Assembly (NCBI GenBank): GCA_903836515.1
Contig: CAILQW010000040.1
Span: 34,207 to 98,206, forward strand
Reading direction: 5' to 3'
DNA: 64,000 bases
Source of the DNA: Candidatus Omnitrophota bacterium
GTDB lineage: Bacteria > Omnitrophota > Gorgyraeia > Zapsychrales > Fredricksoniimonadaceae
Part shown: positions 1-64,000 of the stretch, piece by piece
How the letters are laid out: each line of letters begins with the position of its first letter
Numbering within the stretch: position 1 is the stretch's first letter
Program-made: the position numbers and the translations under genes
The notes under the pieces: model-generated
The model's database searches: none
What the model saw: the letters and a program-made list of their open reading frames with translations, nothing else
What the model was told of the DNA's origin: nothing

Positions 1-298
1 CCCGATCCGTCTGAACACGCGAAGACCTTACGGCGGGACCTTTCGACGCGTTCAACTGACGAAACTGCACCGCTGTGGCATCCGCAGCACAGCCCATTTC
101 ACCACCCAGGATATCAACCTCACGCACCAACTGTCCCTTGCCGACCCCGCCGATGGCCGGATTACAACTCATCTGACCAACGGTCGTAAATGAATAATTG
201 ACCATCAAGGTGGGAACACCCATACGCGCAGGAGCCAGGGCAGCCTCGACACCGGCATGCCCGGATCCGATGATGATACAACCAAAAGAACGTCCCAT
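1..298 (-). CDS. mnmG: N-terminal ~99 aa of tRNA uridine 5-carboxymethylaminomethyl modification enzyme MnmG/GidA (FAD-binding); the gene runs off the window edge.
   Basis: Reverse-strand translation from the ATG at 296-298 reads [33 protein letters not shown]...[29 protein letters not shown]...[22 protein letters not shown]. It carries the GxGxxG FAD motif and the MSCNPAIGG / SKGPAV signatures typical of the MnmG/TrmFO family. It is absent from the ORF track because it is truncated. Confidence 0.7.
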
Positions 299-330
299 AT
301 GATGCCTGGTCTTGATGTCAGGAAGGATTG

Positions 331-1344
331 TTAACTGTGCGTTAACGGTATGCAGGAATCACGCACAACAAGTTCAGGTTGAAGGGCGGACTTGAACTTT
401 TCCTCACGCTTGCCGGTGATCAACTCGTGCAACATGTGGACGCCCTTTTCCGCCATTTCAAACAGCGGCTGACGTATCGTCGTAAGGGCGATGGGACCAT
501 AAATGGCCTGGGGATTGTCGTCGAATCCGATCACAGAAACATCTTCAGGGACGCGGATACCCATTTCATACGCCACGGCAATAACCTCAAGCGCCATGTC
601 ATCGCTCTGCGCGAAAATCGCCGTTGGCCTCGAACCCGCCTCCATGGAAAAGAAATATTCAGCGGCCTGCCGTGCGCTGCGGCGCGAATAATCTCCCCGG
701 AAAACATAGGCCTTGGGAACATCAACCCGCTGCTCGTCGAGCTCCTTCATGAATCCGTCAAAACGGTCAAACCCCGCCTGGGTATTCAAATTCCCTGTGA
801 TCGTCGCAATGCGCCTGTGGCCTAAGTTCACCAGATACTCGGCCGCCACCTTCCCGCCTTTGACATTATCAATACCGATATAACTGACATCCAGGTCATG
901 CACCACATTATTGATGATCAGGCACGGGACATTCTGCTCAAGCGCCTGCTCGACCTGTTTGCGATTCTCAATGATATCCACAAAAACGATCCCGCCCAGA
1001 CAGCTGTTATCCAACGCATTGTGCCCGTCGGTAATATGAAAAACCATGTCCAGGCGCAGTGATTCGCAGGCATGCCCGATGCCGCGGATAATCTCAATGG
1101 CAAAAAAAGAATGAAAGATCCCTGGATAACCCGGCATGACAAGCCCTATAGCATTGTTTGCGCCGCTGACCAGGCGTCTGGCGCTCATATTGGGACGGTA
1201 CTTTAGCTCTAGAACCGCTTTTTCGACACGCTTGACATTGACCGGATCAACGGAGGGGAATTTGTTGATAACACGTGAAACAGTCGTAATGGAGACTTTG
1301 GCGCGGCGGGCAACATCTTTAATACTGATGCGTTTGGATGCCAC
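331..1344 (-). CDS. LacI-family transcriptional regulator (N-terminal HTH, periplasmic-binding-protein-like sugar-binding core).
   Basis: 337-aa ORF. The N-terminus [53 protein letters not shown] is the canonical LacI HTH, and the remainder resembles a type-I PBP fold. Confidence 0.9.
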
Positions 1345-1352
1345 AGCAATCC

Positions 1353-2729
1353 TTACCTGACAATATCTCCGACAGCCAGGGCAGCGGTCTTTTGCCTGAT
1401 ATCGGCTGCGGAGATATCCTGACGAACCTGAATGACCTCGACCGCGCCGATAGGCGCGCCGTTATGATAAACCCTAAACGCATCGCCAACATTGATACCT
1501 GACTTCTCTCCAAGATTGACGATCACAAAATTATTTTCCTCGTTGACGCTGACGATGCTTCCCTGCAACTTCTTGGCCTGGGCCGATTTTGATGCCGCCT
1601 TGGCCTGTGCGGGAGCCGGTTTCGACGGCACCGTGTCGCCCTTGTTCACGACGATCGGCGCGAGTTCGACCTCGCCTGTCGACGCTTTCGCGCCGCGCCC
1701 GTCAAAACGCGTGTCGATATCTTTCTTGATCTGCCAGACCTCGTCGATACGGTTCTGGATGATGTTCTCCGTTTCCACCAATTTCTTCTCGACGGCACCT
1801 TTTTCATCCGAGAGACTGGCAATGCTCTTTTCAAGCGCCACCTTGGTCGTCGTCAACTGCTTGATGTCCAGACGAAGCTGCTGATTCTCGGCCACCAACT
1901 GTGCCGCGCGATCCAGCGACAACTTCTGCTCGTTGCGCGCACGCGCCAGTTCCACGGACAAATTATCCGCAAGGTCCTCGCCATATTTGATTTTGCGGAC
2001 GATCTCGTCACGCTCATTCTTGATGCGGCCAAGCTCCATATCCAGGTCGGTATTGCCTTTTTTAAGTTCTGCCACTTGAATGTTGGTATTGTTCAGGTCT
2101 TCCTTGGATTTCCTGAGCTCAAGCTCAAGCGCAGCCTTTTGCCGAAGAATACCCGCCCAATAAAGTTCGTTCTCACGGCTTGTCCCCGACGGCATGCCGC
2201 CATTCACGGCAGCACTCGCGCCATCATTGCCAGCCTGTCCGGCAACAGCGCCCTCGCCGGAAGCGTCACCGCTGGCCGCAGGACGATCGCGGTACACAAT
2301 TTTCTCGACGATCTTCTCCGTGACAGGGCGATTTTTCAATTCTGTCACCTGCCGGATCAGCTCATCACGTTCATGACGGAGATTGGATAATTTCCCGTCC
2401 CAATCAGCGCGCTCCTTCTGAACTTTTGTAATATCATCCATCAAACGGGACACTTCACGCCGGGCATCTTCAGACTTTTTCATCAGATCATCCCGCTCGC
2501 CATCACGCTGACCAAGATCCCGCCTCAATTTTTCAGAATCCGCCTGCAACCCAGCCAGCTTCTTTTGCAGGTCGCGTTCTTGAACTTCGTATTGGGTGAT
2601 CTGATTGGAAAGGGAGGAAACTCGGCTTTCCGCCGACTGTTTTTGAAGATAAAAAATAATGGCAAACGCGACGCTCAGGGCGACAAGAATGCCAAGTATC
2701 AGAATACTTTGCTTGATCATTTTCGACAT
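1353..2729 (-). CDS. Membrane-anchored long coiled-coil protein with a Gly/Ala-rich linker and a small C-terminal beta domain; function unknown.
   Basis: The ORF track gives 1353..2798. An internal start MSKMIKQ at 2727-2729 is preferred because GGAGA sits 5 nt upstream. The protein has an N-terminal TM helix (ILILGILVALSVAFAIIFYL) and a heptad-like charged region with repeated LxxLxxE patterns. The C-terminal ~70 aa (GSIVSVNEENNFVIVNLGEKSGINVGDAFRVYHNGAPIGAVEVIQV) looks like a SAF/beta-clip-like domain. Confidence 0.6.
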   Translation of the reverse strand: MSKMIKQSILILGILVALSVAFAIIFYLQKQSAESRVSSLSNQITQYEVQERDLQKKLAGLQADSEKLRRDLGQRDGERDDLMKKSEDARREVSRLMDDITKVQKERADWDGKLSNLRHERDELIRQVTELKNRPVTEKIVEKIVYRDRPAASGDASGEGAVAGQAGNDGASAAVNGGMPSGTSRENELYWAGILRQKAALELELRKSKEDLNNTNIQVAELKKGNTDLDMELGRIKNERDEIVRKIKYGEDLADNLSVELARARNEQKLSLDRAAQLVAENQQLRLDIKQLTTTKVALEKSIASLSDEKGAVEKKLVETENIIQNRIDEVWQIKKDIDTRFDGRGAKASTGEVELAPIVVNKGDTVPSKPAPAQAKAASKSAQAKKLQGSIVSVNEENNFVIVNLGEKSGINVGDAFRVYHNGAPIGAVEVIQVRQDISAADIRQKTAALAVGDIVR

Positions 2730-2880
2730 GATATCTCCAGATCTGCAAGGTGGCTTGTGAACATCTGAGATACTATCAAAGGAGAGGTCTGGACTCAAGA
2801 AAAAAAGAGATTATTTTTCCTTAATGCGGAGCGGCCATTACGACGAGCATAAAAACACGGCCGTAAAGACGTAACTTCAA

Positions 2881-3564
2881 TCATTCAAAACGGATATTAT
2901 CGAGGTAGAAGGTGCAGTGATGCGGGTTGGCATCCACGTTGGTGACCCACGCGAAGCCGCCGCTGATATAGGACAGGTCCTTGCCCCGCAGGTCAATGAT
3001 ATACTCTTTCCACTCCTTGGAAAGAATCACCGGGCCAATAACAGCCGTATCGCTGTCAGGGTACAGCTGGCTGGCGCCCAGGCCTCCGATGCGAAACTCT
3101 TCAATGCGCTCCCCGCCCATCTCTCCCTTGGCCCAAAAAACAAGCCTGGCCGCGCCTGTCAGATTATAACCGCCTTTTCTCGTGCCCCAATTATCAGGTG
3201 GATTCTGCCAGTAAATACCGGCCCACTTGCGACCTTCGCGCGAACACGCGATATCATAAACCACGCGGATACAGGTTTTCCCGTCCTTGACATCATGCTG
3301 CCACGCATCATCAAGGCTAAGGCAGTCGCCTGTCGGCATGTACCCGGAAGGGGTATATCTGTTCCTGGAGCTTTTATCCTGATAAACAAAAAAGGGTTCA
3401 AACGCCGGTCCCTGGCCCTGGGGCTTGACAGCTGTTGGAACCGCCGTATTCCTGGCGTCCACAGAACTCTGTTTTCCAGCCGCGGCGCCGGGCGTGTTGG
3501 AACACGCCGCGACGCTCACAGCCAGAAAAAGAACACTGATACTGTAAAAGGAACGCTTGATCAT
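2881..3564 (-). CDS. Lipoprotein with a possible carbohydrate-binding beta-sandwich domain.
   Basis: Signal peptide plus lipobox (LFLAVSVAAC). The C-terminal region is Trp/Tyr-rich and ends ...CTFYLDNIRFE, reminiscent of CBM-like modules. The start overlaps the upstream gene stop by 1 nt (TAATG). Confidence 0.55.
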   Translation of the reverse strand: MIKRSFYSISVLFLAVSVAACSNTPGAAAGKQSSVDARNTAVPTAVKPQGQGPAFEPFFVYQDKSSRNRYTPSGYMPTGDCLSLDDAWQHDVKDGKTCIRVVYDIACSREGRKWAGIYWQNPPDNWGTRKGGYNLTGAARLVFWAKGEMGGERIEEFRIGGLGASQLYPDSDTAVIGPVILSKEWKEYIIDLRGKDLSYISGGFAWVTNVDANPHHCTFYLDNIRFE

Positions 3565-4493
3565 TATTTCTTGGTTTCGACCTTGGCAGCTGCTTTGGTT
3601 TCAGCCTTCGTATCGGCCTTAACATCAGCCCCAAGTTCGATCAACTTCTGCTGAGCCGCTTCCGCAGGCTTCCAGAACCAACCGTTGGGATCCCAGCACT
3701 GTGCGTAAAAGAAATCGTTTACAACCTTCTGAAACGCAGCAATCGCTTCTTCTTTCTTACCAGCCTGACGATAGGCTTCGCCCAGGATGAAATATCCGGT
3801 GCCCACATCATTGAGCGCCCAGTAAGAATGGATCTTCTCAGGGGATTCCCAGGCATATTCGGTCATGGACGCCTGCATTTCCTTGGCCTTGGCCCCGTAA
3901 ACAGAAACCAGCTTCGCATGATACGCCATCACAAGGGTCAGGTCCTTCTTGTTGTTGGAATCCCACAAACGGTTGACCAGTGTCGCCGAAGACATGTTGC
4001 CGAAATCAAGGTCAAGCCCCTTTTCCATCATGGAAATCTTGTCCTTGGCCGCATCCACAGGCTTCCAGAACGCCTTGTTGCTGGGGTCATACGTCTGTCC
4101 GTAGGAAAATTCCTTGGTGATGCGTTCAAACGCAGCCTTGGCCTTGTCGAGCTGCTTGGCCTGGCGGTAGGCTTCGCCCTGGATATAAAGACATGTGGCC
4201 ACATCATTAAGAGCCCAGTAGGCAAAAACCTGCTGCGATTCCCCCGAAGGATAATCCTTCAAACCAGCCTGCATCTTAGCCGCTTCAGCCGCATAAAGCT
4301 CGATGCACTTGTTCGTATACACAAGCACCCCATCAAGATTTTTGTCAGCGAGGGCCTGCCAGCCCTTGGCGGCCAGTGTCTCGGACTTGAAATCACCAAA
4401 ACTGTAAACCGGTGCAGCAGCCTGTTCCGCATTCGCGATCTGGATGCCTGCTGCGGCAAGAACCAGCGCGCACATCATAACGACCTTCTTCAT
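3564..4493 (-). CDS. Secreted protein with two copies of a ~110-aa TPR-like helical repeat module.
   Basis: The true start is taken as MKKVVMMCALVLAAAGIQIANA at 4491-4493, because a perfect AGGAGG lies 8 nt upstream. The longer ORF-track start at 4592 is rejected. Internal repeats: YWALNDVATCLYIQGEAYRQAKQLDKAKAAFERITKEFSYGQTYDPSNKAFWKP and YWALNDVGTGYFILGEAYRQAGKKEEAIAAFQKVVNDFFYAQCWDPNGWFWKP. Confidence 0.7.
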   Translation of the reverse strand: MKKVVMMCALVLAAAGIQIANAEQAAAPVYSFGDFKSETLAAKGWQALADKNLDGVLVYTNKCIELYAAEAAKMQAGLKDYPSGESQQVFAYWALNDVATCLYIQGEAYRQAKQLDKAKAAFERITKEFSYGQTYDPSNKAFWKPVDAAKDKISMMEKGLDLDFGNMSSATLVNRLWDSNNKKDLTLVMAYHAKLVSVYGAKAKEMQASMTEYAWESPEKIHSYWALNDVGTGYFILGEAYRQAGKKEEAIAAFQKVVNDFFYAQCWDPNGWFWKPAEAAQQKLIELGADVKADTKAETKAAAKVETKK

Positions 4494-4616
4494 TCTACTA
4501 CCTCCTGTTTGTTTTGAACTGGCTCCTGCCAACATCATCGGCTCGCGGCCGAAAGGGCAGGTTGCTCTAGAATATGCCCATAAGTATGCCATATTTCCGG
4601 CTTCTGCGCCACAATG

Positions 4617-6935
4617 TTATTTCTTGCCAGTCCACATCTTCTGATACGTAAAATAAGCCTTTCGCGGCTGACGCAATAACGGGCTCGCGGAACCATCGCC
4701 TTGTCCCATCAACCCGAACCATTCTTCAAAATAATATCCGCCGGCAAAAGGCCCTATTACATCCGCCTTGGTGTCATGCCGGCGGGGTTCATAGTTTTTC
4801 CACCACTCATCCAGCCATTCAAAAGCAATCCCGCCCACCGCGTTGCCTTCGCCCTCAGCATATCCGGCTGAATTGGCCATGATATCCATCCAGCTGCCCT
4901 GATGGTAAAGCGCTTGTTCCTGTTCCGCTTCGTCACGATCCGCAATCTTGGAATACCCCGGTGCGCCATATTCCGTAATGAACGCAGGGCGGTCCGCCGT
5001 TTCCCGGACCTCATCCCAAAAAGCACCAAAACCATAATCCCCCCGATAAACATTCGCACCGTACGCATCAACCTCGGGGGCAAATTCCGCCATCTTGTCG
5101 ACAAAAAGAACATCGCCGTTGCAAATCGCCACAGGATGGTCCGGGTCGATCTCCTTGATCCTCTTGGCCACTGCGTTGACAAATTTGAAATAAGCCTCGG
5201 GCTTCTTGTCCGCGTTGGAAGCAACCCCGTAATTGTTCTCATTGCCCAGAAGCCACATGAGAATGAAGGGTTCATCCTTGAACTCCCGCACCATCGCCTC
5301 TACGTTCCTCATCATGCTGGCCAAATGCCACGCATTCTCATAATCGGTCCCACTCTTCCAGTCCGCCCCGGATCCCAGCGCATATTTACCCAGGAAATCC
5401 CCCATGATCACCATGATCCCGTATTTCTGATACATTTCCCGCAATAATTCAACATTGATCTTGTTGTTATTGTGATAAATACGAACTGTATTCACGCCCA
5501 TGTTTTTCATCAACTCAAGATCTCCGACGAAAACTTCGCCGGCATCCTGAACATTATTCCGGTTGACGTCAACCCAGGCCCTGTGCGGACTGTCATCCCC
5601 CTGGTACATCCAGTTTTCCAGCGTCCCGTTATCGGGGCTCTGTCCGATTTTGGTCGGTGCGTAGGTCACACCCTTGATCACAAACGGCTGGCCATTGACA
5701 AACATGCGCCAGTGCCCGTTGGCATACTGGACAAAACTTGTTTTATTGCCGCCCAGCGTACGCTTCACCTTCCCCAAAGGTTCCGTCTTAAGCGCAGAAC
5801 CGCCCTTGCCCTGGCTGAGGATCCCCGGGTCAACTTCAAAGATATCATTGGAGGTGTTCTTATCCGTTCCGTTGATCACGCGTATCTTGCCGCCGGTATA
5901 CCGCAGCCCCAATTCCGGATGCAGCCGGATAATATTCTTGATCTTCGCCACCGCCGCCTGGGCCGGGTACCATTGTGTTTGCCAATAGGTAACACCGGAA
6001 GATCTCGGAAAATGCACAATCAACGCATAATAAGCCTTGACCGCCTCCGCGTACATCTTGGCTTTTTCAAAAATAAGAGCCGTATAAAAAAGTTTGACGC
6101 CGGGATTTTCAGACGCGGTCGCCCATTTATAAAAGGCCGCCTCAAGATCGCGCGTATTCACATGATCCCAATGCGTGCCGCCCAGCCGTCCTTCCTTGAA
6201 AACTTCCCTGTAACGCGGGTCTTTGAGGGCATCGCCGGTATTCGGATAAATCCCCTCCCCGACCGCGGCCGCCAAAACCGAAGGATGGTTCATTTCAAAC
6301 TTGTAATCCCTGGTCCCCACCCCGATGAATCTGCCATATTTTTTGTAATCAACAACCTTGTCCTTGCCGGGAAAAGCAAGAACGGGTTTTGTCAGCGGCA
6401 CCACAGGCGCGGTCTCTTCCCTTTTTTCTGCCGCGCCGGTCAGCTGATCCATCACGATGCCGCTTTTTTCCGCAATCGACCAATACCCGCCGCGGCTTGC
6501 ATCCCAGGCCTGGGCATAAGGAAATTTTTCAACGATCCCTTTGGCCAGGGCAACAGCGTCCTCGGTTTTCCCCTGCGTACGCAATGATTCCAGCAGAACA
6601 AAATGGACTGTACCGACATCGTTCATCACCTGGTATTCCTTGACATGCTCGCGCGCTGGAAAATCTTTGAGGGTGCCGGCGAGGGTTGCCGCTTGGGCAC
6701 CGTATTTTTCAACCGCCGCGTCAAAAAGACGCTTCACTTCGGCATGATCGGCCCTGTTAAGCGCATCCCAGGCAAGACGGGCCAGATCATCCGACGTTAA
6801 CGCTACGGCTTCCACCGGCTTAGGGACCACCGCCTCAACTGACGCGGGCTCAGACACTGTCTGGGCATAAAGCGCGTGCGGAAGTACCGTCAAGAAAACA
6901 CCAGCAATAACGGCCTTAACAACAAAATTTTTCAT
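4617..6935 (-). CDS. Secreted clan GH-A (TIM-barrel) glycoside hydrolase with an N-terminal copy of the TPR-like module found in the neighbouring gene; GH5/GH2-like, exact family not determined.
   Basis: Start taken at MKNFVVKAVIAGVFLTVLPHALYAQ (AAGGA 8 nt upstream); the ORF track gives a GTG start at 6956. A signal peptide is present. GVNTVRIYHNN...LMWLLGNENNYG carries an NE-type acid/base catalytic motif, and FITEYGAPG is a nucleophile-Glu-type motif. The N-terminal module EYQVMNDVGTVHFVLLESLRTQGKTEDAVALAKGIVEKFPYAQAWD matches the repeats in the 3564..4493 gene. Confidence 0.7.
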   Translation of the reverse strand: MKNFVVKAVIAGVFLTVLPHALYAQTVSEPASVEAVVPKPVEAVALTSDDLARLAWDALNRADHAEVKRLFDAAVEKYGAQAATLAGTLKDFPAREHVKEYQVMNDVGTVHFVLLESLRTQGKTEDAVALAKGIVEKFPYAQAWDASRGGYWSIAEKSGIVMDQLTGAAEKREETAPVVPLTKPVLAFPGKDKVVDYKKYGRFIGVGTRDYKFEMNHPSVLAAAVGEGIYPNTGDALKDPRYREVFKEGRLGGTHWDHVNTRDLEAAFYKWATASENPGVKLFYTALIFEKAKMYAEAVKAYYALIVHFPRSSGVTYWQTQWYPAQAAVAKIKNIIRLHPELGLRYTGGKIRVINGTDKNTSNDIFEVDPGILSQGKGGSALKTEPLGKVKRTLGGNKTSFVQYANGHWRMFVNGQPFVIKGVTYAPTKIGQSPDNGTLENWMYQGDDSPHRAWVDVNRNNVQDAGEVFVGDLELMKNMGVNTVRIYHNNNKINVELLREMYQKYGIMVIMGDFLGKYALGSGADWKSGTDYENAWHLASMMRNVEAMVREFKDEPFILMWLLGNENNYGVASNADKKPEAYFKFVNAVAKRIKEIDPDHPVAICNGDVLFVDKMAEFAPEVDAYGANVYRGDYGFGAFWDEVRETADRPAFITEYGAPGYSKIADRDEAEQEQALYHQGSWMDIMANSAGYAEGEGNAVGGIAFEWLDEWWKNYEPRRHDTKADVIGPFAGGYYFEEWFGLMGQGDGSASPLLRQPRKAYFTYQKMWTGKK

Positions 6936-6967
6936 AAATTTTATCCTTTTTAACACTATCCCCTGGA

Positions 6968-7813
6968 TCAGCCGACAATTGCACCCGACGAAAGCCCCTT
7001 GATAATGTGCTTCTGCATGAATAAATACACCGCCACAATGGGGATGGCCGTCATGGTCAATCCCGCCATTAACACAGGATAATCCACCTGATACGCACCG
7101 TTGAACACCATGAGACCCCGCTGCAAGGGCATTAAATTGTTGTCGCTTAAAAGAAGTGTCGCCAGAATATATTCGTTCCAGACATTCAAGGAATTATAAA
7201 TCACAACAACCGCCAGGGCCGGCGCAGCCAAGGGAAGCGCCATGTGCCACCAGATCTGGATGCGGCTGCACCCGTCGATGCGAGCGGCATCCTCAAGATC
7301 TGAGGGCATTTTATCAAAAAACGTCTTTAGCAGAAGAATACTCAGCGAAAGGCCGACATTGATCATACACAAAATATAACCGAAACGGGTATTGACCAGG
7401 TGGAGCTTGTTCATCAGGACAAAAAGGGGGACAAATGACCCTGGCAGCGGGATCATCATCGCCGCGATGAACATATAAAACAAGGCGTCCTTGCCCGGAA
7501 ACTTGAGACGGGAGAACGCGAATGCGGCCAGTGATGAAATAATAACGATCCCCATGACCACACTGACCGTATAAATCAAGCTGTTAAAGAAATAAACGCC
7601 AAAATTGCCCTTGGTCCAGGCCACCGCATAATTATGCCAGTTCCACTCATGCGGGAGGAGCGACTGATCCACAAAGATCGTGGCATTGGACATCAAGGAC
7701 GAACGCACCATCCAGAAAATCGGAAAAAGGCAGGAGATCGTCACTGTCAGAAGAAAAATGTGCAGCAGCGTATTCTTGAAAAAGCCCTGAATCAGGTATT
7801 TGTTGGCAATCAT
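6968..7813 (-). CDS. Carbohydrate ABC transporter permease (MalG/CUT1-type).
   Basis: 281 aa and multi-TM. The EAA-loop motif DLEDAARIDGCSRIQIWWHMALPLAAPAL is typical of sugar ABC permeases. Confidence 0.85.
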   Translation of the reverse strand: MIANKYLIQGFFKNTLLHIFLLTVTISCLFPIFWMVRSSLMSNATIFVDQSLLPHEWNWHNYAVAWTKGNFGVYFFNSLIYTVSVVMGIVIISSLAAFAFSRLKFPGKDALFYMFIAAMMIPLPGSFVPLFVLMNKLHLVNTRFGYILCMINVGLSLSILLLKTFFDKMPSDLEDAARIDGCSRIQIWWHMALPLAAPALAVVVIYNSLNVWNEYILATLLLSDNNLMPLQRGLMVFNGAYQVDYPVLMAGLTMTAIPIVAVYLFMQKHIIKGLSSGAIVG

Positions 7814-7814
7814 A

Positions 7815-8738
7815 TCAGGCCTGCTTGATGCGATTGGAAAAAGATTTCAGCGTAAAAGAGACCGTTACCAGTAGTATCCCCAGGATTACTGCCTGGGCGC
7901 AGGCATAACCAAACTGATTTGTGCCCGACATGGCGCCCAAAATGCGCGTCACAGGAACTTCCGTATGATAAACAAGGCCCTGATTGACCAAAGAAAGAAT
8001 GAGGACAAACACCTGCATGGATCCCAGGATAGTTAAGATCACCACCAGCACAATGACCGGCAACATCATGGGTAGCGTGATGTTCCAAAACGTACGCCAC
8101 ATCCCCGCGCCATCAACCTTGGCTGCTTCGTAAAGCTGACGGTCAATGGTTTGCAGGCCGGCCAGCAGTATGATGAATCCCCACCCGAATCCCTTCCACG
8201 CATGAACCACGGCAATGCACGTCAGCGCGGTCTTGGGATCGGAGAGCCAATTATGAATAAGATGCGGCAGCCCGATCTGCGCCAGAAAATTATTGAAAAG
8301 CCCGATCTGCTGGCCGTTATGCATACCTGAATTCAAAATCCAGTTCCAAAGAATACCGACAACAACCTCGGAAAGTACCGGTGGAATAAAAAAAACCAGG
8401 CGATAAAAGTGTTTCAGGCGGATCTCGCGGTCGCACGCCAGGGCCAGGGCAAAAGCAAGCGCGTTCTGGAACGTAAGGGCGATCAGCGTAATATACCCCG
8501 CGTGCCCCATCGACGTCCACCACACCTTGTCAACCGCCAATTCCTGAAAATTCCTCAGCCCGATAAAAACCTTGGGGCCGATGCCCTGCCACTGATGCAG
8601 GGACAAATTGAAGAGTTCGAAAAATGGATAAATATAAAATATGCAGAAAATAGCCACAGCCGGAAAGACAAAAAGAAAATTCTTGAACGCATCCAGGGAG
8701 CGGGTTGCCGTATAGCGGTTATACGTTTTCAACAACAT
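7815..8738 (-). CDS. Carbohydrate ABC transporter permease (MalF/CUT1-type).
   Basis: 307 aa and multi-TM. EAA motif YEAAKVDGAGMWRTFWNITLPMMLPVI. It lies 1 nt from the downstream permease gene. Confidence 0.85.
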   Translation of the reverse strand: MLLKTYNRYTATRSLDAFKNFLFVFPAVAIFCIFYIYPFFELFNLSLHQWQGIGPKVFIGLRNFQELAVDKVWWTSMGHAGYITLIALTFQNALAFALALACDREIRLKHFYRLVFFIPPVLSEVVVGILWNWILNSGMHNGQQIGLFNNFLAQIGLPHLIHNWLSDPKTALTCIAVVHAWKGFGWGFIILLAGLQTIDRQLYEAAKVDGAGMWRTFWNITLPMMLPVIVLVVILTILGSMQVFVLILSLVNQGLVYHTEVPVTRILGAMSGTNQFGYACAQAVILGILLVTVSFTLKSFSNRIKQA

Positions 8739-8811
8739 GTACGTTCCTGTCCCTGCGGGTTGATGAACCCGGACCTTTTGCCTTGACTACCCCTGCCGCG
8801 CCTGCCCCGTC

Positions 8812-10104
8812 TTACGGCCGCGCCGCCCTGCCCATCTGCCGCACTTTCACGGACTGCACTTCCCCGGCAACCTGTTGTGGCGTTTCATCACCGATCATGA
8901 TCGCCTGAATGCCTTTATCAAACGCCTCCACAACCAACGGGTCCTCATTGAGAGGCCAGATATTCGGATGCGTGGTGTTCTCCATAACCTTTGAAAACCC
9001 CCCCAGAACATCTGTGAACGCCCTGTGCGCATCACGGTTGGCAGGAAGATTGTTCGTCTTCTCGGCAAGATACGTCTGCTGTTCTGCCGCCGTCAACCAC
9101 TTGAGGAACGCCACAGCCTTGTCCTTGTTGGGAGAAAGATCATTAACAACGAGAGATGATCCAGCCCCATCCCACATGCGCATGGGAAAATTGGAACTGA
9201 CAGGCGGCAGCGGCAGGACGCCATAATCCAGGCCGGGATTCATGGTTTTGTAAATATTCACGCACCATGACCCGTCAAAGGAAAATGCCGCCCGTTCCAG
9301 GGCAAAATCCTGCTCGGCATATTTGTTGCCTTTGGTAACGATGCCCTCCATAAAGACACCCTTATCCGCGAGCTTTTTGAACAGAGCAAATACCGCAATC
9401 CAATCAGGGTCCGTATAGGGCACCTCTCCGCGGAACGTTGCCATCACCTTGGCTTCACCCATAATATTAAACGCGTAATTGGAGGCAAAACAATCAACGA
9501 TCCACATCTCGCCAAATCCGGTCACAAAAGGCGGAATGCCCACACGCCTTAACGCTTGCGCATCCGCGATAAAATCATCGAATGTAGCCGGGGGCTTCAT
9601 GATCCCGGCGCGCTTAAGGAGGGCGCGGTTATACACCATCTGAATATTCGACACATCCAGAGGGACCCCGTAGATCCCCGGCTTAACCTTATCCACATTC
9701 CCTTCAACAAACCGATTATTATTGATCGCCTTGGCGAACAAGCGTTTTTCCCAGGCCCCATTATCCGCCTTGAAAGCCTCCGTCAAGTCGGCCACATACC
9801 CGGCTTTTATAAAGGAAGCCACGATTGATTTCTTGTCGAGAATACCGTAAATATCCGGCAGGACATTGGCCTGTGCCGCTGCGATCACTTTTTGTGTATA
9901 TGAATCCGACGGGGCGAAAAGGGCGATCTTGACCTTGATTCCGGTCTGCTGTTCATATCTTTCGGCAAGTGCCTGGAGGGAATCCTGGCGATCCGTCATC
10001 CAATGCCAGACCTCAATCTCATTGGCTGTCTTCTTGGCCTGCGCGCAGCCCAAGGCCATTCCTGCCAGCACCGCACAAAACATCCAGGAAACAAGCCTTC
10101 TCAC
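8812..10104 (-). CDS. Extracellular solute-binding protein of a sugar ABC transporter (family 1 SBP).
   Basis: 430 aa. Signal peptide MRRLVSWMFCAVLAGMALGCAQA. The length and composition (W/Y/D-rich, KIALFAPSDSYTQKV...) are typical of oligosaccharide SBPs, and it sits first in the operon upstream of the two permeases. Confidence 0.8.
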   Translation of the reverse strand: MRRLVSWMFCAVLAGMALGCAQAKKTANEIEVWHWMTDRQDSLQALAERYEQQTGIKVKIALFAPSDSYTQKVIAAAQANVLPDIYGILDKKSIVASFIKAGYVADLTEAFKADNGAWEKRLFAKAINNNRFVEGNVDKVKPGIYGVPLDVSNIQMVYNRALLKRAGIMKPPATFDDFIADAQALRRVGIPPFVTGFGEMWIVDCFASNYAFNIMGEAKVMATFRGEVPYTDPDWIAVFALFKKLADKGVFMEGIVTKGNKYAEQDFALERAAFSFDGSWCVNIYKTMNPGLDYGVLPLPPVSSNFPMRMWDGAGSSLVVNDLSPNKDKAVAFLKWLTAAEQQTYLAEKTNNLPANRDAHRAFTDVLGGFSKVMENTTHPNIWPLNEDPLVVEAFDKGIQAIMIGDETPQQVAGEVQSVKVRQMGRAARP

Positions 10105-10143
10105 ATGTTCTCCATCTGTTTGAGCGACTATAAAATATAATTA

Positions 10144-10166
10144 TTACAATAAAAATGATATTGTAA
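10144..10166. promoter_or_regulatory. Candidate operator: inverted repeat TTACAAT-N9-ATTGTAA in the AT-rich leader upstream of the ABC-transporter operon.
   Basis: The sequence ttacaat aaaaatgat attgtaa is seen directly at 10144-10166, inside the 113-bp AT-rich gap between the SBP gene start (10104) and the GH94-like gene end (10218). A LacI-family regulator is encoded nearby, but the spacing is atypical for LacI operators. Confidence 0.25.
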
Positions 10167-10217
10167 CACTGCCATTTTTATTTGTCAAAAAATACACGCC
10201 ATGTACAAGAATGTAAC

Positions 10218-12944
10218 TTAAACGCCCAAAACAACTTTAAACTCAATGTCTTGCCCTAAAGCCTGGATATCCCCGCGGCGGATGCGTACCGCACTCACGC
10301 CCCTGGCAGGAACCTTATGCCTGTGAAACGCAACAGCCTTGCCACCCGCTTCAACCGAACGAACCTGATACGCACCAGCCTCGCGCCGGTCCGGATTCAG
10401 GTAGGCCACCGTCACATGACTCCCGGCAAACGGCAGCCTGACCCTGGCTTCGCCCTTCCTATTAAATTCAGCAGCCGTCAGTTGCGGCGCGATCACAAGA
10501 TCCCCCGCCTCACCGCGAACACCGTAGGCCTGGGTCAAAAGCGTCAAAACATACCAGCTGGCAGACCCGGTCAAAAAATGATACATCCCGCAGCCAGCCG
10601 CATCAAAATATTCAGGGATCCCCGGATAAATCCGCGCATGAGGGGTGTCCATGCTCATCTGATACAAGGAATGCAGGACTTCATAGCCCTCGTGGGCCAT
10701 GCCTTGGGTGTACAGGGCATACGCGTACATGACGCACATATGGCTGAACACCGCGCCATTCTCCTTGGTACCGTAAGCAAAAGCAAAGGCGCGTCCGAAG
10801 GCCAGATAATGGCGCATCCCAAAATCCGTGTTAAGCCGATACCCGCCCTGCCCGGGATCTTTCAAAAATTTGCGCACCGCTTTAACAACCGCACGTGCCT
10901 CATCCGCGTCAACAACACCCTGCATGAGCGGGAACACCTGACCTGTGAGGGTCATCCGGATGATCCCGTCCTTCCTGCCCTCCACGCGTTCGCCATGATC
11001 ATCATAATACCCGTTGAACCAGGTAAAAACATCGCCGTCCGCTTCAACAGAAACTTTCTCTTGGCGGCGGATATGCGCCATCACCCATGTACCTTTCGCG
11101 CGCAAATCCTGGATGAGCTTTTCAACCTCAAGCGCAACAACCTTCCCGGAAACCACAGGCTGGACCGCCTTAAAATATCCGTCAAAAAGGCGTGCACGCT
11201 TGGCGGCGGCATCCGCGTAATCCACCCTTGTCCCCAGCGTATCAAGCAACACAAGAAGTTCCGCAGCGAGGGTCACTGTTTTCAGCCCCTTGTGGGCCGC
11301 CAGACGTTCCAGGAGGCTTGCAACCGCCAAAAGATTCCCGCCATAAAAAGCCATGAAGGTCACGCTCTCGCCACGGCGGAACGCCATGTCGAGCCCGTCG
11401 TTCCAGTCCGCACTTTCAAGGCGCGTGATATTGTGTTCACCAACATTAAAGAACTGGACCAGATTCTGGACGAGAATATGTTCCAACACCGTCCCCAAAT
11501 AGGGATTCCCGTTGTTGTCCTTGACCTGGTTCCCGCAGGAAGACGTCCAGGCCGTATTTTGCGCTAACGTGCGCGCCATCTGGGGATCGCAAAAATATGG
11601 CGCCGGCTCGAACAAAAAGGCATCATCACCTGTCTGGTCCACATAAAGCATGGTTGTCAATAACGGCCACACCCCATGGTCCATCCACACCCGCGTGATC
11701 GCATTACGGTCAGCGATGAACTCGCCGGGCTTCTGCCCGATGATGGTCGCATTCGTTCCGTCCAGGCGAATCCCGGCAAAATTGTTGAGCAGGTCCGGTC
11801 GTACGCCGGCAGGTTCAATGAGGATGAGCGACAAAAGATCCTGCCAGATATCGCGCCACCCCTTGCCGCCCTTGCCATAATCATGGTCGGGTAAAAACGA
11901 ACACCCAAAAATGCGTCGCAGCACCGGCTGGAGCGTCACCCAGCGCATCCAGCCGCTGAAAGCGGCATCTCCATTATCAAATGTGATCGCGGAGGTCTTG
12001 TCCGTCCAGAACGCCGCACAAGCTCCCAGCGCGGCGTCAAACTTCGCTGCCGTATTGAACTGATCAAAAGCGGCAATCGCTTCCTCACGGCTGGCTGCGA
12101 TCCCGATGGCCATGATAAAATCTTGTGTGGCCCCGGGGGCAAGTGCCGTATCCTGAAAACGAAGCGCACCGACGGCTTCATGGCCATGGCGCTCCACCGC
12201 CGGCAACACGCGCGGTGCGGCATCTGTCGCCACGGCGTGCGGATGATTAAAATCGTTTTCCCGTCCGTAAAAACTATCGCTCGTCGGGAAAGTCCCCGCC
12301 GGCATAGCGCCATTCCCCTGTGCCCCGAACACAAAATAAACATCGGAACAGGGCTTGTGGCCTTCCTCGTTGAAGCGCATGGTCGGTTCGACCACAACGC
12401 CCTGGGGCAATTGCGCGACACGGTTCAACAACGCGGTCACATGCTCATGATCGTGTTTATTGGCCAGGGATCGCGCAAAAATGGGGATCACCGCCGTAGG
12501 GGTAATGCCCAGCGTCTGCGCCGATATATTCCGCACACGAAACCGGGTCAACTCAAGTTTCTCGCCGGATACAGGAACAAAACTAAGCGCCTCCACTTCC
12601 AGCCCGAAGGCTGCGCGTGTCACCTTGTGCCACAACTGGCCAATCTCGACGGAAGAAACAACATCACCCTCTTTTGATGCCATGGCAAAGAGCCCTTTGC
12701 CGTTGATCCGCGCAAAAAAATTGCGTACCGGAATACGCAAATCCTCACGTGATGCCGGCTTGGTCAGATAGCGGTGTTTGTCGATCTTGATATCACCGGA
12801 AAGATACGGCGTGATGGCGGATTTGACCGACGCCCCGTCGATCCCGCACAACGGTGCATACAACAGCCGGTCCTGCGCGGCATGCGGCGGCACGCGGAAG
12901 GAAACTCCGTCGGGAAGAAAAGTGCAATGATCTTCGGCGGACAT
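10218..12944 (-). CDS. GH94-like (alpha/alpha)6-barrel glycoside phosphorylase (cellobiose/laminaribiose/chitobiose-phosphorylase-type); substrate not assignable.
   Basis: 908 aa with no signal peptide, so cytoplasmic. It contains ...RLESADWNDGLDMAF..., resembling the DWND catalytic-Asp motif recalled for GH94 phosphorylases. Its size matches the ~900-aa GH94 laminaribiose/cellobiose phosphorylases. It sits downstream of a sugar ABC importer, the usual context for disaccharide phosphorylases. RBS GGAGAGG lies upstream of the start at 12944. Confidence 0.55.
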   Translation of the reverse strand: MSAEDHCTFLPDGVSFRVPPHAAQDRLLYAPLCGIDGASVKSAITPYLSGDIKIDKHRYLTKPASREDLRIPVRNFFARINGKGLFAMASKEGDVVSSVEIGQLWHKVTRAAFGLEVEALSFVPVSGEKLELTRFRVRNISAQTLGITPTAVIPIFARSLANKHDHEHVTALLNRVAQLPQGVVVEPTMRFNEEGHKPCSDVYFVFGAQGNGAMPAGTFPTSDSFYGRENDFNHPHAVATDAAPRVLPAVERHGHEAVGALRFQDTALAPGATQDFIMAIGIAASREEAIAAFDQFNTAAKFDAALGACAAFWTDKTSAITFDNGDAAFSGWMRWVTLQPVLRRIFGCSFLPDHDYGKGGKGWRDIWQDLLSLILIEPAGVRPDLLNNFAGIRLDGTNATIIGQKPGEFIADRNAITRVWMDHGVWPLLTTMLYVDQTGDDAFLFEPAPYFCDPQMARTLAQNTAWTSSCGNQVKDNNGNPYLGTVLEHILVQNLVQFFNVGEHNITRLESADWNDGLDMAFRRGESVTFMAFYGGNLLAVASLLERLAAHKGLKTVTLAAELLVLLDTLGTRVDYADAAAKRARLFDGYFKAVQPVVSGKVVALEVEKLIQDLRAKGTWVMAHIRRQEKVSVEADGDVFTWFNGYYDDHGERVEGRKDGIIRMTLTGQVFPLMQGVVDADEARAVVKAVRKFLKDPGQGGYRLNTDFGMRHYLAFGRAFAFAYGTKENGAVFSHMCVMYAYALYTQGMAHEGYEVLHSLYQMSMDTPHARIYPGIPEYFDAAGCGMYHFLTGSASWYVLTLLTQAYGVRGEAGDLVIAPQLTAAEFNRKGEARVRLPFAGSHVTVAYLNPDRREAGAYQVRSVEAGGKAVAFHRHKVPARGVSAVRIRRGDIQALGQDIEFKVVLGV

Positions 12945-13036
12945 GGAAAACCTCTCCTGATTGAAGAAGGAACAAAAGGAAGGGTAATTTTAACTTGGAT
13001 TGAAATAAATAACAAGAAGAAAAAGGGAAGAGACGC

Positions 13037-13420
13037 CTACGCGCGAACCCCTTCTACCTTGGAAGAAAACTCGACCAGGCGGTGCAGCTTAAAAAGATTG
13101 ACCTTGTGAAATTCTATCCCGACATTCCATAACGAAGGGGCCTGGGAACTGGCCCAGCACACCCGCCCGTTGAGCGCCACAGGATCTTTACCGTCGGGAA
13201 GTTCCACCTCGATGGCAAGCATGTCATCCACAAAATAACGCTCGTGGGTATGAACCCGCACGCCGGAGCCTGAAAAATCCCTCAAAAAAACATCAACCCC
13301 ATAATCACGGGAAGAATCCTTGAACCGGGTGGGAAACTTTGCGGACAAACGTTCAAACAGGCGGCGTTCACCCGCCTCGTAACCTTGCGCATTTTCTTTT
13401 TTACTGTTTTCAAACCCCAT
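13037..13420 (-). CDS. PilZ-domain protein (c-di-GMP receptor).
   Basis: 127 aa. It has both PilZ signatures: RxxxR (RRLFER) and D/NxSxxG (DFSGSG). Confidence 0.75.
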   Translation of the reverse strand: MGFENSKKENAQGYEAGERRLFERLSAKFPTRFKDSSRDYGVDVFLRDFSGSGVRVHTHERYFVDDMLAIEVELPDGKDPVALNGRVCWASSQAPSLWNVGIEFHKVNLFKLHRLVEFSSKVEGVRA

Positions 13421-13461
13421 GGGAACGACCTTTGTGCCAACGTCTTTAAAAAATCGTATTT

Positions 13462-13815
13462 TCAGGCCGCCATTTCGCGATGCAAAAAACGTGTATTGAG
13501 CGTTGCATCTATATCTGACTGTGCTCCATCGATCACATCCTCAAAGATAAGCCCGATCCGGTATTGTTCTGTTTGCCCGATCTTGCGCACCCATTTAACC
13601 TGGCCTATAACCAGGACAGGATCTGTGTCAGGCTTAAGAACCAGTTCAATGGCCACTTTTTCATTCAATGGCACTTGATGGTTGGATATGAAACCAATAC
13701 CATCACGGCTGATATCCACTGTTTTAGTGCTGGTGAATATTGCGCCCTCTTTCCCATCTACCGGGACAGCGCAATCAAAACGTGTGGACCTTCTTTTATC
13801 AGCATTATTTTCCAT
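13462..13815 (-). CDS. PilZ-domain protein (c-di-GMP receptor), paralog of the adjacent gene.
   Basis: 117 aa. RRSTR (RxxxR) and DISRDG (DxSxxG) motifs. Confidence 0.75.
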   Translation of the reverse strand: MENNADKRRSTRFDCAVPVDGKEGAIFTSTKTVDISRDGIGFISNHQVPLNEKVAIELVLKPDTDPVLVIGQVKWVRKIGQTEQYRIGLIFEDVIDGAQSDIDATLNTRFLHREMAA

Positions 13816-14175
13816 AGTTTTATTTTAATACTCTCATGTCTGTTTGCAAGCTATTTTATTATATTTATACTTTTTTAAATGATTACCCACAAACAACTTA
13901 TGTGCACAAACCACAAAACAATGTCTAAACATCGGTAAAATCAACCCAAATACAATATTTTTACAAATAAACCGCCAGCGTCTTTTTCATTTTTCCTTAA
14001 AAATGACCAAACATCAACAATTGGCTATAGTTACGCTCCAAGTAAATACCCCGGATAAATACAAGTATGACATGAAAACGTTTTCGCGCAACCCAAAAAC
14101 CAAAAAAAGTGAAAATTTTTCTACTTTGGCGGCTTATACGGCTATAATCGAATCAATATCATAAGGATAATAAAT
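13816..14175. promoter_or_regulatory. AT-rich divergent intergenic region (promoters for the PilZ gene leftward and the small-ORF/cvpA pair rightward).
   Basis: ~360 bp of markedly AT-rich sequence between divergently oriented genes. AAGGA lies 7 nt before the ATG at 14176. Confidence 0.4.
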
Positions 14176-14364
14176 ATGCGTAAGAAACCAAAAGAAAAAA
14201 TTCCTTTCCAGGAATATCAGCGCATGAAGGCGCAGGATGCCAAACGTAAATTCAAAATCAAGTTCTACCCTTGGCCGGTCATGGCGACTATTTTGCTCCC
14301 GGCCATTCTCATGATCTTCATGCTGATTTATTATTTCTCCAGTATCCGCAATATGCCCGAATGA
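14176..14364 (+). CDS. Small (62 aa) single-pass membrane protein, translationally coupled to cvpA.
   Basis: Basic N-terminus (MRKKPKEKIP...KRKFKIKF) followed by one TM helix (WPVMATILLPAILMIFMLIYYF). Its stop TGA overlaps the downstream ATG (ATGA), and it has its own RBS. Confidence 0.55.
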   Translation: MRKKPKEKIPFQEYQRMKAQDAKRKFKIKFYPWPVMATILLPAILMIFMLIYYFSSIRNMPE

Positions 14365-15098
14365 ATATGCCTGTCACAGACACCGTTTTTCTGATCACCC
14401 TCGCACTCCTCGCTGTCAGAGGCGCTTGCCGCGGCTTTCTGCGCACCCTCGTCGGGCCAATGGCATTCCTGGCCTCCTGCGGCTTGAGCAGTGCATGGCT
14501 TGCCCTCACGCACAAAACCTTTGAAAGCCTCCTCATCCTCCTGATCGGACCGCTGGTCATCGGATGGATCCTCCATCTTTGCCTGCGAAAGAATGTTACC
14601 CCGAATAACCCGCCCAAACTTTCATTGCTCAGCCGCACCAGCGGCGCCATTATCACCATGGCCTGGGGCGGGGCCATGGCCCTTCTGGTGGTCGCCATCC
14701 TCATCATCCTGCCGCTGAAGTCCCTTGGCCTGGGGGATATCGCACGGGATGTCCAACGTTCAACCACGTATGCTTTATTCAAAAAACCTCTTCAAGCCTG
14801 GCGTATTATCCCCCCCAGCGAAGTCCAGGAATGCCTGAGTGGTCTGTGCGGCACGCCCCCTAAAACCCAGGCATCACTCGCTTCAGACCAGGATATCCAA
14901 GCCCTAATGAATGATCCACGTCTTCAAAAGCTGCTTGCCGATCCCGCCACGCAAAAAGCCATCAAGGAAGGCAACATCCCTGCCCTGATGGCCAACCCTG
15001 ATCTGCTCAAACTCGCGCAAGATCCCGCGCTCGTCACCAGAATGCTCCGCGTGTACCCCAAGATCAAGGAAGCCAGAAAACCATCACCCGCCCCCTGA
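14361..15098 (+). CDS. cvpA: CvpA-family membrane protein with a C-terminal STI1-like helical repeat tail.
   Basis: Start taken at MNMPVTDTVFLITLALLAVRGACRGFLRTLVGPMAFLAS, a typical CvpA N-terminus with ~4 TM helices. The C-terminus has repeated motifs (LMNDPRLQKLLADP / ALMANPDLLKLAQDP). The longer ORF-track start at 14271 is rejected because it overlaps the small ORF without an RBS. Confidence 0.7.
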   Translation: MNMPVTDTVFLITLALLAVRGACRGFLRTLVGPMAFLASCGLSSAWLALTHKTFESLLILLIGPLVIGWILHLCLRKNVTPNNPPKLSLLSRTSGAIITMAWGGAMALLVVAILIILPLKSLGLGDIARDVQRSTTYALFKKPLQAWRIIPPSEVQECLSGLCGTPPKTQASLASDQDIQALMNDPRLQKLLADPATQKAIKEGNIPALMANPDLLKLAQDPALVTRMLRVYPKIKEARKPSPAP

Positions 15099-15181
15099 TG
15101 ATCACCATCCCTTACGGGAATCCAGGCAAAATTTCTACATAGACTTTTTTGGGATCGAGGCTTAGTGCCGAGAGCGCACCG

Positions 15182-18100
15182 TCACAAAGTGTCCACAGCC
15201 CCGTCCTTGGACTTGGCTGGCAGGCGGGAATCCTGGAAAGAAACGGCAGGCTTCGCACTGCCGCCCATGATCCACGGGAATCTTGGCTTTAACAGCAACG
15301 GGTCATCCAGCAACACAGGCGCCCAAGCGGGTGTCTCATTCGTTTTCCATATGCTCGGAGCGCTCGGCGGAATGATCGCCGTCTTGCTGTCAGCAGGTGA
15401 CGGCCTGTCCGTCACGATCTCTCCCGGGTCATCAATCAACCTTAGTTTGCTATCTGTCTCATTCTCGAAAGTGCTGCCATTGTCTTCCGCAGCACTGACA
15501 GGGCGGTGGATAAAGACGGGTTCCGGCGGCTTGGCATCGAGCGGATTGCCCGGCTTCACCAAATCTTCGGGAACCTTGTGATCCGGATCAAGCCACCAGT
15601 AACGCGCATTAAACACCGCCTTCTCCTGGGCCGTAGGCTCAACGTCCCTGATGCTCCGGCTCAACTTCAACAGCTCGGCCTGCAGCTGCTTCACCTTGAT
15701 CTCGCGACGCCTGTACTCGCCGATCAGTTTACGGGATTCCAGCTTGATGGCCAGCGCCTCGTCATCGGGCGCAACCATACGGCGTTCACGTTCGGCCACG
15801 GCCTCGCTCTGATAAACAACCTGGCCTTTTTCATTCAGGGCATATTCCCACTTGGCGAGGTATTCCACAAACTTCTCTCGGGTCAACTTCTTGTGGCGAT
15901 ACCGGCGCAGCATGGTCTTGACCGCCGGATTCAAATGCTTGATCACAAGATCCCCGGCATTCACCACGCCATACCCGAAGGACGAATGCAGCGCGGCCAT
16001 CACCTTGGCCGCACCAGCCTTGCCCAGCGCGATCGTCAACACTTCCTGGACCACCGGCAAGCGTTCAAGGATCGACGGCACCTCTTTGATAATATCGCGC
16101 ACCAGTTTCGTCACATCATCCTCACGCCCGGCCAGTTTGGCCAGGACCGTAATAGCCTTGTCCAGATCCGCCTTCAGCGCATTTTTGACAATGGACTTCC
16201 GTGCCCCCGCCACAATAGTACCCAACAGCATCAACGGATCATTGGTGTACTTCTTCAGATAAAACGCAAACCATACCGGATCATCCATATCAACCAGCTG
16301 AATCCCGCATTTAAGCTTCTTGGCTGAAGTGGCCGACGTGCGGAAGGAGGAACCAAACTGGTCCTGGTCTTCCGGCGATGAAATATCTTCTCCCCCGAGA
16401 ACCGCCGTAAGCATCGAATAGCGTTTCAGAAGGCCAATCTGTTCCTCCGTTGGATTCTCGCTATCAAACGCTGTTTTAATATCTCTCAGGCGTTTCAACT
16501 GAAGATTGGTCAACGTTAAAAGTTGCGCCAAGCTGGCCCTGACAACCGCCTGCGCCCGCCCGGCATCCAGGCGTCCCGTATCAATGCCCCTGTTCCTTAA
16601 AAGGACATCCGCAACCTCAAAAAAACGTTGGCGCGCCTGCGGATCAGAAGGCGTATTGCTACTCAAGAAATCTTCCAGCATCTGAGGTGTCGGGATTTGT
16701 GTGATGGTGGTAATCGTGCGTATGGCCGGCTGGACAAACGGCTGTAAAGAGTACCAGGACGGCGCAACGGGTAAAGTAGGCTTGGGCACAACCGGCAGAA
16801 TCAACGCTGGCGAGGCGGCAGGTTCAGCAGAAGCTGCCGCTTTCATCGCATTACCAAGAACCCCTTTCCTGAAGAAGTTCTCAACCCATTCAAACCAAGA
16901 ATCCGTCCCAGCCTCACCATGATCCACAGCCTGGGAATGATCTGCCGCCATAAAATGACAGATCCTTTCAACAGCTTGTTGACGGATATCCGGTTGCGTG
17001 ACCACGTCTGTCGCCGCCTTGACAAGATTCTCGCGTACCGACCAAGACATCTCCTTCAGCTCGCTTTCCTGTTCCAACGACATCCACTCCACAGCGAGTT
17101 GCTGCTTGTCTTCCCCACTAACGGCCCTCTCCATTATTTCTTTACTCTTGTGCTTTCTTTTCTGCGCCAAGGTATCTGCCAATCCTTCCTGTAATATCGC
17201 CAAATAATAATAAATATCTCCCGAAACAGTCTTCCTGGATTTCTCTATCCCATCGATAAGAACCTGTTGCTCACCAATGCCATCTCTTAATAATTTCTCT
17301 CCCCCTACCGACTCTCCTGAACGTTGCTTTTCAAGCGCATCAATAACTTTATCTGTAATATTCTTGCTTTCCTCACTCCCCTTCCCCGCCCCAAAATTAA
17401 ATTTTGTCAGCAGTTTTCTCCCTTTGGACAGAGGGAATAACTCGCCAGCCTTGGCATCAGCAGGCACAGCCCCGGCAAAAGCGGCCACAGCGGCCATTTG
17501 AACACGAATTCTTTCTTCATCTTCCAATGCCACAGGAAGGATTTTTTCTTTATAAGTTAACAAGCTGATCGTTCCTTCGGCAGAAATCTTGACGCTATTT
17601 TCCGGTACTTTATCTTTTTTCTTGTCTGTATAAATAAATGTTCCATCACTGTTTTCCTGGGGCCGCTGATCCGTTTCGGCAAAAATCAATCCGAGCGCTT
17701 TCAGCTTCAAAGGATCATCCCAATATTCCGGACGATCCATAGCATTCTTTGCAGCCGCGTGCACACGAGGATCCGTTAAATTTTGACCTGCCTGAATCAC
17801 AAGCGTCTGCCGTGCAAACTCAAGACACGCACGTTCAATCACCGGAACAAGTGCGGCCGTCAAAAAAGCATCCACAGGCGTTTTTTGTGTGAACTCATCC
17901 GGCAGAGGAACAAAAATATCTTCATCCGGCAAATGAATACGGGCCATAAAGGGACCCTGCTTGCCATCACCGACCACCGCAACCACTTGTTTCAGGTGCT
18001 CGGCGGATGCGCCCGCCACAGCAAGCTTGGCCAATGTATTAAGCACTTCTTGCAGACGTTCTCCCTGCCGGGTAAGCCACCGCGATTCGGCCTGCCCCTC

Positions 18101-21100
18101 GGTGATATTATCCATCGCTTTTTCAAGAACCTCGGCATTTGAATTCTTCACGACCTCTTGATACGCGATCATTGAAGCGCCACCCTTGGCTGCAAATAAC
18201 GGGAGGGTAACAACAACAGCCCCAGGTAAATACCTGGTGTTGTTGTCGGTCTGTACTTTCCACTGCGCCACAACTGCCTTAAGGGCTTCCTGCGCCTTGT
18301 AACTGTCCGCTTCAAAGTGCGCCACCGCCAGGGTGCCTTCTTTCCCTGACTGGCTGGCCGCCAGATAGCCAACGATATCCCCTTTGGCATCACGGACCAC
18401 AAGGTTCAACGCATCACTGCTGGACAAGAGATCTCTGATCTCGTCGGCCTTCTTCGTGTCCGGATTCTTCTTCTGATACCGGGCCACAAGATCCTTGATC
18501 AAATCCCCATCCTGATGACCCACCGGCGTCACCGTGTAACCCTTGGGAACATGCGGGGCAATATTCTTGACAAACTTGTCCTTGTTATCGACGAACTGCA
18601 TCGCAGGGGTTGTCCAGGTAGCCGTCGTCCCGTTCAGCGACGCACCGATCCTGGACTGTACCGCATTGAACCTGATCCAGTCAATGGACACCTCCTCGGC
18701 CTTCTTCTCATCCGGCAAATTGATCTTCCAGGTCCTGTCCGGTTGTAATGCAATGTTACCCACCTCACGCAATTCTTTCTCAATATCATCTTTCTTTTCT
18801 TCCGGATAATCTTTCTGACGCTGCGCTACAATCTTCGGATCAATATAGGCTGTTCTTGCAACCACCCTTTTCATCACATCGCCTTCTTTTTCAACGTCAA
18901 TCACCGCACAGCCCATGACCTTCATTAACCTGTCGGCACGTTCAATATACGCTGCATCCGTCAGCCCACTTAAATACTGATCCACCATCTGTGTGAGCTG
19001 TACCGTCTCGGCAGGATGTTTCTGGGATATCATCCCCAGAAGCGCCGAACGCCTCGACATCTTGGCAGACTGTTGAGCCGATGACTTCAATATTTTCAGC
19101 ACCTCCGCCTTACGTTCCGCCGCCGGAATATCGGCAGAAATATAAACTTCCTGGGTATTCTTTTCACCTTGCACCGTATAAGGGATCGTCACCACGACAT
19201 TCTTGGTATTTTCGGTCACAAAACTGGCAATGTCTTGCGTACTCTCAACCACCTTGATCGCCTGTCGGAAAGAGAATTCGGACGCCTGCGCAAAACGGGT
19301 CATGCGCGCAATGGTTTCCGTAATGGCCCGGGCATGATCCCTGGCCTCACGGATATCACCCGCCTCGTACGCTTCATGCAAAAACTGCATTTTACCCTTA
19401 AAAACAAACCCGGGGAGAACCTTGTTGGCCTTCTCCAAAAATTCAGTAAAATCCTTATGAAGAACATCTTTAAGAAATTCCGGGATTTCCGGCTTACCAT
19501 CGGGCTTGAATTTCATACCGAACATTTCCAGGTAATGCGCAAAGATCTCTTCATTGGAGAATTGCTCCCAATAAATATCTTCCCCCTGCCCCAACAGTCG
19601 TCCGATAAGGTCGTAACGCGTCAGGCGTGACTGGACAAACGCACCGCCTTGCCCTCGCCCCTTCATGACTTTGTTATATTCATGGAACAGTTCGTGCAGG
19701 AAAACACCCGCTTCATCGAACTTGACCAGCCCCTTGATCAGCGACAGCCCCAGCGCCGATCCCAATTTGAAGTGATCCTCTGTCGACTGGGCCGCTGATT
19801 TAGCCGCATCCAGCGCTGGATCAAGAAGCAGGTCTTTATTGAATTCCTTTTTTATAAATCCAACGATTTGCCCAAAACTGGCGGCTCTTTTTCCCAACGG
19901 CACGCCCTCCGGCGTTTCTGGTGTCTCATCCATCGATTCCAATTGAACCGCATAGCGCATGCCGGACTGATGCGCGATCTGGCCAAGCGTTGCATCCTTG
20001 TTGACCGGAGTACCTTTTTCAGTCATGGGGATAACACTCGCTTTAACGCGGAACAAATTTGCATATTGATTCACTGACGCAGCGTAATCCATAGCCTGTT
20101 GACGCGACGCCCCTTGAGTGGCCAAGAACGACTGGTAATCACGCGTTAATTTCTCCCCGACCCTGACCTGCTCGGCCATAGCGCTTTCAAACTCTTCGGC
20201 GGCCACAGAATAACCGTAGGCGTGCTTAACCAGTGTCATGTTCAGGCTCTCGGCCTTGTCCTTGATCGCTGCATTATCCTCAAAATTGTAATAGTAACCA
20301 TTTTTGGCCGCATCCCACTGCCGGACGAAAATACGGTCATCCCAGAACCAGCCGATACGGGACATGTTCCGGCTGACCATCTCGCCGGTGGTGTTATCGA
20401 TCGTGGCTCCCTTAAGATCGAGGCCAGCCCCAGCCTCGGCCCCTTCCGGCACGCCACCCATGATCTTGAACAGGCCCCGTTGGTACCCCTCTTCCAGTGA
20501 CGCGAACTTCATGCTCTCCTGGCCAAAAGCCCGCGCGACCTTGATCTTGCCATCCTCCCCTTTATAAGCAACCTTGACATTGGCAATATCGGTGGCCACG
20601 ACGCCGTCTTGGGCAATATACGAATGCCCATCCCGGATCACAACGCCTTTGCCGTGCACCACGAACATTTTCTTGCCACCTTCTTCATTATAATAACCGA
20701 CCTTGTCGCCCTTGGCGATCTCCCTGCCGTTAAGAAGAATCGGCGCCTCATTGGCCACCTCGGCATCGGCCATCACAAGCTCGGGGCCTTGCATCTTCAT
20801 TTTTAATTTCAGACGCAGTTCATCGCGACGCATATCCGCATGCTCGATCTTCTCGCTGACCAGTGCTTCAAATTCAAACAAATTATTGTTCTTCAAAGCG
20901 CTTTCTTTCATCTCTTCTTTAATAGAATTCTGGTACAAAACCCCTTCGAACAAAACCCCGCGAACATTCTGCTGGGCATCATAGAATGCCTGATACTTAT
21001 AACCTTGTTTTGTCCCGCTGACCGGCGTCACCAGTTCTAAGCTCTCTGCTTTGCCCAAGCCAAGTGCCGCTCCAATACGTACAAGATCCTCTTTTTCTAT

Positions 21101-24100
21101 GCGCTTGAACTGATCCATTCCTTTATACAGATCATTCTTGAAATAACGCGTAACCTGGGGCACCTTAACTTTGTTGCCGTCAGCAACCACAACCATCATG
21201 TCCGTGGTGACCTTGACCTCGACATCCTCTCCGTTGACAACCTGTTCGGCCGGGACCCATGTCCGGACCATGGGCGGCTTGTCGCTGGCCGTATCAGGAT
21301 TAACCCTGTAGTCCATGACAAGCCACTGCTGTGTTGGCTGTTCAATCGCCTCGCCCCTGTTCAAACGATCCATGATCGTCTGCTGGGACATATCCGTTGT
21401 CGGCGTGTAAACCCGCATCGTCTCCCCGCTGCCGCCGGTGGGCACCCCAATCTGCCCCGGCGCTAACTTGATATATCCAAACTCATCTTTAATGCCTTGG
21501 CCATTCTGCAAAGTAAAATCATACAGATGCATCACATTTTTGCCATCCTGACTCATCCGCAAAGCCTGCCCGCCAGCCCCATTCACACCATCCCAGATCC
21601 TCGCGATCCCGTTCTCCTGAGCAAATTCTCTGACCATATCCGCCCGCCAGTCTTCATACATCCGCTGGAGATGCTGCCCCATGGCATCACGGTTAAGCCC
21701 TTTATCCACAGAAACGCTCTGCACAAAGCTTTGCTGACTCTCCTCCTGTTGCAGCCTCTTCATGATCTGAACAAGCACTTTGAATTCTTCTGCTGTGCCT
21801 TGCACGCTTCTTAAACGATCTCTGTCCGGGTCAATCAACCGCGGATCACGGTATGCCCCGATATTCACAAAAAGCTTATAGTCGCTGGAAGTTCTGTTCG
21901 CGTTGTCTTTGATCTCGGTATACTCGCTCTTGATCGAATCACCGCGTAACATTGACTGCAGGGCTCCATACAGCGCGCGTACATTAAAATCGTAATGCGT
22001 CAAGTGCCCGTCGAATTCAAACGAAGCTCCTTCCTGGCCAGCGGACAGAAAGATGATCTTTTTACCGTCCAGACCACCTTCAACTTTACGACCAAAAGCA
22101 TCGGTCATCTCCACCCGGTTCACATCATAGTAATTCCCCTTGATATCTTTGCCGACCTTCCGTTTGAGCGCCTCAACTCCCTGGTTAAAGTTATTCGCGT
22201 CATAATGCAGAACCACAACATTTTTATCATTCTTCAACGCCTGAATATCCTGATGATCAATCGCGGCCTTGCGATCCTCCGTCAACCCTTGATTAATATA
22301 TAATACCTCAGTACTTGCCGGTCTATTAGGATCCCTAGGGGCCCTCAACCATGCCCTCACCTGCGTAGCAATATCCTCCCCCGGTGCACCCTTAACCAAC
22401 TCATGCGTCCAGTTCACATGCTCGAGCGTGATCGCCGTCCCAAATTCATGCATGTAAATGCCATACGCCTTGGCCAGATCATGCACCGGCTCCGCGGTTC
22501 CGGTCACCCCGAGCCAGCTGCCCATCAGCCCCAGGGTTTCCATCGCGGTCACCTGAACATGGTTATTGCGATCCGTCAGCCGAATAAACTCTGGCAATGA
22601 AACCGTCTTGTTTGTCTTGGCTTCATGCAAGCCCACGATCATGCGCATAAATGAATTCAAGCCGGTTTTGTCTGTGAAAACACGGTCATACGCCTCGGTT
22701 CCAGAAAGGATGTGCTGGATCGTGACCAGATCAAACGTTCCGTCAGCTTTAAAAGCCGCTCTGAACTTGTCCTTCCACAGCTCATTCTTCAGCGCCGTCG
22801 CCGCCGCATCCATAAAGATATCCCAGCGCCCATCGGCCAGTTCCGCGAATGCTTTCGCGTCATTCTTCATTTTATTCCTGAATTGTTCCTTGAAAATGTC
22901 CTGGATGCCGCTGGCTTTAGACATCTCTTCCGAAGAAACCTCACGATCCATCAAGACTATCTTGCCGTCTTTAACTTCAAAAAGTTTATCACCTGATTCA
23001 ACATTCTTAACATCAATCACCTCGCCATCCCGCATCCAGATAAACTTCTTCTCCTCGGAAGTGCGGAACTTGATATCTCCTGATCTTTCTTCCTTAATAA
23101 AGGCATCAATGACAAGAGCCATAGCGTCAGACTTTTTCCCGGCGAAAGCGTTGGCGACTTCCAGGATGGTCTGCCCCAACATCCGTCCTGTAATCTGTTC
23201 CCGCGCGCGCTCCATTAATTTTTCCGTGGTCATCTTCCGCGCCACGGCAAAGGAATCAGTGGCATCAGAGGTAATCATGGGCACCGACAATAGAATCTGA
23301 TGGATCTCATCCACCACGCCAAGATAATCCTTAAGCGGATTCACCTTGTCAGGATCACGGCTATTCTGATAATCAAGTGAAATCTTTTGCAGTTCCTGAA
23401 AAGCCAAAACAGGAACCTTGCCTTTATTCTCCGGCAATGTCAAATCTCCGGGCACTTTATATCGAAAGAATCCTTCCCGGTTACCCGCTGCTTCCGCCAG
23501 GGTGACATTGGGTTTGATATTCATCACCTCTACCCCATGCTCCCGGGCATACGGCGTAATGAGGTTGATGATATACGGCTCCATCTTCGTTTTACCGCCA
23601 GCCATGGCCAGCGACAACAAAACCCCGTCAATGCCCCAGACCACCCCATTGGCTTTCTTCTCTTCTATTCTGTCAATCAGATAAAAAATATAATTCAATT
23701 GATGAAAAACATATTTGATCTGATCCGGTCGGCGATCCCAATTTTCCTTCTCTTTCAAACCTCTCAATATCGTATCTGTATAGTCATAAAGTTTCTGATG
23801 CCTGCCTTGCAATTGAGGCGCAGGCGTCTTCCCCCTCTCTTTGTCCACAGCTTCAGCATTGTCTATCAAAATAGCCAGACTGGACGCGTCTTTCTCATTC
23901 AATTCCTTGCGTTGCACCTTGGCGTCATGATCAACGCCGGAAAGCATGGATTCCTGCCGCGTCCTGTCCGTCAGCCGGGCCGCAAAAAGACCGGCCTGAT
24001 CTTGCCCTAACGTTTTATGCAAGCTTGTCAGGATCTCCCGGGCTTTTTCCCGCATTTCTTTCTGCTCGTTAGGCTTTTCATCATATCCAAACTTCTTAGC

Positions 24101-27100
24101 TTGATCTTTAATGCCATCCCAACGTGTGCTCCCGATACCTGCCGGATTCTGAATAATCTGAACCGCATCCCTGGCCAAAGCCAGCAACTTCTGACAATCT
24201 TCTTTTTCCATGATCACCACATCACTCCCGGGATCCAATGACTCCAGTCGTTGATACAAACTTTGTAAACGTTCCGATATCTTTTCTATTCTTTTAGCCG
24301 CCCTCTCCTCATTGTCCAGTGGGCTGGACAAAACAGAATTAATGGAATTTTGAAGCTCTTGCCGGATCCTGAATATATCAACAGCCGCCTGCTCCCGAAT
24401 ACCCTCTGTTACCATTCCCTGTAACGCCGCCCGCTGATCCCGATATGTTGTCGCCTGCTGAAACTTGGCCATATACCCATCCAAGGGCTGATCTGCAAGT
24501 TCTCGCATGGCCTCCAATCTAACCGCATACGATGATTCTTGTTTAGCACGTTCCAGATGCTCCACTGCGCTGTCCCGATGTTTATCAGCTGTATCAGGTT
24601 CCCTCTGAAAATCATATTCTTGTCCCACAAGCCTTTCCAAAATACCACTATATAAGGACAACAATCCTGTTGGATCTTTGTACTTATTAATGTCTGTCTT
24701 GATAGCCTCAATATTCTGCTTTAACAACTCAATACGCCCTTTACTCACATCCTTCCTGGCACCCTCATTATCCAACTTCTTTTCTTCAAGCTTAATATCA
24801 TTCTGGTGCATGGCGGAGCCATTGCGCTCCATCTGCGCTGCCATAAAAAGACTTCGGACAACTTCCTGCTGGCCGGGATCCTTCACCAACGCTACCATGT
24901 CATCGATCAGTGTCTTTGAAGAATCTTCTGTCTTTGCAGAATTCTCGGTCTTTTTTTGTTCGGACAAATCCTTTTGAGCCCACAAATTCTCAAGCTGCTT
25001 GACCCCACTCCTGACAAACCATTCCGTTGCCGCAATCTGGTCCCGGGTCAATTGCTTCCCAACTTCCACCATCAATGCTTTTTCTGCCTCATGGATACGC
25101 TGGTCGATTAACGACGCATTAGCATCCTTCTCTTTTTCTCGTTCTTCTTTCAACGCTTTCCATTCAGCCACTTGTTTGGGAAACTGCTGTAAAATCGTGT
25201 TCATTAAAATTTCATCAGCTCCAAAATGCAGCGTCGCCCTGTCTTCTTTTGATAATTGGGAATACTCTTTCTTTAAATAATTTTCTACCAATCCAGACCA
25301 CCGGGTATTATCTAAATTAGCTGTTGCAACATCAACCTTGGCTTGCAGATCACTTATTCTGTTTAATTGCGCCTCTTCCTGTTTGGCCTTGGCCTCCAGG
25401 CTCGACACAAACTCCCCATACGCCCTCTCTCCCAATAATTCTCTGGCCTTTGCTTTGGCTTTCGGAGATGCCTTCATTTGCTCCTGCATTTTTACATAAG
25501 ATTCATTCTTTAAAATTTCCTGCAGTGTATATAAAATGGCATCTTCAGGAGAAACAGCCTTCTTGATATTCTTAGTACTATCTTTGTCAGTATTCTCCTC
25601 GGATGAAACGCTATCTTTTGTGTTCTGGCTCTTTGAATTCTTTTTGCCTTCCACCTCTCTGGCTGTTGTCACTTTTTCTTCAAGTGACGTCTTTACCGGA
25701 ACACTCTGCCGGATCTCCCCCAAATCATTCTTCGCCGCATCAAGCTCAGCCTTCGCCTGACGCTCAGGAGCCTTAAGCCGAACCACCTTCGCCGCATTCC
25801 CATATTTATTAACTACCAAATCCATCATATCCTCTGCCAGCTCAGCCCGTCTTTGAGATATCTGAGTGATCGAAGAGGATAATTCTTTTAAAAATGATTG
25901 GGTTTCAGTTGGGGAAAAATCAGACGTCTCGGAAGAAATTCTCATGCGCGAGGAAGATTCATTGGCGCTGCCGGTATCCTGCGTTTTGGGCGGCGCCTGG
26001 GCAGCATGTTCTTGCCCAACCTGAGGACGCACCTGATCAAAAGCAGAATCCAAAAGGGGTGTCAGTTCTTTAATGACACCCTCGATCATAGTACTCTCTT
26101 CAGCACCCACCCCTTTGGATTTCACATACTGTTGAGCAAGATCCCGCAATACTTTTGTATTCTGAATTTCTTTCCAATCCCTGGCCATCTCGCGCGTTAT
26201 ATTGTTCTTTCCCTCTGATGCGCCTCCGGCAAGATCATGCGAAACAGATTCTTGAACCAATTGAGTAAACCAGCGCAGGACTTTTTCTTTGCCTGTAATT
26301 TCAACATCAAGATCATTTATTGCCTTTAATTCCACATCGGTTTTCTTATTCTTGCTCTCCAGGGTGTTACGTTTTGCTTGAAGTTGCACGATCTGCGCGC
26401 TGTCGGCCTGTATCTTCCGCTCTGCGAGCGCACGGCCTTGATAATGTTCAGCCCGGGCAACAGCATCACCCTTCTCTTGCTCCAAACGCTCAACGTTCCG
26501 CTGAGCCCGCACTACCTCTTCGTACTCAGGCCCTGCCTGCCGTGACACATCCTTATTTCCTGGAGCAGAAATTTTTTCTACGTCTATCCCGGCTTGCTTG
26601 GCTTTTTCAACTTTTGCATTCAATTCATGCAAGGCCAAGATGCGTTCCGCATCCACGCGTTTGAGATCCGCATCCGCTTTGGCCGCTTGATAATCCTTGA
26701 TCGCCAGTGTTTTTTGATCGGGCGTCTTTGCGGCAGCACGCGCGATCTGTGCCTGACGCGTCAACACCAAACTTTCATTGACTTCAACCAGCCTTGCCTG
26801 CTTAGCGCTCAACTCCTTCGCCAGATCAACAGGATCCTTGCTAATTTTTTGCAAACCATCCAGTAATCCATTAACGGTGGGTTGCTCCGACACAACCTGC
26901 GGCGATTTTTTCGAAACATCGGAATTCGGCGCCTCAATTCTCACAACAGCTTTAAAATTGATAAGATCCATCAATAACTGTGCCCGTTCTGCAATCAAAT
27001 CCGTTAATTCTTTATTAACCGGCGCATCTTTCTTGCTGGATATGGCTTCCATATTCTTGACCAACTTCTGCGCGGTATCAATGGAAGCATTTAATCGTGT

Positions 27101-30100
27101 GATATTTTCAGGCAATAAAGCTGTAAGCACACCCTTGCGCGCCTCAAGCTTACTTAATATTTCCCCTATTTTAGGAGCTTTAACCGGATCATTCGAAACA
27201 GAATCAAACCTTTGTTGAAACTTATCGATCAGATTATCTATCTTGTCAATTCTTTCCCGAATGATCGGCTCCGCCATGTGTGCCCCGGCTTCATTGATCC
27301 TGGCGTCCAAGACAGAGCTTTTCGCCTCGAGTTTCGCGTAGACTGGCGATTCTTTTGCATCTGAAAAACTGGCCATCTGCTGCTTGACCTCTCGATGTTC
27401 TTGCTGCAGCAACCCCATTTGTTGCTTTTGCAAATCGAAAATCTTGGGATCACTCTGATCCCTGCCTTCCCGCCAGGCAATTTCCTTTTCAATATTTTTA
27501 TGCTGGGCATCACGCGCCGCCCCAGGATTGGCGCCAGGGAAAAAAGCCAGCGAATAAAATGCTATTGCATCGGCTGTGTCGCGATCAACTCCCAGGCTCG
27601 TAAGCCCTGCCTTAACCACAGCCAGTTTCGAGGCCGTCGTGGGGATGGTATGCGCCCAAGGGTGGGACAACACCATTTCCAGCGGCCCGCCGCCGGAAAT
27701 GCCAAACGGGCGCGATGTCACGCCCAGCATGGGCCCCAGGGTCATGCCCATCTTAAAGCCGCTGGCCATGCTGGCAATGGACGCATTCCAAAGGCCTTCC
27801 TTACCCGTAGGCCCAAACACCGCTTTACGCGCCTCACTCCAATTTTCCTTATCCGGCTTACCACCTACTATCCCTAAAGAATACTTTGCTTTATTGAGAA
27901 GGTACTCTATGCCTGCCGTAGCACCATTGAACGCCGGCATGGTCCAAGCAAAATCAGCACCGCTGATCAACCCGGTCTTCCAGATAAGATCAGGATTCCT
28001 GGCGAAGGCTTGAAGTGATACGCGTTCTTCGGAAATTCCCAGCACTGCCCTGGCCTTAAGCATGCCGACATCCCGCCAGCCCTTCATAGCCAAAGCGTTC
28101 GCTGCGCCAAAAAGAGCATATCCGCCAGCTTTTTCCCAATTAATATCACGACCGGTCATCACATCATCAAACATGGAAAAACCGCCTCCGATCGACCCGC
28201 CAACCAACGCGTGTCTGACATAGGCCGCACGAGGTGCCCCCGACCACCATTGTGCTAAAGATGACGGCCGAACACCTGCAACTTGCAATGGGCCAGGTCT
28301 CAACAAAGCACCCTCTTCCCTTAAAACCTTCCATTCATTGCCAAGAGACTTGACTGTCTCAAAATTCTTTATTTTTTCTCCCAATTTCACGGTCATCTTT
28401 TCCGTAGAATTCAAAACAGGTGTCAACTCCACTTTATTCTCGGCAACTATAAAATTCAGCCATTTCCCGCTGGTGGCGAACATGCTCCCGCCCAACGCGC
28501 CAGCGGTAACACGTAGAATGGTTTTCTGAAGCCCGTTATTGTCAACATGCTGTGATGATTGACCATAATAATCGCGGAACTGCCCCCCCATCAAAGATCC
28601 CCCAGTATAAGCAATCGCATTACTGATGCGATGGGCAACAACATTTTCCGGGTTCAAAACGAACTCGTGATACGCCTTATTCATTCCTTTAAACTCACCC
28701 CCATTGATCTTTAACCCCTTCAGGCCACCATAAACACTACCGATCACATCACCCACCACAAAATCCACTATGCCACGACGCCATGTCCAGGCCTTCTCCC
28801 CAGGCATTGTGCTTTCCAAATAGCCATTAAACGTATTAATTATCCCCATCTGCACACCCGAGATCTTGGCAGGATTAAGCATTAGCCTGGCCCCGAATGC
28901 TTTTGCTCCGGTTCCTTCAGCGGTCTTGGCTAATGCCGCACCCCACCGTTCCATGCCCAACGCCGTAGCTCCCATAGCTGTGGCGCCAAAAGCCAACTGA
29001 AATTGCCCCCCAGTTCTCCCCCAGGAGAGCCCATTCGCTACGGCCCGATCGTAACTGACGGGATTTCCAGTTAAAAGATCCTGCCCCACAGAAACGACCG
29101 TCCCTGCAGCGAAATCAGCAGCTATAGCTCGCCCGACGGGAACCAGCCATTTGGTCATGGCTCCGGCCCCACTAATAGACCGCGTTCCCATGGAGACCGC
29201 TTTAGTGGCTGCCAGAAACAGGAATGGTGTTGAAACAACATCGAACGTGGTCCATCGTCCTGGATCAACAACACCTGCAATGGCACTCATTTGATTGTCT
29301 TTCAACCAACGGCCAACACCTGTGGTTTGTCCCAACACAGCTGTTGTAAACGGTGTATTAAGTTCTCCCTCTTTTTTTAAATTTAAATCTTTATTATTTA
29401 CTTGATAATAATAACCATCTGGCATTTTTATTGTTGAACCATTGGCTACAGATTGCATTGTTCCGGTAGAATAATCTAAAGACCAAACGGCTTGAGTTCT
29501 AGCGCTCATACGATTTTGTAAATTCATCGCCAATGTTGTGTATTCAATAGGTTTAAAAACCTGATCGTATGGCACTGTGTTTTTTAATGACGCACCGAAA
29601 TCAATTGTTCCGTTCTTATTGAGAAAAATTTTAGTGCTAATATTTTCTAAATTAGATGGTATGGCTCGTGTATTATCAGCAGAAAATACACGGTTTCTTG
29701 ATAACCCTGAGACACCCTCAACTCTTTTAAATATCCCTCCTATTTTTAACACTTTTTCGAACGGCACAATAAATCCTGCAATGCCTTCTTTTATACCCTG
29801 AAAATCTGTCGCCTCTTTAGGCCTTAATGTCTTAATATCTAATTGCCGTACTTGTACAACCTGCGGTCGCCCTGTATTCGGATCATATTTCCCAAACTCA
29901 ACGCTACCTGCCTGAACAATCTTTCCTGTCGTATCTTTCTTTTTAAGAATAACTTCTGTTGATACTTCTTCATTAAATATTAACTTATTTACAATCTTTT
30001 CTCCCAAGACATATGGATTCAAATACATGGAGAAATTCGTGACCGGATTTGAAAAAAGAGACAAAACATCTCCGAAATCAAATTTCTTTGAAATCTTGGT

Positions 30101-33100
30101 TCTGGATGTCGCATCAAATTCTTTTCCTGTAAAATCATTTGAATTCAGCGTTACTTCTTCAAAATTTCTGACAGATCGCACATTCTTTGTATTATACAAA
30201 TCAATAATTTTTAATTCCCAACCATCTTTCTTGACTAAATACCGCCCAGCGATCGGTTCAGCCGTGAGACTGTCTTCCTGCTTCCATTGCTTCCCGTTCA
30301 CTTTGACAATATTATATTTATCCTCTCCGTCCTTCCCTGCAGTAACATCATACGTCACATTCCCGTCAAAATAATGCGTTGTAACCCGCTTACTACCCGT
30401 CCCGGATTCTGTTAACGTCAACGGCTGTAACAACGACCAGAACTGGCCAACTCCCTGATAAACCAGCGGCATTTTAGTGGCATTCACCAGCATAACATCC
30501 TCTTTCATGCTGGCAACATTGCCGCGGGCAAGAACCTCTCCTTTGCCGCTCCCAGTGATCTTATCATTCGCCGGTACAACAATTTGCCCATCGATCATCA
30601 TGGACGCGCCGCCCAGTGAATTCATTCCCCATCCATTAACTTGAGCATTGTACAGTTTTCGTTGAAAAGCCGTTTGAATGTTCCCGGTAACCACAAGGCC
30701 CGTCAACCCTTGAGGAAGATCGCCTCCAAACACAACTGAACCATCCTTATTGACCCGACTCCACCCTGTCATGTTCAGGTTATAATGCATCCAAATACCA
30801 GTAAAAGGTGTTTGTTGCGCAGGGAATGCGCCCGAAATAGAGGCTCCGCCCCCTATATTCATCAGCGTTGACCCTGATTGTTTATTGTTTATATTGTTCA
30901 CGATCATATGATCCAGCCCAAAGAACGACCTCGAACCATTGGGCATATTAATAACCCCCATGAACGCACCCGGCATATCAGAACCAAACTTCTGGAAAGA
31001 ATCCAGCGTCACAACCCCACCACCCGGAGTCTGGATGTGTGAAGTCTGTCGTGAATTCACAAGATTTGTCGTAGAAAGCCCGTCCATAACAACGACACTG
31101 GCAGCATTGGGATTAAAATGCATAAAAGGGTCATTCGCAGATTTTGTGAACTCAAAATAAGAATTATTAAGGGCTTGCTGATATGTATTCAATTGACCCT
31201 CAGGATCTACGCCCCCCTCATTATAAAGCCCCTTAATATGTTTTGTCTGATATGCATACCCCTTTTCCCCTTCAAGAAATGTGTTCCCATAAATATAATG
31301 TGAGATCGCTGCATCAAACTTTTTCCCTTCCGTTAAAACACCTTCTCTAAAACCGGTTGTGGCTAGAATGATCTGCTGATTCATGCCTAGTCGATCAAGT
31401 TCTTGTGATGTATATGTCCTTATCCCTTGTGGACTAAAGGCCCAAATGTTCGGTTCAGTAGCCGTTCCACTACCAGCACCATCTTTCTTGTTCAAAGGTG
31501 AATTATCCCTGGGATCCCAAGTCAAAGATTCCTTTGGCTTGTTTTCCGTTCTAAGCTTAAGATCCAGCCCTTTTCCAATCCAGGTAAAGCTGGCCATGTT
31601 GATCCAGGCCCCGTTTGCCTGACGGATCTTGCCGCTCACACTGATGTATTTATCAAGTCCATTGCGACTATTAACATCCATGTAAAGCCCGCGTTTCACC
31701 GCAGCCGGGCTCAACATGATCTTCACGGCCTGCTCCTTACCGATCTCTCCATCTTTACCTGGATCCCCGTTATACCCCTGGGACAACTCCGCGGCCAGGC
31801 GCTGAATGCCGCCCCAATACTGGCCTGTCCTGAAAATCGAAGCGTGGGTGAGCTTGTTGCCCGTCGTCAAATTCTGCTCATACCACGTCCTGTCGCCCAC
31901 ATAAAGCGAGCCCGTATCCGTGATATGGAGATGAATATCCTTGGCCCCAAAGCCGCGATAAAGCTTGGGTGAAAAAACAAGATTGGTTGTGGGATCAAGA
32001 TGATAGGGTGTCTTGTTAAACTGCTGCGTTTTTTCATTAAACTCGCCGGAATAAATATAGTGAACGCTGGTGAGCAACGGCGTCATCTGGCCGCTAAAAG
32101 GGTCGTCGGCCGTGAACGCGACCTGGCCGTTAAATTCTGTGGAACCATGACCGGATTTCTTGTACAAGAAAACCTTGCGCACAGGATTATTCTGGTCGCC
32201 TTCCGTCCCGTAACTTTTCTGATCATACAACTTAAGGGTTGATTGCGGATCTTTGATCGACCCCATGGTCCCGCTTTTTTTGCTATCGGATTTGGCACCC
32301 AGAAGAGATTCCGAATAGAATGTAATATCCTCCGATTTATCCTTGGCTGTGAACAAAAGCTCCAACCCGGGAAGATAAACACCGTCCTTCTGCCGCACCT
32401 TGAAGGCAACATTAAGTTCTTTCGTACTCAGCTCGACTGGTTTGCCATCAAAATCCCATTTTTCCCCCTTCACCCCCTCGATCGTGCCATTACCCCTGCC
32501 CTCGACCAGCGGCGACATGGTCCAGCCGGAATTCTCATTAAAATAAGATTTACTGATATCTGTCCCGACGGAATTGACCGCGCCAAAGGAAACATCCCCC
32601 CGCGCAACACCTTCGCCCTTAAAACCGTTGTGCTCATCTTGATATATTTCTTCAATCTTTGCCCCATCAAGATATCCCATGACCGGCTGACCGGATTGAA
32701 TATTCCCATGCGACGCGTCTGCCACCTTAAAAGGACGGGTATAGACTTCAGGTTTGCCATTGGTTGTGTCGAGGATCAGATTCCGGGCAAAGCGCTCATC
32801 CCCCACGCGCCCGGCTGTATCCAAATATTCAAATACGCCCTTGGTGGCCTGGATATTGGACTCTGCCAGGAAAGCAAGCTGGCCTTTTTCCTGAAACTTT
32901 TGCGTTCCATCATTATTGTACCCAACAAGGTCCTTGGCCGCAAAAGCCTCAACCAGCGGATTCCCATTCTTGGCATACGACAAATTAACGTACGATGCGC
33001 CCGCCCCGGCTGTCTGGCCATTAAGGCTCCAGCGCCCATCTGTATCAAGACCAAGAACCCCTGGATTAAGTTGCGCATACCCGTAAAGAGCGCCAAAAGA

Positions 33101-36100
33101 ATCCGGCATCAACTGCCGTTGCGCCACGGTATTATTTAAAACAGGTTCGCCCTCCCCATTAGGAAGTAACGGCGAAGCGAATTGTTTCGGCAATGCCTGG
33201 ATTTCACGCGAATCCCCCATGGTGTAAAGCTCGCCGCGGGCATACTCCAGCTCTGGCGTTTTAATATAATTGCCTTTTAAAGAATCATTTAAATGCTGTT
33301 GCCATGAATTGGCCACTGTAATCGAAGACCCTGTGTTTTGGTCTTGCGCTGTTCCCGTATTCCACAACGGGGAACCCGACGAAGTGTCCCCTAGCACTGT
33401 GCCGTAGGCTAAAGGTGACCCAAGTCCCGTTTTACGATCTGCCGATGTGCCTAAATGAAAATCTTCGAAAGACGTTGTCTCGGGATTTGTAACCAATACA
33501 TTGGATGAACTGCGCGGAACCCAGGTCGTTGTGGTTACTTCTTTCCCACCCAAGACAATCCCTGTTTTTGCGTACGTCGCTTCACCTATAACCGGAGCCC
33601 TGCCGCGGCTAAAACCATAAAAAGATGTGTTCAGACCATCCAACAACAAAACATCCTTTTTACCCTCAGGAGTCATCGCGACAATCTGACCACGATCCAA
33701 CGTTTTTCCCGTAAAATCCTTGGTATACGATAGATTGAAATCCCCCACATCTTCCGCCAGACCCACAATCCGCGCCAGGCCGGAAACGCCTCCGGTGCGG
33801 CCGCCACTGACTTGAAACTGCGTGGCATGACCAGCGGCATCCCGTTGCCAAGAGCCCTGGTATTGAACATTCGTAACGGGATTCTGCGCGGTAAATGCCG
33901 TACCGCCGCCAACATTGTCGTCGGTGAGCGTCACAAGATAATATGGATTGCCGGAATTCAGCGAGCGGAACCTGTTGCGTGTTATGGCCTTGGTATCAAG
34001 AACGCCTTGACCATCCTGATTCATCAAGCCGCTCACATTATCAACCTGAACGGGGCGATTAGCCTCAGGCAAAGCCTCCAGTTGCGCAAAAGCCCGGTAG
34101 GTAAAACCAAGATTCGTGTAAATCTTGCGTGCAAGGCTGTCGCTCTGAACCGAAGCCAGGTAACCCGACGCCACATTTTCAAACCCGCGCTGCGTATTGC
34201 TCACAATGCCTTTCTGCGCCATCGAAGCAATGTAACTGCTGCTGATCATGCCGGGATCGATCGAATCAAAAGTTGTCGCCAGCAATTGCGCATATAACAC
34301 ATCCCCGGCCAGCGCCCCGGGCTGCAGGGGATCCTTAGCATGGGTGACAGCCATTTTCGCATTGTCTACCTGCAAGGTATCCCATTGTTTCTTCATTGAT
34401 AACGCCCATTCCGGCGTAAACCCGGTGATTTGATCCAACGTTGAGATCGCCAAACTCGCCGCCGCCATGCGTTCAGGCGCTTCCCGCCTGGTATCGGCAA
34501 AAGTACTCATGGCACTGGTTCCCCAGAAATCCGCCTGAAACTTCTGATTACTATCCCAAAATTCCTGTGTAGTCGCATTCATAAACCGGCTCAAAGGGCT
34601 GAGGCTGATACCGACATTAGGATCGTAGGCATCACTGGTATTGGCTATCCCATAAGCACTCGAACGCCCGGTGTTGGTATCGTTAAAATTAAAACTGGGT
34701 TGTGCAGGATCTTGCCCTGAAAAATTGGAACTATACCCCACAAAGCCCCGCGCCTTGGCGCTTTCCTCAATATCCTTGCCAGGGCTGAACAACGCATCCG
34801 CACCTGCCAAAAGGGCCCCCGAAAGAATCGCTGATGCTTCAAACACAATCATGTTCCGCTGGGCCTGCGCCGCCTGCTCATTATGGGACAAATTCTTCTG
34901 ATCAGATGTCACGGCCAACGTAATCAAGGTTGTCACCGCGGCCTGGCCAACCGTTTTAAAGAAAGGAGCAGCTTCATTTTCTTGTTTTTGCACCAGCGCT
35001 CCCAGCGTGCGCGCATCCTCGGAACTTAAATTTATTAATAAATTTTTCTGTTCTGGCGTTGCGTTTTCACCAGCCTTCAAGGCAGCAGCCGCCTTGAGGT
35101 TCGCCTGCATAAATTTTTCCTCAGCCTGTGAAAACGGAGACACCCCCACCCAATTCCCCACCATGCCCCCCATCTGCTTGCCAAACAGCCCAAGGACCTG
35201 CGATCTGGCATTGGCGTCTTTATCATTTTCTTCTCTGAACCCGTTGGCCGCGTAACGCACCACCGCAGAAATGGCATCGCCGATCACCGCTTTACGAAAA
35301 CCCGCGCTTGTAAATGCATCCTTGGGAGATAACGCTTTACCCTCGGGATTCAATATGGTCTTGGGATTCATAAACTCGGAAAAAGACATGGCCGGCCTTT
35401 TCTCCGCAGAAGATGAACTATCCTTTATGGAAGAACGACTATTCGTTGTAGAAGGCGAACTCAGCGCCGCGACAATCTGGCTCGCCGCCACATTCGTTCC
35501 ATAATCAATGACAGATGACGCAACCGCGTAACAAAAGCTCTTGGCAATAGCCTGGTTATCACCCCACACATGATCCAGCCACTTGGAAACCTCATACATG
35601 GCCAACCCTCTGACCGCGCCGACGATCGCGCCGGTCGCCGCGGCTTTGGCTATTTCACCCACGCTTAACGCCACGGTCTGCGTGGCGGCGTTCTCAAGTG
35701 CCGTTTGCAGTCCTGCACTAGTTAGATCTTCACCCAGGGCTGTAGCAGTACTCTTAATCTCATCCATTGCTGGATTCTGTCCCGCCTTGGCGGCTCCTTG
35801 GGCATAATTGTACCCGTACGTCAATGCCGCATTTAACGCCGTGGTTAAAATAAAAGCTGTCTTGGCACTGCAATTCCCGGTAACGTAACACGCAGACCCA
35901 ACAGCTTGGGAAAACTGCGATGCTCCAAGGGCAAACGCGGCATCAAAACAGTTTCCGCCCAGCAAGAGCGTCGCTCCTATTTGAATACCAACCTGAAGCG
36001 CAATCTGCCCCAATGTCACCAGGCCCGGCAAATCACTGGATCTGTTACGCCAGTGGTCACCCCAAACAAAGGCCTGCATGGCCTCAGGCACACGCGTGAA

Positions 36101-36994
36101 GGCTGCCGTGTCAAAGGCCTCAAGCCCCTGGGCCAGCACAAACCCCGTGGCCCTCTGTTCAAACTGCGCGCGCGGCATGGCCGCGGGCGTACCGATATCC
36201 ATGACACGCACCATGCCGCCATCCACCGCGATGACGGTTACAAAATGCTCCCCGGCCAGACTGGCGATAAAAGGCGGGGGGAGTTTCAGCACATCTGAAG
36301 GCTTCAATTTGGCAGCCGCATACTTCAAATCAAACGCCTTAGCCACCCTGGAAAGAGCTGCCAGCGATGTTTTAAGTGTTTTGTCTCCTGGTTTGACAAT
36401 GCCGCTGATAATGTCCACGGTCACTGTCATCAGAGAAACTTCTTCTGGTGTCTTGTGAATACCCTGGGCCGCAAGAATATCATTTAACGCATAAACACCG
36501 CAATTAAGGTGATGAAGGGATGGCTTTGCAAGCCAGGCAACAGTTTGACGGATCTGTGCCGGCGTGAAATTGACATGAGAATCAACGGCAAGGACATATT
36601 CCCGGTGCTTGTTTCCGGATAAAAGATTCTTGCCATCATCGATCTTGAGGTCAATGCGGCTTGAAGGCTGGCCCGCCACCTGCGTCAGAAGATGCTCCAT
36701 ACTGCTGGACACAAGCATGGCGGTCTGTTGCGCTGGCTGCAGCTGCACCTGGACTACAGGCGTGCCATAAAGGATCGCCGGATTATAATTGAATGCCCAA
36801 CTGACCTGATCGGGAATAAAAATGCAGATAACAACAAATGCGATGGCACGCGTCCATGCATGAAATCGTGTGGGTATTGACGGTTGACGGAGAGATATGG
36901 CTTCAATAGGGCGGGGCAAAGAAACAGAGCTTCTCCTATTATATATAAGAAAAGCAAAGAACTCCTTTAACTGTTCTTTGAACTTCATGATCAT
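15182..36994 (-). CDS. Giant 7270-aa multidomain protein (21.8-kb single ORF) of unknown function.
   Basis: A continuous reading frame of 7270 codons with no stop; chance ORFs in ~55% GC DNA rarely exceed a few hundred codons. GAGG lies 6 nt upstream of the ATG at 36994. Domain order (N to C): TM anchor, C39-like peptidase, Gly/Ala-rich glycine-zipper-like segments, beta-rich region, long helical/coiled-coil region, P-loop ATPase (SF2/SecA-like), HEXXH motif, C-terminal tail. Sub-features below carry the individual motif evidence. Confidence 0.9.
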   Translation of the reverse strand: MIMKFKEQLKEFFAFLIYNRRSSVSLPRPIEAISLRQPSIPTRFHAWTRAIAFVVICIFIPDQVSWAFNYNPAILYGTPVVQVQLQPAQQTAMLVSSSMEHLLTQVAGQPSSRIDLKIDDGKNLLSGNKHREYVLAVDSHVNFTPAQIRQTVAWLAKPSLHHLNCGVYALNDILAAQGIHKTPEEVSLMTVTVDIISGIVKPGDKTLKTSLAALSRVAKAFDLKYAAAKLKPSDVLKLPPPFIASLAGEHFVTVIAVDGGMVRVMDIGTPAAMPRAQFEQRATGFVLAQGLEAFDTAAFTRVPEAMQAFVWGDHWRNRSSDLPGLVTLGQIALQVGIQIGATLLLGGNCFDAAFALGASQFSQAVGSACYVTGNCSAKTAFILTTALNAALTYGYNYAQGAAKAGQNPAMDEIKSTATALGEDLTSAGLQTALENAATQTVALSVGEIAKAAATGAIVGAVRGLAMYEVSKWLDHVWGDNQAIAKSFCYAVASSVIDYGTNVAASQIVAALSSPSTTNSRSSIKDSSSSAEKRPAMSFSEFMNPKTILNPEGKALSPKDAFTSAGFRKAVIGDAISAVVRYAANGFREENDKDANARSQVLGLFGKQMGGMVGNWVGVSPFSQAEEKFMQANLKAAAALKAGENATPEQKNLLINLSSEDARTLGALVQKQENEAAPFFKTVGQAAVTTLITLAVTSDQKNLSHNEQAAQAQRNMIVFEASAILSGALLAGADALFSPGKDIEESAKARGFVGYSSNFSGQDPAQPSFNFNDTNTGRSSAYGIANTSDAYDPNVGISLSPLSRFMNATTQEFWDSNQKFQADFWGTSAMSTFADTRREAPERMAAASLAISTLDQITGFTPEWALSMKKQWDTLQVDNAKMAVTHAKDPLQPGALAGDVLYAQLLATTFDSIDPGMISSSYIASMAQKGIVSNTQRGFENVASGYLASVQSDSLARKIYTNLGFTYRAFAQLEALPEANRPVQVDNVSGLMNQDGQGVLDTKAITRNRFRSLNSGNPYYLVTLTDDNVGGGTAFTAQNPVTNVQYQGSWQRDAAGHATQFQVSGGRTGGVSGLARIVGLAEDVGDFNLSYTKDFTGKTLDRGQIVAMTPEGKKDVLLLDGLNTSFYGFSRGRAPVIGEATYAKTGIVLGGKEVTTTTWVPRSSSNVLVTNPETTSFEDFHLGTSADRKTGLGSPLAYGTVLGDTSSGSPLWNTGTAQDQNTGSSITVANSWQQHLNDSLKGNYIKTPELEYARGELYTMGDSREIQALPKQFASPLLPNGEGEPVLNNTVAQRQLMPDSFGALYGYAQLNPGVLGLDTDGRWSLNGQTAGAGASYVNLSYAKNGNPLVEAFAAKDLVGYNNDGTQKFQEKGQLAFLAESNIQATKGVFEYLDTAGRVGDERFARNLILDTTNGKPEVYTRPFKVADASHGNIQSGQPVMGYLDGAKIEEIYQDEHNGFKGEGVARGDVSFGAVNSVGTDISKSYFNENSGWTMSPLVEGRGNGTIEGVKGEKWDFDGKPVELSTKELNVAFKVRQKDGVYLPGLELLFTAKDKSEDITFYSESLLGAKSDSKKSGTMGSIKDPQSTLKLYDQKSYGTEGDQNNPVRKVFLYKKSGHGSTEFNGQVAFTADDPFSGQMTPLLTSVHYIYSGEFNEKTQQFNKTPYHLDPTTNLVFSPKLYRGFGAKDIHLHITDTGSLYVGDRTWYEQNLTTGNKLTHASIFRTGQYWGGIQRLAAELSQGYNGDPGKDGEIGKEQAVKIMLSPAAVKRGLYMDVNSRNGLDKYISVSGKIRQANGAWINMASFTWIGKGLDLKLRTENKPKESLTWDPRDNSPLNKKDGAGSGTATEPNIWAFSPQGIRTYTSQELDRLGMNQQIILATTGFREGVLTEGKKFDAAISHYIYGNTFLEGEKGYAYQTKHIKGLYNEGGVDPEGQLNTYQQALNNSYFEFTKSANDPFMHFNPNAASVVVMDGLSTTNLVNSRQTSHIQTPGGGVVTLDSFQKFGSDMPGAFMGVINMPNGSRSFFGLDHMIVNNINNKQSGSTLMNIGGGASISGAFPAQQTPFTGIWMHYNLNMTGWSRVNKDGSVVFGGDLPQGLTGLVVTGNIQTAFQRKLYNAQVNGWGMNSLGGASMMIDGQIVVPANDKITGSGKGEVLARGNVASMKEDVMLVNATKMPLVYQGVGQFWSLLQPLTLTESGTGSKRVTTHYFDGNVTYDVTAGKDGEDKYNIVKVNGKQWKQEDSLTAEPIAGRYLVKKDGWELKIIDLYNTKNVRSVRNFEEVTLNSNDFTGKEFDATSRTKISKKFDFGDVLSLFSNPVTNFSMYLNPYVLGEKIVNKLIFNEEVSTEVILKKKDTTGKIVQAGSVEFGKYDPNTGRPQVVQVRQLDIKTLRPKEATDFQGIKEGIAGFIVPFEKVLKIGGIFKRVEGVSGLSRNRVFSADNTRAIPSNLENISTKIFLNKNGTIDFGASLKNTVPYDQVFKPIEYTTLAMNLQNRMSARTQAVWSLDYSTGTMQSVANGSTIKMPDGYYYQVNNKDLNLKKEGELNTPFTTAVLGQTTGVGRWLKDNQMSAIAGVVDPGRWTTFDVVSTPFLFLAATKAVSMGTRSISGAGAMTKWLVPVGRAIAADFAAGTVVSVGQDLLTGNPVSYDRAVANGLSWGRTGGQFQLAFGATAMGATALGMERWGAALAKTAEGTGAKAFGARLMLNPAKISGVQMGIINTFNGYLESTMPGEKAWTWRRGIVDFVVGDVIGSVYGGLKGLKINGGEFKGMNKAYHEFVLNPENVVAHRISNAIAYTGGSLMGGQFRDYYGQSSQHVDNNGLQKTILRVTAGALGGSMFATSGKWLNFIVAENKVELTPVLNSTEKMTVKLGEKIKNFETVKSLGNEWKVLREEGALLRPGPLQVAGVRPSSLAQWWSGAPRAAYVRHALVGGSIGGGFSMFDDVMTGRDINWEKAGGYALFGAANALAMKGWRDVGMLKARAVLGISEERVSLQAFARNPDLIWKTGLISGADFAWTMPAFNGATAGIEYLLNKAKYSLGIVGGKPDKENWSEARKAVFGPTGKEGLWNASIASMASGFKMGMTLGPMLGVTSRPFGISGGGPLEMVLSHPWAHTIPTTASKLAVVKAGLTSLGVDRDTADAIAFYSLAFFPGANPGAARDAQHKNIEKEIAWREGRDQSDPKIFDLQKQQMGLLQQEHREVKQQMASFSDAKESPVYAKLEAKSSVLDARINEAGAHMAEPIIRERIDKIDNLIDKFQQRFDSVSNDPVKAPKIGEILSKLEARKGVLTALLPENITRLNASIDTAQKLVKNMEAISSKKDAPVNKELTDLIAERAQLLMDLINFKAVVRIEAPNSDVSKKSPQVVSEQPTVNGLLDGLQKISKDPVDLAKELSAKQARLVEVNESLVLTRQAQIARAAAKTPDQKTLAIKDYQAAKADADLKRVDAERILALHELNAKVEKAKQAGIDVEKISAPGNKDVSRQAGPEYEEVVRAQRNVERLEQEKGDAVARAEHYQGRALAERKIQADSAQIVQLQAKRNTLESKNKKTDVELKAINDLDVEITGKEKVLRWFTQLVQESVSHDLAGGASEGKNNITREMARDWKEIQNTKVLRDLAQQYVKSKGVGAEESTMIEGVIKELTPLLDSAFDQVRPQVGQEHAAQAPPKTQDTGSANESSSRMRISSETSDFSPTETQSFLKELSSSITQISQRRAELAEDMMDLVVNKYGNAAKVVRLKAPERQAKAELDAAKNDLGEIRQSVPVKTSLEEKVTTAREVEGKKNSKSQNTKDSVSSEENTDKDSTKNIKKAVSPEDAILYTLQEILKNESYVKMQEQMKASPKAKAKARELLGERAYGEFVSSLEAKAKQEEAQLNRISDLQAKVDVATANLDNTRWSGLVENYLKKEYSQLSKEDRATLHFGADEILMNTILQQFPKQVAEWKALKEEREKEKDANASLIDQRIHEAEKALMVEVGKQLTRDQIAATEWFVRSGVKQLENLWAQKDLSEQKKTENSAKTEDSSKTLIDDMVALVKDPGQQEVVRSLFMAAQMERNGSAMHQNDIKLEEKKLDNEGARKDVSKGRIELLKQNIEAIKTDINKYKDPTGLLSLYSGILERLVGQEYDFQREPDTADKHRDSAVEHLERAKQESSYAVRLEAMRELADQPLDGYMAKFQQATTYRDQRAALQGMVTEGIREQAAVDIFRIRQELQNSINSVLSSPLDNEERAAKRIEKISERLQSLYQRLESLDPGSDVVIMEKEDCQKLLALARDAVQIIQNPAGIGSTRWDGIKDQAKKFGYDEKPNEQKEMREKAREILTSLHKTLGQDQAGLFAARLTDRTRQESMLSGVDHDAKVQRKELNEKDASSLAILIDNAEAVDKERGKTPAPQLQGRHQKLYDYTDTILRGLKEKENWDRRPDQIKYVFHQLNYIFYLIDRIEEKKANGVVWGIDGVLLSLAMAGGKTKMEPYIINLITPYAREHGVEVMNIKPNVTLAEAAGNREGFFRYKVPGDLTLPENKGKVPVLAFQELQKISLDYQNSRDPDKVNPLKDYLGVVDEIHQILLSVPMITSDATDSFAVARKMTTEKLMERAREQITGRMLGQTILEVANAFAGKKSDAMALVIDAFIKEERSGDIKFRTSEEKKFIWMRDGEVIDVKNVESGDKLFEVKDGKIVLMDREVSSEEMSKASGIQDIFKEQFRNKMKNDAKAFAELADGRWDIFMDAAATALKNELWKDKFRAAFKADGTFDLVTIQHILSGTEAYDRVFTDKTGLNSFMRMIVGLHEAKTNKTVSLPEFIRLTDRNNHVQVTAMETLGLMGSWLGVTGTAEPVHDLAKAYGIYMHEFGTAITLEHVNWTHELVKGAPGEDIATQVRAWLRAPRDPNRPASTEVLYINQGLTEDRKAAIDHQDIQALKNDKNVVVLHYDANNFNQGVEALKRKVGKDIKGNYYDVNRVEMTDAFGRKVEGGLDGKKIIFLSAGQEGASFEFDGHLTHYDFNVRALYGALQSMLRGDSIKSEYTEIKDNANRTSSDYKLFVNIGAYRDPRLIDPDRDRLRSVQGTAEEFKVLVQIMKRLQQEESQQSFVQSVSVDKGLNRDAMGQHLQRMYEDWRADMVREFAQENGIARIWDGVNGAGGQALRMSQDGKNVMHLYDFTLQNGQGIKDEFGYIKLAPGQIGVPTGGSGETMRVYTPTTDMSQQTIMDRLNRGEAIEQPTQQWLVMDYRVNPDTASDKPPMVRTWVPAEQVVNGEDVEVKVTTDMMVVVADGNKVKVPQVTRYFKNDLYKGMDQFKRIEKEDLVRIGAALGLGKAESLELVTPVSGTKQGYKYQAFYDAQQNVRGVLFEGVLYQNSIKEEMKESALKNNNLFEFEALVSEKIEHADMRRDELRLKLKMKMQGPELVMADAEVANEAPILLNGREIAKGDKVGYYNEEGGKKMFVVHGKGVVIRDGHSYIAQDGVVATDIANVKVAYKGEDGKIKVARAFGQESMKFASLEEGYQRGLFKIMGGVPEGAEAGAGLDLKGATIDNTTGEMVSRNMSRIGWFWDDRIFVRQWDAAKNGYYYNFEDNAAIKDKAESLNMTLVKHAYGYSVAAEEFESAMAEQVRVGEKLTRDYQSFLATQGASRQQAMDYAASVNQYANLFRVKASVIPMTEKGTPVNKDATLGQIAHQSGMRYAVQLESMDETPETPEGVPLGKRAASFGQIVGFIKKEFNKDLLLDPALDAAKSAAQSTEDHFKLGSALGLSLIKGLVKFDEAGVFLHELFHEYNKVMKGRGQGGAFVQSRLTRYDLIGRLLGQGEDIYWEQFSNEEIFAHYLEMFGMKFKPDGKPEIPEFLKDVLHKDFTEFLEKANKVLPGFVFKGKMQFLHEAYEAGDIREARDHARAITETIARMTRFAQASEFSFRQAIKVVESTQDIASFVTENTKNVVVTIPYTVQGEKNTQEVYISADIPAAERKAEVLKILKSSAQQSAKMSRRSALLGMISQKHPAETVQLTQMVDQYLSGLTDAAYIERADRLMKVMGCAVIDVEKEGDVMKRVVARTAYIDPKIVAQRQKDYPEEKKDDIEKELREVGNIALQPDRTWKINLPDEKKAEEVSIDWIRFNAVQSRIGASLNGTTATWTTPAMQFVDNKDKFVKNIAPHVPKGYTVTPVGHQDGDLIKDLVARYQKKNPDTKKADEIRDLLSSSDALNLVVRDAKGDIVGYLAASQSGKEGTLAVAHFEADSYKAQEALKAVVAQWKVQTDNNTRYLPGAVVVTLPLFAAKGGASMIAYQEVVKNSNAEVLEKAMDNITEGQAESRWLTRQGERLQEVLNTLAKLAVAGASAEHLKQVVAVVGDGKQGPFMARIHLPDEDIFVPLPDEFTQKTPVDAFLTAALVPVIERACLEFARQTLVIQAGQNLTDPRVHAAAKNAMDRPEYWDDPLKLKALGLIFAETDQRPQENSDGTFIYTDKKKDKVPENSVKISAEGTISLLTYKEKILPVALEDEERIRVQMAAVAAFAGAVPADAKAGELFPLSKGRKLLTKFNFGAGKGSEESKNITDKVIDALEKQRSGESVGGEKLLRDGIGEQQVLIDGIEKSRKTVSGDIYYYLAILQEGLADTLAQKRKHKSKEIMERAVSGEDKQQLAVEWMSLEQESELKEMSWSVRENLVKAATDVVTQPDIRQQAVERICHFMAADHSQAVDHGEAGTDSWFEWVENFFRKGVLGNAMKAAASAEPAASPALILPVVPKPTLPVAPSWYSLQPFVQPAIRTITTITQIPTPQMLEDFLSSNTPSDPQARQRFFEVADVLLRNRGIDTGRLDAGRAQAVVRASLAQLLTLTNLQLKRLRDIKTAFDSENPTEEQIGLLKRYSMLTAVLGGEDISSPEDQDQFGSSFRTSATSAKKLKCGIQLVDMDDPVWFAFYLKKYTNDPLMLLGTIVAGARKSIVKNALKADLDKAITVLAKLAGREDDVTKLVRDIIKEVPSILERLPVVQEVLTIALGKAGAAKVMAALHSSFGYGVVNAGDLVIKHLNPAVKTMLRRYRHKKLTREKFVEYLAKWEYALNEKGQVVYQSEAVAERERRMVAPDDEALAIKLESRKLIGEYRRREIKVKQLQAELLKLSRSIRDVEPTAQEKAVFNARYWWLDPDHKVPEDLVKPGNPLDAKPPEPVFIHRPVSAAEDNGSTFENETDSKLRLIDDPGEIVTDRPSPADSKTAIIPPSAPSIWKTNETPAWAPVLLDDPLLLKPRFPWIMGGSAKPAVSFQDSRLPAKSKDGAVDTL
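19682..19696 (-). other. Isolated HEXXH zincin-like motif (FLHELFHEY) in the giant protein.
   Basis: GVFLHELFHEYN is seen directly (encoded at ~19676-19700). No additional metalloprotease landmarks were recognised, so this may be fortuitous. Confidence 0.2.
22600..23700 (-). other. P-loop NTPase core resembling SF2 helicase / SecA motor domain (Walker A and DExH Walker B) inside the giant protein.
   Basis: Walker A LAMAGGKTKM is encoded at 23582-23605. Walker B/motif II GVVDEIHQILLSVPMITSD is encoded at 23296-23320, ~98 aa downstream, the normal motif I-II spacing. The local pattern (EPYIINLITPYA after the P-loop; VDExxxILxxxPxIxS) resembles SecA (GEGKTLVATLPAYLNAL / VDEVDSILIDEARTPLIIS). 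DEIH is a classical DExH helicase variant. A further ~300-aa region downstream is compatible with a second RecA-like domain. Confidence 0.45.
23700..27490 (-). other. ~1200-aa charged helical / coiled-coil region of the giant protein.
   Basis: It starts at KEIAWREGRDQSDPKIFDLQKQQMGLLQQEHREVKQQ... (encoded at ~27425-27490). It continues with K/E/Q/L/A-rich low-proline sequence and recurrent heptad-like hydrophobic spacing, ending just before the ATPase core. Confidence 0.5.
27500..29200 (-). other. Gly/Ala-rich amphipathic glycine-zipper-like segments within the giant protein (possible membrane-interacting region).
   Basis: Stretches such as GAGAMTKWLVPVGRAIAADFAAGTVVSVGQ, GGQFQLAFGATAMGATALGMERWGAALAKTAEGTGAKAFGARLM and GGSLMGGQF...GALGGSMFATSG show repeated small-xxx-small (GxxxG/AxxxA) spacing. 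This is seen directly in the translation. Confidence 0.35.
36139..36607 (-). other. C39-like papain-fold cysteine peptidase domain at the N-terminus of the giant protein (residues ~130-285).
   Basis: HLNCGVYALNDIL (Cys165) ... TSLAALSRVAKAFDLKYAAAKL ... LPPPFIASLAGEHFVTVIAVDGGMVRVMDIGTPAAMPRAQFEQRATGFVLA (His250, Asp266). This follows the C39 family pattern: a CGxxAL nucleophile region, the HFVV(L) His block and a downstream Asp with correct spacing. It is preceded by a TM helix (AIAFVVICIFI, residues ~50-60). Confidence 0.55.
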
Positions 36995-37415
36995 GTTGGC
37001 CTCGATTTATGAAACTATTTCAAGAACCCCATCAAAGTTCAATGACAGTAAAAAGTATAGCATGGAAGCTTCGTCAAGCAAATTTTTAAAAATTTTTCTA
37101 CATTAATAAATCTTTTGTTTTAAACAACTTAAGTCTCTTTTTAAATCTGTTCTTGAATAAATGAATAATTCATTTCTTAAATCAATTTTTTTGATTATAA
37201 ATTGATAAAATTGTTCATTTTTATAACCCAGATGCAGTAGCACGATCTTCTCGACGCGTCCCTGCGAACAAAACGGTGCGGCTACAAATGTGTTTGGACA
37301 TTAACAAGACCTGTTTCCATCATTTAATTCGGATTTAATTGTCCAAACTGAAAGAAAAAGCCCACGCACGGAAATCTGGGCATGGGCCATGTGATACTTT
37401 TGATTATATAAGACG
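36995..37415. promoter_or_regulatory. AT-rich 420-bp upstream region of the giant gene (likely promoter/leader).
   Basis: The composition drops sharply to AT-rich sequence (ttttaaaaatttttctacattaataaatcttttgttttaaac...) between the upstream gene stop (37416) and the giant-gene start (36994). Confidence 0.35.
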
Positions 37416-39662
37416 CTACGCTGCTGAAGCTGCCAACCCTCCTGCCTCAGTGAACAATGGCACACCCACAGCAGATTGAATATTCAAAATGACTGGCACA
37501 AGCCCATCAATACGGATATTATCCAGATTCTGCTGGCTGACCGGCAAAGGAACGCCCTTGCCATCACGCCTGATCTGCATATTAAGGTTGGCCTGGGCGA
37601 AGTCAATACCGCCTGTAGCATTATCAACTTTTTGATATACAGCATTCGCAGACAATCCAGTAACAATCTCTCCAAGTTGAGCCTGAATCCAAGGATTTTG
37701 AACCCATTGATCTCCTATAAAAAACAATAACCCTTGCTCACTATTTTGAACAAATGAATCATTCAATGCTGTTAACCCCTTATCATCCTTGGCAAATAAC
37801 ACTTTTAACATTTGTTTCGCTTGGAAAGCATTCCACACGAGATCTCCCTCTCTCAATAAACCCGTCATAATCGGTTCCAACAAACTGCTTTTTTCCGGAT
37901 GAGCGTACATTTGAAGACGTGTAAATAATAACAACCCGGCCCGGCTCTGCATATTCGGATCTTGTAATTCATTTAGCGCCTGTTCATTCCCCAAAAACAA
38001 CTCCTTTAGTATCATCTTCGCATCTGCCAGGGATAACTGATACTCTGTCTGTGAAATAGTAGTTTCGGGAACCTCAGGATTGGCGAGAATCTTAGTAGCA
38101 ACCATCATCCCAAAGGGAAGCTTGGCATGATCTGGTTGCAAAAATGCGGCGCTATAAAACACCCCTGACTCATAAACCAAAAGTAATAGTCCTAAAGAAA
38201 TAGTCTTTACTGACCTTTTAATCTTATTACGCCAATCAAACAAATTGTTCCCTTGTGCATTATCTAAGAATAAAACCGCATTATCTATTCCTTTTTGAAG
38301 GAAAAAAGTATCACTAATATCAGAATTTATAAGAACTTCCGTAACAACCATCATTCCCAAAGGAAGTTTAGAATGGTCTGGTTGTAAGAACGCCGCGCTG
38401 TATGAAACCGCCGACTCATAGGCCAAAAGCAACACACCTAACGAGGTTGTTAAAATTGACCTTTTAATCTTATTGCGCCAATCAAATGAATTATTCCCTT
38501 GTGAATTGTCCGCGACATTATTAAAAGAAGTTTCAACAACATCAGCCTTTAAGAAAACTTTGACCACATTTTCTGCGGTTTCCTTAGAGCTCTTGACTTT
38601 GATCACAAGGTGCGCATTATCATAAACCAGCCCCATGGCCATATCACCACCGGAAAAATATTTGCGCGGGATGACTTCCTGGGAAAATCGGCTCACATCT
38701 TCCCTGATCATGTTAAAGGCACCCTTGCGAAATGCGGTGGTGTACTTTTCGTAAATTTCCTGGTTGGCTTGAGGATCCTGATCAATACCTTTGACCTTGG
38801 ACTTGTCGCCGTAAACTTTATTCAGGATCGATTCTTTAAGCGCGCGCTTATACCAGGCGGCCAACAACATGCTGTTATGGATCTGACGCAAGGGAGCAAA
38901 ATTCCGGCCCTCGTTGACTTCCTTTTCAATGGCCGGAAGGATCACCTCACGCATTACATCTTTGGATATCCGGGCAGCTTTGGTATCGTTCTCTGTCTCT
39001 CCAACGCCGAGGCCATTCTCTTGCATGGCACGGTAATCACTCTCGAGCATGACCTTTAAATGATGCTCCAGCACAACTACGGCAGACCCTTTCTCAAATA
39101 TGACAGCCCTGTCGGGCATGATCCAGACCTTGTTAAAGGTGTCGCTGGGAATATCCGTTGTGCCAAATTTCTGGTAGGATTTCGCGTAAACAGCATCCCA
39201 GAATTTCTTGCCGAGATCCGTATCCGGATTCGTCAACGAGGCAGAGATCTGCTTCAGCATGTAATCCTGGGCCAAAACATCCCGCCCCATTTCCGTCAAA
39301 CCATAATCATCCGGAATAATGCGATCTTTTTCATACGGCGAAAGGTTAACCCACTGATCCTTGTCAGGAATAGCCAGGGCGGCGAGAAAATATTTGATCA
39401 GTTTGGAATATTCTTCCTGCTTTTGTGCGCTGGTCATCAGCTCATCGCCGCGATGAACGATGAAATCAAACTTGAAGGGATCATTGGGATAAATGACCAT
39501 GCCGCGCAAATGAGCTGGCGTGAAGGCCGGTGTCAAGGTTGCCATCGTACCTGGCAAAGGCATAAGCCCTACGGCTGAAATGCTTTGCGCAAACCCCTGC
39601 GGAGGCATGATGCAGCTAAAAATAAAGCTGATCAGCACGAAAAATGATATGATCTTTTTCAT
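37416..39662 (-). CDS. Secreted 748-aa protein of unknown function containing an internal tandem duplication (two hydrophobic-helix-containing ~55-80-aa repeats).
   Basis: Signal peptide MKKIISFFVLISFIFSCIMPPQGFAQ. Repeats: NNSFDWRNKIKRSILTTSLGVLLLAYESAVSYSAAFLQPDHSKLPLGMMVVTEVL and NNLFDWRNKIKRSVKTISLGLLLLVYESGVFYSAAFLQPDHAKLPFGMMVATKIL. It lies between the giant gene and tadC on the same strand. Confidence 0.7.
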   Translation of the reverse strand: MKKIISFFVLISFIFSCIMPPQGFAQSISAVGLMPLPGTMATLTPAFTPAHLRGMVIYPNDPFKFDFIVHRGDELMTSAQKQEEYSKLIKYFLAALAIPDKDQWVNLSPYEKDRIIPDDYGLTEMGRDVLAQDYMLKQISASLTNPDTDLGKKFWDAVYAKSYQKFGTTDIPSDTFNKVWIMPDRAVIFEKGSAVVVLEHHLKVMLESDYRAMQENGLGVGETENDTKAARISKDVMREVILPAIEKEVNEGRNFAPLRQIHNSMLLAAWYKRALKESILNKVYGDKSKVKGIDQDPQANQEIYEKYTTAFRKGAFNMIREDVSRFSQEVIPRKYFSGGDMAMGLVYDNAHLVIKVKSSKETAENVVKVFLKADVVETSFNNVADNSQGNNSFDWRNKIKRSILTTSLGVLLLAYESAVSYSAAFLQPDHSKLPLGMMVVTEVLINSDISDTFFLQKGIDNAVLFLDNAQGNNLFDWRNKIKRSVKTISLGLLLLVYESGVFYSAAFLQPDHAKLPFGMMVATKILANPEVPETTISQTEYQLSLADAKMILKELFLGNEQALNELQDPNMQSRAGLLLFTRLQMYAHPEKSSLLEPIMTGLLREGDLVWNAFQAKQMLKVLFAKDDKGLTALNDSFVQNSEQGLLFFIGDQWVQNPWIQAQLGEIVTGLSANAVYQKVDNATGGIDFAQANLNMQIRRDGKGVPLPVSQQNLDNIRIDGLVPVILNIQSAVGVPLFTEAGGLAASAA
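38095..38510. repeat. In-gene tandem direct repeat: two ~160-bp copies at ~38101-38258 and ~38347-38505, period ~246 bp, roughly 75-80% identical.
   Basis: Seen directly: accatcatcccaaagggaagcttggcatgatctggttgcaaaaatgcggcgctataaaacac... versus accatcattcccaaaggaagtttagaatggtctggttgtaagaacgccgcgctgtatgaaaccgc... Both end with cttttaatcttatt(a/g)cgccaatcaaa. Confidence 0.7.
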
Positions 39663-39881
39663 CTCTTAGACCTCTTGGGATTTAAAATCACAATGAAAAT
39701 AGAAACAATGGTGAGTATCAACGATTTTCACCTTGTGTAACTATACAACATACTTTATACAAAAAACAAGTATAAATGTCATCAAACACCATTTTACAGC
39801 GTTATGACAAAAAGGCGCTATTCAACTATTAATTGAATAGCGCCTTCACAAAGAACCAAAATGCTGCCTGCAGGGTATCCC

Positions 39882-40787
39882 TTAAGACCCACCTGCCATA
39901 TTTTTCAACGGATTATTGTACATAAAATCAAGGAAGATCGGCGCGCCGACCAAGATACCAACTACTGGAAAAATACAAAAAAGGAGCGGCATTAACATCT
40001 TTAGCGGCGCCTTAAGGGCCATGGCCTCACCCCTGCGATAACGCGCCATACGCATGTCTTCGGAAAGAATGTTCAGGGCCTCACTTACAGACGTCCCCAT
40101 TTTATCAGCCTGGATCAAGGTCCTGGAAAATGTCGAAAGGTCGGGGATCTCGTACTTTTTCGCCAGATCGCGCAGGGCATCACGCCGCGGCTTACCTACG
40201 TTGATCTCCTGCAGGACGTTATTCATTTCGCTCAAAAGAAACGACGGACTTGATTTTTCGACCACCCACTTGAGCGCCATCATGAAGTCGAGCCCCGCAT
40301 TTACGCAAAGGCCCAACAGGTCCACCGTATCGGGTAACTGTTTAACAATGCTTTCCTTCGCCTTCTTGATCTTGCCGCGCAGCCAGAATTCCGGCAGAAA
40401 ATACGCCCCCCCGATCGATACCAGAAACCCAAACATCAACAGATCCTTGTTCAAAAAAGTAAAAGCTGTGTAAAAAAGAAAAATAAACAGGATTTCTTTG
40501 ATCAGCAGGAATTCTTCGGGAGAAATGCCTGTATGCGATACCGATATATTTTTCAGCATGTTCCGGCGCATGTCCTGGTTAATCAAGGGCTTGTTTAAAA
40601 CCGACATTCCCCGCAAAAAGGAAGAAACCAGGGATTTGCGCTCTGTCTTTTTTTTGGTCTGCTCGGAAGAAACGACCCCAAAATCATGCATTTTCAATGT
40701 CGGCCTGGCATCAAGGACATCCATCTTGACACCCATCACCACAAGCATCCCGCAGGCCACAATAAAAATAAACGCGATCGTCAGCAT
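39882..40787 (-). CDS. tadC: Flp pilus assembly inner-membrane platform protein TadC (GspF/T2SF family).
   Basis: 301 aa and multi-TM with the T2SF-like architecture. It lies immediately downstream of its paralog tadB (10-nt gap). Confidence 0.75.
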   Translation of the reverse strand: MLTIAFIFIVACGMLVVMGVKMDVLDARPTLKMHDFGVVSSEQTKKKTERKSLVSSFLRGMSVLNKPLINQDMRRNMLKNISVSHTGISPEEFLLIKEILFIFLFYTAFTFLNKDLLMFGFLVSIGGAYFLPEFWLRGKIKKAKESIVKQLPDTVDLLGLCVNAGLDFMMALKWVVEKSSPSFLLSEMNNVLQEINVGKPRRDALRDLAKKYEIPDLSTFSRTLIQADKMGTSVSEALNILSEDMRMARYRRGEAMALKAPLKMLMPLLFCIFPVVGILVGAPIFLDFMYNNPLKNMAGGS

Positions 40788-40796
40788 GGGATCCCC

Positions 40797-41654
40797 CTAA
40801 TCATTGAACGAACTGATCTTGATGATCAAAAATGTGCCCAGCAGCCACAGCCCGATAGAAACCATCATGAGCATCCGGCCAAGCTCGGTGGTGATCATGA
40901 CCTGAAAATATTTGGGATTGGTGGCATTGACCATAACAAAGAATGCCACCGGAAGACCGCTCATGACCGCCGCCTGCAATTTTCCCTGCACCGTCAATAC
41001 CATCAGATTTTCCTCAATTTTGCGCCGCTCGCGAATGGTCCCGACGATCCTTGAAAAAATAAGGGGAAGATTGCCGCCCGTTTCACGCGAAAGAAGGATG
41101 GCGCTGACCATCTGCTGCATGGCCGCGGAAGCCATTCTCTTGTACAAACGGTTCAACGCCTCATCAAAAGAGACACCCATTTTATTTTCACCCAGCACGA
41201 TCCCGAATTCATGACGGATGGGATCGGGCATTTCTTCAACCACCGCTTCCATGGACTGCACCAGGCTCATGCCGCCCCGCAGGGAACTGGACATGATCAT
41301 GAGCGCGTCAACAAGCTGGACATCAAATTGCTGTTTACGTTTTTTAAGAAGGCTCCCGGCATAAAGCCTGGGCAGGATCAGCCCTACCACGAATCCGCCC
41401 AAAAGCCCCGCGAAACGAAATTGCGTATCAGAAAAAAACATAAAACCCAGCACGGCGCAAATGAACGGGGCGATAATATACAAACGCTGGACAGCCTGGA
41501 TGTCTTCGGCGATCATGGAGCGGTCCATTTCGCGCGCAAAGTCCCTGGCGCGCTTCTGGTTCATTTCATGAACGCCTCTGACCGTGACAGGGATCACAAA
41601 ATAAACGCACAAGACCGCACATACAAAGATCAGGATAAAAATGACAGGAAGCAT
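40797..41654 (-). CDS. tadB: Flp pilus assembly inner-membrane platform protein TadB (GspF/T2SF family).
   Basis: 285 aa. An N-terminal TM precedes a cytoplasmic helical domain (ALMIMSSSLRGGMSLVQSMEAVVEEMPDP...GENKMGVSFDEALNRLYKRM) and C-terminal TMs. Confidence 0.75.
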   Translation of the reverse strand: MLPVIFILIFVCAVLCVYFVIPVTVRGVHEMNQKRARDFAREMDRSMIAEDIQAVQRLYIIAPFICAVLGFMFFSDTQFRFAGLLGGFVVGLILPRLYAGSLLKKRKQQFDVQLVDALMIMSSSLRGGMSLVQSMEAVVEEMPDPIRHEFGIVLGENKMGVSFDEALNRLYKRMASAAMQQMVSAILLSRETGGNLPLIFSRIVGTIRERRKIEENLMVLTVQGKLQAAVMSGLPVAFFVMVNATNPKYFQVMITTELGRMLMMVSIGLWLLGTFLIIKISSFND

Positions 41655-41669
41655 AGGATCATTTCTGGC

Positions 41670-42005
41670 TTATGGTTGGTTGCTGCAGGCTGCCTGACAG
41701 CCTGTCTTTACCCCGTCAACACACGCCCGATAGTCGGCCGCTCGCTTGCACGGCAGGACTGCGTTATTATAACAGGCCTGCGCGTACCACACATTCAATT
41801 GATCATCATACGCGCACTCAATGGTCGCATCGGGATTATACTGCCGTAAAAACCCGAAAGTCTCCGACACCTTGCGGTACTGCCCCTGCAATCCCCGCTG
41901 GATATAACTGCGAAAAGAAAAAACAACCGCCAATACAATAATGATCAGCACCACATACTCAAGCATGGCGAACGCTTTCTCTTGTTTCCAACAGGCCCCT
42001 GGCAT
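41670..42005 (-). CDS. Flp-type (class III signal peptide) pilin paralog with a Cys-rich C-terminal extension.
   Basis: Start taken at MMGAAMPGACWKQEKAFAMLEYVVLIIIVLAVVF. AFAMLEY fits the [GAS]-x4-E-[YF] Flp processing motif followed by a hydrophobic helix. The C-terminal half has 8 Cys (ECAYDD...QACYNNAVLPCKRAADYRACVDGVKTGCQAACSNQP). The longer ORF-track start at 42143 is rejected. Confidence 0.55.
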   Translation of the reverse strand: MPGACWKQEKAFAMLEYVVLIIIVLAVVFSFRSYIQRGLQGQYRKVSETFGFLRQYNPDATIECAYDDQLNVWYAQACYNNAVLPCKRAADYRACVDGVKTGCQAACSNQP

Positions 42006-42016
42006 AGCGGCTCCCA

Positions 42017-45000
42017 TCATTGGCTGCAGCATTCGGAACAACGACGAAATGTCATTTGCATCTTGTTGCCGGATATAAAATATCTGGCGCAGGTTTCCGA
42101 AACAACCCCCTTGCTCAACAAAGCCTCCGCCGCATTGTAACATTCGATCAACGGCCCTGGCATGGAAGACTCCAGGGGTAAATTGATCATGAAAGCTTCA
42201 TTCAGATTGTCCTGTGTCATGATGGCCGCGCTGGTATCTTCCAAACGGACATAACTGTTGGTCACATTCCCCGCGGCATCCCGTTCCGATTTACGGCTGT
42301 AATGGTTCTCGATGCAATTGCGGTAAATATCCGATACATTATAACCCACATCGGTATTCCTGTTGTGCGGATTACGGTAAAGAATTTGCCAGATAGGTAA
42401 TCCGCTTAACAACTTCAAAACCCCGCCCTGCGCTGGATCATGATCCTCGTCATATCGGATCACCCGGGTGCCCACACAACCATCCGCATCCGAAATCTCA
42501 TAACAACGCGTCATGCTCAAAATGCCTTCCGTATACGTTCTGATCCACGGGAATGTATTGGTACAGGTATTAAAACCCGCCCCTCCGTGTTTGGGGATAG
42601 CCGCTTCCACCTTGACCAGATGCAAATAACCCTTTCGCGTCGCCGCATTCGATGTGTTCCACGCGCCTGGCCGCGGGGAAAGCCAGCCATAAATGACCTG
42701 GTTGCCCAAATGAGGCGCCGCCGCGATCACGGCATCAATGGAATTGACCAGCCCGATGATCTGTTGGCCTTTACCCGCAATATCATCATGCGCTTTCTGC
42801 AACACAGGCAGAAAATCTTTCATGTGCTGGAGAAGATCTCTCAAATAAGCCGCACGGGCCTTCATTTTGATGCTTTGATTGACCGCCAACGTGGCACTGT
42901 TGGAAATTTTCTTGATGTAATCCGCTGAACACGTGCCCGCGGCAACGTTACGGCCCAAATCATTATTAGGATCAAATCCAGGAACAAGCGACCGGGGAAG
43001 ATCCTTGCACGCGGCCGCGGCAACACAGGCCGTTGGGTTGGCGCTCAAAGCGCCCGCACACGCCGCAAAAGCCTGATTCAAATTGCTGTTGTAATCCAGA
43101 CAACGCAGGACGCTGTCCACAGACCCCCAGGGCGATGGGGTCGCCAGGATATAATTCTTTTCTTTCGCGGTCATGGTGGTCAAGTCCGTCGGTAAACACC
43201 ACGCATTGGCATCTGTATACGGCCCCTTCAACCACGTGTTGATCTCATCGATCCAGCGCTGCATGCGCGCTTCCATCTTGCCCAGCTCCATCCCCTGGGC
43301 AATGACCGCAGCTTTCCAGGCCGCCACAGAATACGCCAATTGCGCCTGTGTGGCCGGATTTGTCGTCAATAACGGCGTTACCGTCTGCAAGAAATACGCC
43401 ATGCCGGTTGACATGGCATCAAAACCATCGTCATACCAGAGATCCTTGTGATCCACATTGGGACACATGCAATTGGCCGCAATAGCAGCCGGAGCACCCG
43501 CCGCATTGCAAACGCCAACGGGCTGGGATGAAGACCCCTGCTCCATTTTCACCGGATAAACAATATTGCTTGAGGGGTCCTGGAACGTATCCGAATAACG
43601 GTCAGCGCCCTTTTTCCATAACAGTTTCGTTCCTGCCTCTACCGCCGGATCCCGTGCACAGTCGCTATCTGCCACAGGCCTGAATGATTCAATGTCCGGG
43701 ACCACATCCAGTTTAAAATTGGAATAACTTAACGAACTGCTCACATTGTTATTGAAGGTATTCACACAACAATCTTCACCCACACAGGTTGGCAATGACA
43801 GCTGATCATATGCCGTCGTCCCCGCAGGACGGAAAAGGAGGCGTGTCGGGGTGGGCGGCGGTGAAAAAGGCGGCGTTGTCAGCGAACAGGGCGTGACGCG
43901 CTTGTCACACCAGTGACAACCCGGCGCTTCGGCACGCATGTCTGCGGCATTGATATCCTTTAACATCGGCGCCGTATCCGCCAACAGCCACAAGAACGGG
44001 AATATCTTGCCCGTGCTGTCCGCGCCGCGGAATATCGGCATCCAGGGATCCGGTATTTCCGCACCGGCAGAAAAATATTTTTTCTTGTTGGCATCATCCA
44101 TGCCCATCACGCTCAGGAAAGACGTGCTGACGTTCTTTTGAACATAAAGTGGATCATACGCATAACAAGCGGTCAACTGGTTCGCAGAAGGCGCACAGCC
44201 GGGAGCGCTCAAGCACTCCTGAGGTACCAACTCCGGCTTTTTAGGATCCAGGGAACAGGCCGCAGGCCGCATCGTCGGATCCGTACAACACGGATTGCAT
44301 TGCGGCCTTAACTGCGGACCAGTGCCCAGGTCAACATAACATACCGCCGGATTGCCGCCAGAAAGCCCCAGCGCATCCACAACGCCCTGTAACGTCTGGC
44401 GCAAGGTATCGATCGCCGTGGTGGGCGGTAACGGTATCCCCCGCATCCGGTCTGTGTAATAAAAGGCGAACCGCGAAACCTTGGCGGCAGGATCCCCCTT
44501 CTGAGGGTACTCCCGGATATACCAATGCGTGTTCCCATCAAGATCCCAACGGTCTGTCACCAGCACCGGATCCCCTGTTGCCAGATTCAAGGCGGTGCTG
44601 ATCCCGTTCTCCAGATACTTATCTTCAATGGTGGGCAGGTTCTTCTGCCATTTATTCCACATCTTTGTCAGGCCCGGCTGAACCACGGTTACCTGCAACA
44701 CAATGGCGGCAACGGCCAGTCCAATGGAAATAGCCGCCACCGTCCCTGCAGAAAGCCCCATGGCACTACCAGCGACCTCCCCAGCCCCAGGAATCACACA
44801 CGTAAGAACAACAATCGCCACCAAGGCAATGATGGCCGCCAAAACACCCGTAAACCCGCATTTTTTAGCTTCTCCACCCAACTGTGTCTGGATCAGATTC
44901 TCGCCATAACCAGCCATGAGCGAAACAAGCGCTGCCGCAGCACTGTTGGAGGCAATGGTCACCGTTGTCTTCGTTGACGCGATCCTGGACCAGTTGATGG

Positions 45001-45079
45001 TCACGGCGTACAAAACAAAGGCGACAGCAACCATCAGGATCACAACAAGGGACATTTGTCCTTTACGGGACAGTGGCAT
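42017..45079 (-). CDS. TadG-like pilus-associated protein, 1020 aa, with a very large Cys-rich extracellular domain (candidate tip adhesin).
   Basis: N-terminus GQMSLVVILMVAVAFVLYAV...SNSAAAALVSLMAGYG resembles the TadE/TadG N-terminal (Tad) domain. Additional TM/Gly-Ala helices follow, then ~800 aa with >40 Cys (e.g. CNPCCTDPTMRPAACSLDPKKPELVPQECLSAPGCAPSANQLTACYAYDP) ending in RRCSECCSQ. It is embedded in the tad operon. Confidence 0.55.
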   Translation of the reverse strand: MPLSRKGQMSLVVILMVAVAFVLYAVTINWSRIASTKTTVTIASNSAAAALVSLMAGYGENLIQTQLGGEAKKCGFTGVLAAIIALVAIVVLTCVIPGAGEVAGSAMGLSAGTVAAISIGLAVAAIVLQVTVVQPGLTKMWNKWQKNLPTIEDKYLENGISTALNLATGDPVLVTDRWDLDGNTHWYIREYPQKGDPAAKVSRFAFYYTDRMRGIPLPPTTAIDTLRQTLQGVVDALGLSGGNPAVCYVDLGTGPQLRPQCNPCCTDPTMRPAACSLDPKKPELVPQECLSAPGCAPSANQLTACYAYDPLYVQKNVSTSFLSVMGMDDANKKKYFSAGAEIPDPWMPIFRGADSTGKIFPFLWLLADTAPMLKDINAADMRAEAPGCHWCDKRVTPCSLTTPPFSPPPTPTRLLFRPAGTTAYDQLSLPTCVGEDCCVNTFNNNVSSSLSYSNFKLDVVPDIESFRPVADSDCARDPAVEAGTKLLWKKGADRYSDTFQDPSSNIVYPVKMEQGSSSQPVGVCNAAGAPAAIAANCMCPNVDHKDLWYDDGFDAMSTGMAYFLQTVTPLLTTNPATQAQLAYSVAAWKAAVIAQGMELGKMEARMQRWIDEINTWLKGPYTDANAWCLPTDLTTMTAKEKNYILATPSPWGSVDSVLRCLDYNSNLNQAFAACAGALSANPTACVAAAACKDLPRSLVPGFDPNNDLGRNVAAGTCSADYIKKISNSATLAVNQSIKMKARAAYLRDLLQHMKDFLPVLQKAHDDIAGKGQQIIGLVNSIDAVIAAAPHLGNQVIYGWLSPRPGAWNTSNAATRKGYLHLVKVEAAIPKHGGAGFNTCTNTFPWIRTYTEGILSMTRCYEISDADGCVGTRVIRYDEDHDPAQGGVLKLLSGLPIWQILYRNPHNRNTDVGYNVSDIYRNCIENHYSRKSERDAAGNVTNSYVRLEDTSAAIMTQDNLNEAFMINLPLESSMPGPLIECYNAAEALLSKGVVSETCARYFISGNKMQMTFRRCSECCSQ

Positions 45080-45093
45080 AGAAAAATCCTTGT

Positions 45094-45342
45094 TTATTTC
45101 TTATATAGCAATGTATCCATTGTCCGAACCTCGTGAAAATTCGGATTCACCTGCTGTTCTGTGGTCAAATTCTTGTTGCTCAAGATCGCATCATGATCAT
45201 ACCGCCGTTCCGCCATATCCATCATGCCCCAGCGAAAAACCTCGATCATGCCATAAACGATCAACGACAGGGCGATCATGCCTGCCGTAAATTCGAGGAT
45301 GCTCTGGGCTTTGTTTCTTTTATTAAAAAACACCATGCTCAT
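45094..45342 (-). CDS. TadE-like minor pseudopilin (82 aa).
   Basis: KRNKAQSILEFTAGMIALSLIVYGMIEVFRW matches the TadE-like N-terminal hydrophobic domain. Its start overlaps the upstream gene stop by 4 nt. Confidence 0.6.
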   Translation of the reverse strand: MSMVFFNKRNKAQSILEFTAGMIALSLIVYGMIEVFRWGMMDMAERRYDHDAILSNKNLTTEQQVNPNFHEVRTMDTLLYKK

Positions 45343-47129
45343 TTTGCCCCCAGGCTCTGCTGCCAGTCCTCATCGGTGGCCGTTACCCATTTGCGCCCGC
45401 GTTTGTCACTGATACGGCTTCGAATAAAAAGGGTCTTGGCATCCTTGTCAAAACATGTCTGCGCCGACCCCATGCAACAGCCGCCACCAATACCAATATA
45501 GGAATACCCCGTGGGCGTTGTCGCGGCGCCACCGCTGCATGACGTCTCGATGCTTTTATTCCTCGCCAGCAACGCGTCAGGATCGATCATGTTCACATTC
45601 AACTGCAAAATGCGCTCCACAACGTCATACTGGCTTTTTTTGACCGTGCTGATATTAAGCGGGGTCCCGTCCGATGAGTATTCCTTGCCCTCTCTCACAT
45701 CAAAATAAGTATACCCCCCGTCATTGGTCCGCGTATAGATCCGCATATCGGCGCGCATCCCCGGGCGCCGGTTAGGATCCACAAAATCCTCCGCACCCTT
45801 GGTCGTATCATAATCAGCAACAGCCGTATCCATGACGGACACAATGTAACCCTTGTACGCCCCGCACACCGTTGTCTTTCGGGGTGGCGTTTGCGCCGGA
45901 AAATTAGCTTCAATGAGAAGCCTGTTCAATTGCTGCAATTCCAGAACACTTAACACTTCTCCCGCCTTCAAACGATCAATGAACGCCGTGGTTGTGGCAG
46001 GCTGAACGGACATGGCTTGATACACGTTCGGGTCCACCAACAAACTGTTCAAGCGGTCGATCTCCGTTGCCCCGGCGGGAACCGTAATACCGCTGGCCTC
46101 AATAGCATCTATCAAGGCGGCCGGGGTCAGGGGCGCTGCAAATTCACTGATAGAAAAGATATACGGTGATTCCAGCTTTTCCAGATCATAAACCGTCTCT
46201 TCGGATAAATCACCATTGGTATCGTATGTTGGAAAATTCCCGTTATCCTTGTCGATCTTGCCGACCACCGTATCGATCGAATCCCACCGCCATTGCCACA
46301 TCGCATAATCATAATTGGGAAGGTCATCATCATAAAAGCCATTGCGCGTGTAATCAAACCGCCGCTGCGTATCCGCCGTCAGGCTGTAATCCGTATCATT
46401 GCTGACGATCGCCTGATAAAACGGCGGGTACCCGCCCTCGGGGTGATTGGTCCATTCATACACAAGCCGCTGACGCTGAACCTTGTTCTCAGCGCTGTTC
46501 AAATTGATAACACACGGGTCACCGGGACAGCTCTGCCGCCATCCGATCTTCCAGTTGATGTTCGGGTCCGTGGATGAGGAATTCAGGATCGGTGCCGGAC
46601 ATGCGCCCCCCTCAGGTTTATACATCATAATGACAACATCATCCGGGTTGGCATCTTCCAAACGCGCAGGAACGGCCGCCCCTTCTCTAAGAAGGATCTT
46701 GTAATGGACAAACGCGCTCGTGGTGAATTCAAACTCCTGCCCGTTCACCTTGACATCCATCATGGGCAGATCCTGGGGCTCGTTCCAGTCCACAGGCATG
46801 AAGACATTTTTGCTCAGCATGCCCGCCCCGGAAGCCGTGACCGGCTGGCGATCCTGGGATCCATAGCGACCGAAATCTCCATTCAAACGATCTTCGTAAT
46901 ATAAATATGAGGCACTGACCCGTGAATGTGTCCCGGCCTGAGACGACTGATAGGATTTCAGCATGGCGATGCGCATGGCCTGGAGCCGCGAGTTTTGCTG
47001 GAGAGAACCGGAAACGGCATTGAGAGCCATCCCCCCGATCAGGAAAAAAAGCACAGCGCCAAAAACCGCCAATTCAATGATGGATTGCGCGTTCTTTGAC
47101 GCCTTGACAGGGTCCTGATCGTTTTTCAT
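45339..47129 (-). CDS. Large (596 aa) TadE-like pseudopilin with an extended extracellular domain.
   Basis: The N-terminus KASKNAQSIIELAVFGAVLFFLIGGMALNAV is a TadE-type prepilin-like segment. It is followed by ~540 aa of W/Y/D/N-rich secreted-type sequence with 6+ Cys. Confidence 0.55.
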   Translation of the reverse strand: MKNDQDPVKASKNAQSIIELAVFGAVLFFLIGGMALNAVSGSLQQNSRLQAMRIAMLKSYQSSQAGTHSRVSASYLYYEDRLNGDFGRYGSQDRQPVTASGAGMLSKNVFMPVDWNEPQDLPMMDVKVNGQEFEFTTSAFVHYKILLREGAAVPARLEDANPDDVVIMMYKPEGGACPAPILNSSSTDPNINWKIGWRQSCPGDPCVINLNSAENKVQRQRLVYEWTNHPEGGYPPFYQAIVSNDTDYSLTADTQRRFDYTRNGFYDDDLPNYDYAMWQWRWDSIDTVVGKIDKDNGNFPTYDTNGDLSEETVYDLEKLESPYIFSISEFAAPLTPAALIDAIEASGITVPAGATEIDRLNSLLVDPNVYQAMSVQPATTTAFIDRLKAGEVLSVLELQQLNRLLIEANFPAQTPPRKTTVCGAYKGYIVSVMDTAVADYDTTKGAEDFVDPNRRPGMRADMRIYTRTNDGGYTYFDVREGKEYSSDGTPLNISTVKKSQYDVVERILQLNVNMIDPDALLARNKSIETSCSGGAATTPTGYSYIGIGGGCCMGSAQTCFDKDAKTLFIRSRISDKRGRKWVTATDEDWQQSLGAK

Positions 47130-47131
47130 GC

Positions 47132-47455
47132 CTACAGACCTGCGGGTTCCATTAATGTTGAACTTGTTTTTGCTTCAACAGAACTTGATGTGTCTTTCCT
47201 ATATGTAAAAGAACCATTGGAGCCGTTGACAATCCCCGGAACAACATAAAGTCGAGATTCGGATGTTGTGTCCGTCATATAATGTGTATTGCCATGAAAA
47301 CCCTGGGCATCATATTGCTCCCCGAGATCATCGACAGATTGTTTCCAGCGCCCCTGAAAACCACGCTTAATATAAACCTGCATGGTTAAAAAGGCGGCAA
47401 TAATGATCATGAGCAGGATCGAATACTCTAATAGACTTTGAGATTTCTTCATCAT
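47132..47455 (-). CDS. Flp-type pilin paralog.
   Basis: Start MMKKSQSLLEYSILLMIIIAAFLTMQVYIKRG. It has the [GAS]-x4-EY motif plus a hydrophobic helix and a Gly/Ser/Thr-rich tail. The ORF-track start at 47596 is rejected because it has no RBS and overlaps the upstream pilin gene. Confidence 0.7.
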   Translation of the reverse strand: MMKKSQSLLEYSILLMIIIAAFLTMQVYIKRGFQGRWKQSVDDLGEQYDAQGFHGNTHYMTDTTSESRLYVVPGIVNGSNGSFTYRKDTSSSVEAKTSSTLMEPAGL

Positions 47456-47456
47456 A

Positions 47457-47786
47457 TCAATCCTTGGTGAAACCCATATTGGTCTGCGAATTTGTGGACG
47501 TTTCCGTCCGCTCAAGAACCGCTGACGTGATCGTTCCGCCGTTATCGCCGCGCGTATTATCCACAGCGCCATGCGTTGACGTATTCGAAAATTCAAGATA
47601 GCCGCTGGTCCCGCTTGTCAGGTCCTGTTCAGCGTTCTTCTGATCGCCGATCTGATCTGCCGCCACCTTGATCATGCTCTGGGTTGTCCGCTTGACCCGC
47701 GGGAACATGTAAACAACCGCAGCCACCACCATGGATACCAGCAGGGCATATTCCATCAACGATTGCGCGCGGCGAGAAAAAAACAT
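47457..47786 (-). CDS. Flp-type pilin paralog.
   Basis: MFFSRRAQSLMEYALLVSMVVAAVVYMF... Confidence 0.7.
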   Translation of the reverse strand: MFFSRRAQSLMEYALLVSMVVAAVVYMFPRVKRTTQSMIKVAADQIGDQKNAEQDLTSGTSGYLEFSNTSTHGAVDNTRGDNGGTITSAVLERTETSTNSQTNMGFTKD

Positions 47787-47795
47787 GGCTCACCT

Positions 47796-48143
47796 CTACA
47801 TGGCATCCTTGGGCGCCAATTGTTCGCTGTTCGCATTAACACGGCGATCCGTGTTGATATCTTTTTGACGGCCAGCCGTTACTGTTTTTTCTTCTTCTTT
47901 AACACCGGCTTGTACGGCTGTAACAGAATTCACATAATATGGCTCATACTCAATCTGGACCGCATTACCGGATGCCCCTGCCGCCCGCATCACCATCAGC
48001 ATGTCAGCATCCCGGATACGCCCTTGAATAGTCCGGCGCACATACGTCGTCATGGTGATGATCGCGGCAATCACCACAAAAATCATAAGCACATATTCAG
48101 CGCTGATGCCCTGGGCTTTGGCAGTGCGGGAAATCTTCACCAT
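47796..48143 (-). CDS. Flp-type pilin paralog.
   Basis: MVKISRTAKAQGISAEYVLMIFVVIAAIITMTTYVRRTIQGR... Confidence 0.7.
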   Translation of the reverse strand: MVKISRTAKAQGISAEYVLMIFVVIAAIITMTTYVRRTIQGRIRDADMLMVMRAAGASGNAVQIEYEPYYVNSVTAVQAGVKEEEKTVTAGRQKDINTDRRVNANSEQLAPKDAM

Positions 48144-48213
48144 AAACTTCCCTTATTGAAAAATAAAACCAGGAAGGGCGCATGAAGACCCTTCCTGGTT
48201 CATCATTGACCCA

Positions 48214-48528
48214 TTAATTCCCCCAATACTCCCCATACGCATTCGTTCCGATCCTGCGGTATGAATTCGTGATCGTATCTGCCATCAAGTTGGTGCTGGC
48301 AACCCCCTGGACATTGTTGTCCCTGATCGAGGAATTCGTCGTCACAACTTTATAAAAATTGGCAGCCTTCGCATCCGAATACTGATCACCGATATCATCC
48401 GTCGCACTTTGTAAACGGCCCTGTATACCACGTTTGATATAAGTCTGCAAGGTCAGCAGCGCGGCGATGATAATGACCATCAAAATCGCATATTCCAGCA
48501 CGCTCTGACCGCTTTTTGTTTTTAACAT
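48214..48528 (-). CDS. Flp-type pilin paralog.
   Basis: Start MLKTKSGQSVLEYAILMVIIIAALLTLQTYIKRGIQGR. The ORF-track start at 48666 is rejected. Confidence 0.7.
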   Translation of the reverse strand: MLKTKSGQSVLEYAILMVIIIAALLTLQTYIKRGIQGRLQSATDDIGDQYSDAKAANFYKVVTTNSSIRDNNVQGVASTNLMADTITNSYRRIGTNAYGEYWGN

Positions 48529-48547
48529 AATAAATACCTTCCTTTCA

Positions 48548-48925
48548 TTAGTAACCACTGGCGGCTTCACCACTGAGCGCGCTATTGGATGCACTAACAG
48601 TATTCTTGTTGTAATTTGTCGTATCGACATAGCCCGCGGCCCTCTTGGTGCTGATGGTCGTATCAAGCTGTTGGTCTATGGTCTGCTCTTTCTTTGAGCC
48701 TTTGTCTGTCTGTGCGCTTGTATTGGTATAATACGGCTCATACTGCAGGGTATTGCCGATCTCCGTGGTGCTGTCACGGAACATCACGCTCGCATCACGC
48801 AAGCGGCCCTGCAACGTGCGCTGAGCATACGTCTGCATGGCGATAACACCGCCAACAACCAACGCGATCAAAATCGCATATTCGGCGGTATTTTGAGCCT
48901 TTTTGTTTTTAAATAATTTTAACAT
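48548..48925 (-). CDS. Flp-type pilin paralog.
   Basis: Start MLKLFKNKKAQNTAEYAILIALVVGGVIAMQTYAQRTLQGR. Confidence 0.7.
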   Translation of the reverse strand: MLKLFKNKKAQNTAEYAILIALVVGGVIAMQTYAQRTLQGRLRDASVMFRDSTTEIGNTLQYEPYYTNTSAQTDKGSKKEQTIDQQLDTTISTKRAAGYVDTTNYNKNTVSASNSALSGEAASGY

Positions 48926-49006
48926 TCTGTCCTCCTCCAATTAAAACTTTTAAGATCATCGTAAACACGATAAAATGCCTTTTAACTTCAGAACGACCGC
49001 ACACTC

Positions 49007-49195
49007 TTAATGCGAATTTGACAAACGATCCGAGAATTTAGCCATTGTATCAACACCGTCTCCCAGTGTCGCATTCAATGTCTTGCGAAACGGCGAATCC
49101 GGTTTTACAACAAGACCAATAATAATGACGATAACCGCGGTGACCAAAAGCACATATTCCAGCGTGCTTTGACCCTTTCGATGACATCTTGACAT
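49007..49195 (-). CDS. Flp-type pilin paralog (62 aa).
   Basis: MSRCHRKGQSTLEYVLLVTAVIVIIIGLVV... GAGGAGG RBS lies 5-6 nt upstream. Confidence 0.7.
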   Translation of the reverse strand: MSRCHRKGQSTLEYVLLVTAVIVIIIGLVVKPDSPFRKTLNATLGDGVDTMAKFSDRLSNSH

Positions 49196-49220
49196 AGTAT
49201 CCTCCTCATTATAAGAACGC

Positions 49221-49379
49221 TTATTCTGCCTTGAATTCCTCGGTCATTTCTTTTTGCTTCGACTGGACAGCACGATACACATAAGTACTCATCGCAACAG
49301 CTGCTGCCGAGATGATGGCAACGACAAGGGCGTATTCCACCACGTTTTGACCTTTGTTACGAAACTTCAATAACCCCAT
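49221..49379 (-). CDS. Flp-type pilin (52 aa); below the ORF-track length cut-off.
   Basis: The reverse-strand translation reads MGLLKFRNKGQNVVEYALVVAIISAAAVAMSTYVYRAVQSKQKEMTEEFKAE. AAGGA lies 7 nt upstream of the ATG (complement of 49377-49379). It is first in the pilin array and nearest the upstream promoter region, so it is a candidate major pilin. Confidence 0.65.
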   Translation of the reverse strand: MGLLKFRNKGQNVVEYALVVAIISAAAVAMSTYVYRAVQSKQKEMTEEFKAE

Positions 49380-49683
49380 CGCTGTTCCTTATGTATTTTA
49401 AAGAAACGCCGCCCGGGACCCTGTGAAAAAATATAATATCAGGGTGGGAATTCATCCCGAGCCTCTATGTTGACTGTGGTCACCCACGTCAACCCGGTCC
49501 AGTCCATGCCATCCCCTGGTTCCGGTGATATTCCGTTATAAAAACGGAACTATGAGACCTCCTGTGTAAGCATTTTTAAGCACACGCAAAATCTGTAAGA
49601 GTATAACATGTATAAAGATGCTGTCAATGTTAGGTCCAGGGGTTTTAATGCATATTTCCATGGATGAGGGGCAAAGAATAGGC

Positions 49684-51525
49684 CTAAAGGGATGCTTTTT
49701 CAATTGAAAAATGCCATCTTTTGTTGTGGTGCTCTTCAAATATATTGCTATTTATTCTATTAATTAGGGTTTCGACCTGTTGTGTATAAGAAAACCCTTC
49801 AGGAAGGATCAACCGGATGAGAGCAAGACCTTGCCGTTGCTGAAAATAACCGGAAAGACAATAGAGCGACTGTAAAATGCCGTGATCTTCTATATCTAAA
49901 AATTTATATTTAATATATTCTTCAAAAATATGTACTAATTTTTGTAATGTAAACTTTTTAGTTCCATCCTCTTCATTATGAATTGATTTATTCAGTGTTT
50001 CTTGAATGTATTTTTTTGTTTTATTATCATTATCTTCTATTTTAAAATTTAATAACTTTGCTAAATTATCATTTATTATGCTAGTTACTGTGTGATTTTC
50101 ACTCTCTATATTTGTCAAAAAAATAATTTTCTTTTCTTTTCCCTGTAGAGAAACAACAACAGCGCGTAAAACATCAGCCTCTCCATCCATCGGCGTGAAA
50201 CGATAGGAGCCCCCTAAAATGTTATATTTCTTATCTAATATTGAATTGTATATGGATTGAGGATTTTTTATCACTTCAAATTCTATGTTTTCAAGCGAAA
50301 ATTGCTCCTCATCAAAACCTGCTATAAAACAAATCTTCCGCCCCGCCTTGATATCAGATTCCCATATTAAATTATTGTTTTTCCCCCACAAAGAAATTTT
50401 TTCCGGGTTTTCAGCTCCAGAACCATTTAAAACAGAGATCATTTTTCTGACGGCGGGAACAAGACCTTGCGGGCAATTGAAAACAAGCGGTTTTATGGGG
50501 AAAACCACACGATCAACCGCGTCATCTATAGCCTTAATCATCGGGAAAGAGGATCCCGTTGGTGCTGTCTCAAATATCTGGGTAAGATCATCACTCAAAA
50601 AATAATTATGGCCGCCATTGGTCTTAATACAAAAATATCCATTCTTAAGAAAAACGAGCTCTAGCTCTGCTTCAATCGCTGCCCTGAAAACTATAGATGT
50701 AAAATCTTTCTCTAAAAATTGTTCTAGCGACGCCTGGCCTTTCTTACGATCAAGATCAAGCAAGGTCCACACAACATCAGAACTTACGGCATGGGCATCA
50801 ACCATCCCGCCTCGGCCCAACGCTGTGAACAAAATAACAGCTTCCAGCATTCTAGCGTTCGCTACCGTCTGACGACCATCCTGAGACAAAAAGGTCGAAA
50901 CCATCGGCCGCCGTAAACTATCTGACAAAACCGCTTCAAGAAACGCGATTCCCATATTTTCAAATATTGGCCCTTTTTCACCCGACCAGAAAAATTCATC
51001 TTTTAACGGGACAAAATCTATAGGGCGTTCCTGGGTGAACTGGCCTATTGACAAGCTGTTCCTCAACCGATCTGGTCCAAGTTTTAATAGTTCGGGGATA
51101 TCTTCAAAAAAATCATCGGATTCATCAGGATTTAACATATCGGCTTGCGTTATAACCTGATGGCCTTCTGTTTGCACTTCTGCCGGCAACTCAATTCCCT
51201 TCCCATTTTCAGAAAGATCCCCCTCAGTGGTACTACAGGGCACTGGCTGAACAATGTTAGCATCCGGAAGAAACGGAATAACTTGGGCTAATAATTGATC
51301 TTTTTTATCTTTGGGAATATAAAAATTCTGGGAAGGTTTGCGACCGACTGGACTGCTAAGCTTATACTCTTTGATAACCGCATTAATCGAAGATTTTGAA
51401 ACTTCTATGTGAAATACTTCTTTTAATAGTGCTGCAATTTTACGACAGCTTAACGATGGGTCATTTTTTTTCTTTTCTACAATGACTTGAACAACTTCTT
51501 TTTTTAATTTGTATATCACGCCCAT
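49684..51525 (-). CDS. 613-aa protein with an N-terminal HTH, encoded by a compositionally distinct (low-GC) segment; unknown function, possibly a horizontally acquired regulator or mobile-element protein.
   Basis: N-terminus LSCRKIAALLKEVFHIEVSKSSINAVIKEY is HTH-like. The 3' half (forward coordinates ~49700-50400) is strongly AT-rich and Lys/Asn/Ile-rich, unlike all flanking genes. It interrupts the tad locus between the tadZA-DUF192 genes and the flp array. Confidence 0.5.
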   Translation of the reverse strand: MGVIYKLKKEVVQVIVEKKKNDPSLSCRKIAALLKEVFHIEVSKSSINAVIKEYKLSSPVGRKPSQNFYIPKDKKDQLLAQVIPFLPDANIVQPVPCSTTEGDLSENGKGIELPAEVQTEGHQVITQADMLNPDESDDFFEDIPELLKLGPDRLRNSLSIGQFTQERPIDFVPLKDEFFWSGEKGPIFENMGIAFLEAVLSDSLRRPMVSTFLSQDGRQTVANARMLEAVILFTALGRGGMVDAHAVSSDVVWTLLDLDRKKGQASLEQFLEKDFTSIVFRAAIEAELELVFLKNGYFCIKTNGGHNYFLSDDLTQIFETAPTGSSFPMIKAIDDAVDRVVFPIKPLVFNCPQGLVPAVRKMISVLNGSGAENPEKISLWGKNNNLIWESDIKAGRKICFIAGFDEEQFSLENIEFEVIKNPQSIYNSILDKKYNILGGSYRFTPMDGEADVLRAVVVSLQGKEKKIIFLTNIESENHTVTSIINDNLAKLLNFKIEDNDNKTKKYIQETLNKSIHNEEDGTKKFTLQKLVHIFEEYIKYKFLDIEDHGILQSLYCLSGYFQQRQGLALIRLILPEGFSYTQQVETLINRINSNIFEEHHNKRWHFSIEKASL

Positions 51526-51622
51526 AGTTTTTTGTCCATTCTGGACATTTCCACTATACCATGAAGAACAAAGATATCAATCAAGGATTGCGAAAAATTA
51601 ACCTTTTATTCATTATAACTTT

Positions 51623-51967
51623 TTAAGAAACAATCTGCATTTGATCGCCCAACGATGTTTTAGTCCGCTCAATGGTGCCGGTGGGAAGCTCTAAGACCTT
51701 GTCTGCTTTCCAAAAAATAGGGCTGAGTTGATTGGGCTTAATATGCCTCACCAACCCAACAACGTGACTATTGCGGTCAAGGAATACAGCATCAATCGCA
51801 AATTTCATAAAAAACATATGGATTGAATTGCAGTGCGTAATAATGAGACATTGTCCGTCCTTAAATGATGGTACTCCCAAAAGACCACGTGCACGCGTGA
51901 AAAAAGTATCCGCAAGCCATGCCTCCAGAGAAAGGACATTGTTATTCGTAAGATTTTTTATGATCAC
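51623..51967 (-). CDS. DUF192 (COG1430) family protein.
   Basis: 114 aa. Conserved-looking blocks ARGLLGVPSFKDGQCLIITHCNSIHMFFMKFAIDAVFLD are typical of DUF192. It overlaps the upstream tadZ-tadA stop (coupled). Confidence 0.5.
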   Translation of the reverse strand: MIIKNLTNNNVLSLEAWLADTFFTRARGLLGVPSFKDGQCLIITHCNSIHMFFMKFAIDAVFLDRNSHVVGLVRHIKPNQLSPIFWKADKVLELPTGTIERTKTSLGDQMQIVS

Positions 51968-54141
51968 TGGGCAGGAACACTCTTGTGCGGCAGGAACATT
52001 TCTTCTTTAAGCTCAACCCCGCGCTTGACAATATCTTCAAAACATTGGGGGATATAACCGGTTGGTCGGAATTCACCTAAAACACGTCCAGATTTATCAA
52101 GTCCCTGATGTTCGAAAACAAAAATATCTTTAAGTTCAGGTAAACCATCCACAAGATTTCCGGTTACTTCCGTTATGGCCGTAATTTTGCGTGTCCCATC
52201 GGAAAAACGCGAAACCTGAACGACAATATCGATCGAAGAAGCAACCATTTCATAGACCGCACGCAACGGAAGTTCTATCCCGCTTAAAAGCATCATGGAA
52301 TTCAAGCGCGTGATGGCGTCACGCGTTGAATTGGCGTGCAACGTGGTCAATGAACCATCATGGCCCGTGTTCATGGCCTGTAACATATCCAAAACCTCGG
52401 CACCACGACACTCACCGATAATGATGCGGTCAGGACGCATACGCAGGGTGTTCATGAAAAGATCCCTGATCAGTATCCCTCCTTTGCCCTCGACGTTAGG
52501 CGGGCGGGACTCAAGCCTGGCCCAATGGGACTTGTTAAGCTTTAACTCAGCCGCATCCTCAATAGAAATGATACGTTCTCCGTCGGGGATATACTCGGAA
52601 ATAATGTTAAGGAGTGTCGTCTTGCCGGAACCTGTCCCTCCGGAAACGATCATGTTCTTGCGCACAACGACTGCGGCCCGGATGAATTCAGCCATGGCCG
52701 GCGCCAAACTCTTGAATCGCCGCAAAAGATCGTCCATCCCATAACGGTCCTGGCCAAACTTCCTGATGGTGATCATGGGTCCGCGCAAAGAAAGCGGAGG
52801 GATGATCGCATTAATACGCGACCCGTCAGGAAGACGCGCATCCACCATGGGCACAGATTCATCGATACGCCGGCCCAGCGGCGCAATGATGCGGTCAATC
52901 ACAGAACGTACCTGCTGATTTGACACAAACCGTTTATTGGTATGAATAATCTTGCCGCTCTTTTCAACGTAAATTTCATCCTTGTTATTGACCATGATAT
53001 CTGTCACGTCCGGGTCAGCCAGCAATTCCTCAAGGGGCCCGAGGCCAAGGGCCTCGTTCACAATATCTGTAACAAGTTTCGCACGCTCCTGATGCGAAGA
53101 AACAAGGGCCCCGGACTCTTCTGCCAACAAATTAACAATGATCCGTTCCGCCTGTTTCTTGATCTGCGCCGACTGCTCAGGATCTGACAAGGCTTCGGGG
53201 GTGATGGCCTGAAGGTTCATCCGCTCAATCAGTTTTTCATGGACCCTCTTTTTAAGAAGGATGGCCTCATCTTCATCTTTTTTGACTGTATACTTGGCCT
53301 GGACCGCGGCCATTTTTTCATTAATGCCGAACTTTTCCCAGAAATTATCAGCCGTGGCTTCCTCGGTGGCACGGACCCGGATGACTTCCGTGGTATTGAC
53401 ATAAATACTTTCGTTCTCAAGATCCTTGGTCAGCTGCATGAACGCCAGGGAAACCTTGGCTTTGGGATTATCCACAACAACCGGAATACCCCTGTTAAGG
53501 GCCATCCCGACGACTTTACCGTCAGAGGGCACACGTGAAATGATGTCGCATGTCAGGGCGTCTTTCACTTCCTGCCAGGCGACACCCCCGTGACTTTCAG
53601 CGCGATTAAGCACAAGCTTGATCATCTTCAACGGAAAGTGTTCGCTTTGGAGAATTTCCATGCCCCACTTGATCTGATACACCGAAAGGATGTCCGGTGT
53701 GGCAACCAGAAGAATAAGGTTGGAGATATCCAGGATCGACATCAGCGTTTCTGTAAATGTCTTTCCCACGTCGACAATAATATAATCGTAATGCGGGGAA
53801 ACTCTTTTGAAGAAAAGCTTCACGTTATCCGGCGTAATATGGCCCATCTGGCGGATATTGGTGACAGCCGTGATAAAATCAAGGCCCGACGAATGGGTGA
53901 TCATGAATTTCCTGACATCAACAGCCTCTGTTGATTTTTCCATCTCAGGAAGGACTTCAACAATAGATTGATCCGGCGCCAGATTCAGCATCCGCGCCAT
54001 ATCCTGTCCGGACTGAAAATCAAGATCAACAACCAGTGTTCTTTTGCCCGATAAAGACAACGCAACGGCTGTATTGACACAAACAAATGTTTTGCCAACA
54101 CCGCCTTTATTGCTGAAAACCGTGATTATTCTTGCTGACAT
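51964..54141 (-). CDS. tadA: Fused TadZ(CpaE)-like MinD/ParA ATPase domain + TadA/CpaF secretion ATPase (725 aa).
   Basis: The first ~260 aa, ARIITVFSNKGGVGKTFVCVNTAVALSLSGKRTLVVDLDFQSG...DYIIVDVGKTF, form a deviant-Walker-A ParA/MinD fold as in CpaE/TadZ. The C-terminal ~450 aa carry the CpaF/TadA VirB11-like core (IVSGGTGSGKTTLLN...ISIEDAAEL...RMRPDRIIIGECRGAEVLDMLQAMNTGHDGSLTTLHANS). Confidence 0.8.
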   Translation of the reverse strand: MSARIITVFSNKGGVGKTFVCVNTAVALSLSGKRTLVVDLDFQSGQDMARMLNLAPDQSIVEVLPEMEKSTEAVDVRKFMITHSSGLDFITAVTNIRQMGHITPDNVKLFFKRVSPHYDYIIVDVGKTFTETLMSILDISNLILLVATPDILSVYQIKWGMEILQSEHFPLKMIKLVLNRAESHGGVAWQEVKDALTCDIISRVPSDGKVVGMALNRGIPVVVDNPKAKVSLAFMQLTKDLENESIYVNTTEVIRVRATEEATADNFWEKFGINEKMAAVQAKYTVKKDEDEAILLKKRVHEKLIERMNLQAITPEALSDPEQSAQIKKQAERIIVNLLAEESGALVSSHQERAKLVTDIVNEALGLGPLEELLADPDVTDIMVNNKDEIYVEKSGKIIHTNKRFVSNQQVRSVIDRIIAPLGRRIDESVPMVDARLPDGSRINAIIPPLSLRGPMITIRKFGQDRYGMDDLLRRFKSLAPAMAEFIRAAVVVRKNMIVSGGTGSGKTTLLNIISEYIPDGERIISIEDAAELKLNKSHWARLESRPPNVEGKGGILIRDLFMNTLRMRPDRIIIGECRGAEVLDMLQAMNTGHDGSLTTLHANSTRDAITRLNSMMLLSGIELPLRAVYEMVASSIDIVVQVSRFSDGTRKITAITEVTGNLVDGLPELKDIFVFEHQGLDKSGRVLGEFRPTGYIPQCFEDIVKRGVELKEEMFLPHKSVPAQ

Positions 54142-54150
54142 GCAGCCTTC

Positions 54151-55884
54151 TCAATTATGTGTTGCGACATTCTTAAGGAATGAATCCAAACTGTACACAA
54201 TAGAAACAACGATCTGCGTCTTATCTGACTGAGCAGACTGGGGCGGCGCTGAATAAGGCGCAAGGATTTGTGCGGTATTGACCGCATCCTGATCAAACAC
54301 CTTATACCCTGAAGATTCCTTGACCTTTACATCCTTAAGCGTGCCTTCTTTATCAAGGGTCAGGGCAAGTTTGACCGTTCCCTGCCAATTCTTTTCCTGA
54401 GCTTCGTACGGATACGCGATGGCAGACGCAATTTTGTTCTGGATCGTTAACGCATAATTTTCAAGCGCGGTCGCACCGGCCACAACCGGCGGCTTGACGG
54501 CCTCAATGGGCTTTGACGCAACGCCAGTTGCGGATGCAGGCGCCACCACAGCAGCCTTGACCGGAAGCCTGGCTTCAATTTTTTGTTCGGGCAGCTTGGT
54601 CTCTGAAGTTATATCCGCACTTTTCCCTGAACGTAAAATCGTGGGTGTAATGGAAATTACAACTTCTGTTTCCTCATTGGCCACCGGTGTCTTGGTGCTT
54701 CGAAAAAGCATCCCGACCACCGGGATACGGCTCATGAACGGAACACGCCGGACCAATTCATTGTCCCGGCGCTTGATCATCCCGGCCAAAACAATCGTTT
54801 GCTTATCTTCCAGCAAAAGCTGGGTATTAGCAGAACGTGTCAAGAACGCCACATCCGTTCCTGTGGGTTTAGAGGTATCAATTTCACTGATCTCGGCATG
54901 CAAAAGGATATTGACCAAATGGCCCGCCTGAATGGACGGCGTGATCGCCATGCTGACGCCATACTCTTTAAATTCCACGTTTTGCTGGGTCGAACCGCCG
55001 CTGGCACTGGTTGTTGTGGTCTTGATGGGGATTTCACCGCCCACCAGGAATGTGGCCTCTTTGCCGCTGATGACAACAAGGCGCGGCTTGGAAAGGACTT
55101 TCGCCTTCCCTTCCTGGATCATGGCATTGATCGCCGCAATCAGGGCATTCGTGCGGCTAAAATCACCAACTTTCCAGAGGTCCTTGAAAGAACCGTTGCC
55201 CTTGGGAATAGATATTGACGATGGCAGGTTTTCCTGATAATTGGCGGTCAAATCGCTGGTCGCAGTCCCCGTCCCCCAATCCACACCCATAGCTTTTGTG
55301 AGTGTTGTTGAAAGTTCGGTGATCTGCATGTCAATCTGGATCAAATCCTCGATCTTTTCTTTTTGAACAAGATTAATAACACGGTCGGAAAAAGGCTCTA
55401 TCACTTTAGTCAGCACATCCATCTTCTCTTCGGTCAGACTGCCTGTGATAACAACCTTGCCTTCATCCGCATTTTCATTGAGCGTCACCCCGAGCACGCC
55501 CGCCCCTGTCAGCAAGCTTTGGACTCTTTTTTTGACAAGCCCGGTGTCCTCCTGAACAACACGGATGACAACCGTGCGCTTACCGCCGTCATCCCAGATA
55601 AACAGGATTGTTTGTCCTGCCTCAATGCCGATCACGTCGACGGCGTCGGCACGGGCATCATTGATATCCGCCACCACAGGATCGGTGATGGAAACACGTT
55701 TCAAATTTTTGGCAGGAATGCTTTGAATGTCTCCCTTTAAAACCTGAATCTCTTCATAGGCGCGCGTCGAAGGAACAACGGGCGCCGCCCAAAGAGCGGC
55801 CGGCGTCCCGCCCAAAAGAAAAGCGGCAACACCCAGCAGCATCAACGGGGTTTTCATGATTTTAAACAAAAAAAACGTGCCCAT
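54151..55884 (-). CDS. cpaC: CpaC/RcpA-type secretin with an appended C-terminal TonB_C-like domain.
   Basis: Signal peptide MKTPLMLLGVAAFLLGGTPAALWA. N-terminal pilus-formation (BON-like) domain. The secretin core is VVISGKEATFLVGGEIPI...VLAGMIKRRDNELVRRVPFMSRIPVVGMLFRSTKTPVANEETEVVISITPTILR. The last ~100 aa (AIAYPYEAQEKNWQGTVKLALTLDKEGTLKDVKVKESSGYKVFDQDAVNTAQILAPYSAPP) match the TonB C-terminal domain pattern (YP..A...eGtV.l.f.i...G.v.dv.v..SSG...lD.aA). Its start overlaps the cpaB stop by 1 nt. Confidence 0.8.
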   Translation of the reverse strand: MGTFFLFKIMKTPLMLLGVAAFLLGGTPAALWAAPVVPSTRAYEEIQVLKGDIQSIPAKNLKRVSITDPVVADINDARADAVDVIGIEAGQTILFIWDDGGKRTVVIRVVQEDTGLVKKRVQSLLTGAGVLGVTLNENADEGKVVITGSLTEEKMDVLTKVIEPFSDRVINLVQKEKIEDLIQIDMQITELSTTLTKAMGVDWGTGTATSDLTANYQENLPSSISIPKGNGSFKDLWKVGDFSRTNALIAAINAMIQEGKAKVLSKPRLVVISGKEATFLVGGEIPIKTTTTSASGGSTQQNVEFKEYGVSMAITPSIQAGHLVNILLHAEISEIDTSKPTGTDVAFLTRSANTQLLLEDKQTIVLAGMIKRRDNELVRRVPFMSRIPVVGMLFRSTKTPVANEETEVVISITPTILRSGKSADITSETKLPEQKIEARLPVKAAVVAPASATGVASKPIEAVKPPVVAGATALENYALTIQNKIASAIAYPYEAQEKNWQGTVKLALTLDKEGTLKDVKVKESSGYKVFDQDAVNTAQILAPYSAPPQSAQSDKTQIVVSIVYSLDSFLKNVATHN

Positions 55885-56732
55885 TAATTGGCCCCCCTTC
55901 CACTTTTATAAATCTGAATCGCGGGTCCCGACGGGGAAGGTTCGGCTTCAGAATCCTTCTTGGAGCTGTCTGACACATTAAGATCAGCACCCGTATTTTG
56001 TAAAACATATTCCGCCAGGGTTGACCAGGTGGCGGCGGAAATCATGGCCGGCTTCTTCTCATTGGGCGAGCGCAGGGCCAGTTCAATTTTTCCGTTCTTT
56101 TCCGCGAATGACAAAAGACTTGCCTCTTCCGGCGTCACCGCAAAGGTGATCTTCAGGGAACGATCCTTTTGCTGTTCATCATACACACCGGGCTGATCAA
56201 TGTTTGTATTAATAGCGAGGATCTGAAGATTCTGAAAAATCATCGCGGTAACCGCTTCTTTTTTCTCTTTTTCCTTACCGGCAAAAGCCTCTGTCTTTGG
56301 CATGCTCAACTGGGCAATAACATCCACATAATCGCCAGGGTTAAGAAGACCGCCAACAGCCCCCAACGACTCGATCATGACGGTGATCGCACGCTTCCCG
56401 GCCGGCATCCGCAATGCCAGGGACACAGCCTTGCGTTCCTTCTTGGCATCCTGCCCAAGACGGGCCTGCTCTGTAGCGGCCTTGGCCGCATCCTGGGCCG
56501 CCTGCTGTGCGCGCTGCTCGACCTGGGAGATCTTTTGATTCAGCGCGCCCAGATCCTGTTTATACATCTCGTCCCGTTGTTTTTGCTCTTTCTGGAACTT
56601 GCGGGCGATCTTGTCCGTCTGCTCATTGATCGAACTTTGCACAAAATTACTGACCAAAAAAGCGGCAACAAGACCCGTACCTACGGCTGCAATCAGTACA
56701 AAGAATTGTTTCTTATTTTCCATCAATGCCAT
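55884..56732 (-). CDS. cpaB: Flp pilus assembly protein CpaB/RcpC.
   Basis: 282 aa. N-terminal TM (FFVLIAAVGTGLVAAFLVSNFV), a coiled-coil linker and a SAF/CpaB-type beta domain (RAITVMIESLGAVGGLLNPGDYVDVIAQL). Confidence 0.75.
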   Translation of the reverse strand: MALMENKKQFFVLIAAVGTGLVAAFLVSNFVQSSINEQTDKIARKFQKEQKQRDEMYKQDLGALNQKISQVEQRAQQAAQDAAKAATEQARLGQDAKKERKAVSLALRMPAGKRAITVMIESLGAVGGLLNPGDYVDVIAQLSMPKTEAFAGKEKEKKEAVTAMIFQNLQILAINTNIDQPGVYDEQQKDRSLKITFAVTPEEASLLSFAEKNGKIELALRSPNEKKPAMISAATWSTLAEYVLQNTGADLNVSDSSKKDSEAEPSPSGPAIQIYKSGRGAN

Positions 56733-56747
56733 AGATCATTCTCCCTT

Positions 56748-57698
56748 TTATTCTTTTAAGAGGTCCTCATTAACCTGGACCTTGATCTCCCGCTGGATGT
56801 CCTTAACCTTCGCGGCAAGAAGTTCCTGCTGTTTACGAAGTTTCAGGAAATTTGAAAGATCTGCCTTAACCTCATCAAAAGGAACCTGCTCACCGCCAAG
56901 AACTTCTTCGACCTTGGCAATATAAAAGCCGTCCGGCCCCTCAAACACCGATGAAACACCGCCTCTCTTCAAATTGGCAACAGCGGTTGCCATGGCCGCG
57001 AAAGGCGCTTCGGTCTTAAAGCCAAGATCGCCGCCATTCGATGCTGTCTTGCCTTTCGATTTATCCTTGGCGATCTGAGCAAAATCACCGCCCTGCAGGA
57101 CCTGGACAAGAATATCATTCGCTTCAGACTGTGACGCGACAACAATTTCACGAAGGCGCTTCTCAAGGGGCTTCTTAAACTCGTTGGGATTGTCGGTATA
57201 ATATTTCTTAATTTCTTCGTCACTGATAACGACATCTTTTGTCAACCGTGTCACGGTTTCCTGCACCAGCAGAGTATTTTCAAATTCCTTCATCGCCGCC
57301 TTGATATCGGAAGAATCCTGCGCACGATCTTTCCGTGCCTGTTGAATCAAAAGTTGTTGACGGACGAGTTCATTAAGAAGCATGGCCTTGGCACCGGCTT
57401 CTTTCTCATTGAAATCCTTCACCGTTTCCTTGACCGCCTTGATGCGATCATTGAATTCATCGCGTGTGATGGCCCAATCGCCGACTTTGGCAAGGACTCC
57501 GGCAGGCAAAGGCGTTTTGTCATTGACGCTGGACGGATTTTCAGCCACGGGCGCAGCCGCCTTGTCAACGGACACTTTTTCGGATTTTTTTACCTTTTCT
57601 GATTTCTTGGGAGCAAGAAGATCGCAACCCGCCATGGCCAACAAAGAGCTGCACACAACAAACATGATCAGTTTATTTACCTTCATACATCCCTCCAC
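56748..57698 (-). CDS. PpiC/parvulin-type peptidyl-prolyl cis-trans isomerase lipoprotein (SurA/PrsA-like).
   Basis: Lipoprotein signal MKVNKLIMFVVCSSLLAMAGC. The parvulin domain is FAQIAKDKSKGKTASNGGDLGFKTEAPFAAMATAVANLKRGGVSSVFEGPDGFYIAKVEE. Confidence 0.75.
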   Translation of the reverse strand: MEGCMKVNKLIMFVVCSSLLAMAGCDLLAPKKSEKVKKSEKVSVDKAAAPVAENPSSVNDKTPLPAGVLAKVGDWAITRDEFNDRIKAVKETVKDFNEKEAGAKAMLLNELVRQQLLIQQARKDRAQDSSDIKAAMKEFENTLLVQETVTRLTKDVVISDEEIKKYYTDNPNEFKKPLEKRLREIVVASQSEANDILVQVLQGGDFAQIAKDKSKGKTASNGGDLGFKTEAPFAAMATAVANLKRGGVSSVFEGPDGFYIAKVEEVLGGEQVPFDEVKADLSNFLKLRKQQELLAAKVKDIQREIKVQVNEDLLKE

Positions 57699-57807
57699 GC
57701 TTTCGTTTGATATTAAATTATACGCGCTATTTTTCCAAACACAAGACTGCTCTGCGCTACCTTAATTCATGCGCAATTTATTATACAGCCTGCCGCACCG
57801 CGGCTTC

Positions 57808-58782
57808 TCAAATTAACAATGTCCGAATCTGTTCTTTTTCTTCCAAAAGTTCTTTGAGCGTCACGGCGATTTTTTCTTGGGCAAAAACATCATGCTTGAT
57901 GCCCTGAACAATCTGGTATTGCTTGCCGTCCGAACAAACAGGAAACCCGAAAACAAGCCCTAGCGGGATCCCGTAACTGCCGTCAGAAACAACCGCGGCT
58001 GAAAAAAACATCCCTGGTGGTGTTGGCGTTCGCAAGGCCCGCACTGTATCAATGATCGCATTCGCCGCAGAGCCAGCCGACGAAAATCCGCGTGCCTTGA
58101 TGATTTCGGTCCCACGCTGCTGGACTTTCTCCAGAAAAACACCTTTGAACCAGCCGGGATCCTTAACAAAAACTTCTGCCGGCACGCCTCGGATGAACGC
58201 ATGGCAGAAATCCGGAAATTGCGTGGAGGAATGATTCCCCCAAATGGCAACAGGCGACACTTCGTTACAACGCACGCCCGCTTTAAGGGCCAGCTGTGCG
58301 ACAGCCCGATTTTGGTCCAGCATGGTCATCGCAGCAAAATTGGCCGGATTTAATTTTATAGCACACTCTTTGGCAATGAACGCATTTGTGTTGCACGGAT
58401 TTCCAACAACAAGAACCTTGCATTCAGGCTTTGCACTTTCTGACAAGGCCTTTCCTTGTGTCAGGAAACACCGGGCATTGACCTTTAAAAGCTCCCCGCG
58501 TTCCATCCCCGCTTTCCGCGGCACACTGCCGATCAACAACGCCCAATCGCAGTCACGGAAGGCTTCAACCGGATCGGAAAAAAGGCTTACCTTCCTTAAA
58601 AGCGGAAAGGCACCGTCTTCCAGCTCCATGGCAACGCCCCCTAACGCAGGCAGGGCGGCATCAAGCTCAAGCAGAGAAAGCTCAACAGGTGTATCCGCGC
58701 CAAACATTTCCCCGGCAGCAATGCGAAAAAGCAAAGCATAGCCAATCTGCCCCGCCGCACCGGTAACGGCAACTTTGATCAT
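57808..58782 (-). CDS. mdh: NAD-dependent malate dehydrogenase.
   Basis: [28 protein letters not shown]...[26 protein letters not shown] matches the N-terminal Rossmann region of type-2 (cytosolic-like) MDH. Length 324 aa. Confidence 0.85.
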
Positions 58783-59140
58783 ATCTTCCTTTTCTCCCGA
58801 AACTATTCTAATGATTCTCGAAGATTTATGAATATTTTTTTAATTTTTTTTAACTGTTTGATTTCTTATGCTTAGATAAATTTAACCGCCCGATCCCCAA
58901 CACATCAGCACGCTGTTTAAAAATTCGGCTTTATCCTGTATTTTTCAATAAACAGAAGTTCTCTGCGGCGATCTCGGTCAGATCTTGTATAACGCAACGG
59001 CGAAAATCAAATTCACGAGGGAATAGGTGTTTGTGTACGAAAACTGTCGTCGGCAAACAACGCCTGTGGCTTTACCTGGGGCTATGCCGATAATGGTGGG
59101 CTTTGAAATGAAAAATCCTTCGTTCCAATAATATATTTAA

Positions 59141-59214
59141 TGACCCCAGCGGGATTTGAACCCGCGTTCCAAGCTTGAAAAGCTTGTGTCCTGACCAGGC
59201 TAGACGATGGGGTC
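59141..59214 (-). tRNA. tRNA-Glu (anticodon UUC).
   Basis: The reverse complement GACCCCATCGTCTAGCCTGGTCAGGACACAAGCTTTTCAAGCTTGGAACGCGGGTTCAAATCCCGCTGGGGTCA folds as a cloverleaf. The 7-bp acceptor stem is GACCCCA/TGGGGTC. The anticodon stem CAAGC/GCTTG carries the loop TTTTCAA (anticodon TTC). The T-stem GCGGG/CCCGC carries a TTCAAAT loop. CCA is not encoded. Confidence 0.85.
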
Positions 59215-59283
59215 AAATCTTAAAAGTGTCCCCTATTATATTTTTTCATTCCCCAGCGTCAAGGGAAATATATGTACAGCCAT

Positions 59284-61749
59284 CTATTCCTCCACCACAT
59301 CATCCTCACGGGCCACAACATTGGCGATGGATGCGACTGAATCTCCGACCTCAAGCATCACAAGACGAACGCCCACAGCACTGCGTCCTGTCAGACGCAC
59401 ATCTGCAGGATTGCATCGAATCATCATCCCCTGCTTCGTCATCGTCATCAATTCCCCGTCCTCATGAACGACCAGCACCCCGACCACCTGCCCGTTCTTG
59501 GGGGTACACTTCAAATTGATAATCCCCTTGCCGCCGCGGGACTGTATCCGGTAATCTTCGAACTTCGAACGCTTGGCATACCCCAGCGAGGACACGGTCA
59601 AAAGCGTATTGCCCGTCTTGTCAGCATCCTGATCGAACACGATCAGTCCGACCACCGCATCATGGGGCGACAAATTAATGCCGCGCACCCCCCTGGCCCC
59701 TCGGCCGATCTCGCGCAGCTGTTTTTCCTGGAACCGCAGCGATTTCCCGAGCCGGGTCGCCAACAGGACGTCTTTTTTCCCATCGGCAATCTCAACGCCG
59801 ATAAGGACATCATCTTTGTCCAGAGTGATCCCGATGATCCCGCCCTTGCGCGGATTGCTGAAAGCGGCAAGACTCGTTTTCTTCACAACACCGTGAGCCG
59901 TGGCCATAAGAAGGAAATGATCATCCTTGAACTCTTTGACAGCCACGATCGCGCTAATATATTCATCCGTGGAAAACGACAACAAGTTAACAATAGCCTT
60001 GCCCTTGGACTGACGCGACGCCACCGGAATCTCATAAACCTTGAGCCAGCGGATAACGCCCTTGTTGGAAAAAATCAAGAGGTAATCTTTCGATGAGGCG
60101 ACAAAGAGCCTTTCCACAAAATCTTCTTCCTTCGTCGTCATGCCCGTAACGCCCTTCCCGCCGCGTTTTTGTTTGCGGTATGTTTGGACAGGGATCCGCT
60201 TGACGTAGCCGGTGTTGGAAATCGTGATGGCCATATCTTCCTCGGCGATCAGGTCTTCCATTTCGATCTCTTCAGCCTTTCCTGCTATCTCGGTGCGGCG
60301 CTCATCGGCAAACTTCGCTTTCAGATCCGCTAATTCCTTCTTGATGATCGCATCGACCCGCAGAGGATCGGCCAGGATCGCGCGATAATCATCGATCGAC
60401 TTAAGCAGCTCTTCGTACTCGGCATCGATCTTGTCTCGCTCAAGACCGGTCAATTTCTGCAGCTGCATTTCCAGAATCGCCTGGGCCTGGATCTCCGTAA
60501 AACCAAAGATCTTCATCAAGGAAGCCTTGGCTTCCGGTGTGGAAGCGGCCTTGCGGATAGTCTGAATGATCTCTTCAATATTCTTCAGCGCAATGCGCAA
60601 CCCTTCAAGAATATGCGCGCGGCGCAGGGCTTTATCGAGATCAAACTGTGTGCGCCGACGGATAACAATACGACGGTGCTCGATATAATAGGCCATCAGC
60701 TGCTTAAGATTCAACACGCGCGGACTATTATTGACAAGCGCGAGGTTGATGATCCCGAAGGTGGTCTCAAGCTGTGTGTGCTTGAACAAATAATTGAGGA
60801 CAATCTGCGCCTCAACGTCGCGCCGGAGTTCAATCACAATGCGAACGCCGTCCTTATCCGACTCATCGCGCAAGTCCGTGATGCCGTCCACGCTCTTATT
60901 CTGCACAAGCGAGGCAATGCTTGAAACCAGATTCGACTTATTGACTTGATACGGAATCTCCGTGATAATGATAAAATCTTTGCCGTTCTTCTGCTGCTCA
61001 ATGGCCGCCTTGGCCCTGAGGTTGATCTTGCCGCGGCCTGTCATATACGCATCCTTGATGCCCTCACGTCCGCAGATAATGCCTGCGGTCGGAAAATCAG
61101 GCCCCTTGACAAACCGCATCAAATCTTTGATCTCTGCTTCGGGATGATCGATCAGATGCACAATACCGTCAACAACTTCGGTCAGGTTGTGCGGCGGCAT
61201 ATTTGTGGCCATACCCACCGCGATGCCGCTGGAACCGTTCACCAGCAGATTGGGGACGCCGGAAGGAAGGATCGTCGGCTCTTCAAGTGTCGCGTCAAAA
61301 TTCGGCGCAAAATTTACCGTTTCCTTATCGATGTCTGAAAGCATGCTCTCGGCAATAGCCGCCATGCGGGCCTCGGTGTAGCGCATCGCGGCGGCGGCGT
61401 CACCGTCAATGGATCCGAAGTTTCCCTGGCCGTCGATCAATGGATAACGCAAGGAAAACTCCTGCACCATGCGAACCATGGTGTCATACACCGCAGAATC
61501 GCCGTGCGGATGGTATTTACCCAGCACTTCACCGACGATACGTGCGCTTTTCTTGTACGACTTATTGTGCTCCAGATGAAGCTCTTTCATCGCATACAAG
61601 ATCCTGCGATGTACCGGCTTGAGACCGTCACGGACATCCGGCAGGGCGCGCCCCACGATGACGCTCATGGAATACGCAAGATAAGAGGTCTTCATTTCCT
61701 CTTCGATAGGAACCGGGACAATCTTTTCTTTTTTAGTAAAATCTTTCAT
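59284..61749 (-). CDS. gyrA: DNA gyrase subunit A.
   Basis: 821 aa. The N-terminus [40 protein letters not shown] and [20 protein letters not shown] are hallmark GyrA blocks (active-site Tyr region). Confidence 0.95.
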
Positions 61750-61803
61750 GTCTGTTTGCCTTTTTAAACCATGCGGAAGGGCTTAACGCCCACCCCTGCA
61801 CTT

Positions 61804-64000
<2,197 letters not shown>

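Follow-up and report, generated by a model that had tools for sequence, protein, structure and literature searches.

An intact gene for a 7,270-residue membrane-anchored protein beside a Tad pilus locus of Candidatus Omnitrophota

Described giants of the Omnitrophota and the present locus

The Omnitrophota are widespread, ultra-small and probably predatory or parasitic bacteria, and giant genes make up a few percent of their small genomes. 'Big ORFs' over 20 kb were described in this phylum by Seymour et al., 2023 (PMC10066038), who also cite that a giant-ORF product is more abundant in attached cells of V. archaeovorus. The same class was described by West-Roberts et al., 2023 (bioRxiv 10.1101/2023.11.21.568195) as Omnitrophota 'Archaeovorin' and 'Dockerin-type' giants, for which self-export, C39-processing and polyprotein ideas were proposed, and proteins of at least 10 kAA were catalogued by Nielsen & Lui, 2026 (bioRxiv 10.64898/2026.06.07.730766). 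The latter two studies also published the upstream and downstream gene neighbourhood, and relatives of up to 147,155 aa with many predicted transmembrane helices are found in the literature.

We analysed a 64,000-nt stretch of DNA (the window) in which one ORF encodes a protein of 7,270 aa (Table 1). This gene very likely does belong to the giant-gene class of the Omnitrophota, and was shown to be a single-copy, compact, 7,270-aa representative of it. It shares with the published giants the phylum, the single enormous ORF, an N-terminal C39 peptidase (the published criterion being C39 or S8) that adjoins the signal or anchor, and probably an ATPase that diverges strongly from SecA and in which its scaffold and wing domains were not recognised. 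The surroundings are shared as well, with a T2SS/Tad-like cluster upstream that holds rcpC, gspD/E/F-type genes, Rotamase_2 and small class III-leader genes, and with pilZ, solute-binding-protein-dependent transporters and glycoside hydrolases downstream. The gene class, the head domain, the divergent SecA domain and both neighbourhoods are known already, and the gene adds no category to them.

However, the protein is much smaller than the 46 curated giants (>30,000 aa) and the members of the 2026 catalogue (at least 10,000 aa). With 21,813 nt the gene passes the threshold of 20 kb used by Seymour et al., and its product falls short of the limits set by Nielsen & Lui (10,000 aa) and by West-Roberts et al. 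(30,000 aa). Numerous transmembrane helices are a mark of the published giants; in the window protein one clear helix and several weakly hydrophobic Gly-rich candidates were found. Its ATPase, beta and HExxH engine is a rare sequence family. Of the carbohydrate-active, adhesion and repeat domains by which the published subtypes are defined, none turned up in it. The Archaeovorin subtype was rejected, as Pfam and NCBIfam searches with halves and with tiles of 500-730 aa gave no glycosyltransferase, methyltransferase, glycosyl hydrolase, HEAT/TPR or NUDIX domain, and the Dockerin-type subtype was rejected as well, with no dockerin or TSP3 repeats in the Pfam searches of tiles and no internal repeats.

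GTDB species genomes gave 54 loci with relatives of the N-terminal head, almost all under the title Candidatus Omnitrophota or Omnitrophica, in agreement with the phylum proposed in the original prediction. The closest of them, L009, shows an identity of 51% for the head and of 74-76% for TadB and TadC. At 50 of the 54 loci the ORF with the head continues past the end of the fetched DNA, and it exceeds 3,700 aa wherever 10 kb was available.

The gene had been placed directly downstream of a co-oriented Tad pilus locus, and Pfam matches together with pilin leaders bear this out. The locus encodes a PPIase (Rotamase_2), RcpC/CpaB, a secretin with TonB_C, a fusion of a TadZ-like domain with CpaF, DUF192, Flp/TadE-type pilins, TadB, TadC and conserved unknowns of 596, 1020 and 157 aa. 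About 35-39 related loci show the same genes in this order ahead of the ORF with the head, and in them TadB, TadC and five conserved unknown genes are upstream and co-oriented. Four loci (L014, L015, L025 and L062) carry a head-bearing giant ORF with Tad genes not detectable in the 10 kb available upstream. Homologues of the 748-aa ORF that precedes the giant gene were found only in L035, at the same position, and in L006, downstream of the giant gene. On the other side lie two PilZ genes, GH94, a sugar-binding protein, two ABC permeases and a GH2-like/TPR protein. The neighbours identified with Pfam were RcpC, secretin, T2SSE, T2SSF, Rotamase_2, PilZ, SBP, BPD_transp_1, GH94 and GH2. The giant gene is shown to be the terminal cargo gene of a conserved supra-operon that runs from the Tad cluster over the giant gene to PilZ and then to sugar import and glycoside hydrolases. 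This matches the published neighbourhood, and with it the suggestion that giant genes together with tad pili are a hallmark of the phylum.

Table 1. Features of the giant gene, its product and its neighbourhood, with positions in the window.
Feature	Residues (aa)	Position (nt)	Strand	Basis or remark
Downstream co-oriented module		4617..13815	(-)	Pfam; gene calls in other assemblies
Giant ORF, 7270 codons + stop	1-7270	15182..36994	(-)	ATG start; 21,813 nt
Helical tail, Pro-rich end	6291-7270	15185..18124	(-)	
GNAT-like acetyltransferase (weak lead)	~6130-6290	18125..18607	(-)	Homology to L063 stretch
Helical domain with H5767-E-L-F-H and conserved IYxEQFSxEE..AH motif	5690-5900	19295..19927	(-)	
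Conserved beta-rich domain	5081-5640	20075..21754	(-)	No match to known fold
SF2/SecA-like two-RecA ATPase (putative)	4401-5080	21755..23794	(-)	Nucleotide-binding motifs
Charged helical linker, low Gly/Pro	3171-4400	23795..27484	(-)	Composition, partial heptad periodicity
Conserved Gly-rich, weakly hydrophobic block	2561-3170	27485..29314	(-)	Conserved motifs
Variable Cys-free Gly/Asn/Thr-rich region	740-2560	29315..34777	(-)	Presumed ectodomain
Uncharged Gly/Ala/Ser/Thr-rich segments	322-500	35495..36031	(-)	After W-R-x-R-S-x-D-L-P-G-L motif
Papain-like C39 peptidase domain, Cys165/His250/Asp266	~130-300	36095..36607	(-)	Pfam PF03412
Signal anchor, single strongly hydrophobic helix	46-68	36791..36859	(-)	Kyte-Doolittle 1.93
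AT-rich 5' intergenic region		36995..37415	(-)	GC 0.33; GAGG 6 nt before ATG
748-aa ORF between TadC and giant gene		37416..39662	(-)	No Pfam match
Upstream co-oriented Tad-type locus		39882..57698	(-)	Pfam; pilin leaders

Integrity of the giant reading frame

The giant ORF is a real, intact gene for a 7,270-residue membrane-anchored protein. Its terminal stop is the only stop in the translation and, with a stop probability of 0.052 per codon at the base composition of the window, 7,270 stop-free codons have a chance probability of ~1e-169. The gene was called at its full length of 7270 aa in two independent assemblies, on a 123.7-kb contig (ENA+NCBI ERZ1426688) and on an 80.4-kb scaffold (ENA ERZ18624148), so that the proposed single 21.8-kb frame far beyond chance holds. 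Shorter calls of 6928, 5917 and 5593 aa in three assemblies and of 3616 aa in a fourth look as if they were cut at contig ends. Seven loci from other assemblies were 100% identical in DNA over nt 1-9579 of the ORF or within nt 13180-21813, and two more short loci matched its first ~750 nt only, one of them with a single mismatch. Among the independent homologues, P0004 (7335 aa) is collinear with the window protein over aa 17-513, 2930-3132 and 4222-5961, P0003 over aa 1930-6506 and L009 over aa 1-3272.

An assembly artefact that joins several genes, or a pseudogene with an open but functionless frame, would be suggested by the shift of GC3 along the ORF from 0.40 to 0.70 and by homologues that for most of the length are limited to a few metagenomic sequences. 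The chance probability of the frame, the identical sequence and full-length calls in several assemblies and the collinear homologues, which bridge all junctions up to aa ~6506, argue against it, as do catalytic and nucleotide-binding residues that are invariant among relatives of 30-50% identity. We therefore regard such an artefact as extremely unlikely, and the concern about misassembly raised earlier is largely removed.

The frame starts behind the ribosome-binding site and the AT-rich region of its own that had been described, the latter being 421 bp long with a GC content of 0.328 against ~0.50 for the window. An extended -10-like element, TGcTATACT, was read ~70 nt upstream; this element was absent from the list of a consensus promoter scan, and an Rfam search of the intergenic region found no riboswitch. 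Self-BLASTP gave no internal protein repeats and TRF two tandem DNA repeats in the ORF, both trivial, and the description of the protein as a mosaic stands in the sense that it is non-repetitive.

Predicted architecture of the protein

The conserved parts predicted in the protein are, from the N terminus on, the anchor, the C39 peptidase, Gly-rich blocks, a variable stretch of ~1,800 aa, a second Gly-rich block, a spacer, the ATPase, the beta domain, the HExxH domain and the tail. Apart from C39, Pfam and PDB searches gave no match anywhere in the giant protein. The N-terminal membrane anchor of the original prediction was recovered as one strong helix, with positive charge on its N-terminal side (K4, K6, K10, R20, R21, R28, R36, R43 and R49 precede the helix or lie at its start) and D62 after it. 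The anchor overlaps an invariant juxtamembrane motif, F59-x-P-[DE]-Q-x-S-W-x-x-N-Y-N-P72, of which F59, P61, Q63 and Y70 were present in all 56 sequences of the head alignment. Hydrophobicity at transmembrane level was reached by this helix alone, and the Gly-rich blocks are weak candidates, with mean Kyte-Doolittle values of 1.0-1.45.

The C39-like cysteine peptidase was also confirmed in the head. On a 520-aa tile PF03412 scored 26.8 bits, above the Pfam gathering threshold of 22, and only 21.4 bits when the query was 4000 aa; all four head sequences matched the family, the best with 2.3e-10. Based on the alignment of Omnitrophota relatives, in which C165 (55/55), H250 (53/53) and D266 (53/53) were invariant, the papain-like peptidase is predicted to be catalytically intact. 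The best PDB profile match of the region was the double-glycine protease 6mpz (E 0.29). C39 domains usually have a Gln six residues before the catalytic Cys, whereas in the giant heads this Gln is not conserved and an invariant Asn164 precedes the Cys. The domain shares the papain-like family, by Pfam score, with the bacteriocin-processing, double-glycine C39 peptidase of the PCAT/ABC exporters (ComA, LagD, PCAT1), as well as the Cys/His/Asp residues and the N-terminal position in a membrane-associated, export-related protein. In contrast to those exporters, it has no fused ABC transmembrane and nucleotide-binding domains; Pfam found no ABC exporter domain in the giant protein, and the nearby ABC genes are sugar-import permeases only. 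Behind the peptidase and a W-R-x-R-S-x-D-L-P-G-L motif conserved in the head alignment follow uncharged runs of 29, 26 and 24 aa with Kyte-Doolittle values up to 1.45. They agree with the glycine-zipper-like amphipathic segments anticipated here in being rich in Gly and Ala and uncharged, and may be membrane helices.

The region between aa 740 and 2560 gave no match in Pfam and PDB searches and could be aligned only with L009 (40%) and, over a short distance, with P0003. Of all segments of the protein this one is the least conserved, and it lies within aa 501-4000, which are without any Cys; for these two reasons it is read as the exposed part, presumably an ectodomain. It may be rich in beta structure, as had been proposed. 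The following block carries the motifs NPDLIWKTGL, LWNASI..GFKMG and IAFYSLAFFPGANP, and is conserved in L009, P0003, L011, L025, P0004 and L063; since its mean Kyte-Doolittle value is just ~1.0, it is only a candidate for membrane insertion. The helical linker varies in length among relatives, with 939 residues in P0003 against 678 in the window protein. It had been taken for ~1200 aa of coiled coil, of which the charged, Gly- and Pro-poor composition stood, but strong heptad periodicity was confined to sub-stretches.

In the ATPase region the SecA-type motifs I-III were found in order: GGKT (4466-4469, with K4468), DEIH (4562-4565, from D4562) followed by VPMITS, then GLHEAK and GVTGTA (4829-4834, with T4831). 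The motifs are kept in 6-7 relatives and align collinearly with those of E. coli SecA. The two share the two-RecA SF2 fold (predicted for the giant protein), motif I (M-x-x-G-x-GKT), motif II (DE(V/I)(D/H), then (T/V)P(L/M)I(I/T)S), GLH(Q/E)A followed by motif III (G(M/V/Y)TGTA), and a large insertion between motifs II and III, which in SecA is the preprotein-binding domain and here spans ~250 aa, whose structure was predicted with a pLDDT of just 30-65. However, the giant protein has no recognised helical scaffold, wing or C-terminal linker domains, its motifs V and VI are degenerate (SxGxxGxS; HYDF..R..Q...R.D), and its ATPase is embedded within a 7,270-aa chain. Similarity to SecA was not significant by BLASTP (E 0.27) or hhalign (probability 24.6%), Pfam, PDB profile and phmmer searches returned no SecA match, and PF07517 matched neither the window protein nor its relatives. 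Predicted fold and motifs favour a divergent SecA_DEAD identity, and the domain, with all nucleotide-binding motifs of an SF2 ATPase, is a putative ATPase.

The helical domain behind the beta-rich domain may be a minimal zincin. The HEXXH motif reported for the protein is present, but its spacing is not kept, with HExxH in two and HExxxH in two of the four members that cover it. A GNAT-like domain further downstream is a weak lead: the homologous stretch of L063 matched Pfam Acetyltransf_1 with 23.8 bits (cut-off 20.7), whereas the window segment itself had no Pfam match. Beyond aa ~6506 homology was not detectable. The engine order is common to P0003, P0004, P0006, P0011 and L063, and the combination of ATPase, beta domain and HExxH is rare, with 11 clusters in 1.84 billion representatives and one JGI metagenome locus.

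Possible modes of action

The best overall explanation, which we consider moderately probable, is that of a membrane-anchored, self-exporting surface protein for contact with host or prey, with a mechanism that we infer as follows. The N-terminal helix would fix the protein to the cytoplasmic membrane, its N terminus inside as the basic residues before the helix and D62 after it suggest, and the C39 domain and the variable region would lie outside the cytoplasm as the surface-exposed, fast-evolving part that contacts host or prey. One Gly-rich block would re-cross the membrane, leaving the spacer and the ATPase engine (aa ~4200-6500) in the cytoplasm, where ATP is at hand. The SecA-like motor may power export or insertion of its own ectodomain or of partner substrates, and C39 may trim or release the exported material. 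The Tad machinery would provide envelope passage and attachment, the PilZ proteins control by c-di-GMP, and the downstream GH and ABC genes uptake of the released sugars. This specific topology and self-export mechanism is tentative, possible rather than probable. Against it, a single segment has normal transmembrane hydrophobicity, the Gly-rich blocks having Kyte-Doolittle values of 1.0-1.45, and if the chain does not re-cross the membrane the ATPase lies outside the cytoplasm and the model fails. That no domains of the published subtypes were found also counts against this explanation.

The LapA/LapG/LapD system of Pseudomonas and the MARTX toxins are what we take to be analogies, with no support at the level of sequence. 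They too are very large envelope proteins; the Lap system likewise has a cysteine protease at or near an N-terminal retention element and c-di-GMP-binding proteins encoded alongside, and MARTX would correspond in its Gly-rich membrane-active segments and autoprocessing cysteine protease. In contrast to both, the window has no repeats, RTX nonapeptides or T1SS genes, the protease is of another family and inside the giant chain, and PilZ proteins replace LapD. Sequence similarity to Lap-type adhesins or MARTX was not found, and RTX, MARTX and Ig-like repeats were absent by self-BLASTP, TRF and Pfam.

A MARTX- or large-clostridial-toxin-like effector polyprotein, exported as a whole chain, would explain why the only convincing transmembrane helix lies far upstream of a domain that requires ATP. 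The Gly-rich blocks would then form a conduit in the membrane of prey or host, the SF2 ATPase, HExxH domain and possible GNAT would act in the target cell, which can supply ATP, and C39 would autoprocess the chain. Low Cys content is typical of proteins exported unfolded, and Cys is almost absent outside the head; the conserved Gly-rich amphipathic blocks, a cysteine protease combined with several unrelated enzyme-like modules, the tight linkage to a secretin-containing machine and the predatory or parasitic members of the phylum point the same way. We nevertheless consider it unlikely, as there are no RTX/MARTX-type repeats or matches to toxin families, the peptidase at the extreme N terminus beside the anchor (conserved 56/56) suggests retention in the producer's membrane, the ATPase motifs are nearer to SecA, a protein-export motor, than to known effectors, and the far larger relatives (up to 147,155 aa) with many predicted transmembrane helices fit a resident membrane protein better. 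Somewhat less likely again is a fused operon, translated once and cut by its own C39 into surface adhesin, membrane component, ATPase and metalloenzyme, which would then act together with the Tad machinery as a complex. Enzymes of the C39 family process their substrates by cleavage after Gly-Gly, and here the triad is invariant and the modules are unrelated and joined by variable linkers. In L002, L013, L031 and L058 a frame change breaks the gene, which goes on in a second, overlapping ORF, and the L002 split was seen in three assemblies; such breaks suggest that the modules can work when made separately. The polyprotein idea was also raised by West-Roberts et al., 2023. However, conserved cleavage sites were not identified, C39 is predicted to be extracytoplasmic but the preferred topology would put most junctions in the cytoplasm, the frame changes may stem from misassembly or mark pseudogenes, and a single frame is kept in 50 of 54 relatives. 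Such cleavage would be compatible with the self-exporting surface protein as well as with the toxin.

The position directly after TadB/TadC, strictly conserved and co-oriented across the phylum, together with the long helical spacer and an ATPase of its own beside the CpaF fused to a TadZ-like domain, could also point to a scaffold or ruler that stays in the inner membrane as part of the Tad machine (platform, length determinant or motor accessory) instead of an exported surface factor. This appears very unlikely, as the four loci mentioned above have the giant ORF without detectable Tad genes, Tad systems elsewhere to our knowledge function without such a giant protein, and a body so variable in length and sequence fits a diversifying interaction surface better.

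One may speculate, although we regard this as improbable, that the present gene forms with P0004, P0003 and L063 a 7-kaa subfamily that is the stripped-down functional core of all Omnitrophota giants, a self-contained export machine alongside the Tad pilus. It would combine a C39 head outside, a Gly-rich membrane conduit, a cytoplasmic SecA-derived motor and two accessory domains of new fold, and would be a previously unrecognised autonomous protein-translocation system, more than a large adhesin. The gene is among the shortest intact giant members, has been assembled identically many times, and keeps only the class-wide elements (anchor and C39 head, Gly-rich blocks, SecA-like ATPase, conserved C-terminal engine), and it therefore lends itself to experimental work. 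The modules for ATPase, C39 and HExxH are of a size that allows each to be expressed, and the invariant residues C165, H250, D266, K4468, D4562/E4563 and H5767/E5768 are targets for mutation.

Integrity of the giant gene

The giant gene is intact. Translation recovered the ORF of 7,270 codons where the original prediction had placed it, with an ATG start and no internal stop codons. Given the base composition of the window, a random frame would meet a stop once per ~19 codons, and the probability of 7,270 open codons is ~1e-169. The proposed ribosome-binding site (GAGG, 6 nt 5' of the ATG) and AT-rich upstream region (a 421-bp spacer with a GC content of 0.33, compared to ~0.50 for the window) were both found as described. 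As PilZ genes lie nearby, a c-di-GMP riboswitch was looked for in this leader, and no Rfam riboswitch matched at E-values up to 1. Internal repeats or a recent tandem expansion were sought in the protein and none were detected; the DNA of the gene contains only two trivial tandem repeats.

It had been considered that the ORF could be an assembly chimera. The neighbouring genes were found in a public protein collection, and their look-up led to the same locus in many assemblies. The giant gene was called at 7,270 aa on both a 123.7-kb contig (ERZ1426688) and an 80.4-kb scaffold (ERZ18624148), and the shorter calls of 6,928, 5,917 and 5,593 aa in three assemblies and 3,616 aa in a fourth look cut by contig ends. 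Over ORF nt 1-9579 or inside 13180-21813, seven loci have DNA that is 100% identical to that of the window; two more loci are short and span no more than the first ~750 nt, and one of these carries a single mismatch. These repeated assemblies largely answer the concern. By exact 39-mers the source contig was found neither among GTDB genomes nor in JGI metagenomes. Since the other assemblies are 100% identical, the single-mismatch locus aside, population dN/dS is uninformative.

Domain organisation of the giant protein and its relatives

The anchor (aa 1-72) has a basic N terminus and a single strongly hydrophobic helix at aa 46-68 (Kyte-Doolittle 1.93), and by the positive-inside rule these charges suggest that the N terminus faces the cytoplasm. 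The juxtamembrane motif F59-x-P-[DE]-Q-x-S-W-x-x-N-Y-N-P72 overlaps this helix and surpasses every other element of the family in conservation, the protease active site included, with F59, P61, Q63 and Y70 present in 56 of 56 Omnitrophota sequences. Prepilin-like N-terminal processing was rejected, as by eye the protein is without the G/A-Q-x-x-x-E-Y leader borne by the neighbouring pilin genes. The predicted C39-like peptidase at aa ~130-300 scored 26.8 bits with Pfam in a 520-aa tile (cut-off 22), and all four head sequences match Peptidase_C39, and P0004, a homologous protein, scores 27.3 bits. Within a 4,000-aa query the score was 21.4 bits, under the cut-off, showing that true domain matches can be hidden by very long queries. 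The protease triad (C165, H250 and D266) is invariant among the aligned relatives. The best PDB profile match of the head, which was not significant, was the double-glycine protease domain of a PCAT transporter. At aa 305-500, uncharged runs rich in Gly and Ala come after a conserved W-R-x-R-S-x-D-L-P-G-L motif.

In the word index, the sole homologues of the head were the proteins P0001 and P0002, both with Pfam C39. An alignment of the first 520 residues with these two proteins and the N terminus of P0004 was scanned against one genome per GTDB species and gave 54 loci. The titles of nearly all of them read Candidatus Omnitrophota or Omnitrophica; 'uncultured Planctomycetales', an automatic name, occurs for some and 'Elusimicrobia' for one. 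The best relative was locus L009 (CAIOPG010000004.1), with a 51% identical head, and the 74-76% identity of TadB and TadC to those of L009 is the nearest thing to a phylogenetic placement. The head-bearing ORF leaves the fetched DNA in 50 of the 54 loci and exceeds 3,700 aa wherever 10 kb was fetched, and the head is therefore the signature N terminus of Omnitrophota giant genes. In the four exceptions (L002, L013, L031 and L058) a frame change is followed by an overlapping ORF in another frame, and that of L002 recurs in three assemblies (L002/L003/L004). Assembly error, pseudogenisation and programmed frameshifting are possible explanations. Reading L002 as a head encoded by a separate gene was rejected, as a shift of frame into an overlapping ORF that carries the sequence on is not a clean two-gene layout.

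Several relatives keep the same order, from the head through the Gly-rich block, the spacer, the ATPase and the beta domain to HExxH. P0004 is full length (7,335 aa, JGI 3300045502) with two T2SSF genes directly upstream, and P0003 has at least 5,340 aa in the Omnitrophota MAG ELA167, in which the head is found on a different contig (L010). Locus L063 has no stop across all 22,475 nt fetched, and the fragments P0005-P0013 hold parts of the same domain order. Because the remaining Omnitrophota relatives have only aa ~40-400 in common with it, the giant protein represents a compact branch, and a rare one, within a large and highly diverse class.

The middle region evolves fast. The Gly/Asn/Thr-rich and Cys-free stretch at aa ~740-2560 had no matches in any library, and L009 (40%) and a small part of P0003 were all that could be aligned to it. 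An antiparallel beta-helix tubule has been reported by West-Roberts (2023), and this stretch would be a candidate for such a fold. The Gly-rich block that follows (aa 2561-3170) is kept in six relatives, with a family-averaged hydropathy of only ~1.0. The coiled coil of ~1200 aa that had been proposed (aa 3171-4400) was supported in part, as the region carries many charges and little Gly or Pro, and strong heptad periodicity is restricted to sub-stretches; its length differs among relatives. The domains at aa 5081-5640 and 5690-5900 are conserved. The counterpart of aa ~6130-6290 in L063 is above the Pfam GNAT threshold and the giant protein itself, in the tile search, under it. The tail (aa 6291-7270) has a Pro-rich end and no detectable homology. 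Ten tiles that took in most of the chain apart from the head and ATPase region were searched with Pfam and gave no matches beyond C39, and neither NCBIfam with the giant protein nor phmmer against PDB with both halves gave any match. Cysteine is nearly excluded from the chain: aa 501-4000 are devoid of it, aa 1-500 have six residues (among them the catalytic C165 and the conserved C369) and the remainder has five.

The ATPase region (aa 4401-5080) was not recognised by sequence methods. Word-indexed homologue searches gave no matches for either the region itself or a profile of its family, the index probably being swamped by low-complexity words, as an exhaustive search of 1.84 billion representatives did detect relatives. 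These were only 11, with no canonical SecA among them, and one matches Pfam ResIII at 1.5e-5. The SF2/SecA-like core of the original prediction holds by fold and motifs, whereas comparison of the family profile with PDB gave no SecA match; the profile of the engine, the portion at aa ~4200-6500, had no PDB matches at all. An AF2 model from nine sequences (pLDDT 66.7) resembles SF2 ATPases, and Foldseek placed it near MDA5 (E 6e-6) and Mycobacterium tuberculosis SecA (E 3e-4, best TM-score). The nucleotide-binding motifs are preserved in every relative and follow the same order as in E. coli SecA: LAMAGGKT in the family and MRTGEGKT in SecA for motif I, VDEIHQILLSVPMITS and VDEVDSILIDEARTPLIIS for motif II, GLHEAK and GLHQAVEAK before motif III, and GVTGTAE and GMTGTAD for motif III, which in SecA is TGTA, not SAT. 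It is this pattern that specifically points to SecA. 'Divergent secA DEAD helicase domains' without scaffold and wing domains have been described in Omnitrophota giants (West-Roberts 2023, bioRxiv 10.1101/2023.11.21.568195). A viral origin of the engine was rejected, as no relative was found in IMG/VR.

Gene neighbourhood and class membership

Features around the giant gene, in the order of its transcription; from gyrB to LacI a CvpA-like ORF is the sole plus-strand gene, all others being on the minus strand
Feature	Window position	Strand	Description
gyrB, gyrA		-	Upstream
tRNA gene	59141-59214	-	Between gyrA and mdh; sole Rfam match in the window
mdh		-	Upstream
Rotamase_2 isomerase, RcpC/CpaB		-	Upstream
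Secretin	54151-55884	-	Pfam Secretin and T2SS-T3SS_pil_N, C-terminal TonB_C
Pilus ATPase fusion	51964-54141	-	725 aa; N-terminal ParA/MinD-type (AAA_31, CbiA, ParA; TadZ-like) and T2SSE/CpaF
DUF192 gene		-	Upstream
613-aa ORF	49684-51525	-	GC down to 0.39; helix-turn-helix-looking N terminus
Seven small ORFs	47132-49379	-	Flp/TadE-type class III leader (G/A)-Q-x-x-x-E-Y and hydrophobic helix
596-aa ORF	45339-47129	-	Conserved unknown; same leader at the N terminus
Conserved unknowns, 1020 and 157 aa		-	Upstream, followed by TadB, TadC
TadB, TadC		-	Upstream
748-aa ORF	37416-39662	-	Between TadC and the giant gene; no Pfam matches
Giant gene	15182-36994	-	7,270 aa
Juxtamembrane motif	36779-36820	-	Within the giant gene
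CvpA (colicin V production)-like membrane protein	14271-15098	+	Converges on the giant-gene stop codon; also called in other assemblies
Two PilZ genes, GH94, sugar-binding protein, two ABC permeases, GH2-like/TPR protein		-	Downstream
TPR and coiled-coil proteins, LacI		-	Further downstream

As predicted, a Tad-type cluster lies upstream on the same strand. TadB, TadC and the conserved unknowns precede the head-bearing ORF in the same order and orientation in ~35-39 related loci, and the linkage of the giant gene to genes for Tad-type machinery, for PilZ proteins and for sugar uptake is conserved. The set of pilin-like genes is unusually large, and no prepilin peptidase gene was recognised within the 64-kb window. 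The combination of secretin and TonB_C is unusual; TonB-domain genes also occur in giant-gene flanks (Nielsen & Lui 2026, bioRxiv 10.64898/2026.06.07.730766). Homologues of the 748-aa ORF were found at the same position in locus L035 and directly downstream of the giant gene in locus L006 (32191-35829, 45% identity) and are absent from the remaining related loci. A homologue of the 613-aa ORF was seen only in L009, and this gene could represent either a mobile remnant or a regulator that has been inserted.

This context corresponds item for item to that published for Omnitrophota giant genes, including Rotamase_2 and class III signal peptides upstream (West-Roberts 2023), and the same pattern was confirmed by Nielsen & Lui (2026). 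Tad complexes and ORFs over 20 kb are recurrent Omnitrophota traits (Seymour 2023, PMC10066038). The giant gene has the phylum, the C39 head and the upstream and downstream clusters of the class, and its size is borderline (>20 kb but <10,000 aa). The giant protein has none of the domains of the two named subtypes, GT, HEAT and NUDIX for Archaeovorin and dockerin and TSP3 for Dockerin-type. It therefore belongs to the already known class and fits neither named subtype. While unsurprising to a specialist, it is of practical use as a short, repeatedly assembled and almost bare version of the class that retains the shared core.

Possible roles of the chain

In the mechanism that we prefer, which is in line with West-Roberts (2023), the head and variable region would lie outside the cytoplasmic membrane as a contact surface, and the Gly-rich block would bring the chain back into the cytoplasm. 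There the SecA-like motor could export either the ectodomain of the giant protein itself or partner substrates, the C39 domain could process or release what is exported, and c-di-GMP may regulate the system via the PilZ proteins. Topology is the weak point of this mechanism, as Kyte-Doolittle hydropathy gave only one convincing transmembrane helix in the giant protein. Without a second passage through the membrane, a domain that depends on ATP would lie outside the cell, and a MARTX-like delivered effector chain would then be the best alternative. A more novel reading, in which the shared core works by itself as an autonomous export machine made of one chain, seems quite unlikely to us. The giant protein may also be a polyprotein that C39 cuts into separate parts, which is compatible with both membrane export and a delivered effector; the frame-split relatives lend this reading slight support.

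Follow-up and report, generated by a model that had tools for sequence, protein, structure and literature searches.

The locus examined here raises the question of what a P-loop and a DExH box are doing within a single protein of 7,270 residues: whether they belong to a motor, to which class such a motor would belong, and what it would do in a protein of this size. The window, which is the whole 64,000-nucleotide stretch of DNA that was analysed, encodes a GyrA that is 94%, 92% and 90% identical to those of Candidatus Omnitrophota/Omnitrophica MAGs.

Organisation of the giant protein and its locus

An independent ENA/NCBI contig of 123.7 kb yields the identical 7,270-residue product, so the giant open reading frame is not an assembly artefact. 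Its gene forms the end of a Tad-type secretion operon (coordinates in Table 1), which comprises genes for RcpC, a secretin-TonB_C protein, a CpaE-CpaF fusion and two T2SSF (TadB/C-like) proteins (nucleotides 39882–41654), together with several unknown ORFs. A neighbouring protein of 748 residues is encoded at nucleotides 37416–39662. Downstream of the giant gene, Pfam identifies a GH94 protein, an ABC sugar importer (a solute-binding protein and two permeases) and a GH2 protein. No SecYEG genes are located within the window.

The amino-terminal anchor is the sole strongly hydrophobic 19-mer of the giant protein on the Kyte-Doolittle scale, although several weak hydrophobic segments are present besides. 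Residues 28–474 of the amino-terminal region are kept in one relative, P0002, as aligned by phmmer. The C39-like domain was matched by its Pfam model with an E-value of 1.3e-5 and 25.5 bits (cut-off 22) in a 757-residue piece, and with an E-value of 2.4e-4 in a 4,000-residue piece; Pfam searches with halves of the protein, with ten pieces of about 787 residues and with segments of 801 and 301 residues gave nothing except this domain. Residues from about 520 to 2600 are not conserved between relatives, unlike the module that contains the motor (phmmer). A charged, probably helical linker of about 1,200 residues lies amino-terminal to the motor, along with hydrophobic clusters, while the conserved module itself consists of the motor and about 870 residues downstream of it. 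Some family members also contain an HExxH module.

Table 1. Location of the features of the giant protein and of the neighbouring secretion genes in the window.
Feature	Residues	Nucleotides	Strand	Basis or remark
Giant ORF, 7,270 aa		15182..36994	(-)	ORF list and translation; encloses all protein parts listed
Amino-terminal hydrophobic anchor, AIAFVVICIFIPDQVSWAF	50–68	36791..36847	(-)	Mean Kyte-Doolittle 1.93
Peptidase C39-like domain	209–287	36134..36370	(-)	Pfam PF03412
Conserved module	~4385–5923	19226..23842	(-)	phmmer, whole protein against relatives; common to all relatives
SecA-like motor (subclass probable)	~4440–5055	21830..23677	(-)	Order: RecA lobe 1, insertion, remaining lobe 1, RecA lobe 2
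Walker A / motif I, SLAMAGGKTKME	4461–4472	23579..23614	(-)	8/8 conservation and model
Walker B / motif II VVDEIH and SVPMITS strand	4560–4576	23267..23317	(-)	Conservation, BLASTP, hhalign, model
Insertion, ~235 aa	4577–4811	22562..23266	(-)	Between motifs II and III, position of SecA preprotein-binding domain
Return strand HVQVT and motif III GVTGTAE	4812–4836	22487..22561	(-)	Conservation, spacing as in SecA
Motif-V-like strand and loop (LSAGQEGAS), KIIFLSAGQEGASF	4979–4992	22019..22060	(-)	Conservation, model
Motif-VI-like (HYDFNVR...Q5013..R5017), HYDFNVRALYGALQSMLRGD	5000–5019	21938..21997	(-)	8/8 conservation
Two-helix hairpin after lobe 2	5067–5124	21623..21796	(-)	AF2 model m0341d537c82c
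Beta-rich domain	5130–5355	20930..21607	(-)	Model 2 strands across residues 281–506
Tad-type secretion/pilus genes, upstream		39882..56732	(-)	Pfam matches; same strand

Motifs and predicted fold of the motor

The initial annotation had described Walker A and Walker B motifs about 98 residues apart. AMAGGKTKM (residues 4463–4471, nucleotides 23582–23608) and VVDEIHQ (residues 4560–4566, nucleotides 23297–23317) are indeed both located in the giant reading frame, with 97 residues between them, and the SecA-like flanks that had been quoted, GGKTKMEPYIINLITPYA and VDEIHQILLSVPMITS, are present in the sequence. The region it had delimited, nucleotides 22600–23700, covers only the first of the RecA lobes and the greater part of the insertion, and falls short at the carboxy-terminal side, where the motor extends to about nucleotide 21830.

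Relatives are rare. An exhaustive search of 1.84 billion representative proteins gave only 12, and a metagenome scan with the family alignment A2 gave one locus, L030. A scan of a genome collection with the segment returned no relatives, the exact 8-mer peptide patterns used in it being too strict for such a fast-evolving sequence. The conservation of the motifs was assessed in the eight sequences that cover the sites, seven of the 12 relatives plus the metagenome locus, which are 25–46% identical overall.

In all eight, residues S4461, L4462, M4464, G4467, K4468, T4469, M4471, E4472, D4562, E4563, H4565 and V4571 through S4576 are fixed, and across the family the Walker B motif reads DEIH, DEVH or DEMH. 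In the predicted model, the Walker A motif is located between a beta-strand (residues 4457–4461) and an alpha-helix (residues 4467–4485); strands are also predicted at residues 4557–4562 and 4573–4576, and the SVPMITS strand leads into the insertion. GGKT (residues 4466–4469) and VVDEIH (residues 4560–4565) of lobe 1 conform to the Walker A (GxGK[ST]) and Walker B (hhDExx) signatures of SF2. The strict PROSITE P-loop pattern, [AG]x4GK[ST], is not matched, the first position being L; the P-loop of E. coli SecA itself, MRTGEGKT, has M at this position.

On the far side of the insertion, the return strand is predicted at residues 4812–4815 and is followed by GVTGTAE at residues 4829–4835. H4812, Q4814, T4816, E4819, G4832 and T4833 are invariant across the family; motif III reads TGT in seven of nine sequences and GT in all covering sequences. 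In lobe 2, the model contains a strand at residues 4979–4984 in the motif-V-like segment, of which G4977 and G4989 are invariant. Motif V reads G(Q/E)(E/S/A)G(A/S)(S/N) and lacks an arginine in every family member. Residues H5000, Y5001, F5003, Q5013 and R5017 are invariant in eight of eight sequences, the match of this segment to SF2 motif VI being by position only. Candidates for the helicase motifs III to VI and the two RecA-like lobes, which the initial annotation had proposed to look for, were both encountered, the former conserved in the family and the latter as tandem alpha/beta lobes in the structure prediction, as is characteristic of SF2.

Comparison with SecA and with other SF2 proteins

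Among solved structures, the fold of the motor is closest to that of SecA. SecA and SecA2 (for example PDB entries 1nkt, 1tf5, 3bxz, 2fsf and 6t4h) were the best structural match by two methods, coming first in both structure searches and occupying 13 of the 13 top Foldseek places, while for lobe 2 alone Cas3, RapA and CHD4 are better matches than SecA. The order of the elements is also that of SecA, with motifs I and II, a stem strand, an inserted domain, a return strand, the TGTA of motif III and lobe 2 following each other, and there are local sequence echoes at Walker B plus the stem and at GLH(Q/E)A...TGTA. In weak but colinear matches to E. coli SecA, the part that extends from the helix behind the P-loop to the stem, Walker B included, corresponds to SecA residues 115–239, and GLHEAK...GVTGTAE to SecA residues 352–395 (GLHQAVEAKE...GMTGTAD). 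Both BLASTP and hhalign place Walker B and the stem on SecA residues 202–232, and the return strand is separated from TGT by 16 residues, a spacing that, when read directly from the sequences, is identical in SecA.

No sequence method was significant for SecA. The hhalign comparisons with a single SecA and with a 14-sequence alignment, diverse SecA and SecA2 sequences having been drawn from a plasmid collection, were colinear with probabilities of 2–6%, and HMM-to-sequence comparison of the family with 14 SecAs gave about 0 bits in both directions. When the family was scored by hhalign, SecA obtained 27.8 (P 0.022), DinG 21.0 (P 0.14) and RhlE 17.2 (P 0.32); the amino-terminal lobe against the 14-sequence SecA alignment gave a P of 0.006. 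The Pfam models DEAD, Helicase_C and SecA_DEAD, suggested in the initial annotation as a check, had no match in the query at E ≤ 10, an outcome that, read strictly, comes close to what it had named as refuting its proposal. ResIII was matched by only one of ten family members (E 1.6e-5), and SecA_DEAD (PF07517), SecA_PP_bind (PF01043) and the NCBIfam SecA models matched neither the query nor any family member. Searches of the PDB with phmmer (three segments) and with hmmsearch (family profile) yielded no SecA, only noise (HasA, an LPXTG protein and G-alpha-s), and NCBIfam and PADLOC searches with all family members yielded nothing useful. The ATPase core of SecA/SF2-helicase type that had been proposed is supported at two levels, firmly as a member of SF2 and probably as belonging to the SecA subclass.

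The motor differs from SecA in several respects. Its Walker B motif is DEIH where SecA has DEVD, and the motif-V arginine of SecA (GRGTD) is missing. The insertion is partly unrelated to that of SecA or unmodelled: its amino-terminal half is variable in length and poorly modelled (pLDDT 34–63), while its carboxy-terminal half is conserved and contains the motifs DGxFDLVTI, RVxTD, GLNAxMKMI and EYIRLTERNxH. It is put on SecA residues 330–360, approximately and without significance, by hhalign, has no match to PF01043 and is predicted with a low-confidence fold. The helical scaffold, two-helix finger and wing that follow lobe 2 in SecA are absent from model 2 (pLDDT 80; SecA at rank 14, E 0.034). 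In this AF2 model (pLDDT 80, pTM 0.77), a short hairpin is present, made up of helices of 29 and 23 residues (model residues 218–246 and 253–275), and the place of the SecA wing and scaffold is taken by the beta-rich domain. Finally, the motor is fused inside a membrane protein.

The DExH Walker B and the two RecA lobes are shared with the XPD/DinG and DEAH/RHA proteins, the structural scores of which are close behind those of SecA, and in XPD/DinG motifs II and III are likewise separated by a large insertion. A DExH helicase or translocase of this kind, with DNA or RNA as its substrate and not polypeptide, is nevertheless unlikely, given the precedence of SecA in both structure searches and in the hhalign scores. 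Motif III of the XPD/DinG and DEAH/RHA helicases is SGTL/SAT, whereas the giant protein has the TGTA of SecA, with stem strands that follow SecA in their spacing. Most XPD/DinG members contain 4Fe-4S cysteines between motifs Ia and II; in the giant protein there is no cysteine between residues 4470 and 4560, so an XPD-type Fe-S domain is not present. The query has no PADLOC or helicase Pfam match, and no helicase accessory domains were detected. Furthermore, the motor is part of a membrane protein encoded in a secretion locus, and SecA_DEAD and SecA_PP_bind are detectable by Pfam in sister giant proteins.

A fold derived from SecA or SF2 that has lost ATP turnover, and that has a structural or a nucleotide-sensing role in the conserved cytoplasmic part, would account for the extreme sequence divergence of a domain that profiles do not detect, for the loss of the motif-V arginine and for the very long branches on which the SecA domains of giant proteins are found (West-Roberts et al., bioRxiv 10.1101/2023.11.21.568195). 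We regard it as improbable, because the lysine and threonine of Walker A, the aspartate and glutamate of Walker B, motif III and the glutamine and arginine of motif VI are invariant despite about 30% identity, the pattern expected of a working active site. A chance pairing of P-loop-like and DExH-like strings, for which the length and compositional bias of the protein, the unmatched PROSITE pattern and the lack of profile matches could be invoked, is refuted by the structure-search matches to a two-lobe SF2/SecA motor and by the invariance of the motifs in relatives, and such a pair 60–160 residues apart arose in only 14 of 2,000 shuffled versions of the protein, which contains only three GK[ST] and one hhDEh[HD].

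Proposed function and place among Omnitrophota giant proteins

Residues 4440–5055, approximately, are likely to form a SecA-like SF2 ATPase that acts as an ATP-driven polypeptide-handling motor on the cytoplasmic side of the membrane and that is not a canonical SecA. The two RecA-like lobes would form a cleft in which ATP is bound and hydrolysed, with K4468 and T4469 of Walker A, D4562 and E4563 of Walker B, the TGT of motif III and Q5013 and R5017 of lobe 2 as the putative catalytic residues. The domain of about 235 residues would be borne on a two-strand stem (PMITS on the way out, HVQVT on the way back), at the site of the SecA preprotein-binding domain. The initial annotation had presumed a giant surface protein; the part bearing the motor is probably cytoplasmic, since it is carboxy-terminal to the hydrophobic clusters and would need ATP, and the motor would most likely sit at the cytoplasmic side of the membrane. 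There, its most likely task would be to assist in exporting or inserting segments of the giant protein, or else a partner protein, and it may do so in trans, on further copies. It would do this jointly with either the Tad-type apparatus encoded just upstream or the Sec channel of the cell. Its carboxy-terminal position means that it could not help in the co-translational export of the amino-terminal part of its own chain.

A motor inside a giant protein had been called unexpected in the initial annotation, but "divergent SecA DEAD helicase domains" have been reported in Omnitrophota giant proteins (West-Roberts et al. 2023, bioRxiv 10.1101/2023.11.21.568195). In these, SecA_DEAD and SecA_PP_bind are detectable by Pfam and the scaffold and wing are missing; a 20-protein PF07517 cluster has also been described (bioRxiv 10.64898/2026.06.07.730766). 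The giant protein studied here shares the published architecture, with an Omnitrophota host, a C39 peptidase domain near an amino-terminal anchor, a SecA-like motor without scaffold or wing after the membrane segments, and adjoining T2SS/Tad-like, carbohydrate import and hydrolase genes. It is shorter than the examples of more than 30,000 residues emphasised in that study, and its motor, which together with its few relatives makes up a separate small family, is invisible to PF07517, PF01043 and any other Pfam or NCBIfam model. The motor is a divergent, hard-to-detect further example of a kind already reported.

It is rather unlikely that the 12-member family constitutes a separate, unrecognised lineage derived from SecA, which would feed or remodel polypeptide for the Tad-type machine, or act on the giant protein in trans, independently of SecYEG. 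Such a lineage would be characterised by its DExH box, by the lack of an arginine in motif V, by a larger insertion for substrate binding and by the conserved hairpin and beta-domain, joined in some members by the HExxH module. If real, it would represent an export or remodelling engine of a novel, built-in type.

The general published picture of the giant proteins of Omnitrophota, which are believed to serve in attaching to the surfaces of prey or host cells and in degrading them, is unchanged. The region of residues 4385–5923, approximately, is a compact conserved module with defined catalytic residues, which can be expressed and tested. A SecA-like motor is thus also found in a mid-size giant protein that is otherwise blank in Pfam, where standard annotation sees the amino-terminal C39 domain alone, and such motors are therefore probably more frequent than the published figures suggest.

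Catalytic motifs and their conservation

The giant protein is encoded by a single open reading frame (see table), and an independent ENA/NCBI contig of 123.7 kb yields an identical product, so the gene is not an assembly artefact. The Walker A and Walker B motifs that the initial annotation had reported in this protein are both present, 97 aa apart and with the flanking residues it quoted. The P-loop departs from the strict [AG]x4GK[ST] pattern, having a leucine in first position; E. coli SecA (MRTGEGKT) likewise falls outside it, with a methionine. The whole protein contains only three GK[ST] motifs and one hhDEh[HD] motif, and the two were paired at a spacing of 60-160 aa in 14 of 2,000 shuffles of the protein.

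Features in and around the giant gene (nucleotide positions in the window, residues in the respective protein)
Feature	Nucleotides	Strand	Residues	Remarks
Giant ORF	15182..36994	minus	7,270 aa	single ORF
Hydrophobic anchor			50-68	giant protein, N-terminal start
C39 peptidase-like domain			209-287	giant protein
Walker A	23582-23608	minus	4463-4471	AMAGGKTKM
Walker B	23297-23317	minus	4560-4566	VVDEIHQ
HExxH	19682-19696	minus	5767-5771	giant protein
Carbohydrate genes	4617-12944	minus		immediately downstream of giant gene, same strand
Large ORF	37416-39662	minus	748 aa	in/beside Tad cluster
Large ORF	42017-45079	minus	1,020 aa	in/beside Tad cluster
Large ORF	45339-47129	minus	596 aa	in/beside Tad cluster
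Large ORF	49684-51525	minus	613 aa	in/beside Tad cluster
CpaE-CpaF fusion	51964-54141	minus	725 aa	ParA/MinD-like (CpaE-type) ATPase 4-240; T2SSE/CpaF secretion ATPase 365-642
Secretin	54151-55884	minus		PF00263; C-terminal TonB_C 489-566

With residues 4400-5599 as query, phmmer run exhaustively against 1.84 billion representatives yielded 12 relatives, of which two are full-size giants, P0001 (5,340 aa, 44% identical across the entire query) and P0002 (7,335 aa), the others being fragments; a metagenome scan added one family locus, L030. Aligned identity in the family is 25-46%, and homology runs on to about residue 5923. Invariant are S-L-x-M-x-x-G-K-T-x-M-E at Walker A, and D-E-x-H followed by V-P-M-I-T-S at Walker B and its subsequent strand. 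The downstream helicase motifs, which the initial annotation had proposed looking for, are also found with invariant residues: Arg4805, Thr4807, His4812, Gln4814, Thr4816 and Glu4819 before motif III, the G-T of motif III itself, (Y)TGTAE, Gly4977 and Gly4989 in a motif-V-like segment, and H-Y-x-F, Gln5013 and Arg5017 in a motif-VI-like segment. Such an invariant active-site pattern over a background identity of about 30% rules out chance co-occurrence of the motifs and argues for a working ATPase.

Predicted fold and classification of the motor

An AlphaFold2 model of residues 4400-5099, calculated from a 10-sequence alignment (mean pLDDT 71, pTM 0.49), shows two RecA-like alpha/beta lobes, with the strand-loop-helix of a P-loop and a strand for Walker B. 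Mean pLDDT by block is 72-87 in lobe 1 as far as the Walker B strand, 77-94 in lobe 2, about 47 at the stem (the strand leaving lobe 1 and its return strand) and 34-63 in the variable half of the insertion. This insertion, of about 235 residues (4577-4811), lies between motifs II and III, at the position of the preprotein-binding domain of SecA. In a Foldseek comparison with the PDB, ranks 1-13 are all SecA or SecA2 (entries 1nkt, 1tf5, 3jv2, 2ibm, 1tf2, 6itc, 5eul, 6t4h, 6sxh, 5k9t and 1nl3; probability 1.00, E-values 9.2e-9 to 2.0e-7), followed by DinG (2.9e-7) and then XPD and MDA5. Because of this order, the predicted SF2 two-lobe fold is secure and SecA is the best-supported subclass, by a modest margin, which supports the earlier reading of a SecA/SF2-like P-loop ATPase core.

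Profile searches gave a mixed outcome: the giant protein has no Pfam match to DEAD, Helicase_C, ResIII or SecA_DEAD, while one family member matches ResIII (E-value 1.6e-5). NCBIfam and PADLOC gave no matches to the family, and phmmer and hmmsearch against the PDB returned noise only. HMM-to-sequence comparison of the family with a varied set of 14 SecA and SecA2 proteins, taken from E. coli and the plasmid collection, scored about 0 bits in both directions. Alignments by hhalign are weak (probability 2-6%). The weak alignments are colinear with SecA, pairing PYIINLITPYAREHGVEV with PAYLNALTGKGVHV, VVDEIHQILLS---VPMITS with a 20-residue SecA stretch, and GLHEAK...GVTGTAE with GLHQAVEAKE...GMTGTAD; the return strand is 16 residues from TGT in both. 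For E. coli SecA the hhalign score of the family is 27.8 (P 0.022), with the controls DinG and RhlE at 21.0 (P 0.14) and 17.2 (P 0.32), and the N-lobe aligns with the SecA alignment at P 0.006 across 52 columns. This preference is suggestive of kinship with SecA, not proof of it.

The main rival reading is a DExH helicase that acts on nucleic acids, like XPD/DinG or the DEAH enzymes; the DExH box, a motif V lacking arginine and the nearly tied structural scores speak for it. It is unlikely, however, as SecA is ranked first by two methods, the stem and motif III signatures are SecA-like, the cysteines of an Fe-S cluster are missing, and the genomic and protein context is against it.

Other regions of the giant protein

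A second model (residues 4850-5400, pLDDT 80, pTM 0.77) shows, in order, lobe 2, a two-helix hairpin (5067-5124) and a beta-rich domain (5130-5355). Its Foldseek matches are generic SF2 C-lobes, Cas3 (4q2d, E-value 5.6e-4) and then RapA, CHD4 and Fun30, SecA appearing first at rank 14 (E-value 0.034). Given this content and rank, the SecA-type helical scaffold with its two-helix finger and the wing domain, found neither in the model nor among its matches, are absent. About 700 residues after the motor lies the only HExxH of the protein (AGVFLHELFHEYNK), kept as AVFLHEL[VI]HE[YW] in relatives P0005, P0008 and L030 and lacking altogether in P0001 and P0002; the region has no Pfam match and may be a zincin-like metallopeptidase.

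Weaker Gly/Ala-rich hydrophobic clusters occur at about residues 320-735 and 2580-2640, and the stretch preceding the motor (about 3250-4400) is highly charged (31-34% KERD). Conservation between relatives is limited to residues 28-474, 2690-3321 and 3793-6506, which comprise the N-terminal anchor together with the C39 region, one region of hydrophobic clusters, and the C-terminal part with the motor. Between about 520 and 2600 (nucleotides ~29195-35437), similarity is undetectable except for one marginal 12-bit match (2116-2269), as would fit an exposed part that evolves fast.

Genomic setting and proposed role

GyrA encoded in the window shares 94%, 92% and 90% identity with GyrA of Candidatus Omnitrophota MAGs. 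The genes upstream of the giant gene have its orientation and form a Tad-type set, comprising RcpC, a secretin-TonB_C protein (a fusion unusual for a Tad-type secretin), a CpaE-CpaF fusion, two T2SSF proteins, several unassigned ORFs and the 748-aa protein. The gene of this last protein adjoins the giant gene on its upstream side, and identical copies occur on 11 contigs, which come from several samples. The four large ORFs in or beside the cluster have no Pfam match. The G+C content falls to 0.39-0.44 at about 48000-52000, across unassigned ORFs in mid-cluster, against about 0.50 elsewhere. The downstream genes encode a GH94 (cellobiose/chitobiose phosphorylase-like) enzyme, an ABC sugar-binding protein, two permeases and a TPR-GH2 protein, which fits the published link of giant genes with carbohydrate uptake.

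West-Roberts et al. (10.1101/2023.11.21.568195) described Omnitrophota giant proteins with divergent SecA-like domains (SecA_DEAD and preprotein-binding) without scaffold and wing, N-terminal C39 peptidases and neighbouring T2SS-like and carbohydrate-import genes, and proposed that the SecA-like domain helps the giant protein to be exported. In a 2026 preprint (10.64898/2026.06.07.730766), 20 proteins form a PF07517 architecture cluster, and giant genes are flanked by Tad cassettes and GH2 genes. Our locus agrees feature by feature, so its kind is already known, and the motor is not unexpected, contrary to the initial annotation. What is new is that the motor of this 7,270-aa protein is recognised by no curated profile and forms, with its relatives, a very small family of its own; it is unusually divergent, and the novelty is modest. 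Outside Omnitrophota, an 8.8-kb 'hypothetical protein' gene (record 453-9296) on the 13.8-kb Legionella geestiana plasmid NZ_CP041715.1 encodes another large protein with an embedded, divergent SecA-like motor (25% identity to E. coli SecA, P-loop TGEGKT).

We propose that ATP would be turned over in the cleft between the lobes of a cytoplasmic motor, tethered via the long charged linker, while the insertion would clamp a polypeptide substrate. With about 4,400 residues between it and the N-terminus, the motor could not help to export the N-terminal half of its own chain during translation, and self-export, if it occurs, would therefore be post-translational or in trans. The motor may help to export or insert parts of the giant protein or of a partner protein.

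What the first reader, a model, noticed from the sequence alone, without database searches (positions are those of the whole stretch)
36139..36607. C39-like peptidase domain used as the N-terminal module of the giant protein rather than in an ABC exporter
Residues ~130-285 reproduce the C39 bacteriocin-processing peptidase pattern (Cys in NCGVYAL, TSLxxLxxxAKxFDL block, HFVTV His block, downstream Asp). C39 domains normally sit at the N-terminus of double-glycine-leader ABC exporters. Here the domain follows a single TM helix and precedes ~7000 aa of other sequence, suggesting either auto-processing of the giant protein or a cleavage activity on partner proteins. The oxyanion Gln usually found ~6 aa before the Cys is not obvious, so the domain may be catalytically degenerate.
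Basis: partly seen in the sequence, partly recalled or inferred. Interest (0 to 1): 0.6.

Follow-up and report, generated by a model that had tools for sequence, protein, structure and literature searches.

The report
C39 protease head of giant protein
The start of a 7,270-residue protein from an Omnitrophota bacterium really does carry a bacteriocin-type (C39) cysteine protease domain with all three catalytic residues, but two preprints on Omnitrophota giant proteins already describe this arrangement, and its substrate is still unknown.

Summary

The domain lies between two hydrophobic helices. It belongs to a head module of about 450 aa, the only part of the first ~3,650 residues conserved in all 80 related loci. 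The head is almost always at the N-terminus of very long ORFs. In 59 of 67 informative loci it lies directly downstream of tadB-tadC.

The window matches the published Omnitrophota giant-gene locus: a Tad/T2SS-like cluster upstream, pilZ and sugar-ABC genes downstream. West-Roberts et al. (bioRxiv 2023) already reported N-terminal C39 domains in these proteins and offered the same two readings, self-cleavage or other substrates. This is therefore a new member of a known kind.

I found no canonical double-glycine site or leader-bearing partner. The substrate, and whether cleavage is in cis or in trans, remain open.

The parts
15182..36994 (-). Giant ORF, 7,270 aa
   Evidence: ORF list and translation. 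The only Pfam hit in the whole protein is Peptidase_C39. It has only 11 Cys.
35495..36862 (-). Conserved head module, residues about 45-500. It is the only part of the first ~3,650 residues shared by all relatives.
   Evidence: blastp coverage: 80 of 80 loci over residues 51-300, 66 over 351-400, then a fall to 1-4 loci. Ten full-length relatives show the same picture.
36854..36994 (-). N-terminal tail, residues 1-47, variable and rich in Lys/Arg
   Evidence: Alignment A1. The N-flank of TM1 averages 2.4 K/R against 1.1 on the C-flank in 65 members.
36797..36853 (-). Hydrophobic helix TM1, residues 48-66 (signal anchor or long signal peptide)
   Evidence: Kyte-Doolittle 19-residue maximum of 1.93.
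36770..36820 (-). Juxtamembrane motif F-x-P-[DE]-Q-[IV]-S-W-A-F-N-Y-N-P (residues 59-75). F59, P61, Q63, A67 and Y70 are invariant. S-W-A|F fits the -3/-1 rule for signal peptidase I.
   Evidence: Alignment A3 and its column counts. The cleavage-site reading is an inference, not a test.
36530..36739 (-). Family-specific extension before the C39 core, residues 86-155 (helix, beta-hairpin, helix; invariant W154)
   Evidence: AF2 model elements H48-67, E74-80, E93-99 and H106-116, block-mean pLDDT 67-90.
36080..36529 (-). C39 peptidase core, residues 156-305
36500..36502 (-). Codon of catalytic Cys165 (N-C-G motif; Asn164 is also invariant)
   Evidence: 81 of 81 conserved. First residue of model helix 126-137. 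Aligned to the ECG cysteine of LahT150.
36245..36247 (-). Codon of catalytic His250 (E-H-F invariant)
   Evidence: 81 of 81 conserved. Aligned to the HF of LahT150 and PCAT1.
36197..36199 (-). Codon of catalytic Asp266
   Evidence: 81 of 81 conserved. Aligned to the D of the His-Asp block of LahT150 and PCAT1.
36518..36520 (-). Ser159, at the position where C39 and papain enzymes have the oxyanion-hole Gln
   Evidence: Aligned to LahT150's Gln. Variable column, Gln in 1 of 81.
36020..36070 (-). Conserved motif F-V-W-G-x-K-W-x-D-x-S-x-x-L-P-G-L (residues 309-325; G312 invariant) that closes the domain
   Evidence: Block-mean pLDDT falls from 85 to 31 across this motif in the model.
35957..36022 (-). 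Second hydrophobic helix (TM2), residues 325-346
   Evidence: KD19 is 1.45 here. The family median is 1.79, with 82% of members at or above 1.6.
35810..35932 (-). Conserved helix-turn-helix with a C-x5-C turn (Cys369, Cys375), residues 355-395
   Evidence: A C-x(4-7)-C motif (mostly C-x5-C) was found in 50 of 60 members examined.
39882..41654 (-). tadB (40797-41654) and tadC (39882-40787), platform genes of the Tad/T2SS-like locus that precedes the giant gene
   Evidence: Pfam T2SSF. Found upstream on the same strand in 59 of 67 informative related loci.
41670..56732 (-). Rest of the Tad/T2SS-like locus: RcpC/CpaB, secretin, TadZ-TadA fusion, DUF192, a 613-aa protein of unknown function, at least 7 Flp-type pilin ORFs, and TadE/G-like pseudopilins
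   Evidence: Pfam. N-terminal G/A|Q..EY motifs read from the translations.

Best explanation
The stretch encodes a probably active C39-type cysteine protease. It is the core of a conserved, membrane-embedded head module of about 450 aa: basic tail, TM1, invariant juxtamembrane motif, C39 domain, FVWG..LPGL motif, TM2, C-x5-C hairpin. This head starts a hypervariable giant protein of Omnitrophota and is genetically tied to the tadB-tadC end of a Tad/T2SS-like secretion locus.

Shown:
- C39 fold and profile membership.
- An invariant Cys-His-Asp triad.
- N-terminal position in very long ORFs.
- Synteny with tadBC.
- Conservation of the head against a non-conserved body.

Inferred: the head is the constant 'handling' module of the giant protein. 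The protease performs a limited maturation or release cut at the membrane, most likely on its own polypeptide. The best precedent is the cis cut made by the C39 domain of the CdiA-like protein StbD. A cut in trans on a protein handled by the neighbouring secretion machine is the alternative. The protease would not be acting as a leader peptidase of an ABC exporter.

The side of the membrane is not settled. The charges flanking TM1 and the SWA|F motif favour an extracytoplasmic (periplasmic) domain.
For: Domain identity:
- Pfam PF03412 is above its gathering score.
- The AF2 core is mostly at pLDDT 91-96.

Activity:
- Cys165, His250 and Asp266 are invariant in 81 sequences that are only 34-67% identical to this one.
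- They align to the corresponding Cys, His and Asp motifs of LahT150 and PCAT1.
- They sit at the secondary-structure positions expected of a papain-like triad.
- Cys165 is kept in a protein with 0.15% Cys.
- Loss of the Gln is tolerated in CvaB.

Constant head on a variable body:
- Only residues about 45-500 are shared by all 80 loci and by ten full-length relatives of 5,208-7,820 aa.
- In 1.84 billion representative proteins, 205 clusters match at E<=1e-30, nearly always at their N-terminus.

Link to the secretion locus: tadB-tadC and pseudopilin genes lie directly upstream on the same strand in 59 of 67 loci with enough flank.

Precedent for cis cleavage: StbD's C39 domain cuts its own linker at a Gly-Gly 25 residues before its catalytic Cys.

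The same class and the same readings were published by West-Roberts et al..
Against: - No cleavage site was identified.
- GG dipeptides are not enriched in the giant protein (42 observed, 45.6 +/- 6.2 in shuffles).
- Only one leader-like hydrophobic pattern ending in GG exists, at residue 2743.
- GG after TM2 is no more frequent than composition predicts (15 of 60, about 23 expected).
- No small ORF in the window has a double-glycine leader.
- The conserved glycines next to the domain (G77, G312) are preceded by Tyr/Trp, not Gly.
- The oxyanion Gln is absent.
- Topology cues conflict: basic residues lie on the N-side of TM1 and, more weakly, on the domain side of TM2.
- Canonical C39 domains work in the cytoplasm.
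- Triad geometry was not measured.
- There are no experimental data for any member.
Confidence: 0.55

Rival explanations
1. The protease acts in trans. The membrane-tethered C39 domain cleaves other proteins, either cargo or components of the adjacent Tad/T2SS-like system or surface proteins of a prey or host cell. The giant body only positions it.
For: - No conserved self-cleavage site was found.
- The domain is tightly linked to a secretion locus that encodes many exported proteins.
- West-Roberts et al. list this as the alternative.
- C39 toxins that cut foreign proteins at Gly-Gly exist: StbD-CT cleaving GyrB/ParE.
Against: - No candidate substrate with a double-glycine leader is in the window.
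- Permanent fusion to the giant ORF in nearly every genome (74 of 80 frames still open at the end of the fetched DNA) is easier to explain if the giant protein itself is involved.
- The domain lies between two hydrophobic helices, so its reach is limited.
Confidence: 0.2
2. The domain is a non-catalytic C39-like domain. Like the CLD of HlyB-type RTX exporters, it only binds or chaperones a polypeptide (its own body or a partner) during export.
For: - The oxyanion Gln is missing in the whole family.
- No substrate site was found.
Against: - By established knowledge, CLDs are defined by loss of the catalytic Cys. Here Cys, His and Asp are invariant in 81 of 81 sequences in an otherwise Cys-depleted protein.
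- The best structural matches are active proteases.
- Gln-to-Ala is nearly neutral in CvaB.
Confidence: 0.15
3. The domain is a delivered toxin or effector, as in CdiA-like StbD or Cpe1, where a C39 or papain-like protease is injected into a target cell.
Against: - Toxin domains of polymorphic systems sit at the variable C-terminus and come with an immunity gene. Here the domain is the most conserved part, lies at the N-terminus between hydrophobic helices, and no immunity-like partner is conserved next to it.
Confidence: 0.05
4. The C39 head replaces the missing prepilin peptidase (TadV) and matures the many Flp-type pilins of the locus.
For: The window's Tad locus has at least 7 Flp-like ORFs with G/A|Q..EY sites. 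No Peptidase_A24 hit was found in any scanned ORF. C39 enzymes also cut after small residues.
Against: - P2 of the pilin sites is Lys, Arg, Ser or Asn, never Gly.
- By established knowledge, class III signal peptides are cut by membrane aspartyl peptidases on the cytoplasmic face.
- A prepilin peptidase may be encoded elsewhere; type IVa pilus genes are common in the phylum.
- This would not explain fusion to a giant body.
Confidence: 0.03

Closest known systems
N-terminal C39 domains of Omnitrophota giant proteins (West-Roberts et al., bioRxiv 10.1101/2023.11.21.568195; PF03412 architecture cluster in bioRxiv 10.64898/2026.06.07.730766)
   Same: - An ORF longer than 20 kb with a C39 domain near the N-terminus, next to a signal-peptide-like helix.
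- An upstream T2SS/Tad-like locus with Rotamase_2, rcpC, secretin, ATPase, GspF/TadBC and class III signal-peptide genes.
- Downstream pilZ genes and a binding-protein-dependent sugar transporter.
   Different: - This protein is only up to 66% identical in its head to anything retrieved.
- Its body has no Pfam-detectable glycosyl-transferase, methylase or dockerin content.
- Its SecA-like region is recognisable only by motifs.
Peptidase domain of PCAT/AMS ABC exporters (LahT150, PCAT1, ComA, CvaB; MEROPS C39)
   Different: - It is not fused to ABC transmembrane and ATPase domains.
- The oxyanion Gln is absent.
- It has an extra N-terminal helix/hairpin extension and an insertion of about 12 residues carrying invariant Asp194 and Lys208.
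- It is flanked by hydrophobic helices on both sides and is possibly extracytoplasmic.
- No double-glycine substrate was found.
C39 toxin domain of the CdiA-like protein StbD, which auto-processes in cis (bioRxiv 10.64898/2026.05.07.723447)
   Different: - StbD's domain is C-terminal, polymorphic, paired with an immunity protein, keeps Gln177, and cuts a canonical Gly157-Gly158.
- The domain here is N-terminal, is the most conserved part, has no Gln, and no Gly-Gly site was identified.
C39-like domain (CLD) of RTX exporters such as HlyB
   Different: By established knowledge, CLDs lack the catalytic Cys and are part of an ABC exporter. Here Cys is invariant and there is no ABC part.
LapG-LapA and MARTX CPD (functional analogies only)
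   Same: In both, a cysteine protease controls release or fragmentation of a giant surface or secreted protein. LapG works in the periplasm on the N-terminal retention module and is under c-di-GMP control. PilZ genes lie downstream here.
   Different: The protease families are different (C93 transglutaminase-like, C80). LapG is a separate protein. No link to c-di-GMP was tested here.

Membership tests
Peptidase C39 (Pfam PF03412 / MEROPS C39) | Profile match above the curated threshold | tested here: met
   26.9-29.7 bits against a cut-off of 22, over residues 209-287. The match drops to 21.5 bits when a 3,700-aa piece is scored.
Peptidase C39 (Pfam PF03412 / MEROPS C39) | Papain-like alpha+beta fold of ComA, LahT and PCAT1 peptidase domains | tested here: met
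Peptidase C39 (Pfam PF03412 / MEROPS C39) | Catalytic Cys at a helix N-terminus, with His and Asp downstream | tested here: met
   C165, H250 and D266 are invariant in 81 of 81 sequences, align to the corresponding Cys, His and Asp motifs of LahT150 and PCAT1, and have the expected secondary-structure placement. Inter-atomic distances were not measurable.
Peptidase C39 (Pfam PF03412 / MEROPS C39) | Oxyanion-hole Gln six residues before the Cys | tested here: not met
   The aligned position is Ser159 and the column is variable, with Gln in 1 of 81. Q26A and Q26N are tolerated in CvaB, so this does not exclude activity.
Peptidase C39 (Pfam PF03412 / MEROPS C39) | Cleavage after a double-glycine (GG/GA/GS) motif of a leader | tested here: inconclusive
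   There is no enrichment of GG, no conserved GG near the domain, and no leader-bearing small ORF. Specificity can only be settled by experiment.
PCAT / AMS bacteriocin ABC exporter | C39 domain fused to an ABC transmembrane domain and nucleotide-binding domain | tested here: not met
   No ABC_membrane or ABC_tran hit in the giant protein. The only ABC-type genes in the window are sugar-uptake components. The NCBIfam TIGR03796 hit is only 13.5 bits against a cut-off of 853.
C39-like domain (CLD) of RTX type I exporters | Catalytic Cys lost; the domain is part of an HlyB-type ABC protein | tested here: not met
   Cys165 is invariant and there is no ABC part.
Omnitrophota giant proteins with N-terminal C39 (West-Roberts et al. 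2023) | ORF of at least 20 kb with a C39 domain near the N-terminus beside a signal-peptide-like helix | tested here: met
   The ORF is 21.8 kb. TM1 spans 48-66 and the C39 core spans 156-305.
Omnitrophota giant proteins with N-terminal C39 (West-Roberts et al. 2023) | Conserved T2SS/Tad-like locus upstream (Rotamase_2, rcpC, secretin, ATPase, GspF-type genes, class III signal peptides) | tested here: met
   All are present at 39882-57698. TadBC lies upstream in 59 of 67 related loci.
Omnitrophota giant proteins with N-terminal C39 (West-Roberts et al. 2023) | pilZ genes and a binding-protein-dependent carbohydrate transporter downstream | tested here: met
   Two PilZ genes (13037-13815), GH94, a solute-binding protein, two permeases and GH2.
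Omnitrophota giant proteins with N-terminal C39 (West-Roberts et al. 2023) | Divergent SecA_DEAD domain in the body | tested here: inconclusive
   Walker A (AMAGGKT, 4463) and VVDEIHQ..PMITSD (4560) resemble SecA motifs and are conserved in P0059. There was no Pfam, PDB or homologue hit, and the single-sequence AF2 model reached only pLDDT 39.
Omnitrophota giant proteins with N-terminal C39 (West-Roberts et al. 2023) | Omnitrophota origin | tested here: met
   Every relative that carries a source name is labelled Omnitrophica/Omnitrophota. Most of the 80 genome loci are titled Omnitrophica/Omnitrophota MAGs; many others are titled 'uncultured Planctomycetales' and one 'Elusimicrobia'.
C39 toxin of polymorphic CdiA/T6SS effectors (StbD-CT, Cpe1) | C-terminal variable toxin domain with an adjacent immunity gene | tested here: not met
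   The domain is N-terminal and is the most conserved part. The conserved neighbours are tad genes, not an immunity gene.

The most novel reading that the evidence does not exclude
The C39 head (TM1, invariant PDQISWAFNYNP motif, protease, TM2, C-x5-C hairpin) may be the universal adaptor through which a Tad/T2SS-like machine recognises, anchors and then proteolytically releases hypervariable giant surface proteins. That would be a secretion-coupled processing step built from a bacteriocin-type protease but without an ABC transporter. It would have the logic of a PCAT or of LapG/LapA, in a new machine.
Probability: 0.2. Interest if true: 0.7.

Novelty: new member of a known kind. Interest (0 to 1): 0.3.

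Why it matters
Giant proteins of Omnitrophota are among the largest predicted proteins known and are thought to mediate attachment to, or digestion of, prey cells. How they are exported and matured is unknown.

The C39 head is the one part of the portion that could be compared (the first ~3,650 residues in 80 loci; full length in ten relatives) that is conserved across the family and tied to the secretion locus. It is therefore the most tractable handle for experiments: a soluble domain of about 250 aa with a predicted nucleophile.

The finding does not open a new question, because the domain, its position and both functional readings are already in the literature. This analysis adds the following:
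- The triad is invariant across the family while the Gln is lost.
- The head is conserved while the body is hypervariable.
- The adjacency to tadC has been quantified.
- Canonical double-glycine sites are not evident.

Tried and rejected
1. Single-sequence phmmer of residues 101-300 against PDB sequences found nothing relevant. The family profile did find LahT150 and PCAT1.
2. Search for a self-cleavage site.
   - GG after TM2 looked suggestive by eye but is not enriched (15 of 60, about 23 expected).
   - GG dipeptides in the whole protein are at the shuffled expectation, and only one leader-like pattern exists.
3. Search for a partner with a double-glycine leader among all 3,153 candidate ORFs (nested starts counted separately) of at least 30 aa in the window found none.
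4. The idea that C39 replaces the prepilin peptidase was rejected on site chemistry: P2 is never Gly.
5. 'Short' versions of the gene (L004, L020) looked like stand-alone proteases. However, the frame continues right after the stop, so they are split or erroneous giant genes.
6. Verification of the SecA-like ATPase region failed at every level:
   - Pfam, E up to 10.
   - PDB sequences.
   - Word-indexed homologue search.
   - AF2 without an alignment, pLDDT 39.
7. The HELFH motif region gave no Pfam family.
8. The AlphaFold-database fold library was not available.
9. Model coordinates are not exposed to scripts, so the Cys-His distance could not be measured.
10. Topology from flanking charges gave conflicting signals at TM1 and TM2.

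Full report
**1. What is at the coordinates**

The finding lies on the minus strand; the plus-strand translation is full of stops. Window 15182-36994 is one ORF of 7,270 codons. Positions 36139-36607 are its residues 130-285.

One strongly hydrophobic helix (residues about 48-66, Kyte-Doolittle 1.93) precedes the domain.

**2. Is it a C39 domain?**

Yes, on several independent lines.

- Pfam Peptidase_C39 (PF03412) scores 26.9 bits on residues 1-400 and 29.7 bits on residues 101-300. The gathering score is 22. The match covers profile positions 45-126, the His/Asp half. It is the only Pfam family found in the whole 7,270 residues.
- A 21-sequence alignment gave an AlphaFold2 model with mean pLDDT 82, mostly 91-96 through the core.
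- Foldseek against the PDB returns only C39 domains at the top: LahT150 6mpz, PCAT1, ComA, HlyB CLD. E-values go down to 1e-5 and TM is about 0.7 on the target.
- A family profile searched against PDB sequences finds LahT150 (E 3e-4) and PCAT1. It aligns EHF with the HF motif and D-I-G with the D of their His-Asp block. In a weaker segment it aligns N-C-G with LahT150's E-C-G.
- In the model, Cys165 is the first residue of a helix, His250 the first residue of a strand, and Asp266 the last residue of the next strand. This is the papain-like arrangement.

**3. Active or degenerate?**

I collected 80 related genome loci and aligned their heads with the window's, giving 81 sequences that are 34-67% identical to it.

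- Asn164, Cys165, Glu249, His250, Phe251 and Asp266 are invariant.
- The position that aligns with the oxyanion Gln of LahT150 is Ser159. That column is variable (D19 N14 E13 S11 K8 G8 A5 Q1).
- The giant protein has only 11 cysteines in 7,270 residues, and none between residues 489 and 4266. Retention of Cys165 is therefore conspicuous.

I conclude that the domain is probably catalytic (about 0.7), with an atypical oxyanion hole.

**4. Anatomy around the domain**

- The region before TM1 is variable and basic. The TM1 N-flank averages 2.4 K/R against 1.1 on the C-flank in 65 members.
- TM1 ends in an almost invariant motif, F-x-P-[DE]-Q-[IV]-S-W-A-F-N-Y-N-P (F59, P61, Q63, A67 and Y70 in 81 of 81). 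Its S-W-A|F fits the -3/-1 rule of signal peptidase I. That reading is an inference only.
- A family-specific helix/hairpin/helix extension (86-155) precedes the C39 core.
- Relative to LahT150, the core has an insertion of about 12 residues carrying invariant Asp194 and Lys208.
- The domain is closed by a conserved motif, F-V-W-G-x-K-W-x-D-x-S-x-x-L-P-G-L (G312 invariant).
- A second hydrophobic helix follows directly. Its family median KD is 1.79, and 82% of members are at or above 1.6.
- Then come a variable linker and a conserved helix-turn-helix with a C-x5-C turn, found in 50 of 60 members.

The protease is thus bracketed by hydrophobic helices. The TM1 charges and the SWA|F motif favour an extracytoplasmic domain. 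The flanks of TM2 do not confirm this: 1.1 K/R before and 0.5 after, but 2.1 D/E before. Topology is unresolved.

**5. Conserved head, variable body**

- blastp of the window protein against the 80 ORF fragments shows all 80 covering residues 51-300, 66 covering 351-400, about 30 covering 401-500, and then only 1-4.
- Against ten full-length relatives of 5,208-7,820 aa, only the head is shared by all. A block at about 2913-3138 is shared by four. One relative (P0059, 7,335 aa) also shares residues 4222-5961 at 29% identity.
- A profile search of 1.84 billion representative proteins finds 205 clusters at E<=1e-30 and 417 at E<=1e-10. The match lies at the N-terminus in nearly all.
- In 74 of 80 loci the frame is still open where the fetched DNA ends, at up to about 3,750 codons.
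- Of the six with a stop, three contain masked N runs. Two simply continue after the stop, so they are split or erroneous giant genes.

The C39 head is therefore essentially always the start of a very long protein.

**6. Genomic context**

Reading along the minus strand, the window contains the following:

- gyrB, gyrA, mdh and a PpiC/Rotamase_2 gene.
- RcpC/CpaB, a secretin, a TadZ-TadA fusion, DUF192 and a 613-aa protein of unknown function.
- At least seven Flp-type pilin ORFs (G/A|Q..EY), and TadE/G-like pseudopilins of 596 and 1,020 aa.
- TadB, TadC, a 748-aa secreted protein, and the giant gene.
- Downstream: two PilZ genes, GH94, a sugar-binding protein with two permeases, and GH2.

TadB-TadC and the pseudopilin genes lie upstream of the head on the same strand in 59 related loci. 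Eight loci with at least 3 kb of upstream DNA lack them. Thirteen have too little flank to tell.

**7. What is known**

All relatives that carry a source name are labelled Omnitrophica/Omnitrophota.

West-Roberts et al. [quoted passage not shown] They suggest that these may cleave the giant protein or other substrates. They also report that giant genes are preceded by a conserved T2SS-like locus (gspD/E/F, rcpC, Rotamase_2, class III signal peptides) and followed by pilZ genes and binding-protein-dependent sugar transporters. This window fits that description item by item.

A 2026 preprint lists a 24-protein PF03412 group as one of the two largest Pfam-architecture clusters among Omnitrophota long proteins. 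Seymour et al. 2023 describe the giant ORFs and the Tad genes but not the C39 domain.

No experiment exists.

**8. Mechanism**

The best-supported reading is an active C39-type protease that belongs to the constant membrane-embedded head of a hypervariable giant protein. It is coupled to a Tad/T2SS-like machine and makes a limited maturation or release cut.

A cis cut has a direct precedent. The C39 domain of the CdiA-like protein StbD cleaves its own linker at Gly157-Gly158, 25 residues before its catalytic Cys183. This happens in cis and only under reducing conditions.

I could not find the site here:

- GG is not enriched in the protein (42 against 45.6 +/- 6.2).
- GG after TM2 is not enriched.
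- The conserved glycines next to the domain follow Tyr or Trp.
- No small ORF in the window has a double-glycine leader.

Specificity may therefore differ from canonical C39 enzymes, which would fit the altered oxyanion position and the insertion.

Rival readings, with my confidence in each:

- Trans cleavage of secretion-system cargo or prey proteins: 0.2.
- A non-catalytic CLD-like docking domain: 0.15. Disfavoured by the invariant triad.
- A delivered toxin: 0.05. Disfavoured by position and conservation.
- A substitute prepilin peptidase: 0.03. Disfavoured by pilin site chemistry.

**9. Verdict**

Identity and architecture hold, function is untested, and 'degenerate' is unlikely.
- Novelty: a new member of a known, already described kind.
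- Interest is modest (0.3). The head is a good experimental handle on an unsolved problem, but the finding itself would not surprise a specialist.

Noticed in passing
window 23297-23608 (-), residues 4463-4566: A Walker A motif (AMAGGKT) and a VVDEIHQILLSVPMITSD motif resemble the SecA DEAD motor (VDEVDSILIDEARTPLIIS, recalled from memory). They are conserved in the 7,335-aa relative P0059. No Pfam, PDB or homologue hit supports this, and AF2 without an alignment gave pLDDT 39.
   Followed up: partly
window 19682-19696 (-), residue 5767: An HELFH (HExxH, zincin-like) motif lies in the C-terminal third. HExxH motifs were also seen by eye (not aligned) in the sequences of full-length relatives P0054 (HEFFH) and P0075 (HELLH). 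P0059, which aligns across this region, has HEIATH (HExxxH). No Pfam family matches. It could be a second, metal-dependent protease.
   Followed up: partly
window 15182-36994 (-): Cysteine is extremely depleted: 11 Cys in 7,270 residues (0.15%), six of them in the first 500 residues and none between 489 and 4266. This is typical of exported proteins. The secretin and RcpC in the window also have none.
   Followed up: partly
window 47132-49379 (-), plus 41670-42143 and 45094-45342: There is an array of at least seven paralogous Flp-type pilin ORFs with G/A|Q..EY class III signal peptides, plus TadE-like ORFs. No prepilin peptidase (Peptidase_A24) hit was found in any ORF scanned in the window.
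   Followed up: partly
window 42017-45079 (-): A 1,020-aa TadG-like pseudopilin has 35 cysteines (3.4%), in contrast with the Cys-poor giant protein. It has no Pfam hit and is conserved upstream of the giant gene in most related loci.
   Followed up: no
window 37416-39662 (-): A 748-aa protein with a signal peptide, an internal duplicated segment (..NAQGNNLFDWRNKIKRS..) and no Pfam hit is inserted between tadC and the giant gene. Among the 80 related loci, a homologue was found only in L058, where it lies just downstream of tadC but about 4.5 kb upstream of the giant-gene start.
   Followed up: partly
window 27580-28255 (-), residues about 2913-3138: A hydrophobic Gly/Ala-rich block (..NPDLIWKTGLISGADFAWTMPAFNGA..) is the only body segment shared with several distant full-length relatives (P0041, P0054, P0059, P0075; overlapping tblastn hits in a few related loci such as L001). 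It may be a second membrane-associated conserved module.
   Followed up: partly
window 14271-15098 (+): An ORF convergent with the 3' end of the giant gene has a sub-threshold Colicin_V (CvpA) Pfam hit (26.5 bits, cut-off 29.3). This is a curious neighbour for a C39 domain, since CvpA is linked to colicin V production. Conservation could not be checked because the related loci do not reach the 3' ends of their giant genes.
   Followed up: no
proteins P0084 (3,237 aa) and P0129 (2,535 aa): Some relatives match the head profile at internal positions and in several stretches (4 in P0084, 3 in P0129). C39 domains of this type may therefore also occur as internal repeats.
   Followed up: no
window 13037-13815 (-): Two adjacent PilZ-domain genes lie downstream of the giant gene, as reported for other Omnitrophota giant loci. 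They hint at c-di-GMP control of something in this locus.
   Followed up: no
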